From a virus: 64,000 nt of DNA. Location of the stretch: positions 36,503 through 100,502 of the IMG/VR virus record IMGVR_UViG_3300008113_004623; one strand, 5' to 3'. Each line of letters starts with the position of its first letter. The stretch's first letter is position 1. The notes under the pieces are model-generated. The model was not told the DNA's origin and did not search any database. It worked only from the letters and a program-made list of their open reading frames with translations. Shown piece after piece: positions 1-64,000 of the stretch. The position numbers were made by a program, and so were the translations under genes.

Positions 1-3000
1 ACTGTACAGATGCCTGCAGATGGACAGTTTGATTACTCTTCTCCTGAAGTTGCATACTTCTTCCGCACTTATCAGCGTGATGAGGTTTATGCTTTTGGTA
101 TTAAGTTCAGACTAAAGAACGGTAAGTATACAGATGTATTCCATATTCCAGGAAGAAAAGCCAACTCAAATGATTTAATACTAGAACAAGCTGCAAGTAA
201 TTTAGATGTCTTTGTTGGAGAATCTGATTGTATATTCCCAAGTGAACTTCCTCGTTGGCAAGTATACAACACTGCAAGTGCTGGCGTACCTATATCTAAA
301 GACGAAGATCTTTCTGATGAAATTGAAAAACAATATAACTGTGCTATTAAAAACCATAAGCAAGGTCAATTTGCTTACTGGGAGTCTACCGAAGTATATC
401 CATGCTACGATGAGATATGGGGACAGTCTACCGATCCTAACGCACCTTATTACGACCCAAATGCCTTAGCAGGTAAACCTATAAGACATCATAAGTTTCC
501 TGACTCTGCTAAAGTCCATATACACGACAAGCAGATGGCGCATGATGGAGAGATAGATCACACAGTAACCAACGACTACAACTCAACCATCTATCCTATT
601 GGGGTACGTATAGACGAAGCTGCTTTGACTTCTTTGTTAAATCAAAAGAAAGCAGACGGAACTTATGCATACACTGTTTACGATCCTATTAAAAAGACTA
701 ACGTTCCAATTAAAGACGTTATTTGTGGATACGAACTGGTGCATGCAACTCGCGTAGGTAACAAGTCTGTTATAGCAAAAGGTCTTTTATATGACGTAGG
801 TGTATTTGAAGATAACTCTGGAGATGGTCCTATCAAGAAATACTACTATCCTAACTACCCATACAACGATTTATTTGCTGATCCCTACTTGATGAATGAT
901 TCAAGATGGTATCAGGAAAGTGAAAAGGTATTGGAAGAAGACGGTTCTACTGGCGTAGGTGGTGTAGGTGGATTTGCCAATGTTCCTATTATCGGTAACA
1001 ACAGATACACTTTCTATTCTCCCGATACATCTTTCCAATATCCTAAGATTGGAACAGAGCTTAAATTAGAGACCATTGAGTTTGGTAAAGTACTAGGTCA
1101 CTTTATGCCAGTGGCTGAACACCCTCGCTATAGATTCTTAAAGAAACAAGCGTTTATTGACGCAGGTACTTTGGCTTCTCTTATTTCTTTTGAGCAAAAA
1201 TCAGAGACTGAAGCCGACATTTCTGTTACCGTAGGAGGTAGAAACCGAAGTGCATTTACTGCTAGAATAGATAAACTGTTTACTAACGAACAATTATTCT
1301 TGGATATAGCCGAGAAACTTATTCCATTTGTAAACTTTGCTTATCAGTATAATTCAATTGCTACTTATAACCAATATGTTGCAATAGACCCACTTAACCT
1401 TCCTTCCATACATAGAGGAAAGTCACGTAGGTTTCACAATAGACTTAGAGAAACTTCAGTTTATCTTAAACTAAGAGATTATCTTCCATTACACTCTACT
1501 CAGATTATAGATAATAGTCGTTACATAGCCTCGAATCATGCTTCTAGTAATCCACAAGATTTAACTGAAGACAGATTAACTAGAGCCTATTACTCTTCAG
1601 TAAAACGACAATTCCCTAATCAGTACGGTCCACTTGAAAACTTACGTTATGTAAACACAGGTTATCGTCAAGATATTATCACACATGCTGGGGGTTCAGT
1701 AAGTTTATCTTATAAATACTATCCTGCTTTTGGAGGAGATACTTACATTACACCTTTTGCTATTAAGCGTAAACATTCTTTCTTTACAAGAAACTTAGTT
1801 AACCTTCCAGCCAAAGCCGATGAGATGCCATTTGACTACTGGTTATTTCCTAACTTAGGATATCCAAAGTTTTTTATTGGGACCAGTTCAAATATGGACA
1901 GCTTAAATTCTGGAGACATTGCTGCGTTTATTGCTGGTATTGCTATTGCTGTGGCCGCTAGTTACGGCTTCACTGCTACAGGAGGTTTAGCTGGCGTAGG
2001 AAATTACTTAACTCAAATTACTACCAACTACGTTTTTATGAATGGTGCAGCTCCTTTTATTACTTTAGGAGTTAATGCTATTTGGAGCAAGTTTGTTAAG
2101 AAAACATCTTTAGACAAAGCAGAAAATACCAGATATCATAAAGACGGTATTTTTTATACAGCGTCTTATGGTATTCCAATTTTCTTTGTAGAGTCTGACG
2201 TAAACCTACACTTCCGTCACGGTCGTGATTTAGACAAAGAGAACTTCTACCCTAACGTAGGTGGAGGAGTTCCTGATGACTGGTTGCAAGAAGCTACTGT
2301 ACCGATTAAGTTTGATAACTACTATCACTACAACGCGACTTACTCTGTACAAAATATGTCGCCTAACCAGCCCTATCGATTAAAGTACCCTAACTTAGAG
2401 TGTATTATTAATCACCAGAACAGAGTAATCTATTCAGATCAGGCTAGTGATTCTAATCTTACCTCAGACAAGTGGTTAGCTTTCCGTCCAGGAAACTTCT
2501 ACGACTTCCCTAAACAAGGTGGCCGCTTAATTGATTTAAATGCAGGAGAGAGCGAAAGAGTGTATGCTCGATTTGAAAATACCACTAAAGTATACAATGC
2601 TCGTATTGTATTAAGTTCTACTTCTCCTTATCAGTTAGAGATAGGCAACGCAGATATGTTCAAGCAGAAGCCTGTAGATTTGTCTGCTACTGACTTAGGA
2701 TATATTGGATCTCAGCACAAAGCGTATGTACGTTGTGAGTACGGAACATTCTGGGTGGATGCTAAACGTGGTCACGTTTATCAAATCACTGGACAAGGAT
2801 TTAACGAGATTAAGTCTGAATTAAACTATAACTGGTTTAAAGAAAACCTACCATTCCAAATTCTAAAAGACTTCCCTGAAGCAGACGTAGATGTTCCTTC
2901 ATTGGGTATTGGAATTATTATGGGCTGGGACGAGCGTTTTGAGCGTATCTTTATAACTAAGTTAGACTACAGAGTAAGACTTCAGTACAGAACAGGTACT

Positions 3001-3855
3001 ACTAAAGTAGAATACATAACCGATAGACTAGACCCTGACTATCGCTATTACGTTCTTAATACCAACGGAGTACGTACACGTATTGACTTTAGTCAGAAAG
3101 AATACTTTGAGAACAAGTCATGGACTGTAGCATATAGCCCAAAGATGAAGAACTTTATTTCTTTCTATTCTTTCATGCCTAACTTCTTTATTCCTCAGTT
3201 GGGACACTTCCAAACTATCATAACTACTCCACTAGGATCATCTTTGTGGAATCATAATTTAAGCCCATATATTTACCAAACTTATTACGGTAAATTATAT
3301 CCTTACATTATTGAGTACTTAATAAATAGTTTGCCAATCAACTCGTCTGTAACTAGTATATCTTTAATTCAAGATATCCAAGAGTACTATTCTAAGTATG
3401 AATACTATTCTTTGGGTACAGCAAATAATAAAAACACAGCTAACTTTACAAAAGCAATTGTCTATAATCGTGAACAATCTTCTGGAATTATTAATTTAAT
3501 ACCTGAAGTTTTTGGTAACACTAGACAAAAGATTTTGTATCCAAGAATGACCCCTACTGGTATTGAGGCTCTTCTTTCTAGGAGAGAAAACAAATATACC
3601 TTTAATGGTTTCTGGAACATAGCAGCGCAGTCAAACGGACAATCTTTATGGACTACTAAGTGGGAAGATCTACAGAATAATTATTTTATTGATAAGTTGC
3701 CAAACACAAAAGCAATTAGGAATCTAAGTGTTGCTTATCAGAAAAATAAGATAAAGGCAGATTTCACAAAAATTAGATTGATTCAAGACAAGTACAATAG
3801 ATATAAATTTGTAAACAACTTACAGATAACTCAAATTAATAACACTACCTTATAA
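1..3855 (+). CDS. Tail stabilisation / muzzle-like protein of crAss-like phage (5'-truncated by window edge)
   Basis: Frame is open from base 1. Blocks such as GQFAYWESTEVYP, PIRHHKFPD, FGGDTYI and SWTVAYSP..FISFYSF resemble the crAss tail stabiliser family. It lies upstream of the cargo and RNAP genes. Confidence 0.75.
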   Translation, partial: TVQMPADGQFDYSSPEVAYFFRTYQRDEVYAFGIKFRLKNGKYTDVFHIPGRKANSNDLILEQAASNLDVFVGESDCIFPSELPRWQVYNTASAGVPISKDEDLSDEIEKQYNCAIKNHKQGQFAYWESTEVYPCYDEIWGQSTDPNAPYYDPNALAGKPIRHHKFPDSAKVHIHDKQMAHDGEIDHTVTNDYNSTIYPIGVRIDEAALTSLLNQKKADGTYAYTVYDPIKKTNVPIKDVICGYELVHATRVGNKSVIAKGLLYDVGVFEDNSGDGPIKKYYYPNYPYNDLFADPYLMNDSRWYQESEKVLEEDGSTGVGGVGGFANVPIIGNNRYTFYSPDTSFQYPKIGTELKLETIEFGKVLGHFMPVAEHPRYRFLKKQAFIDAGTLASLISFEQKSETEADISVTVGGRNRSAFTARIDKLFTNEQLFLDIAEKLIPFVNFAYQYNSIATYNQYVAIDPLNLPSIHRGKSRRFHNRLRETSVYLKLRDYLPLHSTQIIDNSRYIASNHASSNPQDLTEDRLTRAYYSSVKRQFPNQYGPLENLRYVNTGYRQDIITHAGGSVSLSYKYYPAFGGDTYITPFAIKRKHSFFTRNLVNLPAKADEMPFDYWLFPNLGYPKFFIGTSSNMDSLNSGDIAAFIAGIAIAVAASYGFTATGGLAGVGNYLTQITTNYVFMNGAAPFITLGVNAIWSKFVKKTSLDKAENTRYHKDGIFYTASYGIPIFFVESDVNLHFRHGRDLDKENFYPNVGGGVPDDWLQEATVPIKFDNYYHYNATYSVQNMSPNQPYRLKYPNLECIINHQNRVIYSDQASDSNLTSDKWLAFRPGNFYDFPKQGGRLIDLNAGESERVYARFENTTKVYNARIVLSSTSPYQLEIGNADMFKQKPVDLSATDLGYIGSQHKAYVRCEYGTFWVDAKRGHVYQITGQGFNEIKSELNYNWFKENLPFQILKDFPEADVDVPSLGIGIIMGWDERFERIFITKLDYRVRLQYRTGTTKVEYITDRLDPDYRYYVLNTNGVRTRIDFSQKEYFENKSWTVAYSPKMKNFISFYSFMPNFFIPQLGHFQTIITTPLGSSLWNHNLSPYIYQTYYGKLYPYIIEYLINSLPINSSVTSISLIQDIQEYYSKYEYYSLGTANNKNTANFTKAIVYNREQSSGIINLIPEVFGNTRQKILYPRMTPTGIEALLSRRENKYTFNGFWNIAAQSNGQSLWTTKWEDLQNNYFIDKLPNTKAIRNLSVAYQKNKIKADFTKIRLIQDKYNRYKFVNNLQITQINNTTL

Positions 3856-3863
3856 CCTATACC

Positions 3864-4244
3864 ATGAAAGAAAAAGAAATTTTTACAACAGTTAAGCCCG
3901 AGCTAGTTATCGGACAACTGTTTCAGTCTAGGGATACAATCCACATTGCACATCTCCAGACTCTTTCTTACGCAGAGCATAAAGCTTTGAATGAGTACTA
4001 TGACGGAATTTTAGATTTGACTGATAGTTTGCTAGAAGCCTACTTTGGTACTATCGGCAAACGAGTAAATTTTAAAATTCCTGGTTCTGAGTATGTAAAT
4101 CCTCAGCAACATTTAAAACAATTAATGGATTACGTTAAAAAACATCGCGTAGTATTTGGAATGGAGAATACCCATCTTCAAAATATTATTGATGAAATAA
4201 TCGCTTTGATTGCAAAAACATTATATTTACTTACATTATCATAA
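3864..4244 (+). CDS. Ferritin/Dps-like four-helix protein (DUF5856-like)
   Basis: HIAHLQT-x-SYAEHKALNEYY and NIIDEI...YLLTLS pattern. Confidence 0.75.
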   Translation: MKEKEIFTTVKPELVIGQLFQSRDTIHIAHLQTLSYAEHKALNEYYDGILDLTDSLLEAYFGTIGKRVNFKIPGSEYVNPQQHLKQLMDYVKKHRVVFGMENTHLQNIIDEIIALIAKTLYLLTLS

Positions 4245-5152
4245 TGGGACGTTTACAAAAATCTTATTCTACCTGCATGGAATGTGGAGGTAAAATGAAA
4301 ATGAAGTCTGGAGGCAAGTGGATACAGTCTGCTATTAAGAATCCAGGTTCATTTACAAAACAAGCACAATCTGCTGGAATGTCTGTTCCTGCATTTAGAG
4401 ACAAAGTACTTGCTAACAAAGAAGACTATTCTTCTACTACTGTTAAAAGAGCTAACTTAGCTAAGACACTTTCTAAAATGCGTAAAGGTCAAGGTGGTAT
4501 GGATTTCAAAGATCCAATGGGGCCAGATCGTATGATGGCAGAAGAAGCAATGAGTAATGAAATGGACAATACAATGGCTCCTGCAATGGAATCAGAAATT
4601 GCTTTATTAGATCCTAATCTTGAACAAGCTAAAGCTACTCTTAGCAACTTGGAGAAACAAGCCGAAATGGAAAGTGTTCGTAAGTATCAACGTATGCTTA
4701 ACGAAAAGTATGGCGCTGATTTAGTACCAGACGGAGCGTGGGGTCCTAAAACTCAAGCTGCTTACGAGAAGTTTGTTTTAAACAAATCAGCTAGTAGACC
4801 AAAAGAAGCACCACAACCTGCATTTTGGGACAGATCTTCTGAACAAAGATTTAATACTCCAGCCAACATTATGCCGACAACAAGTCGTCCTTCTCTTTCT
4901 ACCTATCTTAGTGCAGTGCCTCAAAAGAATAAAGGTTTTGATAAAGCAGTAGCAGATCTTCGTCGTATGCCTGTATCAGGTTATGGAACTGATTCTCAGC
5001 CTGAAACAAAAACTCAAACAGTAGCTCAAGCACGGAAAAATTTATCAAGCAGTCCTTTATATAAAGCAGCTACAAAAGCAAAAACTCCTAGTCTAAGTTC
5101 TTTCTATATTAATAAGACTGGATCTAATGCCTCTCCTATTAAAATTAGATAA
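4244..5152 (+). CDS. Virion/cargo protein with peptidoglycan-binding (PG_binding_1-like) domain
   Basis: VRKYQRMLN...LVPDGAWGPKTQAA is a PGBD signature; also MECGG and MKSGG motifs. Confidence 0.65.
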   Translation: MGRLQKSYSTCMECGGKMKMKSGGKWIQSAIKNPGSFTKQAQSAGMSVPAFRDKVLANKEDYSSTTVKRANLAKTLSKMRKGQGGMDFKDPMGPDRMMAEEAMSNEMDNTMAPAMESEIALLDPNLEQAKATLSNLEKQAEMESVRKYQRMLNEKYGADLVPDGAWGPKTQAAYEKFVLNKSASRPKEAPQPAFWDRSSEQRFNTPANIMPTTSRPSLSTYLSAVPQKNKGFDKAVADLRRMPVSGYGTDSQPETKTQTVAQARKNLSSSPLYKAATKAKTPSLSSFYINKTGSNASPIKIR

Positions 5153-5158
5153 TCATCA

Positions 5159-8100
5159 ATGGAAATTAAGTCTCTTTATAAAAAATTTTTAAAGTACAGC
5201 AAGCCTACTGCGCCTAAAAGTAAGGTTCAATCTAAGAAAATAGATATGAGCAAAAGAGGTTTATGGGACAAAAACAAAAACAAAGTTATTGTTCCCTCAA
5301 ACCGTATTACTATGAAAGGCCCAAAGGGTGAGCAAGATTTTTTTAAGAGACCTGTATTAGCTACTGGGTTGCAATCGGGCAAACAAGTCTTGATGCAACC
5401 TGGTAGAGAATATTATTTTCCAAATGATGAGCAGGTGTTTGAAAAACGCATGCAGGATGGTGGAACAGTTCAAACTAATATGCTTCAACCTATTAAGAAG
5501 GACGAAGAATCTCTTCCAATTATTTTAGAATCTTTGTTTTCTCAATTTCAAAAATCTAAAGAAGAGTTTGGTGTGGAGCCAGAAGAATCTGAATCTATGG
5601 GTACTCCGTCTTTACAAGATGGAGCCTTAGTAAAAGACGAAGACATTAGAATGGACCCAATTGAGATTAATGCTGAGTTACCTCCTTGGTATATTCGTTA
5701 TCCTCGAAAAGCGTTAAGAGCTGCCAATGCCAAATTAGAAGATTGGGGTGCACAATATGCCCAAAAAATTTCTGATGCAACTGGTGGTAAAGATTGGTAT
5801 AAAGAAGCTAATCCTTTTGGAAGTCTTGCTTTAGAGTTTTTAAATGCACCTCAATATACAGCAACTTATGGTGTAACTGGTAAGGTACAGACACCTTCTG
5901 AAGCAATGGATATTCAAAATCCTTATGGAGCTTTTGCTATAGATGCTATAACAGATCCTATGAATTTAGTTGGTGTAGGTGTATCTAGTAAAGCTAGAAA
6001 CATATTTAGTCAAGTTCCTGATCGACTTAATAGCTTAGGGAGAAAAAGAGGATTAAGAAATTCTAGTCCATTAGTTCTAGAAAATAATCAACTGCCTCCT
6101 CCTCCGTTTAAACTTAAATTTATGCCTGACGGTTCAATACAATCTATTAATAATTTGGATTTAAATTATATACCAGGTTCTTACAGACCTGATTATGCAG
6201 AAACTGCTTTTAAATCAAAAAATATATCAGGACTAACTAAAGAAGAAGCTTTAGCTAAAGTATCTGCTAAAGATAAAGATGTTGTTTCTAAAATGTCTGA
6301 AACTGATTTTGAACAAACTGTTTTAAAACCTACGGGAGAAATTGTCTCTTATAAACCTTCTTTAAGTTTAAATTTAGGCTTTAATCCTACTACAAGAAAT
6401 TTATCTTTACAAGATACAATTCCTATGACTCCAACTGAGTATACTAATATTTTTAATTCTAGATTAGATGTACTTAATGATATAATTGCTAAAAATAATA
6501 AATCAGGAATAAATTATACTGTTAAAGAACTATCTCCTTCAGGGGCATTAAGATTTAATACTCCAGCTCAAGTAGAAAAATTAGGTTTAACAAATAATAT
6601 GATTGATGACTTAACTCGCAGAGGTTATATAGATAGTAAAGGTAATATAGATCCTCGTCTGCAAGATTATGTTGATCGGTGGGGTTCTAATACTAGAGAT
6701 ATTGCAGAAGGAGAGGCAGTCTGGGGCGTACAAATAAATCCTGGGTTATGGCAAGGTGAAGTACAAGATATTGCAAATGTTGATTATTTTAAAGCTATCC
6801 CAGGGTTGAATATGAATAATACAACTGCTAGTGTATTTTCAGATGCTATGCCAAGAAGAGGTACAAATACTTATAAAAGCATAAACGAATACCTTAAAAG
6901 AATGAATCTTGGTAGAGTAAAACCTGGCTTTAATTCCCAAACTCAATTTTCTAGCGGACTTTGGCAAGATGCTATAAAAAAGGGAAATGCTTTTGGATAT
7001 TTTGGTAATCCAACAACTGTGTACGGTTCTATGAGAACTGTAGCACCTATAGGAATTGGTGCAGCAGCAGGAGCATCACAGTTACAGAATAATAAACAAG
7101 GTATGCAAAGTGGGGGATTTAGTTATACACCTCCTTCACGTAGAGCATTTACAACATCATATCAACAACCTACAAGGAGTACATCAGATAATACAAGAGT
7201 AGTAACTCCTAATGTATCTGATGCTACAAGAGCTATGGTGGCTGATCAAAGAGCTAGGGAAGCTGCAGCAAAAAGATCGGGAGTTATATATGCAGGAACT
7301 CCTGAAAGTGATTATGAAAAAGCTAAAAAAGCTGCGTCATTTGTAGAGCAATCAAAACTAGCCGATGGCTTTGCTACTCCGCTAGATTATGTATTAGATA
7401 CAGTTAATCCTACTCAGTATGTATTTAATGCAACTGATTTAGTAGGTAATCAAGTATCTGCTGTTAAGAATTTAGCACAAGGAAATTTTCAAGAAGCGGG
7501 TTCTGATTTATTAGAAGCACAGATGAATGCATTAAGTCTTGTACCAATAACTAAAGCAGCAGCTCCAGTATTAAAACCAATATTAAAACAAGCAACCCGT
7601 TATGGGGATGATGTGATACAAACTTCTAAAATAGCTGGTAGACCAGCTTTACCTAAGTATAAAGATGTCTATCGTGCAGAACACGCAGGATTTAATCAAG
7701 TAGCAACTCCTCAAGACATTACAGGAAGATGGGCTGCTAATAGTGCAGATGAGGCTAGCTATTATGTGCAAAATTTAAAAGACCCAACAACGGGAAAAGT
7801 GATGAATGCTTTTTCTGGAGAACAAGTTCCTGTAAGAATTATGAAACAAAGAGTTCCTGAGTATAAATACAATCAACAATTTGCTGAGGGAATGCCAGAA
7901 GAGGCTAGAATAATGAGCATGGGTCCTGGCCGCTTATCAAGGACCGAACTAGATCAAGTACTAGGGCCAGGTGCAACAAAAAGATTTGAAACAAATCAAT
8001 TTTCTAATCAAGATTTAGCAGCAATGCAAACGGCTCCTTTTTTATTTAATCCTAATGAAGGTATCTTAGATGCAGGAATAATAAATAATCTACGACAGGG

Positions 8101-8323
8101 TAAAAATACATTAAGTGGTAGAGCTTCTGTATTTGCTACTCAAAATCAAGCAGCTGATTATTTATTAAATCAAACTAAAAGTAAACAGAACGTATCTTCC
8201 CTAAATAAATATCTACCATTTAATACATTTCAAATGGGTGGTATGTCTATACCAGGAGTAAATGGAACTGTAGTAGCATCTAGTCCTTCACTTTATAAAA
8301 AATATAAAACTAAAAAGAAATGA
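5159..8323 (+). CDS. Multi-module cargo protein with GNAT-like and possible ADP-ribosyltransferase-like domains
   Basis: 1054 aa, no Cys seen. Segments are delimited by MQDGG/LQDGA/MQSGG/FQMGG. GNAT-like RRGTNTYK..W; ART-like VYR..GRW..A..Y. Confidence 0.55.
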   Translation: MEIKSLYKKFLKYSKPTAPKSKVQSKKIDMSKRGLWDKNKNKVIVPSNRITMKGPKGEQDFFKRPVLATGLQSGKQVLMQPGREYYFPNDEQVFEKRMQDGGTVQTNMLQPIKKDEESLPIILESLFSQFQKSKEEFGVEPEESESMGTPSLQDGALVKDEDIRMDPIEINAELPPWYIRYPRKALRAANAKLEDWGAQYAQKISDATGGKDWYKEANPFGSLALEFLNAPQYTATYGVTGKVQTPSEAMDIQNPYGAFAIDAITDPMNLVGVGVSSKARNIFSQVPDRLNSLGRKRGLRNSSPLVLENNQLPPPPFKLKFMPDGSIQSINNLDLNYIPGSYRPDYAETAFKSKNISGLTKEEALAKVSAKDKDVVSKMSETDFEQTVLKPTGEIVSYKPSLSLNLGFNPTTRNLSLQDTIPMTPTEYTNIFNSRLDVLNDIIAKNNKSGINYTVKELSPSGALRFNTPAQVEKLGLTNNMIDDLTRRGYIDSKGNIDPRLQDYVDRWGSNTRDIAEGEAVWGVQINPGLWQGEVQDIANVDYFKAIPGLNMNNTTASVFSDAMPRRGTNTYKSINEYLKRMNLGRVKPGFNSQTQFSSGLWQDAIKKGNAFGYFGNPTTVYGSMRTVAPIGIGAAAGASQLQNNKQGMQSGGFSYTPPSRRAFTTSYQQPTRSTSDNTRVVTPNVSDATRAMVADQRAREAAAKRSGVIYAGTPESDYEKAKKAASFVEQSKLADGFATPLDYVLDTVNPTQYVFNATDLVGNQVSAVKNLAQGNFQEAGSDLLEAQMNALSLVPITKAAAPVLKPILKQATRYGDDVIQTSKIAGRPALPKYKDVYRAEHAGFNQVATPQDITGRWAANSADEASYYVQNLKDPTTGKVMNAFSGEQVPVRIMKQRVPEYKYNQQFAEGMPEEARIMSMGPGRLSRTELDQVLGPGATKRFETNQFSNQDLAAMQTAPFLFNPNEGILDAGIINNLRQGKNTLSGRASVFATQNQAADYLLNQTKSKQNVSSLNKYLPFNTFQMGGMSIPGVNGTVVASSPSLYKKYKTKKK

Positions 8324-8787
8324 GTCAAATGATAAAACGTAAAGACGGGTCGTATTCAAGACGCGGACTTTGGGACAACATTAGAGCTAATAGAGGCAGC
8401 GGCAAAAAGCCTACTAAACAAATGCTAGCGCAAGAAAAAAAGATTAAAGCAGAAAGCAAAAGCATGAAGTCTGGTGGACGTTTATACCAAGCATATAAAA
8501 GTGGAGGCACTATTCCTCACACTACTAAAGGCCCTAGAGCAAACTATCGCCCAACTAAATCAGGTGCAGGAATGACAGCTAAAGGAGTGGCCGCATATAG
8601 AAGAGCTAATCCAGGTTCTAAATTACAAACAGCAGTAACAGGTAAAGTAAAACCAGGCAGTAAAGATGCAAATAGGAGAAAGTCTTATTGCGCACGTTCT
8701 TTAGGTCAGTTGCGTCAAGCTTCTGAAAAAACTAAGAACGACCCTAACTCAAGAATACGTCAGGCAAGAAGAAGATGGAAATGTTAA
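8320..8787 (+). CDS. Basic virion-associated protein (DUF6321-like)
   Basis: GAGMTAKGVAAYRRANPGSKL...RRKSYCAR...SRIRQARRRWKC. Confidence 0.65.
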   Translation: MSQMIKRKDGSYSRRGLWDNIRANRGSGKKPTKQMLAQEKKIKAESKSMKSGGRLYQAYKSGGTIPHTTKGPRANYRPTKSGAGMTAKGVAAYRRANPGSKLQTAVTGKVKPGSKDANRRKSYCARSLGQLRQASEKTKNDPNSRIRQARRRWKC

Positions 8788-8811
8788 ACATTAACTTTTA
8801 AAATTAATACT

Positions 8812-8961
8812 ATGGCAACTAAAGCAAAATCCACTAGTGTTTTGTCTGCATTTAAAGACAAACCTAAAGTAAGTAGACCTGGCATTCACGCTAAGACTAA
8901 ATCTTCTAAGTTAAAGCAAAGTAAGAACTATCATAAAGCATATAGAGGGCAGGGGAAATAA
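8812..8961 (+). CDS. Small basic 49-aa protein missed by the ORF track
   Basis: ATG 8812 to TAA 8961 encodes MATKAKSTSVLSAFKDKPKVSRPGIHAKTKSSKLKQSKNYHKAYRGQGK; AT-rich leader; fills the intergenic gap. Confidence 0.8.
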   Translation: MATKAKSTSVLSAFKDKPKVSRPGIHAKTKSSKLKQSKNYHKAYRGQGK

Positions 8962-8977
8962 TCCCTTGCTTTTTTTA
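8949..8977 (+). terminator. Rho-independent terminator
   Basis: GCAGGGGA-AATAA-TCCCTTGC stem followed by a T run. Confidence 0.8.
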
Positions 8978-8987
8978 CTTTATAAAC

Positions 8988-8995
8988 TATATTTG
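8988..8995 (+). promoter_or_regulatory. Bacteroidota-type -7 promoter element (TAnnTTTG)
   Basis: TATATTTG upstream of 9057, with TTG about 19 nt further upstream. Confidence 0.7.
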
Positions 8996-9056
8996 TAATT
9001 ACCTATAATATAATCAGTTATTAACTTTCAATGTTATAACTTTAAAAATTAAACTA

Positions 9057-11870
9057 ATGTTAAGGCATTCTTTATATAAAAAGTTTGGTAAAAAATACCA
9101 GGTAGGAGGTGAAAAAGACCCCGCTGCCCCATTTAAGGCACCTGCTCCTTTTGGAACATATACTACCCCCAATCAACCACAAGGAACTATTAGTACTCCT
9201 GATGCATCTTTTGCTCCTGGAGTATTTAGTAATGAAAAAGCAGACAATACCTTTACGCCCTTTCCTGCTCCGTTAAATATATTTGATGTTAATCAACAAA
9301 CACCTGAACCCGAACAGGGTCCCTTAACCCAACAAGAAGTAACAGAGCGTGCTATTACAGTTGACCCTATGGCAGAAGTAGAACCTAAAGAAGAAAAAAA
9401 TAAAAATGGAAATTTTTCTGATTACGCTACTTTAGGACTAGCTGGAATTTCAGGAGTTCTTAATTATCAAGATGCATTAAAGCAAGATCAAAAATTTAAA
9501 CAATCTATTCAGCAGAGAGATAGTAAACCTGTATATGACTACAATTGGATGTACGGTAGGACTACTTCTGGTGGAACAGAATATCAACCAATTATTATGG
9601 CAAAACAAGGTGCAAACATTCGTAGGCCACTAAATTCATTAGAAACAGCTAATGTTGAAATTGAAGGTGGAGAATTTTTAATTCTTCCTGATGGCACTAC
9701 TGAAATAGCAAAAGGTCCTTCCCACGCAAAAGGCGGCATTGATACTATATTACCTGAAGGAACAAAAGTATTTTCAAATCACTTACGTCCTGCAGACTTA
9801 CATAAAATGCCTGCGCCTTATAAACAAATGTTGTTAGGTGGATATATGGAAGAAGGTGGAGAAGTAGAAGACTTAGGATTAGATTATCTAGAAGACATGT
9901 TGGAAGATTCTGGTAAGTTTAAAGGTAAAGATGCTAAGAAAACTTTTGCAGAAATTGCTAAACGATACGACTTAAAAGTTTACCAAGATGTACTTAATAA
10001 TCCATTTGCTTCTGCTGTAGATAAAGAAACAGCTCAAGTAATGATGCAGCGTAACGCTAAAATTCTTGACCAACTTTTCCGCGATCAACAAATTCTTAAC
10101 GGTAACTCTAATGGGGAGCCTATGGAGGAAATGAAAAATGGTGGAATAAACAATCCTGGTTTTAAAGCTCTTCCTGCTGAAGTTCAAGCTAAGATACTTT
10201 CTAACATGCAAACTGGTGGGAGATACAAAATCCCAGAAGGAAGTAGAGTAATTGCAGAATCCGATTTAGCTAATGCTCAACCTGGAGATTATGTACGATT
10301 TGCAAATGGTACAGTAAAGAAACTTACCAAGAAAGATGTACAAACAATTGACAAAGGATTTAATAAAGACTTCTCTGTAATGAAACAGCGTTGGGATGAT
10401 CCTAGTCTTAATCCAGTTAAAGACCAAATGTGGAACAGGTACATTCAAGCTAATCCAAACACAAAGATTAGCAAACAACAATACCTAGATAACTACATTA
10501 AAACACAAGAGCAGTTATATGCTATTGACGCAGCTGCTGCTAATAACCCTAATATTGACTTATCTAACCCAGAGTGGGATAGAACTTCAGGAGGTGCTAA
10601 GAATAAGCGATATAAAGAACTAGCCAAACAATTAGGATTACCTGAACTTACCGAAGATCAGATTTCTCAGTTCCAACAAGGATATAAAGACCTTGCAACA
10701 ATTCAACAAGATCCTCAATATCAAGCAGCCCTTGCTGATTTTGATTTAACTCCTAAAGGTGTTGGGGACCAAATGTATTTAGGAAAGGCCATTTCTCCAG
10801 CAGATGCTATCTTAGGCAACACTACTGTAAGACAGCTTCAATATTTAAAAAATAGAGAACAAGTTCCTACTTACCAATACGAAGATGTACCAGAAAACAT
10901 GCCTCCTGGTCAAGCTTATGACTTAAATGTTAGCGGTAGACGTGGTACTTATAGAGGCATGCCTTATCCTGTAAGTCAAGCTATCCCATCCGCATATGCA
11001 CTAGCACAAGCACAAGAAACTTTTCCTTATGCTATTCCTGAAGTAGAAGCTCCTTACATAAGACCGCAGACTTTAAACATTCAAAGTCAGTTGCAAGATG
11101 CAGATAATAATGCTATTGCTGCAATGCGTTACGGGGCAGATCCTAACTTAGCATATATAGCAGGACTTGATGCAAAGCAAAAGTCTTTTGAGAATAAACA
11201 AAACTATGATGCAGATGCACGAGCTAAAGCAGATATGTATAATGCAGAAGCTAAGATGCGTGCTGATTCAATAAATGCTCAGATGTTTAACCAAGTATAC
11301 AATGATATGTACGCTGGTGCAAAGTCTGCTCAGTCTGAAGAAAAACAAAAAGCAATTGCTTCCTTAATTACTAATCGTAATAAGTGGCAACAAGACGAAA
11401 ACTTAAAAGAGTTTTATTTCAATAACTTTGTAACTAATTACGATTTTGATGGTAGAAATCCGAGTTTAACTATGGATGCTACAGGAACAAATCAGTTTAG
11501 TATTACAGGAGTAAAACCTACTCAGTCTACTCAGTCTACTCCTGCTACGCCAACTACGCAGTCTGCTAACGCTACTACAGCACCGTCTACTGCTTCAACA
11601 ACAACTCCAACTCCAGCTACAACTTCTACGCCTACTACTACAGGAGTACCTGTAGATTCTACATTTAGAGCTTCTTTAAATCCTAATCTACCGCCTTCTA
11701 TGCAGTATGGAGTAACTAATCCTGCATTGCCTGATTTAGGTACGCCTGTAATGAAGACTAACTTAAATCCAAACTTACCATTATCTATGCAGTATGGTAT
11801 GGAGATGGGTGGACAATTAGAGACTTACTTGAATCCATTCAAAAAGAAAAAAGGTTTCAGAAAAAAATAA
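9057..11870 (+). CDS. Capsid cargo protein (crAss cargo protein 1-like)
   Basis: NVEIEGGE...GPSHAKGGI...VFSNHL domain typical of crAss cargo proteins; several xxxGG motifs; Thr/Pro-rich C-terminal region. Confidence 0.65.
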   Translation: MLRHSLYKKFGKKYQVGGEKDPAAPFKAPAPFGTYTTPNQPQGTISTPDASFAPGVFSNEKADNTFTPFPAPLNIFDVNQQTPEPEQGPLTQQEVTERAITVDPMAEVEPKEEKNKNGNFSDYATLGLAGISGVLNYQDALKQDQKFKQSIQQRDSKPVYDYNWMYGRTTSGGTEYQPIIMAKQGANIRRPLNSLETANVEIEGGEFLILPDGTTEIAKGPSHAKGGIDTILPEGTKVFSNHLRPADLHKMPAPYKQMLLGGYMEEGGEVEDLGLDYLEDMLEDSGKFKGKDAKKTFAEIAKRYDLKVYQDVLNNPFASAVDKETAQVMMQRNAKILDQLFRDQQILNGNSNGEPMEEMKNGGINNPGFKALPAEVQAKILSNMQTGGRYKIPEGSRVIAESDLANAQPGDYVRFANGTVKKLTKKDVQTIDKGFNKDFSVMKQRWDDPSLNPVKDQMWNRYIQANPNTKISKQQYLDNYIKTQEQLYAIDAAAANNPNIDLSNPEWDRTSGGAKNKRYKELAKQLGLPELTEDQISQFQQGYKDLATIQQDPQYQAALADFDLTPKGVGDQMYLGKAISPADAILGNTTVRQLQYLKNREQVPTYQYEDVPENMPPGQAYDLNVSGRRGTYRGMPYPVSQAIPSAYALAQAQETFPYAIPEVEAPYIRPQTLNIQSQLQDADNNAIAAMRYGADPNLAYIAGLDAKQKSFENKQNYDADARAKADMYNAEAKMRADSINAQMFNQVYNDMYAGAKSAQSEEKQKAIASLITNRNKWQQDENLKEFYFNNFVTNYDFDGRNPSLTMDATGTNQFSITGVKPTQSTQSTPATPTTQSANATTAPSTASTTTPTPATTSTPTTTGVPVDSTFRASLNPNLPPSMQYGVTNPALPDLGTPVMKTNLNPNLPLSMQYGMEMGGQLETYLNPFKKKKGFRKK
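11676..11798 (+). repeat. Intragenic 12-codon duplication LNPNLP(P/L)SMQYG
   Basis: Copies at 11676-11711 and 11763-11798, diverged mostly at synonymous sites. Confidence 0.85.
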
Positions 11871-11876
11871 TTTACT

Positions 11877-13535
11877 ATGATTTCGCATAAATCCAAAGGA
11901 TTTGTTTATCCAGACTATATCTCTCCTCTACCAGCAGATGAGTTCATTAAGGGCGCACTGCTTAAACAAAAAATGTATGATGAGGGTATTGAGAAAGTTC
12001 AACAGCAACTTGACGCATACGGCCAGATTAGAAAAACTCTTCTGAAAGAAGAGGATAAAGCTTACTTTGACCAAGAGGCTACTAAATTAGTTTCTGCATT
12101 AAACAAAAATGCAGGATTGGATTTTGCTAATAAGAATAATTTGAGATCAGCATTATCTCTAGGTAAAAATCTAATTAATGATCCCGTTATAGCTACTGCT
12201 GCTGAATCAACTGCTACTTATCAAAAGATGATAGAGGAGTATAACAAACTCGATCCTAAGAATAGAAGTTCTGTAAATGATTACTTCTTTATGAAAGACA
12301 TTAACAATTGGTTGAAAGATGGTAAGTACGGCAGTAAACTAAAGTATAACCCTTATACTGTTTATACAGACGAGCATGTAAAACTTTGGAAAGAATTGTC
12401 TACCTCACTTAAACCCGAAGAACAAGAGTTTCCTGTATTTGATGGAGCTAGTGGTGAATGGATTGTTCAGAAGAAATACTCAGGTGTAACTGCACAAAGA
12501 TTTAGAGATGCTTATATAAACGGACTAAGCGCACAGGCTAAGAATCAACTAGAGATGGAGGCTCGTTACTCCTTAGAGACAGGAGATAGAAATAAAATTA
12601 CTAGTTTCTATAACCAAGATTTAAACAATAAAATAACTTCAACAACTTTAGAATTAAACCGATTAAACGAGGAAAAACAAAAAGTTGCTGCAAAGTACGG
12701 CTCATCGTCTCCAGAAACTTTAAGACTAGACGAACAAATTAAGAGCATAAATGCTACAAAGGTATTTTATGAAAACAAACAAGCAGGCGAACTAACTGAT
12801 GGTGATTTAGTATCTTTCTTAAAAGATGATAAAATACTAGATGCTGCTGGAGCCTTTGCCTATAAGAGTGAAAGTTCTAAACTTGAGGCAAATCCTTACG
12901 TAGTAGATTACAAGAGAATGCAGAATAACTTAGCGGAATATCAAGCTAAGGCTCAAATTGATATTGCTAAAGAAGAAGAATTAGTTAGACGCGGACTAAA
13001 AGACGGATCAACAAACGGAATGTTAAGTCCAGGTGCCTATCTGCCAGATTCTAAGTATGAAAAAAATCCAGTTATTCAAGACTTTAATCCAATCTACGGA
13101 CAAACTAGAAGTATAGAAGAAGCTGCTTTAATTCAAAATGGGCTTGTTAAGTTTTCTGAAGGGAAAACTGTAGAACAAGCACTGCAATCAATAATGGATG
13201 AAGGTAAACTATCAGGAGAAGACAGACGTGATATTAATGAGATGTTCTTACCTTCTGGGTTTTTAGAAAGACGCCCAGTAGCTGAACAACGTGAACGTCA
13301 AGCAAGAGGACAAAAATTAGTTGAGGAGATGTTTTGGAAATTTAAAGGCATGTACGACTCATTAAAAGGAAATAGATCAATTAAACAAGGGGATGAAAGT
13401 TTCTCTTTAAATCCATCTAGCACTGTATCTGTTTTAGAAATGACAGGCGGTGTTAGGGATATGAGTGTTGCTTCTTTATTAAATAGAGATGGAAGTTACT
13501 TGTCTCAGATTAAAGAAATTAAAATTAAGAAATAA
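11877..13535 (+). CDS. Coiled-coil virion cargo/ejection protein
   Basis: 552 aa, helical, no Cys seen; lies between cargo 1 and the giant proteins. Confidence 0.6.
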   Translation: MISHKSKGFVYPDYISPLPADEFIKGALLKQKMYDEGIEKVQQQLDAYGQIRKTLLKEEDKAYFDQEATKLVSALNKNAGLDFANKNNLRSALSLGKNLINDPVIATAAESTATYQKMIEEYNKLDPKNRSSVNDYFFMKDINNWLKDGKYGSKLKYNPYTVYTDEHVKLWKELSTSLKPEEQEFPVFDGASGEWIVQKKYSGVTAQRFRDAYINGLSAQAKNQLEMEARYSLETGDRNKITSFYNQDLNNKITSTTLELNRLNEEKQKVAAKYGSSSPETLRLDEQIKSINATKVFYENKQAGELTDGDLVSFLKDDKILDAAGAFAYKSESSKLEANPYVVDYKRMQNNLAEYQAKAQIDIAKEEELVRRGLKDGSTNGMLSPGAYLPDSKYEKNPVIQDFNPIYGQTRSIEEAALIQNGLVKFSEGKTVEQALQSIMDEGKLSGEDRRDINEMFLPSGFLERRPVAEQRERQARGQKLVEEMFWKFKGMYDSLKGNRSIKQGDESFSLNPSSTVSVLEMTGGVRDMSVASLLNRDGSYLSQIKEIKIKK

Positions 13536-13553
13536 CATAAGTAATTAAGAGGC

Positions 13554-16500
13554 ATGGCAAAAAAAGTAGATAGTTCTTTTAACTTTTTAGGAATAGATCC
13601 TCGCTTAAATGTAGGAGACCCCAACGTTGTTAAGGCAGCAGTAGACCAATCCATTAATAGTAATCCTGTTTTATTTAATGCTTATCACACTAAGGAAATC
13701 CTAAGACCACAATTAGATGAAATAAGAAGAGAGAAAGAAACCGAACGTTTACGTAATATAAACGTAAACTCTTTTAATTATCTTGCTAAGAAGGCGGGGT
13801 ACGACGAAGGTTATGCTTCTAATCTTTATAACAGAATACAAGACTTACCTAATTTACCTGAGCAACAAGCAACTGCTGCCTACAATGAATTAGCAAAAGA
13901 ATTAGATGATTTAAAAGAAAAAGGAACTACTTCTTCTTTTGGTGGATTTGATTACTTATCTGATATAGGTGAAGGTCTTTTTGAAGCTGCGCGAGGTGCA
14001 ACTAATATTAGCCATGAACTTTTTGGTGGAGCTAAGTACACTGACCCACAAGAATGGTTAGGTAAAAATAAAAATGACCAAACCGCACAAGCTGTGCTCG
14101 ATGAGTTATTTACTCCCTCAGACATTTATAAGTATGCTAAACGTGTATTAGATAGTAAACAGAAAGAAGTATCTATTAATAAGTTTAAACAGAACTTAGG
14201 TGATGTTGACGGAGTTTTGCAGTTACTTGAATCTAAATCAAGAAATTTAAATAGTGGAAATAGTTTTGATGACTTACTACTTCCTGTATTAGAGAATCAA
14301 TTTAGAACACCTGGTTCTGATTGGTACCGAGATGCCGAAGGAGAGTTAAGTCCTCAGTATGTAAAAGAATTTCAAAACTATGTTAAGCAAGGTTTTCAAG
14401 AAAAGTTTGATGATCAAAGTTTTGTAACTAACATTTTAAATAAACCTGCTCGTTACGCAAAGTATGATTTAGAAACAGAAGCACTTAATGACTACAAGAC
14501 AGTTCTACAAAAAGGATTGTTTGACTTAGTTGATGAGCGTAGACAACTTCTTGATGAAGAAAAACTTGTAAAAGATAGCCCAGAAGACAAACAGTACATC
14601 AACAAAATTGAGCGTATTAATTCTCAATTAGACAAACTAGTAGCAAGAGAAAAAAGTATTGATAAAGTATACGGAGTATCTGTAGGAGACCGTAGTGGAT
14701 TTTTTAAAGCTACTTTAGGCAGTGGCTATATGGCTTTTAGAGATTTGCGTGACTTTTTAACTCCAGATTATTTTCAAGGCCCTGAGTCTGATGCAAATAC
14801 TCAAGTTATTAGAAATGCTATGTATAAACCTGAAGTACTACGATATGATAAATACGGAAATCCTGTATTATCAAATCAAGTATTTTATGAAAGTGCTTCG
14901 GGTACAAAAGCAAACTGGCGTGGCTTTTTTGAGTCTGGTGGGGCTATTGTAGGTGACATGGCACCTGCTATTGCTACGGGGTCTATACTTGCGCGTGGAG
15001 TTTCTTCTGGTTTAGCTCTTGCAGGAACTGAAGCAGGCTCTGCAACATTAGGTGCTAGAGTAGCTTCTACAGCAGCAAAGACTTACGATAAAGTAAACAA
15101 GTACGGAAGTCTTCGCTTAGCAGATCGTATTTCTACTTTTGCAACTATCTATGCAACTACTAATGAGCGTATATACGAACAAGAAAAGAAGTGGGGAGGT
15201 AATGCTGAAGAACGGGCTCGTTATTTAGCAGTAGCTGAAGCCGCATCCGAAGCTATAGGTTTTCCTGATGTAGGAATATTAAAGTTAACTCCATTTAGTA
15301 GAGGATTAGGTGCGGCCAGTAAAACAGCTGCAGGAATATCTTTAACTAGATCTGAGTTAGCGAAGGCATATTTACGTGGAGGTTCTGAATTTGCTAAGAC
15401 TGCAGTTAAAGCCAACTTAGTAGAATCTTTTGAAGAAGAAATGGCTTTACTTGGAGAAGCACTTGTAAGTCACGCCTACGCAGATGAGTATGCTCGTGTA
15501 GGTAGAGAACAAACAGAATTTACTGGAGAAAACATAATTGATACTTTTGTTGAATCATTTAAAGGAGGTCTTCTTTATAGTGGTTTAATGACAGGCATGA
15601 ATCATTACAGAGCTACTCGTAAGAATGCTTTGTTAGATCAGGCTGAATACGAGGCCGCAAATAATCCAGAATTATTTAAAGCTAAGTTGAAGGAGATGCA
15701 CCAAAAGAATCCTTCAGAACTTTCTGAAAAGCAATTAGCAGATGCTATTGTAACTATAGATAATCTTTCTAACACATTTAAGTCTCTGTCTCAAATAGAC
15801 AACTTAAAAGATTTAAATACCTTTTTCGATGATGAAGATGCACGCAGACAACTATTCACTAAAGCTAGGCAGCGTGATGTTCTACGTTCTATTGACTTTG
15901 ATAGTTTGACTCCCGAACAACAAGAAGAATTTACTAAAGCTAAGTTAGGAGGTAAGATTACTAAAAAAGCAACTGCTGAGTATAATAAAGCTCGTCAACA
16001 GGTAAGTGATTTCTTAGCACAAACCGAGGGACAAACCCTCAGTAAAGAACAAACACAAGAGTTTGTTGCTTTGCAGTTAAAAGCAGCACAACTTCGCAGT
16101 ATTGCTAATACTATTGATTTACGTAAGCTTACTGATTCTCAGATGGAAACTTTGGCTTCTATGGGAATAATAGAAGATAAAGACTTTCAGTTTACCCAAG
16201 AAGATTTGGATAAAATGATTGCTGAAGTAGATACTGATATTCTTAAAACAGAGAAACGCGCTTTTCAATATGCTGAGATGACTAAGGCGGAGAAAGCAGA
16301 AGCCATCAAAAAAGCTTACGATAAAAAGATAGAAGCTATTAACCAGGTAGAAGATCCTACGGTTTTGTTCGAGTCATTAGTAGCGTTAAAAAAAGACTAC
16401 GAATATTTAGAAAAAAATGCTTATGGAGTAAATCCAGAAGTTCTTGCAAACAAAGCATCGCTTTTAGATGCTTACCAACAAAGATTCGATGCTCTAACTC

Positions 16501-19500
16501 AACGCGATGCCTCTGGTGCTAACTTGTTTGAAGCAAGTCTCCGAGAACTAGATATTAATAAAGCTATTACTGATTATAATATTTATGAATTAGTAAAGTT
16601 ATCTTCTCGACTAGATCAAAACAAGGATCATGTTGACAGTGCTTTTGCAGAGAATTTAAACGAAGAATTGTTAAATGCTCAAGCACAGATTATAGAAAAT
16701 ATACAAAAACTACAGGGAGATCAAAAAATACAAGCTTTAGCTAAGATTATGGATCAAACTGTAAAGTTTAATACATTTACTTATTTTGACCAAAAAGCAT
16801 TTAGTGAATTTATTACAAGTTATACTTATGGCTTAGATTCAGAAACAAACGAAGAAGTAGAGCAGACTATGACTGTTTCTATTACTCCAGAAGAATTTGA
16901 AAAAGTAAGAGCCGAAGTTATTCGGATGCGTGGTATACGTAAGAGTAACTCAATGGCAGCCACTGGTCGTGTAGATAATGTTAGTGTACCAACTGAAAGC
17001 GAAGAGCAAGAAGATGCTATGCGTACATTAGCTCGTAATGTTGCTGCAGCATCTAGTGAGTTAGATGATGATGGTTTTTCTGAAAAATCTGCTTTAGAAA
17101 AACAATACACTGATTCCTTCTTAAAAAACAAAGAAGTAACAGAAGCAGTTCAAGCTTTAAAAGATAGAGTATTTTCTTTATTTAACGAAGGCAGCGCACG
17201 TGCAGCATCTGTTCTAAACGCATTTAATACCTTACTAACAAATAAAGATACTATTTCTTTTGACGCACAGCTTCAGCAAGTAAAACAAGCTCTTAAAGCT
17301 GAAATTGATGCACTACGAAATGTAGATAAAAACTCTAAATCTGCCAGAGCACTAGAGGGAGTTTTGCTAGAACTAGATTTGTGGACTAAGGCAGCAAAGA
17401 AAATGGTTATTCAAAATCCTGCTGCTAATTTAGGTGACTTAACTAATTTAGAACCTAGCAGAACAAATGTTGTTGATCTTCAAAATGATGTTTTGGAGGA
17501 AGAGTTTGGGGACGAGTTAACGCCAGCACAAGTTCAAACTAAACAATCTGAGATTGACCAACTGAATCAAGAAGCTCAACGTAGACGTTCTCGTCTACTA
17601 GACTTAACTAGTCCAGCTAGAAGTAATGGAATAGAAGTAACTCCAGATAATGTCATAGTAACAGATCCTGCAGTAAAACGTAGAGTTGCATTTATTGATG
17701 CACTTTCTACGATGGCAGATACTAAAGTTAAGATTCTAAACAAACGACAGTTTTTGCGTGAGTATTTAGCTAGCAAGTATCCGCAGAAAAACCAAGCAGA
17801 CATTGAGCAAGACTTAAAGAGTCTATTAACGTTCTTTACTAATATACCTCAAGACATAGTAGACAACTGGGATACCTTAACTAATCAAGATGAAATTCTT
17901 GCTTCGGTGCATCAGTTACTAGGTAAAGAATTTTTTGATAAAGGGCAGCTTAGATACTATGTAAAGAACAAAGCTCAAGGATTACTAGTTAATCCTGAAG
18001 TTATAATGACTGCCGCAAGTAAAGACGGTAAAGTTTTATTACAGGACTCTTACCCGCTTGAGTTAAGTTTTATTCAGAATACGGGTGAAGGCAATACTAA
18101 AGAGTTTTCTACTGTACCGTGGAGATTGTCAGGACGTATACAAGGAGAATCTACAGACGTTAAAATCTTACCTGGAGATATTATTGCTGCCCATACCGAA
18201 ACTTTTGCAAGCAAAGAGTTATTACAAGAATTTTTAGGAAAGAATGATAAAAGCGTATTAGTTGACTATGAGATCAGTGAAGGGGTTCTTACTAATAAAG
18301 ATTCTTTTAGCACAATGGCAGAAGTTGAATCTTCTGATATTAAAAACGCTAGTCTTAAAGATTTTTCAATTCCAACACAGCCAGGATCTCGCGTAGCAGG
18401 CAGACGCTACAAATTTAATTTAGGTCGTTTGTACTTTAACAATAATGGTAATCCTGTTATTTTACAGAACAATAAACTTAACGAAGAGGAAATACAAGCA
18501 ATAGCTGAGTTAGTATTTAATCCTCCAACTGGAAATATTAGTATGAGCCAGTTAGATGAGGCTTTATTTGATCTAATTAACCAAATCGATAAGAACAATC
18601 GTATTGTATTCTTCCCAGCAGAGGCGCTTAATCAAATTCAAGCTGACGGTAGTTTAAAAACTTTTTACGAACAAATGTTAGTACCTTCATTAGTTCAAGA
18701 AGTTAACGGCAAACGTAAGTACCAAAAGCTCACAAAAGAACAATTCATTAAAGAGTTAGGAAACTATTACTATAAAGTAAGTCCAACTTTCTTATCTGGG
18801 GGCGCACGCTTTAACGAAAGCATTACTCGTTTCCAAATGAAAGACGGTGTTCCTGAAGTATTAAAACAGCCATACTTAGACTATATTAAAGAAACACATC
18901 AAGCTCCTATTAATAGTGAGGGAAATGTATCTACTGTAGTTAATAAGATTGTCTATCCAAGTACTACTGACTTAGCCGCACAAACTAAAGCTTTAAATCT
19001 ACAAATCAAGAACGACCAACAACTAACCAGTAAAGGAAAGACAGTAGGAGGCGTTAATCCAAATAGTAATGCCCGAAGTTTAAATCCAACTGCTCCACAG
19101 TTAAATAGAACTGCTTCAGCTACTTTGAATATGATTCCCTATGCAGAGATTAACTCTTTCTTAGCGAAGTTTGGTATTCCTGTAAAAATTGGTTACTCTG
19201 AAGAAATTTATAACCAATTAGTATTAGCAATTAAAAAAGACCCAAGTATTCTAAGCCTAGTAACTGCTCGCATCGAGAATAACCAGGTTGTTACTTCTGA
19301 GTATGATGGAGGAAATACTAAAGGAATTAACTTACTTATTGGTTCAGTAACTCTTCCTAATGGTCAAAAATATAAAGTGTTTTTTAAACCTGATGAGCAA
19401 AGCGCAGGACTGAACTTAAACATCAATAAAATTGAGGGAGGATTTACTGCAAGTGTGAAAAACACTGATGTTCCTAATCCTACTCCTTCTAATGCTCCTA

Positions 19501-20702
19501 GAGTTCCCTCAGCTGTAGCATCAGATGTTGTAAATAAACTTAGTGCTTTAAACGAAAAAATTCTTGTTATAGATCCTACAGATGAAAAATTCTATATAGA
19601 AGTAGATAAAAACGGGCAAAGAATAGGTGATAAAAAATATCCTAGAGTTTCTAGTCTTACAGGTAAAAGAGAATTTAGCAATAAGACCGCAGCAAATAGA
19701 GGAACTATTATTGATTCTTTACTTAGAGAATTTATTAAGGGGAATATTAAAACGGAAGGCCAAATGATGCAGGCTTACAAAAAAATTAAAGAAACTAACC
19801 AGTACCCTACAGATACTTTTACTGTTCCTTTTATTTCTGATTTATTTGCTACCTTTAATGGATTTGTTCAAAGTAATCCTAACTTAGTCTTTATTGCCGA
19901 TTTACCTACTTTATGGGGTACTTTTAATGGCGTAGATCATGCGGGTACTATTGATTTACTAGCAATAGATAATACTAATGGTAAAGTTTATATAATAGAT
20001 TTAAAAACATCTACACAAGATAGAACAGATACTACTAATAAATTCTACGAAAGTTATACTTCCGCAGATACAATTCAACAATCAGCTTACGCAGAAGCGT
20101 TAGCACAACGTACAGGAATTGTAATAGACGGATTAAAAATTTTCCCAATTCAAGTGGAATTATCAAGAGAGACTCAAACTTATGAAAGTGCTATAGGTAA
20201 CAAAAGAAATTCTGGCTATATTTATGAGTTGACTCCAGATCCTAAGTATTTCCCATCAAAGACAACTCCTCCTATAAAAAGTCAAGTACCTTCCAATATT
20301 AACGTAGAGTCAGTCACTTACCAAAATAGTCAATATACAGTTCATTTGTCTAAAAATCCTTTTTCAGGATTAAATGAGATTGTGCAAATCTTTAATAAAG
20401 ATAATGCAGAGATTGATGTTAACAGTACTACAGGTAAAAACGTAGCAAGTCAATTAGACTGGGGAAAGATTAATCCTAGTGCGCCTAAGAAAATGTCTCC
20501 TGCAGACTTAATGGATGCAGCTAACCAAACGCCTCAGGCTCCTGCTGCCCAAAAACAAACTAAACCTTTATCTGCTGCTGTATTTAATTCAGAAGAAGAA
20601 AATCAAGGTAAACAAAATAAAGACGCCTGTGCTAATCCTACCGATAGATTCTCTCAACAAGGTACTACAAAGGTTCCGAGATCTATTAGAAAGAAACCTT
20701 AG
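13554..20702 (+). CDS. Giant ejection protein 1 with Gly/Ala-rich putative membrane segment and C-terminal PD-(D/E)xK nuclease
   Basis: 2382 aa; AGTIDLL..YIIDLKTS..QQSAY nuclease motif at about 19940-20100. Confidence 0.75.
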   Translation: MAKKVDSSFNFLGIDPRLNVGDPNVVKAAVDQSINSNPVLFNAYHTKEILRPQLDEIRREKETERLRNINVNSFNYLAKKAGYDEGYASNLYNRIQDLPNLPEQQATAAYNELAKELDDLKEKGTTSSFGGFDYLSDIGEGLFEAARGATNISHELFGGAKYTDPQEWLGKNKNDQTAQAVLDELFTPSDIYKYAKRVLDSKQKEVSINKFKQNLGDVDGVLQLLESKSRNLNSGNSFDDLLLPVLENQFRTPGSDWYRDAEGELSPQYVKEFQNYVKQGFQEKFDDQSFVTNILNKPARYAKYDLETEALNDYKTVLQKGLFDLVDERRQLLDEEKLVKDSPEDKQYINKIERINSQLDKLVAREKSIDKVYGVSVGDRSGFFKATLGSGYMAFRDLRDFLTPDYFQGPESDANTQVIRNAMYKPEVLRYDKYGNPVLSNQVFYESASGTKANWRGFFESGGAIVGDMAPAIATGSILARGVSSGLALAGTEAGSATLGARVASTAAKTYDKVNKYGSLRLADRISTFATIYATTNERIYEQEKKWGGNAEERARYLAVAEAASEAIGFPDVGILKLTPFSRGLGAASKTAAGISLTRSELAKAYLRGGSEFAKTAVKANLVESFEEEMALLGEALVSHAYADEYARVGREQTEFTGENIIDTFVESFKGGLLYSGLMTGMNHYRATRKNALLDQAEYEAANNPELFKAKLKEMHQKNPSELSEKQLADAIVTIDNLSNTFKSLSQIDNLKDLNTFFDDEDARRQLFTKARQRDVLRSIDFDSLTPEQQEEFTKAKLGGKITKKATAEYNKARQQVSDFLAQTEGQTLSKEQTQEFVALQLKAAQLRSIANTIDLRKLTDSQMETLASMGIIEDKDFQFTQEDLDKMIAEVDTDILKTEKRAFQYAEMTKAEKAEAIKKAYDKKIEAINQVEDPTVLFESLVALKKDYEYLEKNAYGVNPEVLANKASLLDAYQQRFDALTQRDASGANLFEASLRELDINKAITDYNIYELVKLSSRLDQNKDHVDSAFAENLNEELLNAQAQIIENIQKLQGDQKIQALAKIMDQTVKFNTFTYFDQKAFSEFITSYTYGLDSETNEEVEQTMTVSITPEEFEKVRAEVIRMRGIRKSNSMAATGRVDNVSVPTESEEQEDAMRTLARNVAAASSELDDDGFSEKSALEKQYTDSFLKNKEVTEAVQALKDRVFSLFNEGSARAASVLNAFNTLLTNKDTISFDAQLQQVKQALKAEIDALRNVDKNSKSARALEGVLLELDLWTKAAKKMVIQNPAANLGDLTNLEPSRTNVVDLQNDVLEEEFGDELTPAQVQTKQSEIDQLNQEAQRRRSRLLDLTSPARSNGIEVTPDNVIVTDPAVKRRVAFIDALSTMADTKVKILNKRQFLREYLASKYPQKNQADIEQDLKSLLTFFTNIPQDIVDNWDTLTNQDEILASVHQLLGKEFFDKGQLRYYVKNKAQGLLVNPEVIMTAASKDGKVLLQDSYPLELSFIQNTGEGNTKEFSTVPWRLSGRIQGESTDVKILPGDIIAAHTETFASKELLQEFLGKNDKSVLVDYEISEGVLTNKDSFSTMAEVESSDIKNASLKDFSIPTQPGSRVAGRRYKFNLGRLYFNNNGNPVILQNNKLNEEEIQAIAELVFNPPTGNISMSQLDEALFDLINQIDKNNRIVFFPAEALNQIQADGSLKTFYEQMLVPSLVQEVNGKRKYQKLTKEQFIKELGNYYYKVSPTFLSGGARFNESITRFQMKDGVPEVLKQPYLDYIKETHQAPINSEGNVSTVVNKIVYPSTTDLAAQTKALNLQIKNDQQLTSKGKTVGGVNPNSNARSLNPTAPQLNRTASATLNMIPYAEINSFLAKFGIPVKIGYSEEIYNQLVLAIKKDPSILSLVTARIENNQVVTSEYDGGNTKGINLLIGSVTLPNGQKYKVFFKPDEQSAGLNLNINKIEGGFTASVKNTDVPNPTPSNAPRVPSAVASDVVNKLSALNEKILVIDPTDEKFYIEVDKNGQRIGDKKYPRVSSLTGKREFSNKTAANRGTIIDSLLREFIKGNIKTEGQMMQAYKKIKETNQYPTDTFTVPFISDLFATFNGFVQSNPNLVFIADLPTLWGTFNGVDHAGTIDLLAIDNTNGKVYIIDLKTSTQDRTDTTNKFYESYTSADTIQQSAYAEALAQRTGIVIDGLKIFPIQVELSRETQTYESAIGNKRNSGYIYELTPDPKYFPSKTTPPIKSQVPSNINVESVTYQNSQYTVHLSKNPFSGLNEIVQIFNKDNAEIDVNSTTGKNVASQLDWGKINPSAPKKMSPADLMDAANQTPQAPAAQKQTKPLSAAVFNSEEENQGKQNKDACANPTDRFSQQGTTKVPRSIRKKP

Positions 20703-20737
20703 TCCATAAGTCTATTTTTATAATTTTTTAATTAACT

Positions 20738-20745
20738 TATATTTG
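20738..20745 (+). promoter_or_regulatory. -7 promoter element TATATTTG
   Basis: Intergenic, 15 nt before the RNAP ATG. Confidence 0.7.
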
Positions 20746-20760
20746 TATTAAAACACGAAC

Positions 20761-23700
20761 ATGATTTGCCCTAATTTTAGTAATCCTAGCATAAGAAAAG
20801 ATTTTTATAATCTTGTTGGTATTGTAGGCGAAGATTTTGCCTATTACCTATGGGATAAGAATAATGGACTACCTCTTACTTTACAAGCAAATCCAGCTAA
20901 TCTTAATGAAGCAATTGCTAATCCTTTATTTGAAGCTTTGGATGAACAGTTTAATGGTAATTCTACTAAAGCTACTTTAGGAGTAGCTATTACGTTTAGT
21001 AGTGCTTTTCAGAAAAAATACGTAGGATTTAACCGAGCAACTCCTGAGCGTCAAGTACAGTTAATTAATGACTACATTAACAAGTTAGATATTACACTAG
21101 AGCAAGCAACTCAAAATTATATTAAAAGAGCAAATCAAATTAATAGAACATTTAAGAGAGCTGTTAGTGTAACACAAGAAGCTGTAACTAGAGAAGATCT
21201 TAGTAAAGACCCTAACTCAGTAATTAATCAAATTGAAGATGTTACTGCTCAAGACAGGACTGCTGCTTATGAGTTTTTAAAACGTAACAAGATTGCTCAG
21301 AATATTCGCTTTACGAATGCTCAAAAAGTAGTTAACTCAGGGGCTTATGCACAATGGACTAAACACGGTTTAACTTTATTTAAAGGCTCCGACTATACGG
21401 ACATTTATCACGAGTCTTGGCACGAGTTTACACAATGGTATCTTTCTCCGATTGAAAAAGCATTACTATACAATACTGTAAGAAATAGAGAAGGGACAGT
21501 TACTATAGGCGACTTAGAGATACCTTACTACAGTCTTACTAATAGACAAGTAGAAGAAGTACTAGCGGAAGAGTTTCGTGCTTATTCTATACAGCGTAAC
21601 AGAAACGAAGCGGTTGCTGCAGAACCTCGTATTAGAAACTTCTTTGAGAGAATGTATGATTTCTTAAAGTGGCTTTTCTTTGGTCCAGAAAAAACAAAAA
21701 AACCTGAATCTACTTTTGAGTTTGAAAATGTTTCTGCAATGTTTAGCGCTTTATATGAAGGTAACGTAGATTTATCTCGTAGAGCAGAAACAAACATAGT
21801 AGAAGATTCTTTAAATAGAAGTACAGCTTTAACCTTGCCTATCTTAACGGATGAAGGTTTACAAGAGATAGAGTTAAGCCCTTTAGTCGGTGCTGAGGTT
21901 ATAAGTTATGTAAGCTATAGTATCTATAAACAGATGCGTGATCAGAATATTGGCATGAGTCTTTTATTAAATCCTGAGCACAAAAAGAATTTAATCCCTC
22001 AATTATATACAGCAGTTAGAGCAGAGTTAAATGATGTATTAGATAACTTAGAGATAAAAATAGAACAAGCTGAAACATCTAACAACATGGCTGCTTTGGA
22101 AATGTTAGAAGACCAGTACGCTAATATAACTGCACTAGTAAACGAAGATGAAGCCTGGAACCGAGTAGTTGCCCTACATCAAAGTACAACACAAGGCGAA
22201 CTCTTTAATATAGATGCGGATGTTACTGTTTCTGTAGAAGAGAATATAGAAAACAGAATAGACGAAGCTCCTGCAGAAGAAAAAACTAGAAACGAAGTTC
22301 AATACGGGGATAAGTCAAATGTTAACCCACTTGAGTTGTATGATCCTTATGTTATTGAGTTAATTAAAAGTTTACCTGACCTAGTTAATATTAACGGCCA
22401 GGTTGTCCCTAGTACGGGCAGCACTCTTGGTTTACCAAAAAACGGAAACTTCAAACATAATAAAAATCTTCTTCAGAACATTCTATCAGGATCTACGTCT
22501 TATGAAGATGCTATTCAGCGATTAATAGAAGCTTCTTCCGTAAGTCCTCAATTAACTTATTTAATTCAATTGCTTCCTAGTCCTGTTAGTGAAACTCTAA
22601 CATTAGACGAGATTACATTAAAGAATCAGTTTATGCAGGCCTTGTCTATGCCTCGCGTAGATCCTTATTCTGTAAAAGCAATTGAAAAAACTGAAGACAC
22701 TACAGTCGATAATGTTATAACATCTAAGAAAGTTATTCAGTTTAATACTTTCTACATTAGTACACTTACCCAAGACGCACTTCTAGAGTACTTAGATAAT
22801 GAGTTCCAAATATCTGCTGCTTCTGATTTTAAATCTGAAACCGATCAATCAACTATAAAACAAAGAAGCTTTGTTAACAAAAGCATAAATGGTTTAGAGT
22901 TTGCTACATTCTCTACAGCTTCTGTATTAGACGCATATAAAGATATTGATAGCACTACTTCCTATAAGACATTATTTGAATTTATGAATGATGCTTTTGG
23001 AGTGGACTTATATCAGGGAATTAGCGAGCAATACCTATTTGATAAGCGTGGTGATATTATCATTGCTAACTCTCCATACACAGAGAGCCAATTAAACGCA
23101 CTTACGCAGGTTATTGTAGCTTCTTATAATAAGATTAAGTTATATCACTTAATTAACAATTTAGAAGGTAAGTCACCTATAATTAATAAATTAAAAAATG
23201 AAGTTCCTTCATCTGTAGAAACTCCTGCTAAGACCTATATCTCTGATGTAAAGAAAAGTTTAGTTACAGCATTAAACACTTTAAGCAATAATTTTAACAC
23301 ACTCAACGCAAAAGACCAAGAGCAGTTTAAAGAGATAGTTGATCTATTTACTAATTCTATAAAAAATAACAATAATCTCAGAACTGAAAGACAGATTCTT
23401 TTCAGAGCTATTGAAAACTATTACAATAAAGTAGTTAAGTCTGCGTCTTACTTAAACGACGAGAACAATATGGAGTGGTCTATCCGTGAGTGGCAGCATG
23501 TTGTAACCCAAGCAAGCAGTATTAATAATGCCAGAACTCTAGCTGACTTAACAGGCCATTTAAACCCAGCTACAAATAACTTTGTTGGTGTGTCTAAGTT
23601 ACTTGCAAAAGCATTTAGCCAAGAGACAGGCGAGCGTAAGTTAAACAGAGATGAAGACAATGTTCTTTTTGAGTTAGTTAATATTTCTGGATACTCTACT

Positions 23701-26700
23701 AAAGTAGAAGGGAAGAAAACAATTAACTTAAATCCTGACGATAAATTAATCCAAGATTTTATTGGGTTCTTAAAAGACGGCTTAGTTGAGAATCTTCGGT
23801 TTGGTGCAAAATCTACTAGTTTAGGAGTACGTGTAAACGGTTCTAGAAATGAAAGATTGTTCTACGACAGAAGTCGTTTTAGCTACTCAGCTGACACTGA
23901 TATAGTTAGACTAGACCCAAAGGTAATGGATACCTTTTTAGACTACTTACGTTACGAATTGAATCGTATGTTTGATGATCGTGCAGAGTCTACTGAAAAA
24001 GAGAAACGTGGATTTGATTTAATCATTTTAAAAGACATTCTGCCTAACAAGGTTCAAGAGTTTAAAGACATAATTAAAAATTCAACCCAAGATAAAGAAA
24101 CTACAGTCAACAATATCATTAATCAGATTAATACTGTTAATCGAGCAGAGTTTGATACAGCAGTTACTTTATACTTTAATGAGGAAGTAAGAGCATTCCG
24201 CACCGATTTAGAAGAGATTATTGGAGAAGGAGATGCTAAGTTTGCTGAAGTTTTTGGAACAAAAGAAAACATCAATGAAGTAATAGCCGACTATGTAACC
24301 CACTACTACACGCAACAGATTGAGTTTTTGCATTTATTTGTAGGAGATCCTTCTAACTTCCAAGTTAAAGGAGAAAACTGGCGTGAATTATTTAAACGTT
24401 TAGGTGCTTCTATTTCTCCAGGTAAACAACCTTTAATAGATTCTCAATTCTTAAATTCATTTAATAACTCACCTAATGGATATTTAGGCAGAGGACTTGA
24501 GCGTTTATACAAACAAAGTCAAAATCCTAATGCAGAAGCCCGCGTATACGATGAAAACTTTACTTACGTTCAGTATAAAGATGTAAAATCATTTACAGAA
24601 GGTCAAGCAGAAGTATATCAACGCGAGTTAATTGAAGGTTACGCTAATTGGTTATCTAGCCAAGACAAGGCTAAAAAGCCTATTGAAGCTTACAGACAAG
24701 AAGCTGCTGATATATTTAAGACTACTATAGATGGTGTTACTACTCAGAAAAAGGAAGCAGACGGTCAAGCCTATGCAACTTTAGATTTTGTAAGGTTCTA
24801 TCTAAACTCTATAGGAGAATGGACACCAAAACAAGAAGCGGCCTACCAACACGAACTAAAGGTAGCCGAAAAGATCCTAGAATATAGAGCAACTCCGACA
24901 GAAACTAAGTTAACAGAACTTAGAACTTTAATTCAAAATTCAAATGCAGGTATATTATTGTCTTTAAAGTTAGGGTACTGGGGTTCTCCAATTGATAATC
25001 CTAATTATATTACGTTAGGTAAGTACTCGGTAGCTCCTTTGATTCCGTCAACATTATTTGAAACCGATTTAGAAGATCAAATGTCAAATATGTTAATAGG
25101 TGGGGTAGACTTTATTACTTTTGATTCTGGAAATAAAATGGCTTTGCCTGTTTCTAGCTTAGATTTTTACAAAAAAGAAGGCAAGGGCAATGAAGAGCGT
25201 CTAGTTGTTAATGATATTCCTCAAAAGAATATTGTTACTTTTCCTATAAGCGGTTTACGTAGACAGCAATATATCGCGCCTAAGTTTAAAGAAGAAGCTA
25301 CTTTGTCTACACAGTTAGTAAAACTTGTATTCTCTAATTTTTATACTAATGGTGAGCTTAATGAAAACATAAGTAAAGTAGCAGGCTTACCTGAAAAGAT
25401 TGATAGATTACAAAAAGCTTTCATCAATGATTTATCAGTAATTGTAGAGAGCGAGAAAGCTAAAATCTATGCAGCTATTGGTGCAGAGTTAAAGGGTGAT
25501 AGAGTAACTAGCATTGACGCAGAAGCATTTTCTGATTGGATTAAAAAAGAATTTGACAAGAAAGATGTTCCCCAGTCTGTTTACGATTATTTAATTATTG
25601 AAAACAATAACTTTAAGTTTTCTTTAGACGTAGCTCCTCATAGAGCTTTGTTTGAAAGTGTACTTGCTTCTGCTTTATCTAAAAGAGTATTACGTCCCAA
25701 GATGTTTGGGGAAGCACTTGTGCAGGTTTCTTCTTTAGGCTTTAATCAAGCAGGAACTCGTTTTACAAACCCTACTAGAGAACAAGTAAGGAAATACGGT
25801 AACAGTGGTCTAAGAGATTATGGTCGTATTGTAAACGGCAAACATCAGCCTGCAGATATTAAAATTGCTTTTAACTCAAAAAAGTACGGTGCTTTATTAA
25901 ACTTAGATTACAAAGGTTCAAAAATTGAAACTCTTGATAGACTAAACGAAGCTTTACTAGACGATGCTTGGGTAGAACTACACTCAAATAAAATTACCTT
26001 AGTAGGTGTTCGTATTCCTGTACAGGGTTTAAACTCTATGGAACACTTTAGAGTAAGACAATTCTTACCAGAAGTTGCAGGACCAATTATTATTGTGCCT
26101 CCATCACTTGTAACTAAATCAGGATCTGACTTTGACATAGATAAATTGTTTATGTACGAGCCTGAGTTAGACTCTGAAGGTAACTTTATTGAAAGAACTC
26201 CCGAGTTTGTTAAAAATCCTAAAGCAGTATACCAGTACATTAGAGCAAAGAAAATTTTAATTACTGAGCTAAAGTCTCTTAATACTATTTTAGAGAACAA
26301 ACGCCAAGAGTTTATCAGAAACAATGGTTCAAATACTGTAGAAGCAAAAGTATACGATAGTTTGATTGCTAGTAATGGAATGTTAATTCGTCCATTAAAG
26401 AATCGCAAGAAAGAACTAACTGATGGAGAAGAGAGCACATTGTTGGATGAAGTAACCTTAGCTACATTTTCATTAAGTAAGTTTTTAGAAACTCAAAAAG
26501 ATAATCCAGAGATTAAATCTTTACAAAAAAAATTAAAAAAGACTCAGGAACTTTTGGCTTCGTTTAAAGGTTACTCTATAAAGTCTGCTAAAGCAGGTGC
26601 TTCTAATGGTTTAATTCAGACAATTAGTGAGATTTTATCTGAGCCTGCTATTATGCCGCAGTTTTTACAGCCTAACGACTCTCCTATTCTTAAACAACTA

Positions 26701-29328
26701 TCAGAAGACTATAAGAATAACTACGGAGGCGGAGGATCAACTATCACTTCTACTTCTGTATTTTCTCCAAGAACTTCTATTAAGATTTTTAGAGAGAATG
26801 CAACTGGTAAGAAAGCACTAGGTATTGACGCAAAAACCAACGCACTACATAAACTCTATCAACAAGTAGGATTACAGTATACTAACCCTATTGCAAGAAT
26901 GTACTTATTAAAATCTAATAAGACAGCGGATGGACATATTATTTTAGGCGGCTTGTATGATGCGAACAACGAGTACTTAATCTCAGATATTATTAATGAG
27001 TTTATCAACGGACACGTAGACATTGAGAAAGAGGAGTGGATTAACTTCTTTAATGCAGATAAAAACAGAACTAGCGTAATCTTACAGATGGTGCTTAGTG
27101 GTACTCCAATTAAAGATGCTGTGTTAATTGCTAACCAACCTATTGTTCAACACTTTTTAAAATCTAATAAATTAAGCGAAACTGCTCAGTTAATCGGCAT
27201 TGAGCGAAAATTTATTAGTACTTATATTGCTGAAGGATTGAGAAAAATAGGAATGAGTTCCGTGATTGTTAGATCTGGAGGAAAATTTTCTTTACAGGGT
27301 ACTATTGAAAAGATGCTTAAAGAAAACTTATTCTCTAAAGCCTTAGACAATTTATCAGAAGCTAATTTTACTCCGTCTGTTGAGAACACGAAGGCCGCTT
27401 ACAATAAAATGTTTCAAGAAGCTAATTCTAAGAATCAAGGTGATTTAGCAGCCCAACTAGTATTTCTAAGCCAATACTATGTAGCTAGTGTAATGAATGA
27501 AGAGTTATTAGACTTAACAAGCGTAGTAGACTTTAACACGGCTAGTTATAGAAACTTAAATGATTTCCACTTAATTCGTTCAACTCTGAACACTGCTAGA
27601 GAAAACTTTAACGAGAGTGCTGTTAATCAAATTCTACAAGACAGTGTGTTAGCACCTTTTAACATAACAAATGAAGCTATGTCAATAGGTCAACAGGTAT
27701 TTGATTTAATGGGTTCTAGAGAATACCAGGATATGTTGAATAACTTTGTTAATTTCTATGGCGATTTCTGGACTCCTGATCAACGAGTAACTGAAGTTAA
27801 TAACTTTAACAATGCAATTGTTCACGCATTAATACAAAGGTACTCTGAACTAGACGGTGAAGATTTTTATACTAAGTTTGGTCCTAAATCTAACTTCTTA
27901 ACTAAAGGAGCTACGGGTAACTTATTCGCAGAATATATAACTTTATTTGGGAGAGGATCTAAAGTAGCAGATGCTAACTTAAAATCTTTTGTTAAGAAGA
28001 ATCTATTTTTAAGAAACTTCCGTAAGAAGGATGTAGAAAAGACTAAGAAGTTTTATATTGCTACATTAGATAATGAAAAAGACGTTGTGTTTACAAATGA
28101 AATGCAGAAGTCTTTCACTGATGGATTATTCTATGATAAATCTACGCCAGAAATTAATGAGCGTGTTCAGAAGTTCTTTAGTAATTTAGCAAACGCTACA
28201 ATTGTAGGACAAGGTTTCTCTATTAAGTTTAGAAGTATTCACCCATACTTACCTATACAGGCATTAGATAGCTCTGTTAGAGCATCTTTAGAACTTCGTA
28301 GAATTAAGGGAGTCCTCTTTACTGAGGAAGCCCAAGAGAAGCGCCTTAAAGAAGATGCAGAGTTACAACAAAACATGATTGATTTACTCTCATTTATTAA
28401 AGACGTTGAAAAGATATACGCTCGTAATACATACTCAAAGCGTGTAAAGTCTTTAAACTACTGGAAATTCTTCCCTGATTATGTAAATGCTACTAAGAGT
28501 TCAGGTATTCGTATTTCTTCTAAAGGCAAAAAACTAAATGCTGCTTTATCTTTAAATACTGCAGAAGCACTGAAAGAGAAACGCATCTCTGGCGATTATA
28601 AAATTGAGTTTAGAGGTAAACAATACGCAGATGCAGGAAAAGCTTACGATGCGTTTAAAACTGTTTACGCAGTAGCAGGGGCTGAGAATGAAGAAAATAT
28701 ATCTAAGGCACGTTTGTTACGCGAAATTTTTGCAACTCGTTTCCGTCAACACTTAAATTTATTTGGTGCAGTATACAATAAAGGCGGTGCAGACTTTTTG
28801 CTTAAATCTTCTTACAATGAAGGTGATGATTTCTTAAAAACAAATACTACTTCTGTAGGCGCTTATGTTCAATCACTAGCAGATGCTTATAATGATGTAG
28901 AAGATGAGATGCTATCACAATGGCTTGAGTTTTCTGAAAAACAAAAGAACGAAGATCAACCAGCAGAAATTGAAGACAGTACTGCATTTGAACCCTCTGA
29001 AGATAACAACAAAAACAAAGCATTGTATAACGAGGAGGGCGGAGTAGACTTTGATGACTTAGGCAATATGACTGCTCCTGGAATGAAGTTAAATTCTACC
29101 ACACCAAAGAAAGCTAACAAAGAAGCTCCTTCTACTATAAGTACTCCAATCTTTAGTATTAAGTTACCAGATCGTGTACTTGATGTAAGTTATGCTCAAG
29201 CGACTCCAGAGTTTTTGTCTACACAAATTCCAACATTAACTCAAGAACAGCTTCAAGGTTTATCTAATCATATTAGAGAGAAGTTACAGGAGGATAACCC
29301 TAATATAGATTTTAGTTCGGAATGCTAA
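20761..29328 (+). CDS. Virion-packaged single-chain DNA-dependent RNA polymerase with N-terminal zincin motif and C-terminal NADAR-like domain
   Basis: Catalytic GSDFDIDK (DFDIDK 26128-26145) preceded by RIPVQG; ADGQAY; HESWH..EEVLAEEF zincin motif near 21409. Confidence 0.92.
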   Translation: MICPNFSNPSIRKDFYNLVGIVGEDFAYYLWDKNNGLPLTLQANPANLNEAIANPLFEALDEQFNGNSTKATLGVAITFSSAFQKKYVGFNRATPERQVQLINDYINKLDITLEQATQNYIKRANQINRTFKRAVSVTQEAVTREDLSKDPNSVINQIEDVTAQDRTAAYEFLKRNKIAQNIRFTNAQKVVNSGAYAQWTKHGLTLFKGSDYTDIYHESWHEFTQWYLSPIEKALLYNTVRNREGTVTIGDLEIPYYSLTNRQVEEVLAEEFRAYSIQRNRNEAVAAEPRIRNFFERMYDFLKWLFFGPEKTKKPESTFEFENVSAMFSALYEGNVDLSRRAETNIVEDSLNRSTALTLPILTDEGLQEIELSPLVGAEVISYVSYSIYKQMRDQNIGMSLLLNPEHKKNLIPQLYTAVRAELNDVLDNLEIKIEQAETSNNMAALEMLEDQYANITALVNEDEAWNRVVALHQSTTQGELFNIDADVTVSVEENIENRIDEAPAEEKTRNEVQYGDKSNVNPLELYDPYVIELIKSLPDLVNINGQVVPSTGSTLGLPKNGNFKHNKNLLQNILSGSTSYEDAIQRLIEASSVSPQLTYLIQLLPSPVSETLTLDEITLKNQFMQALSMPRVDPYSVKAIEKTEDTTVDNVITSKKVIQFNTFYISTLTQDALLEYLDNEFQISAASDFKSETDQSTIKQRSFVNKSINGLEFATFSTASVLDAYKDIDSTTSYKTLFEFMNDAFGVDLYQGISEQYLFDKRGDIIIANSPYTESQLNALTQVIVASYNKIKLYHLINNLEGKSPIINKLKNEVPSSVETPAKTYISDVKKSLVTALNTLSNNFNTLNAKDQEQFKEIVDLFTNSIKNNNNLRTERQILFRAIENYYNKVVKSASYLNDENNMEWSIREWQHVVTQASSINNARTLADLTGHLNPATNNFVGVSKLLAKAFSQETGERKLNRDEDNVLFELVNISGYSTKVEGKKTINLNPDDKLIQDFIGFLKDGLVENLRFGAKSTSLGVRVNGSRNERLFYDRSRFSYSADTDIVRLDPKVMDTFLDYLRYELNRMFDDRAESTEKEKRGFDLIILKDILPNKVQEFKDIIKNSTQDKETTVNNIINQINTVNRAEFDTAVTLYFNEEVRAFRTDLEEIIGEGDAKFAEVFGTKENINEVIADYVTHYYTQQIEFLHLFVGDPSNFQVKGENWRELFKRLGASISPGKQPLIDSQFLNSFNNSPNGYLGRGLERLYKQSQNPNAEARVYDENFTYVQYKDVKSFTEGQAEVYQRELIEGYANWLSSQDKAKKPIEAYRQEAADIFKTTIDGVTTQKKEADGQAYATLDFVRFYLNSIGEWTPKQEAAYQHELKVAEKILEYRATPTETKLTELRTLIQNSNAGILLSLKLGYWGSPIDNPNYITLGKYSVAPLIPSTLFETDLEDQMSNMLIGGVDFITFDSGNKMALPVSSLDFYKKEGKGNEERLVVNDIPQKNIVTFPISGLRRQQYIAPKFKEEATLSTQLVKLVFSNFYTNGELNENISKVAGLPEKIDRLQKAFINDLSVIVESEKAKIYAAIGAELKGDRVTSIDAEAFSDWIKKEFDKKDVPQSVYDYLIIENNNFKFSLDVAPHRALFESVLASALSKRVLRPKMFGEALVQVSSLGFNQAGTRFTNPTREQVRKYGNSGLRDYGRIVNGKHQPADIKIAFNSKKYGALLNLDYKGSKIETLDRLNEALLDDAWVELHSNKITLVGVRIPVQGLNSMEHFRVRQFLPEVAGPIIIVPPSLVTKSGSDFDIDKLFMYEPELDSEGNFIERTPEFVKNPKAVYQYIRAKKILITELKSLNTILENKRQEFIRNNGSNTVEAKVYDSLIASNGMLIRPLKNRKKELTDGEESTLLDEVTLATFSLSKFLETQKDNPEIKSLQKKLKKTQELLASFKGYSIKSAKAGASNGLIQTISEILSEPAIMPQFLQPNDSPILKQLSEDYKNNYGGGGSTITSTSVFSPRTSIKIFRENATGKKALGIDAKTNALHKLYQQVGLQYTNPIARMYLLKSNKTADGHIILGGLYDANNEYLISDIINEFINGHVDIEKEEWINFFNADKNRTSVILQMVLSGTPIKDAVLIANQPIVQHFLKSNKLSETAQLIGIERKFISTYIAEGLRKIGMSSVIVRSGGKFSLQGTIEKMLKENLFSKALDNLSEANFTPSVENTKAAYNKMFQEANSKNQGDLAAQLVFLSQYYVASVMNEELLDLTSVVDFNTASYRNLNDFHLIRSTLNTARENFNESAVNQILQDSVLAPFNITNEAMSIGQQVFDLMGSREYQDMLNNFVNFYGDFWTPDQRVTEVNNFNNAIVHALIQRYSELDGEDFYTKFGPKSNFLTKGATGNLFAEYITLFGRGSKVADANLKSFVKKNLFLRNFRKKDVEKTKKFYIATLDNEKDVVFTNEMQKSFTDGLFYDKSTPEINERVQKFFSNLANATIVGQGFSIKFRSIHPYLPIQALDSSVRASLELRRIKGVLFTEEAQEKRLKEDAELQQNMIDLLSFIKDVEKIYARNTYSKRVKSLNYWKFFPDYVNATKSSGIRISSKGKKLNAALSLNTAEALKEKRISGDYKIEFRGKQYADAGKAYDAFKTVYAVAGAENEENISKARLLREIFATRFRQHLNLFGAVYNKGGADFLLKSSYNEGDDFLKTNTTSVGAYVQSLADAYNDVEDEMLSQWLEFSEKQKNEDQPAEIEDSTAFEPSEDNNKNKALYNEEGGVDFDDLGNMTAPGMKLNSTTPKKANKEAPSTISTPIFSIKLPDRVLDVSYAQATPEFLSTQIPTLTQEQLQGLSNHIREKLQEDNPNIDFSSEC

Positions 29329-29337
29329 TACTTGAAT

Positions 29338-29345
29338 TATATTTG
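29338..29345 (+). promoter_or_regulatory. -7 promoter element TATATTTG
   Basis: Intergenic, 16 nt before ATG 29362. Confidence 0.65.
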
Positions 29346-29361
29346 TATAAGTTAACTTAAC

Positions 29362-32300
29362 ATGCCTAGACACTGTATCATTGAATTTAATAACCCAATA
29401 ACAGGACAAAGACAAACGTCTTTGTTGGGTTATATATTAAACCAACAAGGAATTAACGTCAATGATGTTAATGCTTTATTGGAAAACTTATATCAATCAA
29501 AAGCTTCTCAAGGTTTTACAAATTCAATTAAACTAGGAGTACCTGAGTTATTTGAATCTAATCCTGAGTTAGCTAATGCTGTATATGAAGCTGCTGGGTT
29601 TAAACCCAATAAACTTAATCTTGATTTTAAGATTACTACAGAGGATGGGATACGTATTAATGTTTTTTTTGGTGGAGAGAACGTAGGGGGTATAGATCTT
29701 CAGAAATCTGATAACAATTATTTTGTGCGAAATGTAGGAGTTTTTGATAAAAATCAAGGCATTGGAACTGAAATATATAAAAAAGCAATAGAGTACGTAA
29801 CGCAACAGGGAGGAGTTTTAAAGCCAGATTTCTTGTCTGCTGCTGAAAGTTACTCAATTTATAAAAAGTTAGAAAAAGAAGGTTTATTTAAGATAGCTAG
29901 TGTATCTGAACAACTTGAAGATGGTAGGTATGAAATAATAGGAGAAAGTACACGACAACTTCCTTTTTGGAGGTAGCGTTTTCTATGTAAGTACTGACAA
30001 AAGGGAGGCTAAAGGGTACGCTAAAAAAGAAGGCAGTATAGTATCTTTATTAATTAATGCAAAAAATGTACAATTCCAAAGAGATGCTTTTTTTGGTAAT
30101 AGACCACAAAGTAAAGCGGAGATTCAAGCAGAGATTGATGCAATTAAAAATTCAAAGTTTGCGTTAGAATTTATAGGCGAAGTGGTAGAAATAGAAGTAT
30201 TTCCTACTTTAGCAGAAGCCACTGAATTTTCTGAACGAAATTCTGGTTGGGAACCATTAACGGAATCTGTAAAACAAAATAAGTTAAAAGAGCTTAATAA
30301 CGCTTTAGTTACTACTGAAGAATTTGATACTGTTTTAACAAATAACGATGCTGGTGAGAGAACTATTTACATTGTAAATCAAGCTGAACAAATCCACATA
30401 CTAGGAAACAAACAAGATATAGAAGGATTTAAAAAGTTTGTAGAGCAGGAAGAACTTCCTGATACTTTTAGTGAAAGGACATGGAATACTAATAATAATC
30501 TAAGCACAGACTTTATTGAACCTCGTATTTCCGACTTAGCTGAAGAGTTTGACTTAGAGATTGTGCCTGGTCTAGTAGATCAAATTAATTTGATCCAAGA
30601 CTTTTATGACTCAAAGAACATTCATTTAGGTACAAACTTAAACTTATTACAAGCTAAAGATATTATTAAAGATGCGCAAGACTTAGGTTTGTCTTTAGAG
30701 TTGGAGGTAATTAATCCTGAAGAACAACCTTCAGATAGAATCTATCGTGTATATCCAGTAAATCCAACTCAAGCGAATAACGAGGCAGTCAATAATTTTA
30801 TTTATGAACAACTAAGTGCTTACTATGAACAAGTAGGTGCGCCCAATGCGTTAAACACAGTTTCTAATTATGTAGATGTAACAAACCCTACTTTAGTGGG
30901 GATGCTTAAAAACATTCTTAATGATCCTAGTACTACTCAGTTTGAAAAGGACATTATGAATACTATGCTGACTCTCTTAAAGCAGTTTCCCGAAATTAAC
31001 GTAAACTTCAGCAAAGACTTAATGTTATCTGAATTAAATCCCGATAACTTAGTTCCAGCAAGATACGACGCAAAGACTAACACTATTACGTTATATACAG
31101 GTCCTTTATCTAATTATAATTCAGGGCAGTTTAAGCACATTTTAATGCACGAGTTAACACATGCTTTGTTTTTCTCTACATTAAAAAACCCACAGACACA
31201 AGCAGAGAAAGTATTTGCATCAGAGATAAAACGTATTTATGAATACTACAAGGCTAAATTTCCGAACGCGGCTTATGTAGGAGAATTTTACGGACTAACT
31301 AATGAGCATGAGTTTTTATCCGAGTTCTTTAGTAATCCAGAGTTTCGTTCTATTTTAGAAAAAGAAGCACCTGTAGTACACGGATCTATTTATCAATCTG
31401 TCTTAAACTTTTTTAAGAAGTTGTTTAATCAATTTTTGACAAACAAGAACAGACAAGATACCCAATACTTAACCGATTTAACTAAGTATTTTTTTAACAA
31501 TGTTCTAAGTTCAAAGATTAATACGTCAGGAGTTTATACTTCTGAAGATGCTTTTAACTATGAAGTAACTGATCAAGTGTATAACGATTTCTTAAAGAGT
31601 ATTCCAGGAAAAAATTCTTTTGATAAATTCTATGGTGCATTAGACAGTTTGCTTAATAATCCTAAAATTAACTGGCAGTCTATATTTAAGCACGCTAAGG
31701 CTACAGGTATTCAGCTTAAAGTTCTAACTGACTCCGTAGATGTTTTACAAAACATAGAAGTAGGCGCACTTACAAGAAGCGATTTAAAAACTTCGTTTAA
31801 GGCCGTTATGACACACTTATCAGATACACATACTTTTTTGCGTAATCTGAAAAGTAGTTTGAGTGAATTAGAGAAGAACCAGTCTTTACCTGAACATACA
31901 TTATTTAGCAGAGCGTATCATGCAAAAAACATAGGACAACACTACAAGAAATACATTGAAGACTTTAAAAGTCTAATGGATAATCCTAGTAGCTCAAGTC
32001 CAATGGGTAGATATATTTACAGCATTGAGGCCATTTCTACAGAATTAATTGGGGGATTTGACAGCATTGCGGCTCCCGCTATTGCTTCTAAGTTTGCTGA
32101 TTATTTTTGGGAACAAACAAACCAACTAAGAAAAGAAATAACTGCAAGGATACAAGACCTAACTAATAAGTTAGAAACTGCTAATAGAGCAGGTAATACT
32201 AAAAAAGCCCAAGTTCTTCAGAAAGAACTAACTAAAGAAACAGAAAGACTTAAAGCTATTGCCACTAAACAAAACCTAGAACAAGCTTTAAAGGGAGTCT

Positions 32301-35300
32301 TAGTAAATGGAGATAGCAAGAGTACTCTTGGTTCTAGACTAGGTGCTTTCATTGAATCTGCTGCATTAAGTGGGGATTTAATTGAGGGTAGTTTAGCAGG
32401 TTTTGTAGATGACCTACACTCAAAGGCTACAGAAGAAGCATTAGTTTTAGAGAAAAGAATGAAGTCTTTGTCTACAAGACTACAAAATCATTTAGAAGCA
32501 CAAGGTAAGAGAGCTGTTACTTCTTTAGGATTTGGTGATATTTTTGGTAAGTATATTCGTAGAGTCACTGTTAAAGAGATTAAACGCGTAAATGGCGTAT
32601 TAGAGTTATCTGAAAGAGATACTTATGTTCTTCAAACAGAGATGGATGAGGTATCTTACTTGAATCGACATAACGAACTACGATATGAAATCTTAAAGTT
32701 AGAAAACAAAGAGAATAAAACCGAAGATGATTTAAAGCAATTAGAACGGTTAATCGACAACTTAGCAGATTTTGAAGAACAAAATCTTGAAAGTTTGTAT
32801 ACTGAAGAATATCATCGTATTCAAAATATATTATCTGAACCTGCACGTAAAGCCCGAGAAGAGATTATTAACCAGATGCGTCAAATTCAGGTTAATGCTA
32901 CACAGGGTGATCAAACCGATGAAGACTTAGATAGATTAGAAGATTTAAAGACTCAACTAGATGAGTTGGAGAATCCATTTGGTAAGACTCCTGAACAGCA
33001 AGAAATTGCTTACAATATTCAACAGTGGAAACAAGAACGTAGAAATGCTAACTTATATGTTTATAAACTGACCGAAACCAATCGTGCAATCTTTAATGAT
33101 TTCTTCGACGCAAAGAAAGCAAAAGTAAGAGAAGCCGAATTAAGTTTAGCAAATCTACTAGGCATAGCAAATGCTGAATCTAATCCAAACCTAGCTGAAG
33201 AAATTTCTCAAGCACTCCAAACTAATACATCAGACCGCGTAGAACTTGCAAAAGAAATACTTCGTTTAGCTCAAGCTGACTTAGCTAAGTTTAAAAGAAA
33301 CAACGTAGTTAAAAAGGTTAAGCCAGAGTTTTACGAACTACGTAACTCTATCTTAGAGGGAATTGAGAACATTCAAAGTAAGTACAGGACTGAGATGGGC
33401 GGTGTAGAAGCTATTAGTGAACTATACCAAGAGTTATTTACCTTATTAAAACCCTACAAGAACCAAAACGGAGAGTATGTAGGATCAAAAGCGCCTACTG
33501 AGTTAGTAGAGTATGTTACTGAAGACGGTGAGGTAGTACAAATTAACGTAGCGACACGAGTTAAGGACATAGAAAATCGTATTGACCGTATTCGTGATGT
33601 AATGAGCGAAGGTGTACGTATGTCTAAAGTAGACAAAGATAACTTGTTTGCTTTATTTGATGAACTAAAGAACATTCAAACAAAAACTACTACTGAAGAT
33701 TATAAAAAGGTAGTCGCTGTAGAACAAGCTAAAGCTCGTACAGCAGTTATTTCTGAGCTAGGAGAGGCGTACAAGGATTTAACAAATCAACAACTACAAC
33801 GTGCTATACTTAAAAAGTATAGAGCCTCTGAGTGGTATAAGCAAAATCATAGAGATTTTAAACCTACAGGGGAAGGAACTCCACTATTTCATTGGAGGGT
33901 TACTTTACCTACTAACCCTAATTTTATTTCCGAAGAAGAGCCTTCTTTCCGTTGGTACACTATTGAAGTAAACGACGCCACTGATCCTAATACGGGTAAG
34001 CCTCTATACATTAATAAAGACGTACAAAACTTTAGATATAGTAAACGAGTACCTTTAAAGCGCACTAGCGGATTTAGAAACTCTGAATATCAAACATTAG
34101 ATTCTGTTGAGAAAGAAATTATCAGTGAAGTAGTAAGTATTTTAGGAGAGTTAGAGGATGGCTTACCTACTAAATTAAAGTTAGGAACTGAATTACCTGC
34201 TTATATGAAGACAGGATTAGAAAGTCTTAATGGAAAAGTAGGCAATCTAAAAGACCAAATTACAAGTGTTGCAAGTAATTTGTGGGATAGAGCCACTGGT
34301 AAAGACCAGGAAGATCCTACAGATAAAGTTTCTTTATTAGATAAACTGAACCCTAATAAGTCAGAGTTAAACAAGTACAGTGATAGAATACATTTAAAGT
34401 ATTTAACTCCAATAGAAGCGGATAAAATGAGCATTAACTTCTTTGAGTCTATTACTCAGTTTGGAGCAGATGCTTTACGCTTTAAAAACTTGTACGAAAA
34501 TATGGCTTATATCTTTGGAACTAGGGACTTAGTAACAAAGAATTTAGGCGGAACCGTAACTGAGAGCGTAGTAAATAATATTATTGAGCGTAAGGTAAAT
34601 GGAAAATCTCGCGTATCGCTTACAGGTAATCCTATTTTAAATGCTATTGGCTACATGAGTGATAAACTAATTGTAGGACTTACAGCTAAGGCTACTTTAT
34701 CTGTTAACTTACCTTCAGCAGTTAAAAACTTTACCGCAGGTAGTTATAACATATATACTCAAGCAGGAAGATTTGGTATTAACAGACAAGATATAGCAGT
34801 AGGAAAATCAAAAGCAGCTATGCACTTGCGAGATTTTTATAGAGCTAGTGTAGAAGATGGTGTGTCTACTCCTTATATTCAAAAGGTTAGATACTTTAAT
34901 ATTATGCCAGAAGATCATTTAAACGAAGTTGGTAAAAAAATGTATCGTACTTCTTTAGATAAAACGGCTAATTACAATCCATTGAGGATGTATGCTTTTA
35001 CTAGACAGGCTTTAGAATTTGAGATGCGTGTAGGAGTAGCAGAAGCTTTATCTAAACAACACCTTATAGAACTTAATAACGGACAGTTTATTCCTATTAT
35101 GGAAGCCTATACCTCTGTAGGGGGAGTATTGGTGCCTCGTGCTGACATAAAAGACTTAGCAGGATTCTCAAATCAAGAAAGTTACTTTAAAGGTAGATTA
35201 AACTTAATTAACAGTTTAATTCATGGTGCTTATGGTGCAATGGACAAAGCTGAATATCAGCGTTATGCTATTGGTCGTTTTATAATGATGATGCGTAACT

Positions 35301-36244
35301 GGTTTGGTTATCAGTGGTTAAGCAGATTTGGCTCACGTAGAATGTCTATTAGAGCAGGTATGGAGTTCGAGGGCATGTACAGAACCTTATGGAATGTATT
35401 AGGTTACAAGGGTAAGTTTTGGCAGTTGATGAGTTATTCAGCTACTTCAGATCTACTAAGCAATAGAGAGAAAGAAAATCTTAAAGGTGTTATGTTTGAT
35501 ACTTTAGGAATTTCTGTTATGATGGGTCTTTCTCACCTTATCAGCCAAGCTGTGTACTCCGACGATGACGATGATGTAGATAATCCAATGGCTTATTTAA
35601 TGTTATATAATCTTCTTTACTTAGAAGATGAATTAAATACATTACATCCTGTTTTTGGTCCTGCAGCTATTGCTTATTCTCGTATCGAAAATAAAGTAAG
35701 TGGAGACAACTTTGCTACCTATTACTTTAAAAAATACTTTACAGAGCCTTTCCGCGTATCTCAAGATATAGGAAGGGCTATGTATGAATATTCTCCTTTC
35801 GGAGATTTAGGAATGTTTGATGAGTATGTGCCTTTAAGCAAGAACGGTAAAGTAATGAATCCTAATCGTTACAAACCAGATCCTTTCTTACAAGGTATGC
35901 CTGATATCCTTGCCCGTACTCTTAAATTGTTTGCTTTAGATAAATCTGTAAACTATATAATAGGAAACCAAGAGTTTATGTATCGCAAGTACGATTACTT
36001 AAATCCTAAATATTTTACTGATTCTTATGAAAAAGAATTACGTCAGGCAAAAAGAGGACAGCGTTCAAATAAACTTGAGATTAAAGCAATCAAAGAAGAG
36101 ATAAAGTTAATTGAAGATCCAGATACTAAAGAGTTGTTGTATGAAAAAATAGAACGCCTCGAGGCCGAAATAGAAAGAGATAAAGAAGCACAAGAAATTT
36201 TAGAGCAGAACTACTCTGATTACACAGGAGCTGATAGAAGATAA
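29362..36244 (+). CDS. Giant ejection protein 3 (GNAT, ART-like, zincin, helical body), split by a +1 frame break at about 29942-29973
   Basis: Frame 1 runs 29362-29976. Frame 2 is open from 29942 into the 30182-36244 ORF. GNAT NQGIGTEIY; HELTH zincin at 31148-31162. Confidence 0.75.
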
Positions 36245-36270
36245 CCTGTTGTTTTTATTTTATTTTAAAT

Positions 36271-36278
36271 TATATTTG
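36271..36278 (+). promoter_or_regulatory. -7 promoter element TATATTTG
   Basis: Intergenic, TTG about 19 nt upstream; followed by a small AGTC-GCAA-GACT hairpin. Confidence 0.7.
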
Positions 36279-36325
36279 TATTAGCGAGTCGCAAGACTGG
36301 TTTATTAACTTAAACGTATACAATT

Positions 36326-36637
36326 ATGGCATGGGACATTTCTCAAAAATTAGACGAGCATTCTAAGAAATTAAGACAGATTGCTGCAAGTACAGGAACA
36401 TTAGCTGGAGCAGGCGGATTTGTCCGTTACGCAACAGGCACAGTTAACGATGTAAACTTTGTTGCTGTTATTCCCCAAGAAGACACAGTATTTACTTCAT
36501 TTAAAATAAACGGAGTAGAGCAACTTACTCTTCGTGGTATGTCAGGAGTAACCTTTAAACAAGGTGCCTACTTACCTGGAGGCGGAAACATCACAGGGTT
36601 TGCTATCTCTTCTGGAAGTATCATAGCATATAAATAA
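36326..36637 (+). CDS. Small beta-rich structural protein
   Basis: 103 aa, Gly-rich, ends GSIIAYK; precedes the lectin-like gene. Confidence 0.5.
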   Translation: MAWDISQKLDEHSKKLRQIAASTGTLAGAGGFVRYATGTVNDVNFVAVIPQEDTVFTSFKINGVEQLTLRGMSGVTFKQGAYLPGGGNITGFAISSGSIIAYK

Positions 36638-36642
36638 GACTC

Positions 36643-37536
36643 ATGATTGGGTTAAGTTTTGGCATACGTAATCCTATTAAAATTATAGGTGGAGGGGGAG
36701 AAGGACTTTCTCCCGTTAATGACTTAGATGCATTAGCTTATGTTACTGCAGCTAATATTACTAATTCTGCTGAAAGAACCGCTGTAGACAATTTTGTTAT
36801 TGCTTTAAAAGCTTGTAACATGTGGGATAGAATTTATGCTTTCTATCCTTTACTTGGTAATACATTATCACAGACAACTTATAATTTAAAAGATCCTGCT
36901 ACCTACCAAATTATTTGGACAGGTAGTCCTGTAATAGCATCTAAAGGATTACAGTTTGATGGAACAACTCAACACGGGGATACAAATTTTTCTCCTGCAT
37001 CTGTTCCTGGATTTTCGATAGCTGATTTTATGTTTGGATGTTATGACGCTACAGGATTTAATTCTAGAACAGAAATTCCTATGGGTATTACAGAAACCGT
37101 AGGAGGTGTAGTAGGTTATAGCAGAGCTAGAGCAGTGTGGTTTTCTACCAATTACAACTTATTAGATATTTGGTCTTTCAATGAAGACGCTGCTCGTATT
37201 GTTTTTAGTGGAGTAAATGAAAATGGCCAAGCTGTAGGTCACTGGACATTTTTAAGAAGGTCAGTAAACGAAGCAAAAGTATTTTACTTTAATACAGGAT
37301 CAGGCAGTAACTATATGAAGGGGCAAAACTCTGTTACTATAAATCCAAATGCTTCTTTAACTAATAAAATGTTTTTAGCAGCTGCTTCTGACGGTGCTCC
37401 AGGAGCAAATACACCTAACTTACGTTCAAATAAATTATATAAGTATTTTTACATGTCAAAAGCTGCAATTAACGATGCTCAATTCTTGCAGTTTAGACTA
37501 GCTTTGTATAACTTTCAAATAGCATCAGGAAAATAA
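36643..37536 (+). CDS. Tail fibre/decoration protein with ConA/LamG-like domain
   Basis: DALAYVTAANIT..AVDNFV..W..AFYP; GLQFDGTTQHGDT. Confidence 0.55.
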   Translation: MIGLSFGIRNPIKIIGGGGEGLSPVNDLDALAYVTAANITNSAERTAVDNFVIALKACNMWDRIYAFYPLLGNTLSQTTYNLKDPATYQIIWTGSPVIASKGLQFDGTTQHGDTNFSPASVPGFSIADFMFGCYDATGFNSRTEIPMGITETVGGVVGYSRARAVWFSTNYNLLDIWSFNEDAARIVFSGVNENGQAVGHWTFLRRSVNEAKVFYFNTGSGSNYMKGQNSVTINPNASLTNKMFLAAASDGAPGANTPNLRSNKLYKYFYMSKAAINDAQFLQFRLALYNFQIASGK

Positions 37537-37751
37537 TGGCACAATACATTGTTATATCACAAGAAGTAGCTGAAACTAATGTTGGTTTGCGTAGGGGTGT
37601 AGATACTTTTAATTACGCTATTACTTTAGATGGTCGCTACGTATGTAACGCTAATGCATTACAAGATTTTGGAGACATTCTACCACAAGGCGCTCCTATT
37701 ATAACTTTAACTGATGATGATTTCCCACCAATAGTTGTTAATTGTCCATAA
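37536..37751 (+). CDS. Hypothetical protein (partner of the lectin-like gene)
   Basis: Overlapping stop/start (TAATG) coupling on both sides. Confidence 0.7.
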   Translation: MAQYIVISQEVAETNVGLRRGVDTFNYAITLDGRYVCNANALQDFGDILPQGAPIITLTDDDFPPIVVNCP

Positions 37752-38173
37752 TGAAAACTACTACTTTGTTATATTCTTTCACTACTCTCTGTGCATTTTT
37801 TGGCACGTATTTTTTTAATCTAGGCGCAGAAAACATTGACCAATATTTAGCGGTTGTTTGTGTGGTATTTATTGATGGATTCTTTGGGGTTATTGCTGGA
37901 ACCAAAATGGAAGGATTCCGCACAAATAAAGCTATTAGAGTCTTACAGACTTTAGTAACTTGGATTTTCTTATTGACAGGAGTACTTGTTATTGAGAAAG
38001 GCTTTGATGGAACTTTCTGGTTAAGCGAAACTGTAGTTGCTCCTTTTATTCTATTTCAATTAATATCAGCTTTAAAGAATGCAGCTCGTGCTGGCTTACT
38101 AAAGAATGAATTACTTACAATCATTCTATCAAAAATAGATACTCATAAGATAAATGAAAAACAAGATAAATAG
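37751..38173 (+). CDS. Holin (Phage_holin_4_1-like)
   Basis: Three to four hydrophobic segments, D-x-x-x-G motif, FQLISALKNA; ATG at 37751. Confidence 0.7.
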   Translation: MKTTTLLYSFTTLCAFFGTYFFNLGAENIDQYLAVVCVVFIDGFFGVIAGTKMEGFRTNKAIRVLQTLVTWIFLLTGVLVIEKGFDGTFWLSETVVAPFILFQLISALKNAARAGLLKNELLTIILSKIDTHKINEKQDK

Positions 38174-38486
38174 CGTACAAGGGACTCTAATTGTAGTCCT
38201 TTTACTTATTATAACCCTAGTACTTTCTTATAGACTGTTCAGTCCTAAAGAACAAAGTGACGCACGTTTGTTCTCGTACTTAGATTCTATAAATAAAAAG
38301 AACGAACTTTTATTTGCTAAGGTTGATTCTTTACAGAAAGTAAAAACTCAGCTTTACAAAGAGTACACTAAAGTTAAATTAAAATATGACACAATTCAGA
38401 TTGCTATTGATACTATGCCTGATCTTGAAGGTACAAAACTCTTATTCTCAATCTCTAGACAGCTTACCGCTAAAGGAATTGAATAA
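38154..38486 (+). CDS. i-spanin-like protein (N-terminal TM + coiled coil)
   Basis: TLIVVLLLIITLVL then coiled coil; follows the holin. Confidence 0.5.
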   Translation: MKNKINSVQGTLIVVLLLIITLVLSYRLFSPKEQSDARLFSYLDSINKKNELLFAKVDSLQKVKTQLYKEYTKVKLKYDTIQIAIDTMPDLEGTKLLFSISRQLTAKGIE

Positions 38487-38739
38487 AGAGTTTCTCAAAG
38501 GCATACAAGCCCGTGAGAGAGTAGTTGCTTTACAACGTATAGTAAAGACAGATAGCGTTATTATCAAAAATTACAAAGATTCTGTAGTGCCTAGCATGCA
38601 ACACGTCATAGATACTACAGGTGTAGAGTTAAAAAAGTACTATAAACTCTACGATGAAAGTCAAGAAGAATTAAAATTTTACAAAAAAGGTTTTTGGGGA
38701 GCGATTGCACTTTCATTTCTTTTGATTATCTTCCATTAA
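38386..38739 (+). CDS. Overlapping spanin-like protein (signal peptide, coiled coil, C-terminal hydrophobic tail)
   Basis: 101 nt overlap with the previous gene; SYS/Q cleavage-like site; C-terminal GFWGAIALSFLLIIFH. Confidence 0.45.
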   Translation: MTQFRLLLILCLILKVQNSYSQSLDSLPLKELNKEFLKGIQARERVVALQRIVKTDSVIIKNYKDSVVPSMQHVIDTTGVELKKYYKLYDESQEELKFYKKGFWGAIALSFLLIIFH

Positions 38740-38762
38740 TTTATTTAATTAATGCTACCCTA

Positions 38763-39026
38763 ATGACTATTCAAGAACTAGAGTTAGAGATCAATAAGTT
38801 TTTTCTCGACTCAGAAAAAGACTCAGAAGGTACAGGTACTCGAAAGATAGGCACTTATCCTAATGCTGTAATAATGAACAGCACACATTACAAGAACTTT
38901 TTAAAAGAACTGTTCCACGCAGAAGATAACGTAGAGATTCCTGAAGGAGTCTTTATTGCTTCTATCTGCGGTTTAAAAGTTCTTTTTTCTGAAGAAATTG
39001 AAACACCTAGAGTAATTAAAATGTAA
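38763..39026 (+). CDS. Hypothetical protein
   Basis: Likely start MTIQELELE at 38763. Confidence 0.65.
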   Translation: MTIQELELEINKFFLDSEKDSEGTGTRKIGTYPNAVIMNSTHYKNFLKELFHAEDNVEIPEGVFIASICGLKVLFSEEIETPRVIKM

Positions 39027-39031
39027 ATTTG
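39024..39031 (+). promoter_or_regulatory. -7 promoter element for tmRNA (TAAATTTG)
   Basis: Matches TAnnTTTG, 10 nt upstream of the tmRNA 5' end. Confidence 0.6.
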
Positions 39032-39041
39032 TACATCAATC

Positions 39042-39387
39042 GGGGATAACAGGAATCGACAGGATTGATTGGGTTTAATGCTCACGCAGAGAGATGGTAC
39101 TGTTCTCTATAATCACGTATCAAACTAATTAAACGGCAACGTAGAATTATCTGACATGACTTTTGAAGATGCAGTTGAGTTCGTGAACGAATATCAAATG
39201 GCAGCCTAAGTCACGGGGAGTCATCCCCTGGAACAGAAAATGACAAGTTAAGGTTCTTGGACCTAAACCAAGTGGTGGAATCTGACTTCGGTCAACCCTA
39301 CGGTGCAGAGCTTGCTCAGTACTAAGCGTGTAAACAGCATTAGATTGCAACTTTCTCTGGACGAGGGTTCAATTCCCTCTATCTCCA
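39042..39387 (+). ncRNA. ssrA: tmRNA
   Basis: Acceptor stem GGGGATA/TATCTCC-A with G3.U70; GGAATCGAC D-region; T arm GAGGG-TTCAATT-CCCTC; pk1-like pairings GAGA/TCTC and TGGTAC/GTATCA; tag ORF 39135-39209 ending MAA-stop. Confidence 0.95.
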
Positions 39388-39390
39388 CAA

Positions 39391-39428
39391 AAAAAAGAAA
39401 CCCAGCCTATTAAGACTGGGTTTTCTTT
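39391..39428. terminator. Bidirectional terminator at the convergence of the two transcription arms
   Basis: A-rich run, AAACCCAG..CTGGGTTT stem, T-rich run. Confidence 0.8.
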
Positions 39429-39446
39429 ATTTAGTAGATTTAACAG

Positions 39447-39770
39447 TTAGTATTTTGGTCCGCCTGTTTCTGCAAAGAATCTGTTTACATCCTCAATGTT
39501 AGTTAAAGAAATAACTACAGGTTCAGAAGTAATTTCAAACTTCTTAACTTTTACAGGAACTTTCTTTTTGCTTACGGGATCAATCTTAAACTCATACTCT
39601 ACAGGATTTAGTTTATCTGCATTGTGCGCCAATACAACGGCTAATCCTTTGTCTTCGGGATAAGTCATAAGAACCTTGTCTAGGTCAAAACAGAAACCAG
39701 TTTTGGTAACTAGTTCCATTTCTTCCCCGTCTTCGATTTTTTGTTTTTCGGTATAATAAAATAGTCTCAT
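39447..39770 (-). CDS. Hypothetical protein
   Basis: 107-aa ORF in a tightly packed operon. Confidence 0.75.
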   Translation of the reverse strand: MRLFYYTEKQKIEDGEEMELVTKTGFCFDLDKVLMTYPEDKGLAVVLAHNADKLNPVEYEFKIDPVSKKKVPVKVKKFEITSEPVVISLTNIEDVNRFFAETGGPKY

Positions 39771-39771
39771 A

Positions 39772-40116
39772 TTACTTTTTAGGTTTTATTGAATTAGGTT
39801 TTTTTGGATTACGTTTCTGCAGATTAGGTTTCTGCGTAACAGAGTCAGTGATTTGGTCATTTACAGCTGCTGGAACTTTCTTAGCTAAAATTGTAAGTTC
39901 TTCCATCATTCTATTTTTCTGTAAATCAGACATCTCTTTATTTATAGTATAGTTATTTCTTAAAATATCTAAACTAGTTCTACTACAGGCCACTGACAAC
40001 TCGTTTTGCGCACACTGTCTGCTTAAATTAGCATTGATACTCTTTAATTCATTAATTAAAGAAACTCCCAATACAATTAAAATACCTGCAATTAAAGTTA
40101 AAACAATTACTATCAT
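39772..40116 (-). CDS. Membrane-anchored protein
   Basis: N-terminal TM from ATG 40116. Confidence 0.65.
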   Translation of the reverse strand: MIVIVLTLIAGILIVLGVSLINELKSINANLSRQCAQNELSVACSRTSLDILRNNYTINKEMSDLQKNRMMEELTILAKKVPAAVNDQITDSVTQKPNLQKRNPKKPNSIKPKK

Positions 40117-40117
40117 A

Positions 40118-40393
40118 TTACCAAATAATTGAAATGTCCATGGCACGTACTAAAATCTTATGCTCGTCTTCTACTTCTACGATCTCAGCCATAGCTAAAG
40201 TAGTAGGACTTACATATACTAAGTCGCCTACATTTAAGTCGGTTACTTCATCTCCAACAGCAAATACTGCAAGAGCGTTGTACTTCTTTAATTCATCGGC
40301 AATTAACTCCTTCTCGATTTCAGGAGATAACTCTAACCCTAAGTCTTTAATCTTAGGTTGGTCTAATAAGACTCTTGTTCCTCTAAGTTTCAT
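40118..40393 (-). CDS. groES: GroES-like co-chaperonin
   Basis: LRGTRVLL..., AVGDEV..LNVGDLVY, ..DI near the C-terminus. Confidence 0.7.
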   Translation of the reverse strand: MKLRGTRVLLDQPKIKDLGLELSPEIEKELIADELKKYNALAVFAVGDEVTDLNVGDLVYVSPTTLAMAEIVEVEDEHKILVRAMDISIIW

Positions 40394-40414
40394 AGTTATA
40401 TTGTTTTGGTTGGT

Positions 40415-40846
40415 TTATTTTGATTTTCTATTTATGCGACTTACTTCAATGTCACAATTTTTTAAAAGATTAATACCAGACTTATCTTTGTAGTCTTGTA
40501 AATAATAAACTTTTTTAATTCCGCTTTGAATAATCAACTTTGCACATTCTAGGCAGCAGGAGTGCGTCAAGTACATTGTAGCCCCTTCTGTAGATATAGG
40601 TGACTTACAAGCCTTGGTTATTGCATTAGATTCTGCATGTAGAACATAAGCATAGGTTACATCATTTTCCTCACACTTGTTAGGCGTACCAGAGGGCGTG
40701 CCATTGTATCCGAAGGAAATAATGTTTCCGTCTTTTACAATAACAGCGCCCACTTGTAAACGCTTGCAGTAAGATTCTTGAGCGACTCTTTCTGCTATGT
40801 CTAGGTATAGGTTTAGTTTCTTTTCAGCGTGAGTTAATTTGTACAT
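40415..40846 (-). CDS. dCMP deaminase
   Basis: VGAVIV..GYNG; HAESNAI; CxxC (SCCLEC); IIQSGI. Confidence 0.92.
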   Translation of the reverse strand: MYKLTHAEKKLNLYLDIAERVAQESYCKRLQVGAVIVKDGNIISFGYNGTPSGTPNKCEENDVTYAYVLHAESNAITKACKSPISTEGATMYLTHSCCLECAKLIIQSGIKKVYYLQDYKDKSGINLLKNCDIEVSRINRKSK

Positions 40847-41268
40847 AAATGGTAGCGATAAATTTCTTTTGAATAATCTAATTCAAAGTTAAAGTTAACT
40901 ATTGGTAAAACACTCAACGCAGCTGTAGAAAAATCATCAAAGTTATTCTGTTTGAATTGTTGATAATCTTGGATATAAGCTTTGCCTATTTTAAACACCA
41001 ACATCCTACGATTTTCTTCTATGTCGTAAAAATCTTGGAAGCTTTTAAAATCAGTAATTTTCCTTTCTAAAGAGTCATAATACTTATTTTTTGAATTGAA
41101 TAAGAAGAACATGCAATCTTTATACTTTCCTGACTGACCGTAATCATCTAGATAGATGTTTATTAAGCCAGCACTAACCAACGGACCTAAGCTATTGCTT
41201 GAAAAAACAAAGCCGCATAAAAGCTTAGCCGTTAGATTCAGATCTTTCACTTCTGTATTCGTACTCAT
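40834..41268 (-). CDS. Hypothetical protein
   Basis: 144-aa ORF coupled to its neighbours. Confidence 0.7.
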   Translation of the reverse strand: MSTNTEVKDLNLTAKLLCGFVFSSNSLGPLVSAGLINIYLDDYGQSGKYKDCMFFLFNSKNKYYDSLERKITDFKSFQDFYDIEENRRMLVFKIGKAYIQDYQQFKQNNFDDFSTAALSVLPIVNFNFELDYSKEIYRYHLCTN

Positions 41269-42245
41269 CAGATTTTAGGCAAAGTTATATCTCTGACACC
41301 ATTATTCAAATAGTCTTCCATACGATAATCCCATAGGTCATTTTCTGTATGCCACTTAACCCTATCTATGGCTTGTTTAAAGCCCTCGTATTCAACTGTA
41401 ATCTTCTTACCACCTACTTCTCCAAACTTTAATACTTCGTCTGGTACGCGGAAAACTAGGGGGTTTTCTGGCTTGGTTTGGTTAACTACAATAAACTTGA
41501 AGTCACCAAGTGTTTCGCATTCAAACTTGTCTAACATAGTTTTTAATCCATAACTATAGAAAGCTGCTTGAATATCATAACGTAAAGACCAGAAATTACC
41601 TATCCAAGAATTTAATCTATAACTAGTAGTCTTAATGTCTACAGGATAAAGAGTTTTGGTTTCTTTATCTATAATTACTAAATCGATTAGACCCTTGCAG
41701 TCAGTACCTTCATACGTAAAATAGATAGGAACTTGGTAACGAACTTCATAACGTTCAGTATTACGGAAATACTTTGCAGTAAACTTGTGCGTTAATAAAG
41801 TTTCTTTAGCTACTTGAATCTGCGTAAACTGTATTGGAGTGATAACGGTTTTGTTTTCTCCGTCTATTAAATCATAAAAGTACGCAGCACCTTCAGTCTC
41901 AAATCTTTGTTTTACTTTTTCAAAAGTGTCGCGTTTGAATCCCGCTTCTTGATAAGCAATTTCTTCTGCATCTGGATTACTTCTGTGTACAAATAAACTC
42001 CATACATAATCACCCATTTGTCCTGTAGGTCTTTCTACAGTACCGATGTGGAATTGTTCAAAGAATACGTCTTCATTTTGTGTTAGGAGAATATCTACAC
42101 CATCTCCTATAATCATGTTAACTTTAGGTTCGTCAAACTCGCTGTCTGAACTATCTTCTAGATAGTTAGAAGGGTCAATTAAAATCTTCTTCAGCTTACT
42201 TTGGCTGAGAGCGTTACTTTGTAAATATTTTTCGTCGGTAATCAT
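41268..42245 (-). CDS. PD-(D/E)xK exonuclease (RecE/ExoVIII-like)
   Basis: LSQSKLK; CKGLID..VDIKT; YDIQAAFY. Confidence 0.85.
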   Translation of the reverse strand: MITDEKYLQSNALSQSKLKKILIDPSNYLEDSSDSEFDEPKVNMIIGDGVDILLTQNEDVFFEQFHIGTVERPTGQMGDYVWSLFVHRSNPDAEEIAYQEAGFKRDTFEKVKQRFETEGAAYFYDLIDGENKTVITPIQFTQIQVAKETLLTHKFTAKYFRNTERYEVRYQVPIYFTYEGTDCKGLIDLVIIDKETKTLYPVDIKTTSYRLNSWIGNFWSLRYDIQAAFYSYGLKTMLDKFECETLGDFKFIVVNQTKPENPLVFRVPDEVLKFGEVGGKKITVEYEGFKQAIDRVKWHTENDLWDYRMEDYLNNGVRDITLPKI

Positions 42246-42426
42246 TCTTAATTGTAATTAAAATTGTGAAATACAACCATCCAATATGTAAATTGATAGA
42301 TTGGTTAACTGTTCTAGACCATGCTATTAAAGGTACAAAATAAAAATACACATATGGTGTATTTCTTTGTCCTGTTTTTTTTCTAAAGAAATTATAAAAC
42401 TTTATTTTCACCTTTTCTGTCATCAT
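42214..42426 (-). CDS. Small hydrophobic protein
   Basis: 70-aa ORF overlapping both neighbours. Confidence 0.5.
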   Translation of the reverse strand: MMTEKVKIKFYNFFRKKTGQRNTPYVYFYFVPLIAWSRTVNQSINLHIGWLYFTILITIKNDYRRKIFTK

Positions 42427-42871
42427 AATGGGGTTTTTCTCTTAGAATATACTCAAGAAACATTGTATTACACATTACGTGGCTGATGTGGCGACATCCT
42501 GATTCAGGATCTACATCTTCACCTCGTAAGAAAGCAAACAAATGGCGCATTAAAGACTCACTTACTTGAGTTACGGGCATACCTTTCTTCCAGTTGTCTT
42601 TGGCGTATTTTCTAGCACCATACTCTAGAACGTGTACTAGTCCTTCAAGCGAATCAAAATCTACTAACGACCACTGAGGCTTGCCGTTGTTGTAGCGTAG
42701 AGCTTGTTCCATTTGATTAGTAATTTTCATAGAATCTTTAATACCGTCAATCTGTTCTTGTGTCAAATGGCCCTCTATTTTGAAGGCTTCTTGTTTGTCT
42801 CTTTCTTTTAGTGCCTTCTCGAAGTCATCAACTACTTGGGCAATTTCTTTTTTAATCTCGTTGTTTTCCAT
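42392..42871 (-). CDS. dATP/dGTP diphosphohydrolase-domain protein (DUF5664-like)
   Basis: GKPQWSLV..VLEYGARKYAKDNWKKG..SLMRHL..DPESG..H. Confidence 0.85.
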   Translation of the reverse strand: MENNEIKKEIAQVVDDFEKALKERDKQEAFKIEGHLTQEQIDGIKDSMKITNQMEQALRYNNGKPQWSLVDFDSLEGLVHVLEYGARKYAKDNWKKGMPVTQVSESLMRHLFAFLRGEDVDPESGCRHISHVMCNTMFLEYILREKPHYDDRKGENKVL

Positions 42872-43322
42872 ATTCAATTTCTTTGTTTGGTTCTGGTATT
42901 TCTACTCCCAGCATATCTCTAGCAAAGTCCATTACATCTTGTATAAACCGATTGATTTCGGACTTCTTAGCTTTAGATAAAGACATAGGCACTTTTTTAA
43001 ACTCTCCTTCAAATAAAATTTCTTCATAAAGAAAAAGACTTTTTAGGATAGTCATTACATCGTCTTTGGTCATTGTAGTTCCTTCTAGTTCTTCTAGTTG
43101 TTCTTTAACAATAGGAAGTACAACGCCAAAAAAGTATGCTAATTGTGGGATTGTTTTCTTTGCATCAATCCGCGTAAAACAAATCTCAACATCAATTTCA
43201 GGATCACCCATCATCAATTCTAAGTAGTAGGCTTGTAACAATTCCCTATCAACTTTAAGATGAATAGTGCCGTCAATGTTTTTGCTAAGTTTTCCTGGCA
43301 AATAAATTCTATTTATTGACAT
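42852..43322 (-). CDS. NinB-like recombination protein
   Basis: KTIPQLAYFFGVV...SLSK..EINRFI...LGVEIPEP. Confidence 0.6.
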   Translation of the reverse strand: MSINRIYLPGKLSKNIDGTIHLKVDRELLQAYYLELMMGDPEIDVEICFTRIDAKKTIPQLAYFFGVVLPIVKEQLEELEGTTMTKDDVMTILKSLFLYEEILFEGEFKKVPMSLSKAKKSEINRFIQDVMDFARDMLGVEIPEPNKEIEYGKQRD

Positions 43323-43611
43323 CTTTATCCGTGTTTAATTTTTCTACTTTTTCTACTCTTTCTAATTGTTCCAATAGTTTAAAGGCTAGCTCTTCTTCTT
43401 CATTAATGAGTTTGTCTTCTCGCAATCTGCGCTTAAAGGCATCGTCAATTTTTTTAATAAAATAAGAATTAGCTGCTTTAGCATCGTTGGCTGCTTTTTT
43501 AAGTTCTGGATTAAGAAACTCTCTAATCCACTGATATTGGATATTCAGGGCCCGTGCTAACACATAGGCCCTTCTTATATCCTTTAGTTTTTGTTCTTCA
43601 CTTAAACTCAT
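43309..43611 (-). CDS. Hypothetical protein
   Basis: Coupled 100-aa ORF. Confidence 0.7.
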   Translation of the reverse strand: MSLSEEQKLKDIRRAYVLARALNIQYQWIREFLNPELKKAANDAKAANSYFIKKIDDAFKRRLREDKLINEEEELAFKLLEQLERVEKVEKLNTDKDVNK

Positions 43612-44267
43612 TAGGGGGTTGGAACGTTTTTAAACTCCTTAAATGCTTCTTCAAGTGTTTGTATTTCACTAGGTGTTAGTTCCCAATCTACTTCCTTGAA
43701 GTCAGCAAATATAGCATCTAAACTATCATAAACTCCGTCACTTATCCACACTATAATATCCTCCCAAAAAACTTCAGGATTATTTTTTGCTAAGTGCGCT
43801 CTATAAGTTGCAGGTATGTGTTGCATCATTCCAGCTTCGTTCATTTCAAAGTCTCCTGCAAAGTTCATCCCTGGCTCTGAGTAGAAACCCGAAGCGTTAA
43901 GTTTATAAAACTTACAGATTTTTACAAAGAAAGGCAGCATAGGGCTCCAAGCACTATCTCCCCACATCTGTAAAGTGTCTTCATCAAAACTCCAGTAAGG
44001 TTCGAACCACTTACTTCCGTACTTCTCATACACATCTTCACTAGAGTCCGCCCAATTATCTGCTTTTTTAAATAGGATAAAGTGGTAATTTGCACCATTT
44101 AACCATAGAGAATTTTCGTCTGAAACTGTAGTCGGTATTGGAAGTCCTTGGTCCGTGTATGCTTCTTTGAGGCGATTTTCTTGTGCTTTTTGTAAACGTT
44201 TTTCGAGTTTTTTTAGTTGCTCCACATCACCTGTGAAAGTGATGGAGTTGTAACAATAATTTGCCAT
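43611..44267 (-). CDS. Api92/YubB ferredoxin-like domain protein (DUF1281-like)
   Basis: MANYCYN..; YGSKW; SAWSP; EPGMNFAG. Confidence 0.7.
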   Translation of the reverse strand: MANYCYNSITFTGDVEQLKKLEKRLQKAQENRLKEAYTDQGLPIPTTVSDENSLWLNGANYHFILFKKADNWADSSEDVYEKYGSKWFEPYWSFDEDTLQMWGDSAWSPMLPFFVKICKFYKLNASGFYSEPGMNFAGDFEMNEAGMMQHIPATYRAHLAKNNPEVFWEDIIVWISDGVYDSLDAIFADFKEVDWELTPSEIQTLEEAFKEFKNVPTP

Positions 44268-44659
44268 TAAATAATTCTTTTGTTAGTTGGTTTAATTTGT
44301 GGAGGTTTAGGAGGCTTAGGTGGTTTAGGTCGCTTAAATTCTTCTGCGTTCCTGGTTTCCTGCCTAACTGCTTCTCTCCGTTCTTGTCTTTCTTCCCATA
44401 CCTTACCTCGTAAGTCGGGATTGTGTTCCTGTAACTTTCTACGAGTTCTAGTAATAAGGTCAGAAGAAACCAGTTCATTTCGACCTAGTGCTTTTAAAAA
44501 TTCTTCAGCAGTTTTACCTTTTACAAGGTCTGCTTGAAAGTAATAATAATAATTAGCGACTAGTTTGCTGTCTTCATCCCTGGTTTCTGGTCTTTCCCTT
44601 AATAGTTTTTCTACGTTGTCAGTTACACTTCCGTTAAAATAATCAGAACTGTTACTCAC
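44267..44659 (-). CDS. Hypothetical protein with PPK-repeat tail
   Basis: GTG start; ITRTRRKLQE..PDLRG; KPPKPPKPP. Confidence 0.7.
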   Translation of the reverse strand: MSNSSDYFNGSVTDNVEKLLRERPETRDEDSKLVANYYYYFQADLVKGKTAEEFLKALGRNELVSSDLITRTRRKLQEHNPDLRGKVWEERQERREAVRQETRNAEEFKRPKPPKPPKPPQIKPTNKRII

Positions 44660-44662
44660 AAA

Positions 44663-45214
44663 TTATTCTGCTGCGTATCCAAAGAAATAATAAGCACCTG
44701 GTTTTTGGTTCTTATCGTGTTTAAACTTAATTCTAGCTACAACAGGACTACAAGACACCAATACACGCTCCATAATAACAGTTGTGTTCTCTTGAGTCTT
44801 TTCTGTGTAGGCACGAGCCAACTTAACAGCTTCTGTTTTGTTGTCACTGCTAGCGATTTTCTTTCCTCTAGGGTCAAGTACAAAGTACATAAGTTCCCAT
44901 TTCTTAGTTCCAGGAACTACGACTTGCTCTACCTGAGATTTTACTTTTAGTTTGTTTTGGATAGGATCTACAATGCAAACGCCAAATGCAGGACCCCATT
45001 TACTCGCGTCTTCTATTTTCTCGTCAATAAACTCGTCAATAGTTAACCCGCTTTTACGGAACTCAGAAGTTATATCTCTAAATCCTTGAGTAGTACTGAT
45101 AGTACCATTGTAGCTGTCGTGGCCATGTTCTTGTGTTGCATCTTCTACAAGTTGGTTGTAAGCCTCTCTCATAGAGTAGGCTCTTGTCTTATTGATAAAT
45201 TGTGTTGCTCCCAT
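44663..45214 (-). CDS. Conserved phage hypothetical protein
   Basis: MGATQF..HGHDSYNGTIST..YFFGYAAE. Confidence 0.75.
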   Translation of the reverse strand: MGATQFINKTRAYSMREAYNQLVEDATQEHGHDSYNGTISTTQGFRDITSEFRKSGLTIDEFIDEKIEDASKWGPAFGVCIVDPIQNKLKVKSQVEQVVVPGTKKWELMYFVLDPRGKKIASSDNKTEAVKLARAYTEKTQENTTVIMERVLVSCSPVVARIKFKHDKNQKPGAYYFFGYAAE

Positions 45215-45224
45215 TTTGTTGTTT

Positions 45225-45743
45225 TTAGTTGTTAAAAATTTTTAATACGTTTTGTGCAAAAAGAATTAATTCTTCTTTAGTTGCATTATTTTTCATGCTA
45301 TTTGCTTTTTTGGACATAACCCAAATATTTCCAGGAACATACCCTTTTGTTGGATCTATTCTATCGACAGAGTGAGTATACTCATAGTTATCTTTTGTTC
45401 CTGGAACTAGTTTACATCCTAATAAAGGACACACGTCTACGTAAGGAATATCTTCTATAGTTAAGTTAAATTCAATTCCTCTAGTTTTTGCCCTTCCTCG
45501 AATTTGGCAGATTAATTTTTTTCTGTAGTCTTGTTGTCTTCTTAGCTCTCGTTTTCTTGTTCGCAGTTCTTCTCCTTTAATACTGCGCAAATGTTGCATA
45601 TACTTAGCTGCTTTATCTCTATTAGCTTCTCTGTATATTAAGTGACAATTTTTGCAGTTATAAGTATATCCGTCTTTAGTTGTTTTAGTTTCATAAAATT
45701 CAGAAAGGTCTTTCTCAATTTTACATTTAGTACATACTTTCAT
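45225..45743 (-). CDS. Free-standing HNH-type homing endonuclease with N-terminal Zn ribbon
   Basis: CTKC..CKNC; CPLLG..SVDRIDPTKGYVPGNIWVMS..AN. Confidence 0.85.
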   Translation of the reverse strand: MKVCTKCKIEKDLSEFYETKTTKDGYTYNCKNCHLIYREANRDKAAKYMQHLRSIKGEELRTRKRELRRQQDYRKKLICQIRGRAKTRGIEFNLTIEDIPYVDVCPLLGCKLVPGTKDNYEYTHSVDRIDPTKGYVPGNIWVMSKKANSMKNNATKEELILFAQNVLKIFNN

Positions 45744-45747
45744 AAGT

Positions 45748-45755
45748 CAAATATA
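45748..45755 (-). promoter_or_regulatory. -7 element 4 nt before the HNH ATG (probably leaderless)
   Basis: Minus strand reads TATATTTG-ACTT-ATG. Confidence 0.6.
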
Positions 45756-45792
45756 CATAAATTTAAACTATCCAACAATAGCTTAGGATAAT

Positions 45793-47793
45793 TTATTTTT
45801 TCCAATACGAACTAATAGAGGGATCTGCTTTTAATTTTACTCTTTTACAAAAAATTTCTCCTGCCTTTTCCATACTTGTTTGTAAAGCTTTGGCTACTTC
45901 ATCTGCAATACTACTGGGACACTCTACTAAGTATTCGTCATGTACAGCGTTGATTAATTTTACAGTAAAAAGTAAATTTTCAGAAACTAAATAGTTTTCA
46001 AAAAAATAAACTCCAGCAAGTTTTGTGATTTCTGCACTTTCTCCTTGTATCGGGAAATTAAGGGACATACGTTCAATCTCACCTTTCTTTGTGTAGTATC
46101 GAGAGATTTGATCTTTCATCTTCGAGTACGTCACGGTGCGCTGAGCTTTATGTTTCTTGTAGTCATCCCAAAATCCTGGCGTTTCAATTGCTTTCTTGGC
46201 TTCTAGGAAGTCTTCGTAATAATCTACATAAGATTTCTTTCCTGTTACCTTAGAGATAAGTACGAATCCATTCTGTACGCCAAACTTTTTGACTTCCTCG
46301 AAATATGTTTTAAGTCCAGGAAAAGCCTGAAAGTACGCTTCATAAATTTTGTTACCCTCTTCTAAACTAATACCTAAGTTTTCTGCGATGGTAATACCTT
46401 GACCACCGTAATTAATAGCAAAACCCGCAGACTTTGCAGCTTGACGTTTGTCCTTGTGCTTAGATTTAATTTCATCTAATGTTAAACCTTCTAATTCAGG
46501 ATACATCTTGCTGGCCACGAAGCTGTGCATATCACCTAATCCCTGGTCGTAAAACTGTAGTAAGTTAGGATCAAGACATTTGTTTACTAGAACAATCTGT
46601 TCCTGACCTGAATAGTCACACCCGATAATGACATTACCTTCTTCGGCTACGAAGCAACTTCTTGTTTCTTCATCGCTAGGAATGTTCTGGAGATTAGGAT
46701 AAGCCGTTCCTGTGGCTTTATCTTTTCCTCCGCTAGACAACCTACCAGTGTTCATTAACTGTTTGTACTGAGTGTGAATCCTACCGCTTACGGGGTTGAT
46801 TAGTTTAATAAAGTTCTCGCCATAAGTACCCAAGTCTTTTTGTGCTTGCTTATAGCGTAGATAAGTTTCTATAATTGGAAACTTCTTAACGAACTTGGAT
46901 AAGTGTCCTGCTTCTATTGTTTCTTTAGTTTCTCCTTTTTCTGTTACGGAGGTATCTACACCTAAAGCTTTATAGAACTGGACTACTTGCGTTGAAGAGT
47001 TCCAATTGATTGTGGTTTTTAAACTTGAAGAAAACAAGTCTGCCTGATAATTAATGAACTTACTCATCTTATTATCTATTACAAACTGATTTAGCGCATC
47101 TTCTGTTTCTTCTAGCTCTTTTCTAACTCGAGCCATCTTACTACGCCACTTACCTTCATCTAGTTTAATACCGCAGTACTCGATATAAGCAAGTGCTTTT
47201 ACGAATCTGTTATCTAATTCAATCGAGTTTAGTGATCCTTGTTTTTCTAGTATGCCAAGCTGAATGTCTTTAATTTGATGTAAGTAAGTTACATCCAGCG
47301 CAGAGTAGAGTACGAAAGGAACCGTGAACCTGCCGTTGATATTCGCCCGTTCAGACTTATCTAAAATAACTCCTAGATGTCTATACACGGTATCTGCTAG
47401 ACTAGAACGATGCGAGTTTATACCCAAACGGGTTGTTTTCTCAGCTAAGAACGTATCATATACCTTAGAGGGTATGATTCTTTCGTGATATAAGAAACGT
47501 AAGTCGAACTTCAAGTTATGACCAATAATAGGCTTGGTCTCTAGTAGTTCTTTAAAGTACTGGATATCTACGCTGGTAACGTCAATTACAAATTGATGTT
47601 TAGCGTCGCCTAACTGAATAGTAATTATGTCCGAAGTATAAGGATCTAATCCTAAAGTCTCGGAGTCATAACCTATCCAATCTAATTTATCCAGATATTC
47701 AAGTGCGTGATTAACTCCACAACAGATAATCTCAGGGTGCTTACCTTGAATGGCAGCTATGTTTTCTTTACTTGTTGAAACAAATCCTATCAT
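45793..47793 (-). CDS. polA: DNA polymerase family A with 3'-5' exonuclease
   Basis: DSET, GHNLKFD and YSALDV exo motifs; TGRLSS; DYSGQE, RQAAKSAGFAINYG, VHDE. Confidence 0.97.
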   Translation of the reverse strand: MIGFVSTSKENIAAIQGKHPEIICCGVNHALEYLDKLDWIGYDSETLGLDPYTSDIITIQLGDAKHQFVIDVTSVDIQYFKELLETKPIIGHNLKFDLRFLYHERIIPSKVYDTFLAEKTTRLGINSHRSSLADTVYRHLGVILDKSERANINGRFTVPFVLYSALDVTYLHQIKDIQLGILEKQGSLNSIELDNRFVKALAYIEYCGIKLDEGKWRSKMARVRKELEETEDALNQFVIDNKMSKFINYQADLFSSSLKTTINWNSSTQVVQFYKALGVDTSVTEKGETKETIEAGHLSKFVKKFPIIETYLRYKQAQKDLGTYGENFIKLINPVSGRIHTQYKQLMNTGRLSSGGKDKATGTAYPNLQNIPSDEETRSCFVAEEGNVIIGCDYSGQEQIVLVNKCLDPNLLQFYDQGLGDMHSFVASKMYPELEGLTLDEIKSKHKDKRQAAKSAGFAINYGGQGITIAENLGISLEEGNKIYEAYFQAFPGLKTYFEEVKKFGVQNGFVLISKVTGKKSYVDYYEDFLEAKKAIETPGFWDDYKKHKAQRTVTYSKMKDQISRYYTKKGEIERMSLNFPIQGESAEITKLAGVYFFENYLVSENLLFTVKLINAVHDEYLVECPSSIADEVAKALQTSMEKAGEIFCKRVKLKADPSISSYWKK

Positions 47794-47797
47794 CTTG

Positions 47798-48442
47798 TTA
47801 CTTTATAATTTTATCTACTATCACAGAATACTCATTGTAACAGATGGTTAGTATCACCTGCTTCTCACTTAAATTATAATTACCTGATTCGATTCTTTCC
47901 AAAGCATCCTTAAAGATATCATAGATTTGCCTACGATCGTTGTTGTTTAGTTTAAGGCTAGTAGTAGAAATCTCTAAAAGAGTTTCAGTCATGTCGTTAC
48001 CCCATATCTTGTTGATGGACTTACCTAAGTTCCATACGTGGTGTGGAGTGTACATGTTGCAGGTAGGACAACCAGGAAGCATATTGCGTAAATCATATCG
48101 TGTCATTGACTTTGTGCGACTAACGAAGTGACAGCATTGTAATTGCTTTCTAGGCATCTGAACCCCACAGGCATGGCATTTTTCTTCAAAGGCAGCTCTG
48201 ATTAACCAAGAAGTCATTTGGTCTAACTTAGCTTGTGTAATAGTGTCTGCTTTCTTTTTACGGACTGCTTCTCTTTTTAGTTTGGCTTTCTCTTTTGCTT
48301 GTTTCTGAACGCACACACTACATAATTTCTTAGTCTTGTTTGCGTATGGCCGTTTCCGACCACAGTCATTACAGATTGTTTCAATGACTTTCTTTTCAGG
48401 CTCTCCTTTAATGGGAACCTTTTTGGGGTTGCGTTTGAACAT
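47798..48442 (-). CDS. NinG/Rap-like Zn-dependent endonuclease
   Basis: CHAC..HFVSR..RYDLRN..GCPTCN; ATG at 48442. Confidence 0.75.
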   Translation of the reverse strand: MFKRNPKKVPIKGEPEKKVIETICNDCGRKRPYANKTKKLCSVCVQKQAKEKAKLKREAVRKKKADTITQAKLDQMTSWLIRAAFEEKCHACGVQMPRKQLQCCHFVSRTKSMTRYDLRNMLPGCPTCNMYTPHHVWNLGKSINKIWGNDMTETLLEISTTSLKLNNNDRRQIYDIFKDALERIESGNYNLSEKQVILTICYNEYSVIVDKIIK

Positions 48443-48445
48443 AAG

Positions 48446-48453
48446 CAAATATA
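48446..48453 (-). promoter_or_regulatory. -7 element 3 nt before the NinG ATG (probably leaderless)
   Basis: Minus strand reads TATATTTG-CTT-ATG. Confidence 0.6.
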
Positions 48454-48465
48454 AATAATTAACTT

Positions 48466-48500
48466 AAAAAGTGAAAGCCCAGAATTAACTGAGCTTCCAC
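48466..48500 (-). terminator. Rho-independent terminator
   Basis: Minus strand GTGGAAGCTCAG-TTAATT-CTGGGCTTTCAC-TTTTT (12 bp with two G.U pairs). Confidence 0.85.
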
Positions 48501-48516
48501 ATTTTATAAATTAACT

Positions 48517-49389
48517 TTAAATGTTAACCTCTTCTACACCTACAAGATGGTAGGTCTTAGGAGGAGCCAAGAAAGTCTCTTCGATAATATCAAATGCTTT
48601 CTGGTTTGTTCTAAAGCCTACACCACTCATCAAAGCATTACGCTTAGCTTCAACATCTTTGTAAGAAATCATATGATTAGTGTAACGAGTGATTGCGTTA
48701 AATACAGCGTATGCTGTTTCTCCGTGGTTACTGTACTCAGGTACTAAGGCTGACTTAACCATAGCCAAGCGATTCTTTGTACGAGAAGTCTCGTCATCAC
48801 CGCCTATGATAGAAATCAAGAAGTCATCTGTAATAGCATCTTTAGAGATAGTAGTGTTACTCATCTCAATCATACGCTCAATCATACGCTCTTCCTGGTC
48901 TAGAGAACTCTTCATCTTTTGCATAATCTCTTGCAAACGAATGTTAGAATTAGCGGTGTGCTTGATTCTAGTCATATCTCGCATAGCTGCAAAATAAGTA
49001 TTAGCGCAAACTACTACTACATTAGTAGCACCGAAACCGATAGGCGCACTACCATCGTGACTGTTTAACGCTGTTAAGAAACGCTTAGAGTCTGAGCCAC
49101 CGATTTTTACATCAGGTAGACTAATTTGGAAATATACTTTGTGGCCGTGACCTAGCATACCTGCACGCTCAATCTTTACGTTGTTACGTCCAGCTGCTTC
49201 CATAAGAATTTCAGCCATGTGAGCGTTCTGTGTAGGAGTATACTTACTACCTACTACACCTAGACACTCTTTAGTGTCATCTCTGAAGATACCATAACCT
49301 GGTGTGATTTGTCCTTCTGGACCTAATAAAGGATGTTTAGTTACTGTCCAATCTGCTTTTGCTTGGGTTAAAATTTGTTGTACTGACAT
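48517..49389 (-). CDS. DUF932/DUF945 family protein
   Basis: LGVVGSKYTPTQN; NSHDGS; VVCANT; KHT; NAITRY. Confidence 0.85.
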   Translation of the reverse strand: MSVQQILTQAKADWTVTKHPLLGPEGQITPGYGIFRDDTKECLGVVGSKYTPTQNAHMAEILMEAAGRNNVKIERAGMLGHGHKVYFQISLPDVKIGGSDSKRFLTALNSHDGSAPIGFGATNVVVVCANTYFAAMRDMTRIKHTANSNIRLQEIMQKMKSSLDQEERMIERMIEMSNTTISKDAITDDFLISIIGGDDETSRTKNRLAMVKSALVPEYSNHGETAYAVFNAITRYTNHMISYKDVEAKRNALMSGVGFRTNQKAFDIIEETFLAPPKTYHLVGVEEVNI

Positions 49390-49391
49390 AA

Positions 49392-49646
49392 TTAGTTGGT
49401 TTTATTTGTTGATTCTGTGATTTTACTGATTACGGTATTTCTACCTTGTGACTTTACAAAGTCTAATAAAGATTTTAATTCTTTTAACTGCCCTTGTGTA
49501 GTGCAGTAGTCATATTCAGTGCCGTTGGAAGGATTTAGCTCATCTATTCTATCGTTGATGTGCTTTAGTAAGTTAGCTCTGAAATGATAGTAGGTCATCA
49601 ATTCTTCTTTGATGATGTTATCGTTGTTATCTAGGAACTCAGCCAT
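49392..49646 (-). CDS. Hypothetical protein
   Basis: 84-aa coupled ORF. Confidence 0.7.
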   Translation of the reverse strand: MAEFLDNNDNIIKEELMTYYHFRANLLKHINDRIDELNPSNGTEYDYCTTQGQLKELKSLLDFVKSQGRNTVISKITESTNKTN

Positions 49647-50326
49647 TGGATTGTTTCTCCGTTATTTCTTTTTAGTATCTCGTTGACTTCTTCAAAGTGG
49701 CGACAGTCCCACGTACCACCTTTGTATACAGCTGATACAGGATGCGGTGCTAGTAGAACGTAATGTGCACTATGATTTACAAATTGTCTGTATTGTTGAG
49801 CATCTTTACCCCAGAAACAAAAGATAACTCCTGATGAATAATCTGAGATAGCTTTAATTACTGCTTCTGTAAATGGAGCCCATTGTTTTAGGTGTGAACC
49901 TGCCCTAGTATGCTCTACTGTAAGAGCCGCGTTAAGTAAGAATACACCTTGTTGTGCCCAACTAGTAAAATCTAGAGTTTCTGGGCAATCTAAATCGTTT
50001 TTGTACAAACCGTCCTTGAGGTTTTTATAAATCATTCTAAGAGACGGAGGTACAAATTCTTTGTATCTAGGTGCAAATGCTAGCCCACAAGCTACTGGTT
50101 GTCCATTGTAGAGGGTTGGATACGGGTCCATACCAATAATGACGCAGCGTATCTTCCCAAATGGAGTTTCATTAAATGCTCTAAATACTTCGTTGCTGTG
50201 TGGAAATACAGCAGTAACAGATCTTCTCTGTTTAATAAAAGCAGAGAGTTGTTTGAAATAATCTGATTCTACGATGTGCTTGAGTTTACTATACCAATCA
50301 TCTGGTATGTTTAATAGTTTTTCCAT
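49631..50326 (-). CDS. ung: Uracil-DNA glycosylase family 1
   Basis: IGMDPY; GLAF; PPSL; WAQQGVFLLNAALTV; HP. Confidence 0.95.
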   Translation of the reverse strand: MEKLLNIPDDWYSKLKHIVESDYFKQLSAFIKQRRSVTAVFPHSNEVFRAFNETPFGKIRCVIIGMDPYPTLYNGQPVACGLAFAPRYKEFVPPSLRMIYKNLKDGLYKNDLDCPETLDFTSWAQQGVFLLNAALTVEHTRAGSHLKQWAPFTEAVIKAISDYSSGVIFCFWGKDAQQYRQFVNHSAHYVLLAPHPVSAVYKGGTWDCRHFEEVNEILKRNNGETIQWLSS

Positions 50327-50910
50327 TATCTAAGTTGTTCTTCCCATTTAATTAGTTGAATAAATCTAGTGTTCCTACCCATTGTACTCCGCTTGTGTGT
50401 GCGTACAAATGCTTCAGGTACTCTTTTTTGTAGTTCTTCTATGCTTTCTTCAAACAATCTCTTATATCTACCAGGAACACCTAATAAGTGAATATGAGAT
50501 TCTGCTGCATGAATTACTGTTGAGTGGTCCCGCATAAACATTCTTCCTACCTGAACAGTCGAGTAGTCAAAGCAAACATAAAATAAAGCCATAGCTTGTT
50601 TTCTACAATCTGCTACCTCACGTTTTCTAGATATACTCAACACATCATTTAATTCTACTTTGTGTATTCTAACTAATACACTCATAATAAGTAATTCTTC
50701 TGGAGACCAACTATGTAGGATTAATGGTTGTTTTTGTCTTATAACTTTAGTTGTTTTTTCTGTAGGTAAAGTTCTTGTTAGAGATCTTGGCTCTAGTTTA
50801 TTGTCTTTGATGTATTTTTTGTACATCTTTTCTATAACTAAAGGTTCTTTCTTTAAGTTAGGATTTACTAACAAAAATGCTTTAATCACAAATTCTTTAA
50901 TTGTTTGCAT
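50326..50910 (-). CDS. DnaA C-terminal (domain IV) HTH protein
   Basis: SRKREVADCRKQAM..VGRMFMRDHSTVIHA. Confidence 0.8.
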   Translation of the reverse strand: MQTIKEFVIKAFLLVNPNLKKEPLVIEKMYKKYIKDNKLEPRSLTRTLPTEKTTKVIRQKQPLILHSWSPEELLIMSVLVRIHKVELNDVLSISRKREVADCRKQAMALFYVCFDYSTVQVGRMFMRDHSTVIHAAESHIHLLGVPGRYKRLFEESIEELQKRVPEAFVRTHKRSTMGRNTRFIQLIKWEEQLR

Positions 50911-51869
50911 AATTCTAATACTTTTTCTGGACCGTGATCTCTGTAAATGTCGCTAGGGTCTTTACCATAGGCACCGTCATACTGGAAGAATGGGATGTTA
51001 TATTTCTCGCTCATTTTCCTCGCACCTGTGATGCCTGCCTGGTCAGGGTCAAACCATAGCACTAATTGATCGAACCTGTTTTTAAGTAATTCGTAGGCAT
51101 TTTCGGAAATAGGAGTGGTCTCACCCCTAACCGCTACTGCATTATAACCTAAGCCGTGTAAAGTCATCACGTCTTTTAAGCCTTTGGTAATAATAAGCAA
51201 CTGTCCTCTATGCGGAAGTTGTGTGTAGCCTTCCAAAATACCTCCGAAGAAGTTAGTTCTAAACTTTAATTGTTTTTTACGAACTAAGGGACGATATAAT
51301 TTGAATTTATCTTTCTCTTTATATCTGTAACAGGGATCGTCGTTGTTGTTGACGTACCATAAATCGTCATTAATCCAAGCTTTATCTACACGTCTTACGT
51401 CATAGAATCTAAGGATGCTTGGACTAACTCCAAACTGCTTCCAGTAAGCTAAATCTTCTGCTGTAAATCTAGTTAACTTAACTTTGATTGTAGCAGGAAT
51501 CATTTCTGGAATAACAGTCTCTTTGGTTTCGGCTTTAAGGCGTGCTTTGTCTGATAGATTTAAGTTGGTAAGCTGAAAGTCTGACTCTATTTTATATAAA
51601 ACGTCTGGATACTTATAGCCCGTAACCAACATAGCTACATCTATACAGGTATAATACACCTGTTCGGTTGCATAATCTACAAAATATAGATTACCCGAAG
51701 GAAGCCACTTAAAGAAACAACCAGGATTTGAATCGGCTCGCAATGGATTAACGTACCGTCTACCCATAACTATGGGAACGTTTAAATAATATTCCATTAT
51801 CCTTTCTTGTCCAATAATCTTATAGATGTCCTGGACAGTGGGCCTCGTTTCTATTTGATTTAAATCCAT
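50886..51869 (-). CDS. DnaG-like primase (crAss type)
   Basis: NPLRADSNPGC; TOPRIM IITKGLKDVM..FDPDQAG..KDPSD. Confidence 0.85.
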   Translation of the reverse strand: MDLNQIETRPTVQDIYKIIGQERIMEYYLNVPIVMGRRYVNPLRADSNPGCFFKWLPSGNLYFVDYATEQVYYTCIDVAMLVTGYKYPDVLYKIESDFQLTNLNLSDKARLKAETKETVIPEMIPATIKVKLTRFTAEDLAYWKQFGVSPSILRFYDVRRVDKAWINDDLWYVNNNDDPCYRYKEKDKFKLYRPLVRKKQLKFRTNFFGGILEGYTQLPHRGQLLIITKGLKDVMTLHGLGYNAVAVRGETTPISENAYELLKNRFDQLVLWFDPDQAGITGARKMSEKYNIPFFQYDGAYGKDPSDIYRDHGPEKVLELCKQLKNL

Positions 51870-51881
51870 TTCTTATAAAAT

Positions 51882-51912
51882 AAAAAAGGGGGACTGCATA
51901 ACAATCCCCCTT
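51882..51912 (-). terminator. Rho-independent terminator
   Basis: AAGGGGGA/TCCCCCTT stem with T run on the minus strand. Confidence 0.75.
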
Positions 51913-51927
51913 ATCAACAACAATAAA

Positions 51928-52752
51928 CTAGAAATCCAAGAATGGATTAGGAGTTTCAGTTTGTGCAGTCACAGGACTATCTCCAAACATGTTTGCTACT
52001 CCACTCTCTACTTCGTTAGAACTAGGAGCAGACTCCATGTTATATTCTTTTAGGTCAAAGTTACCTTGATAGTCACCTTTATAACCGTACTCGCCAGTTA
52101 CACGAGAAGTTACATAGTCGGTAATTCTGCCGTTTACATTCAAGAAGATGCCTGTAAATACGTCCTGATACTTGCCTTCTTTAATACCCAACAACACCTT
52201 AACACCTTGGTCAAGTTTGTTGAAGTGGTCAAAGAACGCTTGTAATTCAGAACCATTACCTTGAGCAATAGCATTCCAGCTATCAAGTACGAATGGTTTA
52301 GTTTTAGGACTTGCGTTAGCGTAAGCTTTCATCAAGTTATAGATGTTCTCTTCACCTTCCTTTGCTTCACGGATACTCTTCATATCAAGTCTACGAGATT
52401 CATCCCAGGTGCCCATTAATTCACTGGCGTTAGCTAGGTTAGAAGCCCACATAGTCTTGGTAAAGTTATCTATGTATTGTTTTTTGTCGGTTTTAGATAC
52501 ACGAACATCGTTAGATGCCCACATAGCAAACTTACCACGAAACTCTATCTTAGACATAGGATGACTAACAAACCAAAAATCTAAACGAGAGCCTTTCTCT
52601 GCCTCATAGTTTGGTTCTTTAACATCCTCTGTGTTTAAAATTTCACGTAATTTTTTAACGTCTGGGTTAACAGCAATAATTTGGATTGGTGCAAATCCAG
52701 TTACTAGTTTACGACTGGAAGGTTCTCTGGTTTCTAATTCGTTTAAATTCAT
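51928..52752 (-). CDS. Putative single-stranded DNA-binding protein
   Basis: Between ATPase and primase; disordered tail ending NPFLDF. Confidence 0.5.
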   Translation of the reverse strand: MNLNELETREPSSRKLVTGFAPIQIIAVNPDVKKLREILNTEDVKEPNYEAEKGSRLDFWFVSHPMSKIEFRGKFAMWASNDVRVSKTDKKQYIDNFTKTMWASNLANASELMGTWDESRRLDMKSIREAKEGEENIYNLMKAYANASPKTKPFVLDSWNAIAQGNGSELQAFFDHFNKLDQGVKVLLGIKEGKYQDVFTGIFLNVNGRITDYVTSRVTGEYGYKGDYQGNFDLKEYNMESAPSSNEVESGVANMFGDSPVTAQTETPNPFLDF

Positions 52753-52756
52753 AATT

Positions 52757-53509
52757 TTAATTTGTTTCGGGTTGAGTTAATGTTTCTTTTACTTTTTTAG
52801 TTGGGATAGTTGCTACGGGAGCAGGAGTTGCGGTTTCGTCATTGTAATATTGATCTACCATATTACAAACTAATTGAAGATCGTTAGGAATAAGAACTTC
52901 AGGGAACATGTCCATAGGACTCTTCGCTGGATAATTACGGAAACGATTGGTTACAAAGTGATAGGTTGGAATACCATTCTTGTCCTCGTCAATGTGAGTG
53001 TACAAAGCAATAGTAAATAAACCTTCCAATACAATTTGGTTGTCCAATGCTTTACCGATAGTCTTAATCTTTTGACCTACGATTTTACCTTCGTCTTCTA
53101 TGTTCTCAGAGTGAGTAATATAAAATACTTTAAGGTCGTTACGTAATCTACGCGCAGTAGTTAACATGTTAGTTACTTGCTGTGCGAGGTTTGTGAATTT
53201 TGCAAAGCCAACCTCGTTAGCTTTACGCATCATTAAGAATGACATAGAATAGATAGCATCATCCATAATTACATTCTTGATGTGCGGAGCCTTCTCACTG
53301 ATAGTGTTTAGGAGTCCTGTAATTTGTGTGATGTCATCTACTTCCATGTAGTTTTTAGACTCTAGATTGTAGAGTTTCTCTGCTCCCCTGAATGGGAGTT
53401 CTTTGCGTGCGACGTTAATAATAAACGTCTCTTTCGGATTCAATGATTTGATGGAGGTTGATTTCCCTGTACCACTTGGGCCGACGATTGCGATTAATTT
53501 GCTTGACAT
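52757..53509 (-). CDS. AAA_24 / Sak4-like ATPase
   Basis: GPSGTGKS; VIMDD; ITHSE; PAKSP. Confidence 0.88.
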   Translation of the reverse strand: MSSKLIAIVGPSGTGKSTSIKSLNPKETFIINVARKELPFRGAEKLYNLESKNYMEVDDITQITGLLNTISEKAPHIKNVIMDDAIYSMSFLMMRKANEVGFAKFTNLAQQVTNMLTTARRLRNDLKVFYITHSENIEDEGKIVGQKIKTIGKALDNQIVLEGLFTIALYTHIDEDKNGIPTYHFVTNRFRNYPAKSPMDMFPEVLIPNDLQLVCNMVDQYYNDETATPAPVATIPTKKVKETLTQPETN

Positions 53510-53511
53510 GA

Positions 53512-53790
53512 TTATTGATTATTTTTTTTGTAATTCCATCCGTAAAAGATTACGAAGTCTGTGGCCATATTATTGATATCCCTACGGAGTAGCCCTTCCT
53601 TTACTAAATCTTCAATTACATCTGGATTATTTTCCATAAATTCTATAAGCCAATTCTTATAGTTTAATTCTTCTTCTACGGTCCAAGTATGTTTCTCAAA
53701 CCAATTTTTGTCGTCAAAGTTTATTTCTTCTAAACTTGAGCCGACTCTTTTTGCCAATTCTTCAAATACTGTCTTTAAGTTGTCTGTCAT
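53512..53790 (-). CDS. Hypothetical protein
   Basis: 92-aa coupled ORF. Confidence 0.7.
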   Translation of the reverse strand: MTDNLKTVFEELAKRVGSSLEEINFDDKNWFEKHTWTVEEELNYKNWLIEFMENNPDVIEDLVKEGLLRRDINNMATDFVIFYGWNYKKNNQ

Positions 53791-54893
53791 AATTTTGAAT
53801 AATGCTCGTAATATCCTTTTGTAGGATTGTTCATTTCTTCGGGTCTGGGCAATTCTAAATACTCTCCGTTTGCACCATTAAAATATAATCCTACACAAGA
53901 GTTCTCTAAGCCAAAGTGTCGGTCCTTTAAAAACATTAGGGAACGATACTTCTGTCCAAGAATAGATATATCATAACCATTGTGTGCTGGTATGTTATAT
54001 CGAGAGGGATTAAACAAGCCTAATACTACCTCGTAATCTTGCTGTACACCTTTGTTTAAATGCAATTCTTCCAGGGAAGGTTCTAGCATTTCTTCTATCA
54101 ACGCACCTCTGTTAGTGTACTGTGCTCTTTCTGAAGAAGGCGTTTGCTGGTGAACAATGATGTTCGCCATTTTAAATCTTTTTGAAAATAAATCTAAGAC
54201 AATATCTTTTACCATATAGTCAATAGTCTGATACGGAGTAAGGCGCATCTTTGTATCTGCTGCTGTCTCACTTGATAATAGACTGATGTGATCTAAAATA
54301 TAAAAGACCCAATTATCATCTGATTTATAGTGATAAGCTACTGGAACTTGTCTTCCGTTAACTTCTTTGTACTCGTAAGTGCCTATCTCTGGGTTATCAA
54401 AATATGCTCTTACGTGTTTTTGAATACCTGTGGGGTTTCTGATGTAGTCGATAACTTCTACAAAGTCTTGAAGCTGACGAATAAACTTTTCTGCATTCCG
54501 TATCTTCTCCATTAAATCATCGTTTACTGTAAAATTACCGATTGATTTAAGTTGAGATACACTAATTGTTATCTTATATTTCTCATAGAGATACATAGAG
54601 ATAAACGACATCCAGAAATCTGTTTCGCTTTCTTCTAGTGCAAAGTAGAATACTTTAGGTTTAATGTTAGTGCCAAAGGTTCTCTTGAAAATATTTAAGA
54701 TTGTAAAGTATTTTACAAACTTGGTCTTACCTACACCTGAACCTGCTGTAATAGCTGTTATAGAACCACGAGTAAAACCACCGTAGTTTTGTCCTAATCT
54801 ATCAAAAGGAGGCAATATGGAGGTAATCCCGCCAAGTTCCTTGATAGACTTGTTACGCTCAATTTGACTGAGTACATCGTTAAAGCCTAACAT
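53787..54893 (-). CDS. DnaB-like (SF4) replicative helicase
   Basis: AGSGVGKT; FALEE; ILDHIS; HQQ; LKDRH. Confidence 0.88.
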   Translation of the reverse strand: MLGFNDVLSQIERNKSIKELGGITSILPPFDRLGQNYGGFTRGSITAITAGSGVGKTKFVKYFTILNIFKRTFGTNIKPKVFYFALEESETDFWMSFISMYLYEKYKITISVSQLKSIGNFTVNDDLMEKIRNAEKFIRQLQDFVEVIDYIRNPTGIQKHVRAYFDNPEIGTYEYKEVNGRQVPVAYHYKSDDNWVFYILDHISLLSSETAADTKMRLTPYQTIDYMVKDIVLDLFSKRFKMANIIVHQQTPSSERAQYTNRGALIEEMLEPSLEELHLNKGVQQDYEVVLGLFNPSRYNIPAHNGYDISILGQKYRSLMFLKDRHFGLENSCVGLYFNGANGEYLELPRPEEMNNPTKGYYEHYSKL

Positions 54894-55459
54894 TAGATAA
54901 TACTTCTTGAGTTGTAGTTACCTTTACTGCCAGTGTTTCTATACTCTTCACACCAGCTAGCCAAATCGCTTTGTTGTACTCCGTCAATTACCTTAGAAAT
55001 AAAGTAACCACTGTTTCTAATGAACTTGATAGAGCCTGAGCGTTTCAGACTATCAATGTACATATCAGTTGCGGCTAAAATCTCATCTTTAGTGTAGTCA
55101 TAAGTTTGAAGAAACTTGTGCATCTTCTCTAGTGTAGTTTTCTTATCAGTAACTTTACCAGAGAAACCTAAGTTTTGTCTGTTGAACTTTTGTGCAAACT
55201 CTTCTAACCAAGGAATATCCTCTAATACTTTAGGAGCTTTGGTTTTGGGAAGTGTTACACTGGTTTGTTTGTCTTCGTTGACTGTAAGCGCACCTACAAT
55301 CTGAGTTTCTTCTTCTCCTAAATAACTACCTGCATTAGGATGCCAAGAGAATTTAGAATTGGACTCTATCAACAGTCCAATCTCTTTCCATTTTGCTATC
55401 AATCCCTCCTTCTCGCACAGGGCCCATAGCACATCGTAAAACGTTCGTTTCGTTTTCAT
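54893..55459 (-). CDS. Helicase-associated replication protein (hypothetical)
   Basis: 188-aa ORF coupled to the helicase. Confidence 0.6.
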   Translation of the reverse strand: MKTKRTFYDVLWALCEKEGLIAKWKEIGLLIESNSKFSWHPNAGSYLGEEETQIVGALTVNEDKQTSVTLPKTKAPKVLEDIPWLEEFAQKFNRQNLGFSGKVTDKKTTLEKMHKFLQTYDYTKDEILAATDMYIDSLKRSGSIKFIRNSGYFISKVIDGVQQSDLASWCEEYRNTGSKGNYNSRSII

Positions 55460-55661
55460 TAATTTCTTCGTTAAGTTCTTGTTTACCTTGTTGTTCCGCT
55501 GTAATGTTTTGGATATTTTCTGATACAGGGGTTACGAATTTAGCAAAATGTTCTCTTGTTTCCAACTCTTCAATTAACAATTTTTCTTCATAGGCTCTCT
55601 TCATTAAAAAGTAATCAGGATGTGTGTTAAGTGACTCGCCATAATGTTCATATTCTGTCAT
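55353..55661 (-). CDS. Hypothetical acidic protein
   Basis: ATG 55661 (MTEYEHYG); 3' end overlaps the next gene. Confidence 0.55.
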   Translation of the reverse strand: MTEYEHYGESLNTHPDYFLMKRAYEEKLLIEELETREHFAKFVTPVSENIQNITAEQQGKQELNEEINENETNVLRCAMGPVREGGIDSKMERDWTVDRVQF

Positions 55662-55675
55662 AATAATAAGTTTAA

Positions 55676-55700
55676 TAGAAAGGGAGCATTGCTGCTCCCT
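55676..55700 (-). terminator. Hairpin, possible weak terminator
   Basis: AGGGAGCA-TTGC-TGCTCCCT perfect 8-bp stem with a poor T tail. Confidence 0.5.
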
Positions 55701-55701
55701 A

Positions 55702-57081
55702 TTAAATGTAGCCGTACATCTCAGCCCACTCATCTAATGATTGGAAACTGTCGTCAGGTAAAGTATAGATATCTTCTGCGGTAAATTCTAGATGATAACC
55801 ACTTCCACAAGTTTGACACTCCACTACATTAAAAGGAATGTTATACAGGTAATCTTTTACACAGCAAGCATTCATTCCTTTGTGGGGTTTTTCGTTAATT
55901 AATGCGTGTCTAATTTCGTAGTCTTCTAAGTAAAGTTCTTTTTTAGTTTTGGTGTTATAACTTATACTAGTATAAGCTACATAAGCAGATACAGGAGTTT
56001 TACCTGATTTAACTTTAGCTAAAGTAAGATCTCTTTCTGTTACGTCAAATTGCCACGTTATCTCTTCTACACTAGGGAAGTCAGTAAGAACATGGTTTAG
56101 GTCAGTGTACTGTTTTGCTGTTTTACTAATTCCAGTTCCTACTTCATCTACGTCATAAAAAGAATCGCTGAATCTAGTTTGGTCAAGTCTATCTTCAAAA
56201 GCAGAAACCCACGGTTTTGCATAAATTGATTTCTGCTCAACAAACCGAACATAAGGAAACTCTAACTGAAGTTTGTTCTCGAGTAAATAAGATTGAATCT
56301 CATAAACCATAGACATTGCATTAATCATAGAAGGGATGTGAATAACTTCCTCGTCCGTGTGTTCGTTGAAATAACCGCATGCTGTGTTATGAGAAGCAAC
56401 TTGTAATCCAGCTCTACGTAACGCACCTACGTCAGTACAACTACCATTGGCTGGAGTATAGTCATACTTATTCAAGAATGTTTGAATTACATCTACATAA
56501 TGGGTTGGAAATACTTCAACTCCGTTAGTGTGAACAATAAAGTCATTCTGGAAAGAGCGTCTGTCAAGCTGACTTACTAGCAGAGAGTCTTTAAAGAAAG
56601 TCATATCGCAACTACTAGAGCCGATACAACCTCTTTCCTCACCATAAAATAACGCTACTTTACATACAGGAAGACGCTTCAACATCTCAATAGCAAAATA
56701 GATACCGACAGAATCATCTGCACCTATACCACACTGAGTACCTGTAGTAATGTCAAAACCGTATAACCAATCTCCTGCTCTTTGAATAGTAAGTCCTGGA
56801 TGATAGTCTTGAGCAGTGTCATAGTGAGCTACAATAGTAGGATACAAGTCTGAAGTGCCTTTAACAAAATAAAGATTTCCCACCGCATCTTTAGTAGCTT
56901 TTACCCCTGTCAGATTAAAGATAAGCTCAGTCAAAAAATGTGCTTTTTCTTTATTTAGAGCTTCGTTATAGGTAGGGGATTGTTTATACATGATAGAGTT
57001 TAGCGTAGCAAAGTCAACGTGAAAGTCTTCGATGACAGTTCTACCTAGAACTTTATCATAAGATTGATTTAATGAATACAT
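55702..57081 (-). CDS. M20/M28-like Zn-dependent peptidase/hydrolase
   Basis: AHYD; GADD; EERG; QLDRR; TD; EHTDEE. Confidence 0.8.
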   Translation of the reverse strand: MYSLNQSYDKVLGRTVIEDFHVDFATLNSIMYKQSPTYNEALNKEKAHFLTELIFNLTGVKATKDAVGNLYFVKGTSDLYPTIVAHYDTAQDYHPGLTIQRAGDWLYGFDITTGTQCGIGADDSVGIYFAIEMLKRLPVCKVALFYGEERGCIGSSSCDMTFFKDSLLVSQLDRRSFQNDFIVHTNGVEVFPTHYVDVIQTFLNKYDYTPANGSCTDVGALRRAGLQVASHNTACGYFNEHTDEEVIHIPSMINAMSMVYEIQSYLLENKLQLEFPYVRFVEQKSIYAKPWVSAFEDRLDQTRFSDSFYDVDEVGTGISKTAKQYTDLNHVLTDFPSVEEITWQFDVTERDLTLAKVKSGKTPVSAYVAYTSISYNTKTKKELYLEDYEIRHALINEKPHKGMNACCVKDYLYNIPFNVVECQTCGSGYHLEFTAEDIYTLPDDSFQSLDEWAEMYGYI

Positions 57082-57120
57082 GTTTTTAATTTTGATTTTT
57101 TTAATTTTTTCGTTTTACGA

Positions 57121-58902
57121 TTACAATAATGGTGGACTTAAATCAGGTACTTCTTGAGTTTCTTCGACCTCTTCAGCTTCTTCAACCGCATTTACAAGGT
57201 TACTAGGAGCCATTGGGTCACTTGGATGATAATACTTTTCATCAGCTTCTTCGTATTCATGGTGTCCAATAACAAAATAGCCATAGTCGTTCTCATATTG
57301 ACGCAAGTCTAAATGCTCAGAATAGCAGTTTTCTCCGTCTATTAATTCTACAACGTCGGCTTCTAGAACATAGCTATTACTAAATTCACAAAAAACAGCT
57401 GAGCTACTTAAAATATACTCTTGGTACTCTTCAGAGTATTCTACACAGCTAGGACATGAATCTGTTCCTCTACCTGGACCTCTGTCAATCAATACAGCAT
57501 CATCTGGATCTGCCTCGCGATCACAATGAGGACAAGTATATTCTGGGTCTCTGTCATAATTGTTTTCGTAGTTGCCCGTAGTGTCGCTAAGTTCATAGCA
57601 GGGCGTATACTCTCGTTCTTCACAAGTCAAAATACCTAAATCTGGGTAGTAATAACGCATGGTGTCTACATAAGGAAAAGCACCAAAGTCAAGAAACTCA
57701 CTATAAGTTAATTTTACGCTTAAATCGTACTTGTTGTTTACACCTGCAGAATGAGAAGTTCTCATAAACTTATAGCCGTAATTTTCTAGGTAGTTTTCCA
57801 TAAGAGCAAAGAACTCATCGTTATAATAATAAATACGATCGTAGTATTTTACTCCATCAATTTCCCACAGCAAGCAACGTGCGACTACTTTATTGTACTC
57901 ATACAGTACAGCTATCTTAACTTCTGGAAGTTCTTCATATAACTCAAAATAGTTTTGACAAGAAGAGTACCGCATACAAGATTGCCACAGAGTTGCATTG
58001 TTGCTAGGTTTTTTGTAGTTAGCTTCGTAATATGCTTCTCTAAACAAATCTCCGTCTCCAATTAGAAACTGTACATTTTTGTTATTAGCTACTACTAGCT
58101 TAAAGTACTGCTCAGCAAAAATGTTTTTGTCTCTTTCGCTATACTCGTCTTTAAATAAGTTAGTAAGAATCTTATGGATACTTTGGTGATACCGCAAATT
58201 GTAATCCCAGTAAGAGTCTCTAGTTACTTCTTTGAGCCGTCTAAAATACCATTTATCAATAGTTGAAAACCCCCATGTAGTTACCAGTGTTTTATTGTGA
58301 AATTTAAAGTTATAGTGTCGACGGTTTATAGTCTCTATAGAAGAAGGAATAGAATAAACAACGTGCTGGGTGTTAGTTTCTGCATCAAATACTTTGCTTC
58401 TAACTAATTTAATTTCTTTCTTTTCGTAAAAAAACTCTCTACCAAAAGGAATCATTACCTGAAATCTGTTTTCTACAAGTTCTTTTGTACCGTCTTCATG
58501 AACTAACTCGTGTTCTCGTTTTTCATGAACAATAACTTGGGTTCTAGGGACAATATACTTTTCTGTAAATTTCTGGCCTTTTAGTCTTTCAATGCGTTCA
58601 GGGTTTAAGTAAGAAATTTTAGAAAAGTCATCATTAGATAAGCCTAGATAATTAATACAACTTTGAGGAACTCGCGTTAATTTGAGCATGCGGTCGCATA
58701 TTGTTGTAATTAAATTTTCTTCTGGCTGTCTGTTTTTTAGAGTGATGAGTCTTTCTCTCAACTCTTTGGACATGTGAAACTTAACCGTAGGTTCTTTTTT
58801 AGACTTAGCTTTTTCTGGCTTGGTCTTAATAATTAAAGATAAGTTTTCTTCTGTTTTGTCTACTGATAGAAGGTAATCAGGGTCTAGTGGATCAAACGAC
58901 AT
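57121..58902 (-). CDS. Conserved phage protein with SCMR/DRIY/PYxDT core and C-terminal Zn-finger-like repeats
   Basis: WQSCMRY; ARCLLWE; YYDRIY; FPYVDTM; CPHC, CPSC. Confidence 0.65.
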   Translation of the reverse strand: MSFDPLDPDYLLSVDKTEENLSLIIKTKPEKAKSKKEPTVKFHMSKELRERLITLKNRQPEENLITTICDRMLKLTRVPQSCINYLGLSNDDFSKISYLNPERIERLKGQKFTEKYIVPRTQVIVHEKREHELVHEDGTKELVENRFQVMIPFGREFFYEKKEIKLVRSKVFDAETNTQHVVYSIPSSIETINRRHYNFKFHNKTLVTTWGFSTIDKWYFRRLKEVTRDSYWDYNLRYHQSIHKILTNLFKDEYSERDKNIFAEQYFKLVVANNKNVQFLIGDGDLFREAYYEANYKKPSNNATLWQSCMRYSSCQNYFELYEELPEVKIAVLYEYNKVVARCLLWEIDGVKYYDRIYYYNDEFFALMENYLENYGYKFMRTSHSAGVNNKYDLSVKLTYSEFLDFGAFPYVDTMRYYYPDLGILTCEEREYTPCYELSDTTGNYENNYDRDPEYTCPHCDREADPDDAVLIDRGPGRGTDSCPSCVEYSEEYQEYILSSSAVFCEFSNSYVLEADVVELIDGENCYSEHLDLRQYENDYGYFVIGHHEYEEADEKYYHPSDPMAPSNLVNAVEEAEEVEETQEVPDLSPPLL

Positions 58903-58929
58903 AATTTAGTTTTACGATAATGGTTAAAC

Positions 58930-58956
58930 AAAAAAGCCCCGATTTCTCGAGGCTTT
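58930..58956 (-). terminator. Rho-independent terminator
   Basis: AAAGCC..GGCTTT stem with T run on the minus strand. Confidence 0.75.
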
Positions 58957-58973
58957 AATTAAGGTTAATTTAC

Positions 58974-59687
58974 TTAGAGGTTCTTTCTTAAATCCCATTC
59001 AGAGATTTCACCCATTAAATATAGGTTTAATGTTTCTGAGGCTGTATTTACTTTAGATTGAAGTTCTTTGATAGCTTTGTTCCACTCACTCATGTACTTA
59101 TCTTTAAGTCTATCTAAAGCTAACTTCTTTAATTCTTCCATAGGACGTAACTCATCAGCCCATCTAGCAATTAAATACTGATTAGTTTGTGAGTTACAGT
59201 CATTATAAAACAATCCCATAGTCTCAATATAATCTTTTGCCTGCTCTTTAGAGGTAAAGTCATAAGGTGTACTTTCTCTGTTGTAGTAACTACCTTTGTC
59301 TTTATCTTCTTGGGTTTTGTAATAAGTAGCAGAGTACCTAGTAGTTGTTCCTACAGCAATTGGATCTGGTGTTTTATCATCATACCAGATTTTGATATCA
59401 CTAAAATACTTTTCTGATTTACAGAAAGCAAGCTCTCGCATAACTTCTAATGGTATAGGAGTCTTGGAATATTCTTTAAAATCAATTTTAGTAGGACAAA
59501 GTGTACCAAAGATATTCTGCATACTTTGGTTCATGTAAGGGTAGGGAAGTGGAGATTTAGCAGCCTGAACAAACTCCATTTGTTTTTCTAAGCCCATTTC
59601 TGCGGCTAGTTGCTTCCACTCGTCTTGGTCTCCTATTTCTAGGATTACGTTGTCTAATTCTGCGTTACGAAATGATTGGATTGTCAT
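58974..59687 (-). CDS. Conserved phage hypothetical protein
   Basis: LCP..TPIPLEV..IW..PDP..YLIARW. Confidence 0.75.
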   Translation of the reverse strand: MTIQSFRNAELDNVILEIGDQDEWKQLAAEMGLEKQMEFVQAAKSPLPYPYMNQSMQNIFGTLCPTKIDFKEYSKTPIPLEVMRELAFCKSEKYFSDIKIWYDDKTPDPIAVGTTTRYSATYYKTQEDKDKGSYYNRESTPYDFTSKEQAKDYIETMGLFYNDCNSQTNQYLIARWADELRPMEELKKLALDRLKDKYMSEWNKAIKELQSKVNTASETLNLYLMGEISEWDLRKNL

Positions 59688-59690
59688 AGT

Positions 59691-59966
59691 TTAGTCTTTA
59701 TCTGTAGTTTCTTGATAGTCCTTAAAAAATTCAAAAGTAGCCGTCTGAATAATCTCAGCTAAATCAGTGTCGGAAATCATTGCTTGATAAATTGCTGTAG
59801 CTATCTTAGAACGATTACCTTGTATTGTAGCCATAAGTCTAGATTCTCCTTCGGTTTCTGAGGGCTCTACACCAATAAAGAGTAATGTTTCTTCTGAAGA
59901 TAATTCAAGAGACCTTAGTGTGCTGTACGCATCTTCTAAAGCAGACGGATTGGTTGATTTTGTCAT
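59691..59966 (-). CDS. Hypothetical protein
   Basis: 91-aa ORF. Confidence 0.7.
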   Translation of the reverse strand: MTKSTNPSALEDAYSTLRSLELSSEETLLFIGVEPSETEGESRLMATIQGNRSKIATAIYQAMISDTDLAEIIQTATFEFFKDYQETTDKD

Positions 59967-60247
59967 TATTTAAAATTTAAAGGGTGGTTGGGGTGATTGT
60001 GAATAATTTGGAAATGATGTTTTCCAGGAATTTTGCCTTGAGGTTCAATGTAATCTACGCGAGATTTTACTTGCCATCTAACCCGTACACGACTAACTAC
60101 TTTCTCTCTAGGCGGATTGATTAAGTTTTTTAGTTCTTTCAGTTTTTTAATAGTCTGTGCCTCTGTTGTACAATGCACTAAGACTTCTAACATAGGACCA
60201 TTAACTTGGATTGAGATTTGTTTCTGTTCTTTGTTAGCCTTTTTCAT
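59966..60247 (-). CDS. Hypothetical basic protein
   Basis: 93-aa coupled ORF. Confidence 0.65.
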   Translation of the reverse strand: MKKANKEQKQISIQVNGPMLEVLVHCTTEAQTIKKLKELKNLINPPREKVVSRVRVRWQVKSRVDYIEPQGKIPGKHHFQIIHNHPNHPLNFK

Positions 60248-60251
60248 ACTT

Positions 60252-60923
60252 TTAAGGTTTAATCATTTTCAGAGTATGCTCAAACGGATTGCCTTCTATG
60301 TTTTCTACTAGTCTACACATTTCCCAGGCGATATCTCGAATTTCGACTTGTGCGTGTTCTGAAGCACGAAGTTTTAAAAAATTAGCAAAGGATCGCATGT
60401 TAAACTGTACGTCTGCTGTAATCTGAGAGTTGTACGTCTTAAAAAATCTAGCAGACTCTTTAGCACGTTTACGCCCGAGGATAGGAGTAAGGTCTTCAAG
60501 ACATTTGTGATATAGTTTATCACAATTTTCAGTATTTTCTCTCAAGGTTTTTGCCCAAGCTCTCAAAGTAGCGTTTTCTAAATTAGAATTATCTAATGTA
60601 AAGTCCCAATCTTCTGGAATGTAATACTTATCTTCCTTTAATTCTTTGTAACGAGCAGACTCAGCGTTGATGCTTGCAATACGGTGCTTTAAAAGATGGA
60701 TATGCGATGCAATGTCACACGTCACCAAGAAATGTACGTTCGCTTTCTCGAATGGAGTTTCGTGTCCTTCTGACCACAACATCTCGATGAGTTTAGGAAT
60801 ACGTGCTTCTTTCTCTGGACTTAACTCTCTTGATGTACTAGTCCATGCGCTTTGGGCAATCACCCTGTCACTTCCGTAGAAGCCTAAGAGTTCGACTGTA
60901 TTTTGATTATTCTTATGTACCAT
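60252..60923 (-). CDS. thyX: Flavin-dependent thymidylate synthase
   Basis: GHETPFE; KHR-x7-SARY; ESAR; NMRS..FLKLR..HAQVEIR. Confidence 0.93.
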   Translation of the reverse strand: MVHKNNQNTVELLGFYGSDRVIAQSAWTSTSRELSPEKEARIPKLIEMLWSEGHETPFEKANVHFLVTCDIASHIHLLKHRIASINAESARYKELKEDKYYIPEDWDFTLDNSNLENATLRAWAKTLRENTENCDKLYHKCLEDLTPILGRKRAKESARFFKTYNSQITADVQFNMRSFANFLKLRASEHAQVEIRDIAWEMCRLVENIEGNPFEHTLKMIKP

Positions 60924-61090
60924 TGGTCTGATATATTTTCATTATTAAATTCTGATTCAAATCCTTTGAGCGTGTAAACTCGTCCTTGCTGTTCAGCAAT
61001 TTTGATAAATTCTTCATCAGTTAAATCAACAATTGATAAGTCTGATGTTTCCCACTCAGTGAGGTCAATTGCATAAATTCTGTACTCCAT
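60884..61090 (-). CDS. Hypothetical protein
   Basis: 68 aa, LTDEEFI..AEQQGRVYTL.GF. Confidence 0.7.
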   Translation of the reverse strand: MEYRIYAIDLTEWETSDLSIVDLTDEEFIKIAEQQGRVYTLKGFESEFNNENISDQWYIRIIKIQSNS

Positions 61091-61112
61091 ACTTCTTTAA
61101 TCTATTTATAGT

Positions 61113-61682
61113 TTACAGACCGTTTTGCATTTGTTGGAGATCTTCTTGTTTTTTGATTTCTACGTTCTCTGTGTTTTCGTACATAATCATAACACAGTTT
61201 GTGCGGCTAACCTGTACAAGTTTAGGAAAGTCACTATGTACTCCTTCTGTCCAAACACAAAATTTTGTATAGTTGCCTGAACTTACTGCTTGTAACTCAT
61301 ATCCGTCGCCATAAAAATAAGGACTCGTAAAATAATCAAAAGAATCAGATGGCTCTCCGTATTTAGAAATTAAAACTGCTACTTTCTCTTCGTAATTTGC
61401 AATTAAACGCTCAAAAGTAAAGTTTTCTGGAAAATACACTACAACTTTATAAACATAACGGTTCTTACGAGTGTGCATTACATATACATCTACTTTTTCG
61501 TTGGCAATTTTACCTGTGTAAAGATAACCACTGGCAATGGTTTTTTGATAAACAAAGCCTTTAGTAGCTAGTTTTTGCCTAAATACGTCTACGTTTCCGC
61601 TTAACGGAATACCTGAGAATGTTTGACCTACTGCAATAGCAGAGCATAGCGTTAGTAACGCTACGATAAATAATCTTTTCAT
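61113..61682 (-). CDS. Exported protein with signal peptide
   Basis: MKRLFIVALLTLCSAIAVG/QTF signal peptide with Gln at +1. Confidence 0.7.
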   Translation of the reverse strand: MKRLFIVALLTLCSAIAVGQTFSGIPLSGNVDVFRQKLATKGFVYQKTIASGYLYTGKIANEKVDVYVMHTRKNRYVYKVVVYFPENFTFERLIANYEEKVAVLISKYGEPSDSFDYFTSPYFYGDGYELQAVSSGNYTKFCVWTEGVHSDFPKLVQVSRTNCVMIMYENTENVEIKKQEDLQQMQNGL

Positions 61683-61685
61683 TAA

Positions 61686-62084
61686 TTAAAGTTGGTTTTT
61701 AGATTGAAAGGTTTCTTTTACTTGTTTAGAAATAGGAATGGGTTCCCCTTCTTCGTCTACTCGAACAAAAGTCATACAGGTTTGTAAGAGAATAACTTCG
61801 TCTTCTCTAAATACATTATATGCTCGAGCTTCTACTCTGAAAGTAGCTGACGTGTTACCTATGCGAATCATTTCAGCGTAGATCTTAACCAAATGCTTTT
61901 CTTTAGCTGGTTTTTTAAATACGCACTGGTCGATAGATATGGTAATCATGTTTTGTGTGTGGCATTTCTCCATTGCATAAGCGGCTAAAGCAGCATCTAC
62001 CCAAGCTAAGAGTTTGCCTCCAAAAAGATTACCGTGAAATCCAAGGTCAGATTTCTTTACGGGATGTGTTACTAATAAATCCAT
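61686..62084 (-). CDS. Hotdog-fold acyl-CoA thioesterase
   Basis: DLGFHGNLFGGKLLAWVD; FKKP; GNTS; TFVRVDEEGEPIP. Confidence 0.88.
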   Translation of the reverse strand: MDLLVTHPVKKSDLGFHGNLFGGKLLAWVDAALAAYAMEKCHTQNMITISIDQCVFKKPAKEKHLVKIYAEMIRIGNTSATFRVEARAYNVFREDEVILLQTCMTFVRVDEEGEPIPISKQVKETFQSKNQL

Positions 62085-62253
62085 TGGTTTTAAATTGTTT
62101 TTCTTGCTCCGATTTATAGTTATAAGCTTGTTGTTCTTGATTTTCTGGGAATACTTTGTAAATGGTGTTTGCTAGATTATACACTACCCAAACAAGCTGC
62201 GAATCTATAGAAGGATCGGTGTTAATTTGTAGTTGAACGTAAATCTGGTGCAT
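62047..62253 (-). CDS. Hypothetical protein
   Basis: 68-aa ORF. Confidence 0.55.
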   Translation of the reverse strand: MHQIYVQLQINTDPSIDSQLVWVVYNLANTIYKVFPENQEQQAYNYKSEQEKQFKTNGFISNTSRKEI

Positions 62254-62256
62254 AAT

Positions 62257-62283
62257 AAAAAAGGCCAGCTATTAACTGGCCTT
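62257..62283 (-). terminator. Rho-independent terminator
   Basis: Minus strand AAGGCCAG-TTAATAG-CTGGCCTT-TTTT. Confidence 0.85.
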
Positions 62284-62287
62284 ATCG

Positions 62288-62530
62288 TTAAATGATGTAG
62301 TCTAGTTCATCGTCATCAAGGTCCATTTCATCGTTTTGATTAGCCTCTTTATCTAGTAGGTATCTTTCAATACAAGCATAAAGTGACTCTTCTCTTTCGT
62401 TGAAAGGAGATTTTTCAAACTCTTTATAGAGTCTAGGTAGATTGTCAAATTGCTCATCATAAGGTAAGCTAGCAAAATCTTCATCATATTCTTTGAGAAG
62501 ACAGCTAAATAAATATTCATCGTAGCCCAT
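62288..62530 (-). CDS. Hypothetical acidic protein
   Basis: 80 aa, Asp/Glu-rich. Confidence 0.7.
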   Translation of the reverse strand: MGYDEYLFSCLLKEYDEDFASLPYDEQFDNLPRLYKEFEKSPFNEREESLYACIERYLLDKEANQNDEMDLDDDELDYII

Positions 62531-62535
62531 AGTTC

Positions 62536-62763
62536 TTATTTAATACTCTCAAAACTTCCTGTTACGTATGTCAAGTTTTCTGTGTAGACTACTTGACCGT
62601 AACCTTTTGATGAAGGATTTTTGCTTTTAGTAGATAAGAACTTTCTTTCAATTCTATCCAGTAATTCTTTATCTTTTACTAAAACCCAGTCTTCACCGCT
62701 TTTCTCTAAAACTTGCACGATTTCTACTTCATCGTGATTAAATTCAAATACTACCTTGTACAT
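62536..62763 (-). CDS. Hypothetical protein
   Basis: 75-aa ORF. Confidence 0.65.
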   Translation of the reverse strand: MYKVVFEFNHDEVEIVQVLEKSGEDWVLVKDKELLDRIERKFLSTKSKNPSSKGYGQVVYTENLTYVTGSFESIK

Positions 62764-62764
62764 T

Positions 62765-62965
62765 TTATTTCTTTTTTGATTTCTTGAAGTAACCTGAATG
62801 TATGCGGGAAATATTTCTTTGTTCCCAAATAAGATGTAATTGCCATCTGTACCACTTAATTAAGTCAATTCCATTCGTGTTACAGTGGTCAATAAACTGA
62901 GGACTCATCTTATTAGTCAGAGATGCTATCCTGGACATAGTTAGAGAGTCTTGAATCTTCGTCAC
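62765..62965 (-). CDS. Hypothetical protein
   Basis: 66-aa ORF. Confidence 0.55.
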   Translation of the reverse strand: MTKIQDSLTMSRIASLTNKMSPQFIDHCNTNGIDLIKWYRWQLHLIWEQRNISRIHSGYFKKSKKK

Positions 62966-63209
62966 TGTTAATAAAGTTGGTTTGATTTTCCGCTAAATTA
63001 CTAAAAATTTGCGGAGTTTCAAACTCTTCTATTAACGTTTCTTCCTGTTCAAAATAAGCATTAGTATTCTCCCTTACAGAAAGATTATCTAGTGCTTCTT
63101 TAAACTTAAGCATGTCTGCTTCAATCATTTGATCTAATTCTGCGAGTACTTCTTCAAACGATTTTTCTTTAATGCTTTTAATGCTTTTAGTACTTTTAGT
63201 GTTTTCCAT
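62913..63209 (-). CDS. Hypothetical protein
   Basis: Probable start MENTKSTKSIKSIK at 63209. Confidence 0.6.
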   Translation of the reverse strand: MENTKSTKSIKSIKEKSFEEVLAELDQMIEADMLKFKEALDNLSVRENTNAYFEQEETLIEEFETPQIFSNLAENQTNFINSDEDSRLSNYVQDSISD

Positions 63210-63321
63210 AGTTTTAAAATGTATGATAAATCCTACTTTAATGTGATAAATGGCCATTAATGACGCATAAATCCGTCATTTTGGTACTTTAATGACAACT
63301 TATTGTGATTTTTTCACAAAT

Positions 63322-63357
63322 AGCACCCTCAAGAGCTCCCTCAAAAGCACCCTCAAA
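63322..63357. repeat. Three tandem 12-bp repeats AGC(A/T)CCCTCAA(G/A)
   Basis: 63322-63333, 63334-63345, 63346-63357, intergenic. Confidence 0.9.
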
Positions 63358-63384
63358 AAAAGCCACTAAATGCTAATTAGTGGC
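63355..63384 (-). terminator. Rho-independent terminator
   Basis: GCCACTAA/TTAGTGGC stem followed by T7 on the minus strand. Confidence 0.8.
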
Positions 63385-63447
63385 AAATTATAGATAAAGT
63401 GGTATGCTTTATTGAGCAGAATTTAGTTTACTAAAATCTTCCTCCGC

Positions 63448-63642
63448 TTATTTGTAGTTTTGATCGTTGTAAAGTTTAACTGATGAATACATCAATGCTG
63501 CAAAAATTGGGGCGAACAAAGCGTACATTACCCTTGCTTCTGTCTTCCAATACTTAGCATTTAATTCCCATATGGCAAATGATATCAATAGGTATATTGC
63601 CACCATTGTTAAAAGTGCTGCAATTATTGGATTAATCTTCAT
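63448..63642 (-). CDS. Small two-TM membrane protein
   Basis: Two hydrophobic segments. Confidence 0.7.
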   Translation of the reverse strand: MKINPIIAALLTMVAIYLLISFAIWELNAKYWKTEARVMYALFAPIFAALMYSSVKLYNDQNYK

Positions 63643-63839
63643 TTGTTACCTCCGTATGTTAATTCAGTAATTCTAACTTCTATTATTCCGTTCCAATGAT
63701 TTTCTTTAACAAACTTTTCAATATCTCCTAATGTTGTATTTTCATCACAAAGCATTGATGGATTAATCAATTTAAAATTGTCTGGTGAAATTTGTATGCT
63801 TGTTGTAAAAGTCGCTACATATTGTTTATTGTTGCTCAT
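63639..63839 (-). CDS. Hypothetical protein ending YGGNK
   Basis: ATGA overlaps at both ends. Confidence 0.7.
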   Translation of the reverse strand: MSNNKQYVATFTTSIQISPDNFKLINPSMLCDENTTLGDIEKFVKENHWNGIIEVRITELTYGGNK

Positions 63840-63850
63840 TTGTTACCTCC
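63639..63850 (-). repeat. Identical 15-bp gene-junction repeat GGAGGTAACAAATGA
   Basis: Copies at 63639-63653 and 63836-63850. Confidence 0.9.
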
Positions 63851-64000
63851 TTGTACAATTTCAATTAACTTTCTAAGACAAGCAAGTTCTGCTTCTTCGT
63901 AGGTATCATAATAACCAAATATATTATCGTTTACAAAATAAATAAAACTACTTCTGTCACTTGATTTTTGAATACACCCTAATCTACCATACTTCTCTCT
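63836..64000 (-). CDS. Partial hypothetical protein (5' end beyond window)
   Basis: Open frame ...YDTYEEAELACLRKLIEIVQGGNK-stop. Confidence 0.7.
   Translation of the reverse strand, partial: REKYGRLGCIQKSSDRSSFIYFVNDNIFGYYDTYEEAELACLRKLIEIVQGGNK

Follow-up and report, generated by a model that had tools for sequence, protein, structure and literature searches.

How might very large, separately encoded virion proteins be kept together and in order on their way through a phage tail? The Crassvirales include the most abundant human gut viruses, and the loading, ordering and tail passage of the ~5.5 MDa of crassvirus cargo protein is an acknowledged open question (PMC10172136). The locus described here lies in a stretch of 64,000 nucleotides of viral DNA (positions 36,503 to 100,502 of IMG/VR record IMGVR_UViG_3300008113_004623; hereafter the window) and encodes three giant proteins in a row, referred to as giant 1, the virion RNA polymerase (RNAP) protein and giant 3. 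An initial annotation of the window had noted that their few cysteines lie at the ends that face one another, and had proposed that these residues join the three proteins tail to head in gene order. One Cys per inter-protein joint and essentially none elsewhere leads to a concrete physical model, and the analysis presented here suggests, without proving it, that the giants are clipped head-to-tail into one thread for delivery to the host.

Identity and cysteine content of the giant proteins

Judged by position and, in part, by homology, the three giants are the predicted virion RNAP of a crassvirus and two associated cargo proteins, with counterparts in the cultured phages phi14:2 (g067, g066 and g065) and crAss001 (gp47, gp50 and gp49); giant 1 occupies the position of g067 and gp47. 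The RNAP label given in the initial annotation is supported: SGSDFDIDKLF is invariant in 30 homologues (alignment A1), DFDID being the metal-binding DFDxD motif, and the only PDB entry matched by the A1 profile was 6VR4 (phi14:2 gp66; E 7.7e-11, across the DFDID region). A tblastn search with the RNAP protein retrieved 91 Crassvirales or crAss-like records, many of them annotated as RNAP catalytic subunit. As a single sequence, the protein had no matches in PDB, Pfam or PHROGs, and neither a single-sequence scan of viral contigs nor a megablast search against phage genomes returned anything close. The window resembles the Crassvirales virion RNAP module in its gene arrangement (the same module, placed after cargo genes), in its DFDID two-barrel polymerase and in its terminal cysteines. 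That the RNAP protein of this uncultured phage is packaged in the virion and delivered to the host is inferred from gene position and Cys depletion, as the giants lie in the structural module, adjoin other cargo genes and are depleted of Cys like the N4 ejection proteins. For its homologues phi14:2 gp66 and crAss001 gp50, packaging and delivery have been shown by published mass spectrometry and by transcription assays. By position, and with no homology shown, the 937-aa and 552-aa proteins encoded upstream of giant 1 (Table 1) may be the counterparts of crAss001 gp45 and gp46, respectively.

Table 1. Features of the giant-protein locus (window coordinates)
Feature	Position	Strand	Basis or remark
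Cargo-module protein, 1054 aa, 0 Cys	5159..8323	+	ORF and Cys count; no PHROG match
Cargo protein, 937 aa, 0 Cys	9057..11870	+	ORF and Cys count
Cargo protein, 552 aa, 0 Cys	11877..13535	+	ORF and Cys count
Giant 1, 2382 aa, first chain member, no N-terminal Cys	13554..20702	+	ORF; Cys count
C2359 (TGT), sole Cys of giant 1, upstream side of junction 1	20628..20630	+	23 residues from C-terminus
Virion RNAP protein, 2855 aa, middle chain member	20761..29328	+	Motif, profile, tblastn
C3 of RNAP (TGC), downstream side of junction 1	20767..20769	+	Invariant in alignment A1
HESWH (HExxH, zincin-like motif), RNAP residues 217-221	21409..21423	+	H217, E218 and H221 nearly invariant
DFDID, catalytic motif of two-barrel RNAP, residues 1790-1794	26128..26142	+	Invariant in A1; profile aligns to 6VR4
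C2855 (TGC), last RNAP residue, upstream side of junction 2	29323..29325	+	Codon verified
Giant 3, first frame, 204 aa	29362..29976	+	Residues 1-51 are a conserved N-terminal mini-domain
C5 (TGT), only Cys of the ORF starting at 29362, downstream side of junction 2	29374..29376	+	Invariant in alignment A3
Overlap of the two open giant 3 frames	29942..29976	+	+1 frame break at or near a T5 run
Giant 3, second frame, 2100 codons, 0 Cys, last chain member	29942..36244	+	+1 relative to first frame
HELTH in giant 3 second frame	31148-31162	+	

Four cysteines had originally been counted in the three giants. A script recount with verified codons confirmed every position, whereas the assumption that giant 3 is a single ORF did not stand. 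Giants and cargo proteins together contain 4 Cys in 10,084 residues, compared with 97 in 7,955 (1.22%) in the 25 remaining window ORFs that reach 150 aa (binomial P ~2e-47), and none of the four lies more than 23 residues from an end facing an adjacent giant. The outer ends (the N-terminus of giant 1 and the C-terminus of giant 3) and the 1054-, 937- and 552-aa proteins, reported earlier as Cys-free, contained none on recount. At related loci, the upstream cargo ORFs hold 13 Cys in 38,859 residues, and Cys-free proteins of ~560 aa adjoin the first giant on its upstream side. The underlying premise that ejected virion proteins are free of Cys applies to phage N4, in which vRNAP (3500 aa), gp51 and gp52 have none; the DNA polymerase, helicase and gp43, all from the replication-gene region of N4, have 6-12 each.

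Under translation table 11, the giant 3 region (29362-36244) contains two overlapping open frames, which only a +1 shift close to a T5 run would join; the second has no start codon before a GTG at 30182. Residues 1-51 of the first frame match residues 1-51 of the third protein of locus L009, and residues 179-2100 of the second frame match residues 53-1977 of the same protein; from this alignment, the break falls within a lineage-specific insertion of ~330 aa. The 330-aa insertion and its frame break set giant 3 apart from its counterparts in phi14:2 and crAss001. Comparison with intact orthologues thus supports the interpretation of giant 3 as one gene, which remains a deduction from alignments. 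The claim made for its terminal Cys depends on read-through of the frame break: a genuine break that is not bypassed would leave C5 on a 204-aa stub and the 2100-residue body without a link. Beyond residue 51, the 204-aa ORF consists of the first half of the insertion, with a GNAT-like QGIGTE motif recognized by eye only.

Paired cysteines at the junctions of related loci

Related loci were surveyed in 78 viral contigs, all found via RNAP homology in a profile-based scan, whose RNAPs form 52 clusters at 70% identity and 29 at 40%. Wherever two chain proteins follow one another, both cysteines were present (130 of 130 junctions, with 110 distinct junction peptide pairs), which bears out the earlier claim that Cys is kept at the inter-protein junctions. 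The downstream N-terminal Cys is found at residue 3-7 in all junctions and the upstream C-terminal Cys 0-26 residues from the end (0-9 residues in 125 of them). Internal Cys residues are scarce, amounting to 36 in 497,835 chain residues (7e-5) compared with 0.99% in neighbouring non-cargo ORFs. In every complete chain of the 78 loci, the outer ends lack Cys; seeming exceptions arise where a contig ends within the chain, the truncated partner then showing its Cys, and in two cases no partner is adjacent. Since the 78 loci share ancestry and were retrieved by a common RNAP-based route, the junction counts do not represent independent events.

The cultured phages conform as well. In phi14:2, Cys is the last residue of g067, lies at residue 3 and one residue from the end of g066, and at residue 3 of g065, and all three proteins are annotated as virion proteins from MS/MS. 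In crAss001, it is found two residues from the end of gp47, at residue 5 and eight residues from the end of gp50, and at residue 5 of gp49; here, the gene of gp47 runs opposite to those of gp50 and gp49, yet the rule is obeyed. Because of this strand arrangement, and because codons and their contexts vary, the rule must operate on the protein rather than the DNA. The phi14:2 preprint and the crAss001 structure paper, neither of which contains the word 'cysteine', are silent on the terminal-Cys rule and the scarcity of Cys, and full-text literature searches found no mention of cargo-protein cysteines.

Giant 1 orthologues have one Cys each, which lies 0-26 residues from the C-terminus. Within the clade of the window it is located 18-26 residues from the end, within a basic tail, so that a short dangling stub would remain and the joint would not be strictly end-to-end. 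Conservation of the terminal Cys residues also holds among RNAP orthologues: in the 30-protein alignment, C3 is invariant and the C-terminal Cys nearly so. In 107 homologues, ranging down to 22% identity, the C-terminal Cys is at most 7 residues from the end in all but one, apart from P0094, which has no Cys at all. P0007, which lacks a C-terminal Cys, appears C-terminally truncated, and where the N-terminal Cys is missing, the homologue is a fragment, a possible start miscall or a long form extended at its N-terminus. C3 is part of a portable N-terminal 'MxCPN' module (roughly residues 1-35; C3, P4 and A27 invariant in alignment A4), which is carried by a different protein in other lineages. 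At the opposite end, the C-terminal Cys is invariant in alignment A2, with F four residues upstream. For giant 3, residues 1-70 are predicted to fold into a hairpin (residues 7-20) and two helices (pLDDT 74-83 over residues 1-40).

Fusions between chain members, which for the crassvirus virion RNAP and associated proteins are known from some lineages (phi14:2 preprint), are missing precisely those two Cys that would have flanked the fused junction, as the initial annotation had anticipated. In single ORFs that join giant-1 homology to the RNAP core, the junction cysteines are absent and the only Cys left is the C-terminal one, opposite the N-terminal Cys of the next protein. The annotations of p-crAssphage and Rudgehvirus show a fusion of the RNAP with the third protein, and here only the giant-1/RNAP Cys pair is kept. 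A phmmer comparison of Steigviridae with Intestiviridae proteins gave no matches, so the fusion point in p-crAssphage gp44 rests on the record annotation. An apparent all-in-one protein of 4368 aa has no Cys. Inserted chain members, of 89, 169-198, 328, 396, 506, 583 and 1146 aa, have exactly one Cys per end. Furthermore, the C-terminal junction peptide is tied to the downstream partner and not to its carrier: before a given third protein it is conserved irrespective of the protein that bears it, in one case between the inserted link of L017 and the RNAP of L019 and L020, in another between the link of L005 and the RNAP of L024. The two cysteines hence co-occur, are absent together in fusions and are both present in inserted links, as would be expected of an inter-protein disulfide.

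The proposed chain and its alternatives

We favour tail-to-head links between the giants, most likely disulfides, with a probability of roughly 0.6. The bond has not been demonstrated, and there are no structure, gel or cross-linked-peptide data. In the proposed model, the giants are packed in the capsid and would pass the tail at least partly unfolded. The C-terminal peptide of protein i would dock on the N-terminal module of protein i+1, allowing the two thiols to bond; a disulfide is the simplest such bond and would form after the particle leaves the reducing cell. Since the links would lie at the extreme ends and run tail-to-head, three to six proteins would form one linear, unbranched thread with uniform N-to-C polarity, 6,000-8,000 residues in total. 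This thread could be drawn along the tail channel with no loops forming and arrive as one partner set, and the host cytoplasm could reduce it back to separate subunits. Loss of all other cysteines would prevent stray cross-links that would jam the channel, and the links would achieve after translation what gene fusion achieves in other lineages. The full version of the model, in which short portable end modules, such as the MxCPN peptide at the N-terminus and its matching C-terminal peptides, act as plug and socket with one disulfide per joint, and the thread is packaged as a unit, orders its own exit and is unzipped by the host, is tentative, and we would give it slightly less than an even chance. 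A role in stoichiometry or ejection order, the disulfide nature of the link and bond formation in virions are all unproven. Virions assemble in a reducing cytoplasm and the gut habitat of crassviruses is anoxic, so the thiols would need to be oxidized at a later stage or along a route that is not known. Searches of the 100.5-kb record for a sulfhydryl oxidase or a glutaredoxin were negative, and a thioredoxin-like match fell below the cut-off; the Erv1 negative is uninformative, since the Erv1 search control matched in no genome.

If true, the linked chain would explain the interchangeable splitting and fusion of giant genes across lineages and account for the extreme Cys avoidance in ejected proteins. 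Small ORFs belonging to an ejected chain would be recognizable from sequence alone, and Cys content would become a readable signature of proteins crossing a viral channel. It would also represent a previously undescribed mode of building and delivering multi-protein cargo, and its end peptides a natural plug-and-socket pair for joining very large proteins. Even without a link, the strict conservation marks these termini as functionally critical and would call for a different explanation.

Of the alternatives, the one that survives best, though in our judgement still unlikely, is that the terminal cysteines form no bond with chain members and instead serve in docking or covalent attachment to the portal or inner capsid while the virion is packaged, as a redox or heme switch that turns the polymerase on after entry, or as a maturation or processing mark. 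The Cys-Pro pair never varies in the CPN module and is reminiscent of the CP motifs of heme regulation, and gp66 has been proposed by the phi14:2 authors to be self-inhibited when packaged and to need activation after entry. However, Pro is absent from most N-terminal junction motifs. The Cys, at residue 3-7, is not a free N-terminal Cys, and residues such as Ile block Met removal. A non-bonding role leaves unexplained why the first protein has no N-terminal Cys and the last no C-terminal Cys, why both are lost jointly in fusions and why inserted links have both.

We also regard as improbable, and somewhat more so, that the same neighbours are chained by other chemistry, either through a shared metal ion or through non-covalent docking stabilized by the thiols. 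A metal clasp, whose ligand set might be filled up by Asp, Glu or His side chains close by or by another copy of the chain, would be compatible with a reducing cell and an anoxic gut, conditions that disfavour disulfides, and acidic residues do recur just upstream of the C-terminal Cys (DPFKC, DFESKC, EEDxC). The 20-50 flanking residues are conserved, as docking modules would be. Yet each terminus offers only one Cys, without a CxxC or a conserved His, this Cys is the sole residue invariant across all junction types, and two thiols make a poor Zn or Fe ligand set; the purge of other cysteines is easiest explained by the avoidance of mis-paired disulfides.

Little credence can be given to pairing between ends that are not neighbours, in which two-Cys proteins close on themselves and the first protein pairs with the last, or in which like ends of different copies pair (N-N, C-C). 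Cys counts of 1, 2 and 1 are compatible with such pairing, and the L005/L024 case does not discriminate, since both carriers begin with MICPN. Elsewhere, however, the peptide '..GDLDxxxFxEDxCE.' always occurs before a third protein starting with MSCFAKIK, while its carriers start with MNACSIKG in one case and MAKACNIT in the other. Each fusion loses the two Cys of the fused junction and leaves the other junction intact, whereas under self-closure a fusion would break two pairs and force the leftover two Cys to re-pair. Self-closure would also mean that a loop of 2,800 residues has to thread the tail two strands at a time, and homotypic pairing gives no reason for the Cys-free outer ends.

An artefact (chance, mis-called gene ends or nucleotide signals at gene boundaries) is effectively refuted by the survey, for although wrong database starts exist (in crAss002 gp33, the Cys is at residue 35, after an internal Met 33) and giant 3 of the window is frame-broken, every junction conforms while codons and offsets vary and intergenic distances range from -4 nt to >1 kb, stop codons lie directly upstream of called starts, the rule persists with the first gene on the other strand, and chance would have to produce the depletion seen in the window.

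Three candidates were rejected. Split inteins or trans-splicing would require intein halves with Hint-domain blocks, of ~100 aa at the upstream C-terminus and ~35 aa at the downstream N-terminus, for which a Cys that is last or near-last upstream and at residue 3-7 downstream leaves no room, and none of the giants matched a Hint or intein family. A lipoprotein-type or N-terminal-nucleophile Cys does not fit the position at residue 3-7 and the absence of a signal peptide. A nucleotide-level boundary signal was ruled out by the varying codons and the strand of crAss001 gp47.

Comparison with known delivery systems

The crAss001 authors, who cite T7 and P22 as precedents for their ejection model, describe cargo proteins that have to unfold in part in order to exit and whose order of ejection is unexplained (PMC10172136). 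As inferred for the giants, T7 gp14/15/16 and P22 gp7/16/20 are separately encoded, stored in the capsid and leave by the tail before the DNA. These ejection proteins assemble non-covalently, and we know of no head-to-tail covalent linkage described for them. The N4-like phages (Schitoviridae; vRNAP gp50, gp51 and gp52) resemble crassviruses in that a giant virion RNAP is ejected via a narrow tail; the N4 proteins are Cys-free throughout, as the interiors of the crassvirus proteins are. In contrast to crassviruses, N4 has no terminal Cys, which makes a covalent chain impossible. The N4 polymerase is a single-subunit, T7-like enzyme made of one polypeptide, and no sequence homology was found between it and the window protein. 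On ejection, it is thought to unfold or to travel as beads on a string (PMC13434306).

The proposed bonds are comparable to redox-labile virion disulfides, which form in the extracellular particle and are reduced on entry. Structural disulfides of this type are present in polyoma- and papillomavirus capsids. They are also seen in crAss001 tail and portal-vertex proteins, structural disulfides having been described in the tail of its virions (PMC10172136). Whereas the known virion disulfides stabilize a shell or tail lattice, the proposed ones would concatenate cargo end-to-end into a linear thread.

A further possible likeness is to the polyvalent proteins of phages and conjugative elements, reportedly the subject of work by Iyer et al. 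in 2017. These are giant, multi-domain proteins that enter with the DNA and have zincin-like, nuclease and ADP-ribosyltransferase-like modules that shuffle between lineages, but they are described as single, possibly cleaved chains and not as separate chains re-joined at their ends. In a search of the window giants for polyvalent-type domains, residues 2022-2199 of giant 1 appeared as a weak PD-(D/E)XK nuclease-like region (Pfam PDDEXK_1, 20.5 bits, cut-off 22), and a PHROG exonuclease match was obtained (E 1.6e-10). Residues 13-152 of the giant 3 second frame gave a weak ART-PolyVal match (18.5 bits, cut-off 31.2), both polyvalent-type Pfam matches thus falling below the curated cut-offs. The HESWH motif region of the RNAP protein has no Pfam match. 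The window differs from the domain order of the cultured phages, with HExxH motifs in the RNAP and the third protein and the nuclease-like region in the first; residues 247-507 of the giant 3 second frame match phi14:2 g065 (E 1.7e-17).

Cysteines of the cargo genes

The large cargo genes of the window, the last three of which (giant 1, the 2855-aa RNAP protein and giant 3) form the proposed chain discussed here, are listed below with the codons of their cysteines. A scripted recount, in which each codon was verified, returned exactly the four cysteines that the initial annotation had listed, and its statement that the 1054-, 937- and 552-aa cargo proteins have none (0 Cys) proved correct. Together, cargo proteins and giants contain 4 cysteines in 10,084 residues, compared with 97 in 7,955 residues (1.22%) for the remaining 25 ORFs with a length of 150 aa or more (binomial P ~2e-47). 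The cysteine assigned to giant 3 is present, in a 204-aa ORF, but giant 3 had wrongly been taken for a single ORF: its body lies in a second frame. Residues 1-51 of its 204-aa frame align to residues 1-51 of the intact third protein of a related phage locus (L009), and residues 179-2100 of the long frame align to residues 53-1977 of the same protein; because these flanking parts match the intact orthologue, the break is placed inside a lineage-specific insertion of ~330 aa. The cysteine observation in the window is confirmed, with this break as a caveat.

Large cargo genes and cysteine codons of the window
Feature	Position	Strand	Remark
Run of large genes	5159 to 36244	+	proteins of 1054, 937, 552 aa, then giant 1, 2855-aa protein, giant 3
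Giant 1, 2382 aa	13554-20702	+	ORF
C2359 codon, giant 1	20628-20630	+	scripted recount, codon verified
2855-aa protein	20761-29328	+	ORF
C3 codon, 2855-aa protein	20767-20769	+	scripted recount, codon verified
C2855 codon, final residue of 2855-aa protein	29323-29325	+	scripted recount, codon verified
Giant 3 first frame, 204 aa	29362-29976	+	ORF; overlaps second frame
C5 codon, ORF beginning at 29362 (giant 3)	29374-29376	+	scripted recount, codon verified
Giant 3 second frame	29942 to 36244	+	+1 relative to 204-aa frame; earliest start codon GTG at 30182

The insertion (29515-30475) falls between orthologue residues 51 and 53. Its first half contains a GNAT-like QGIGTE motif (by eye only), a weak ART-PolyVal match (18.5 bits, under the cut-off) falls in the second half, and the +1 frame break seen within it in the sequence (29942-29976) adjoins a T5 run. 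Two smaller ORFs lie among the cysteine-free cargo genes, one of 155 aa (8320-8787) with Cys124 and a cysteine as terminal residue, and one of 302 aa (4244-5152) with C11, C14 and a weak endolysin-like PHROG match.

As a single query, the 2855-aa protein found no match in Pfam, PHROGs or PDB. Thirty of its 78 homologues of comparable length were aligned, and the motif SGSDFDIDKLF is invariant among them; the profile of this alignment had a sole PDB match (E 7.7e-11, spanning the DFDID motif), namely 6VR4, the crystallised crAss-like virion RNA polymerase phi14:2 gp66. A tblastn search retrieved 91 Crassvirales or crAss-like records, with genes annotated as RNAP catalytic subunit in many of them. 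The giant 3 body matches phi14:2 g065 (E 1.7e-17), and one region of giant 1 weakly resembles PD-(D/E)XK nucleases; the source genome, an IMG/VR virus record, spans 100.5 kb and has an estimated completeness of 86%. In the cultured phage crAss001, gp47, gp50 and gp49 (the counterparts of giant 1, RNAP and giant 3) and the cargo proteins gp45 and gp46 are present in virions and assigned to the capsid cargo zone, from which they can exit only after partial unfolding, and the order of their ejection is unexplained (PMC10172136). Two separate HExxH (zincin-like) motifs are found, one towards the N-terminus of the RNAP protein (21409-21423) and one in giant 3 (31148-31162); published annotations give a zincin domain to just one of the three proteins.

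Cysteines at the junctions of related chains

Nearly all of the 78 RNAP homologues have exactly two cysteines, at residue 3-7 and 0-6 residues from the C-terminus, a pattern that persists down to 22% identity and recurs in 29 additional, more distant giants. The survey comprised 78 viral contigs fetched with 10-kb flanks by RNAP alignment (52 RNAP clusters at 70% identity, 29 at 40%), in which all large plus-strand ORFs were examined; the criterion for a junction, i.e. the facing ends of neighbouring chain proteins, was a cysteine in the last 30 residues of the upstream protein and another in the first 10 of the downstream one. Conservation of the terminal cysteines in orthologues, a test named in the initial annotation, was borne out in these contigs: all 130 junctions between consecutive chain proteins (110 distinct peptide pairs) carry both, and the outer ends carry none, the first protein being without an N-terminal and the last without a C-terminal cysteine. 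The downstream cysteine is always residue 3-7; for the upstream one, the distance to the end is 0-9 residues in 125 of the 130 and 18-26 within the clade of the window. Nine apparent outer-end exceptions are chains cut at contig ends; the truncated partner shows its cysteine in seven, and two have no adjacent partner. Internal cysteines of chain proteins number 36 in 497,835 residues, versus 0.99% in adjacent non-cargo ORFs, and upstream cargo ORFs have 13 in 38,859 residues.

Cultured phages follow the same rule. The sole cysteine of phi14:2 g067 is its final residue, g066 has Cys 3 and another 1 from its end, and g065 has Cys 3. In crAss001, the single cysteine of gp47 lies 2 residues from the end, gp50 has Cys 5, one internal cysteine and one 8 from the end, and gp49 has Cys 5; gp47 is encoded on the strand opposite to gp50 and gp49 and nevertheless retains its junction cysteine, so the rule operates on proteins, not gene boundaries. 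Gut Suoliviridae and IAS virus retain the junction cysteines but are more tolerant of internal ones, whereas in aquatic and environmental lineages avoidance of internal cysteines is almost absolute.

The gut crassviruses of L079-L088 (crAss001, p-crAssphage, crAss002, Rudgehvirus, IAS virus, cr125_1, cr4_1 and cr273_1) likewise retain the junction cysteines and tolerate several internal ones per giant. Internal cysteines number 7 in p-crAssphage gp44, 9 in IAS gp056 and 13 in cr273_1 gp35, compared with ~7 per 100,000 residues in environmental lineages, a difference that may reflect anoxic versus oxic habitats. The annotated start of crAss002 gp33 (L082:12545-12660) is probably 32 codons too early, judging by an internal Met33-Ser-Cys that fits the MxC start of all orthologues. 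The IAS virus 'molybdenum carrier' gp055 (Cys 5) and RNAP gp056 (L085:14117-23099) overlap by 11 nt, with X residues (ambiguous bases) near the gp055 end, and probably represent a single RNAP gene broken up by ambiguous sequence.

A possible tail-to-head linkage

The initial annotation had proposed that the terminal cysteines link the three giants tail to head, by disulfides or metal clasps. In the model that we infer, the end peptides of neighbouring chain proteins would dock and their two thiols would join, in the simplest case through a disulfide formed after the particle leaves the cell. Linked in this way, the proteins would make a linear thread with a single polarity and hardly any dangling ends, which could pass a narrow channel, bring one partner set together and be separated into subunits by the reducing cytoplasm; loss of all other cysteines would prevent stray cross-links. 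We put the probability of such a disulfide chain at about 0.6; direct evidence of the bond is lacking. crAss001 virions hold structural disulfides (PMC10172136). The ejected N4 proteins are entirely cysteine-free, which shows that avoidance is general for such cargo and that the terminal cysteines of crassviruses are a special addition. The weak points are that the particles are assembled inside a reducing cell and gut members inhabit an oxygen-free environment, that the giant 1 cysteine in the window's clade leaves a tail of ~20 residues, and that the window's giant 3 is frame-broken. Searches of the 100.5-kb record found no glutaredoxin and no oxidase, the latter being uninformative since the Erv1 control matched in no genome. 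A thioredoxin-like match outside the window (G000:C1:15373-15567, a 127-aa open frame) scored 16.8 bits, under the Pfam cut-off.

Among the alternatives, a role of the terminal cysteines unrelated to linkage is unlikely, and we regard as quite unlikely an arrangement with unchanged tail-to-head topology in which a metal clasp, or docking without a covalent bond, takes the place of the disulfide. Crassvirus cargo and ejection proteins were already known; the order-wide joining feature had gone unnoticed. The word 'cysteine' does not occur in either PMC10172136 or 10.1101/2020.03.07.982082, the terminal-cysteine rule and the idea of a chain are absent from both of these key papers, and full-text literature searches found neither. 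If the bond is confirmed, the joining mechanism itself would be new.

Insertions, fusions and exchangeable end peptides

Extra proteins inserted within the chain always have exactly one cysteine per end. They include chain proteins of 328 (L005), 396 (L071), 506 (L050), 583 (L030) and 1146 aa (L023), and small ORFs whose second cysteine lies 2 residues from the end and whose first is C4 (169-172 aa), C5 (198 aa) or C3 (89 aa). GIY-YIG-like endonuclease genes in other chain gaps do not show this pattern; presumably they are mobile elements. These homing endonuclease genes lie between chain genes at L038:12361-13029, L050:10039-10632 and L071:19273-19866, with another at L050:1-759, and the junctions seem to be hot spots for insertion.

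The initial annotation had asked whether junction cysteines are lost where adjacent giants are fused, and they are: each fusion lacks exactly the two of the fused junction. Five loci (L035, L036, L044, L069, L038) have single ORFs of 3,700-4,800 aa in which giant 1 homology is followed by the RNAP core; these have no cysteine at the N-terminus or fusion point and retain only the C-terminal one, opposite the N-terminal cysteine of the next protein. The p-crAssphage and Rudgehvirus records annotate a fusion of the RNAP with the third protein, and there the first junction alone remains (gp45 Cys 1 from the end, gp44 Cys 3). A distant RNAP homologue (P0094, 4368 aa; NCBI and Logan) contains two HExxH motifs besides its RNAP core, has a giant-3-like C-terminal stretch and 0 Cys, and by its sequence looks like an all-in-one fusion. 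The rule is observed under insertion and fusion as well as gene relocation, and the end peptides are modular and partner-specific.

From the peptides compared, the C-terminal junction peptide tracks the downstream partner, not its carrier. The 198-aa link in L017 has the peptide '..GDLDSIDFQEDMCEF', whose counterpart is the RNAP C-terminal '..GNLDDLGFEEDTCEIV' in L019 and L020; each stands immediately upstream of a third protein beginning MSCFAKIK or MSCIAKIK, whereas the carriers differ in their own start (MAKACNIT versus MNACSIKG). The peptide 'LENTEFEVxKCRED', which precedes MSKGCVIK, behaves likewise. At the N-terminus, a module of ~35 aa, MxCPN...P..(F/W)..L....G...A(Y/W), whose C, P and one A are invariant, opens the RNAP in the clade of the window (20761-20870), the inserted link in L005 (L005:18541) and, in numerous further clades, giant-1/RNAP-fused ones among them, the third protein. 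Giant 3 begins with a different conserved mini-domain (M1, C5, N11, P12, G15, S20, Y24 and L26 invariant), predicted as a hairpin and two helices (pLDDT 74-83 over residues 1-40), with Cys5 immediately preceding strand 1.

Pairing of neighbours is favoured by both the fusions and the partner-tracking peptides. Self-closure of the two-cysteine proteins with a bond between first and last, or homotypic pairing, is compatible with the cysteine counts alone, but in self-closure a fusion would break two pairs, whereas the unfused junction stays intact; we consider it very unlikely. An artefact is hardly credible, and a small residue of probability is given to none of these readings. Linkage of neighbours is supported by those comparative tests that could be run, all of them on sequences.

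Further sites of the MxCPN module include L035:18073 and L028:18483, and its invariant Cys-Pro recalls heme-regulatory CP motifs (a resemblance in sequence only). Of the two smaller cargo-module proteins that Intestiviridae encode ahead of the first giant, one (p-crAssphage gp47 in L080, crAss002 gp30 in L082, Rudgehvirus g49 in L084) has a single cysteine 1-10 residues from the C-terminus and no obvious adjacent partner with an N-terminal one; this cysteine could serve a homodimer or a further joint.
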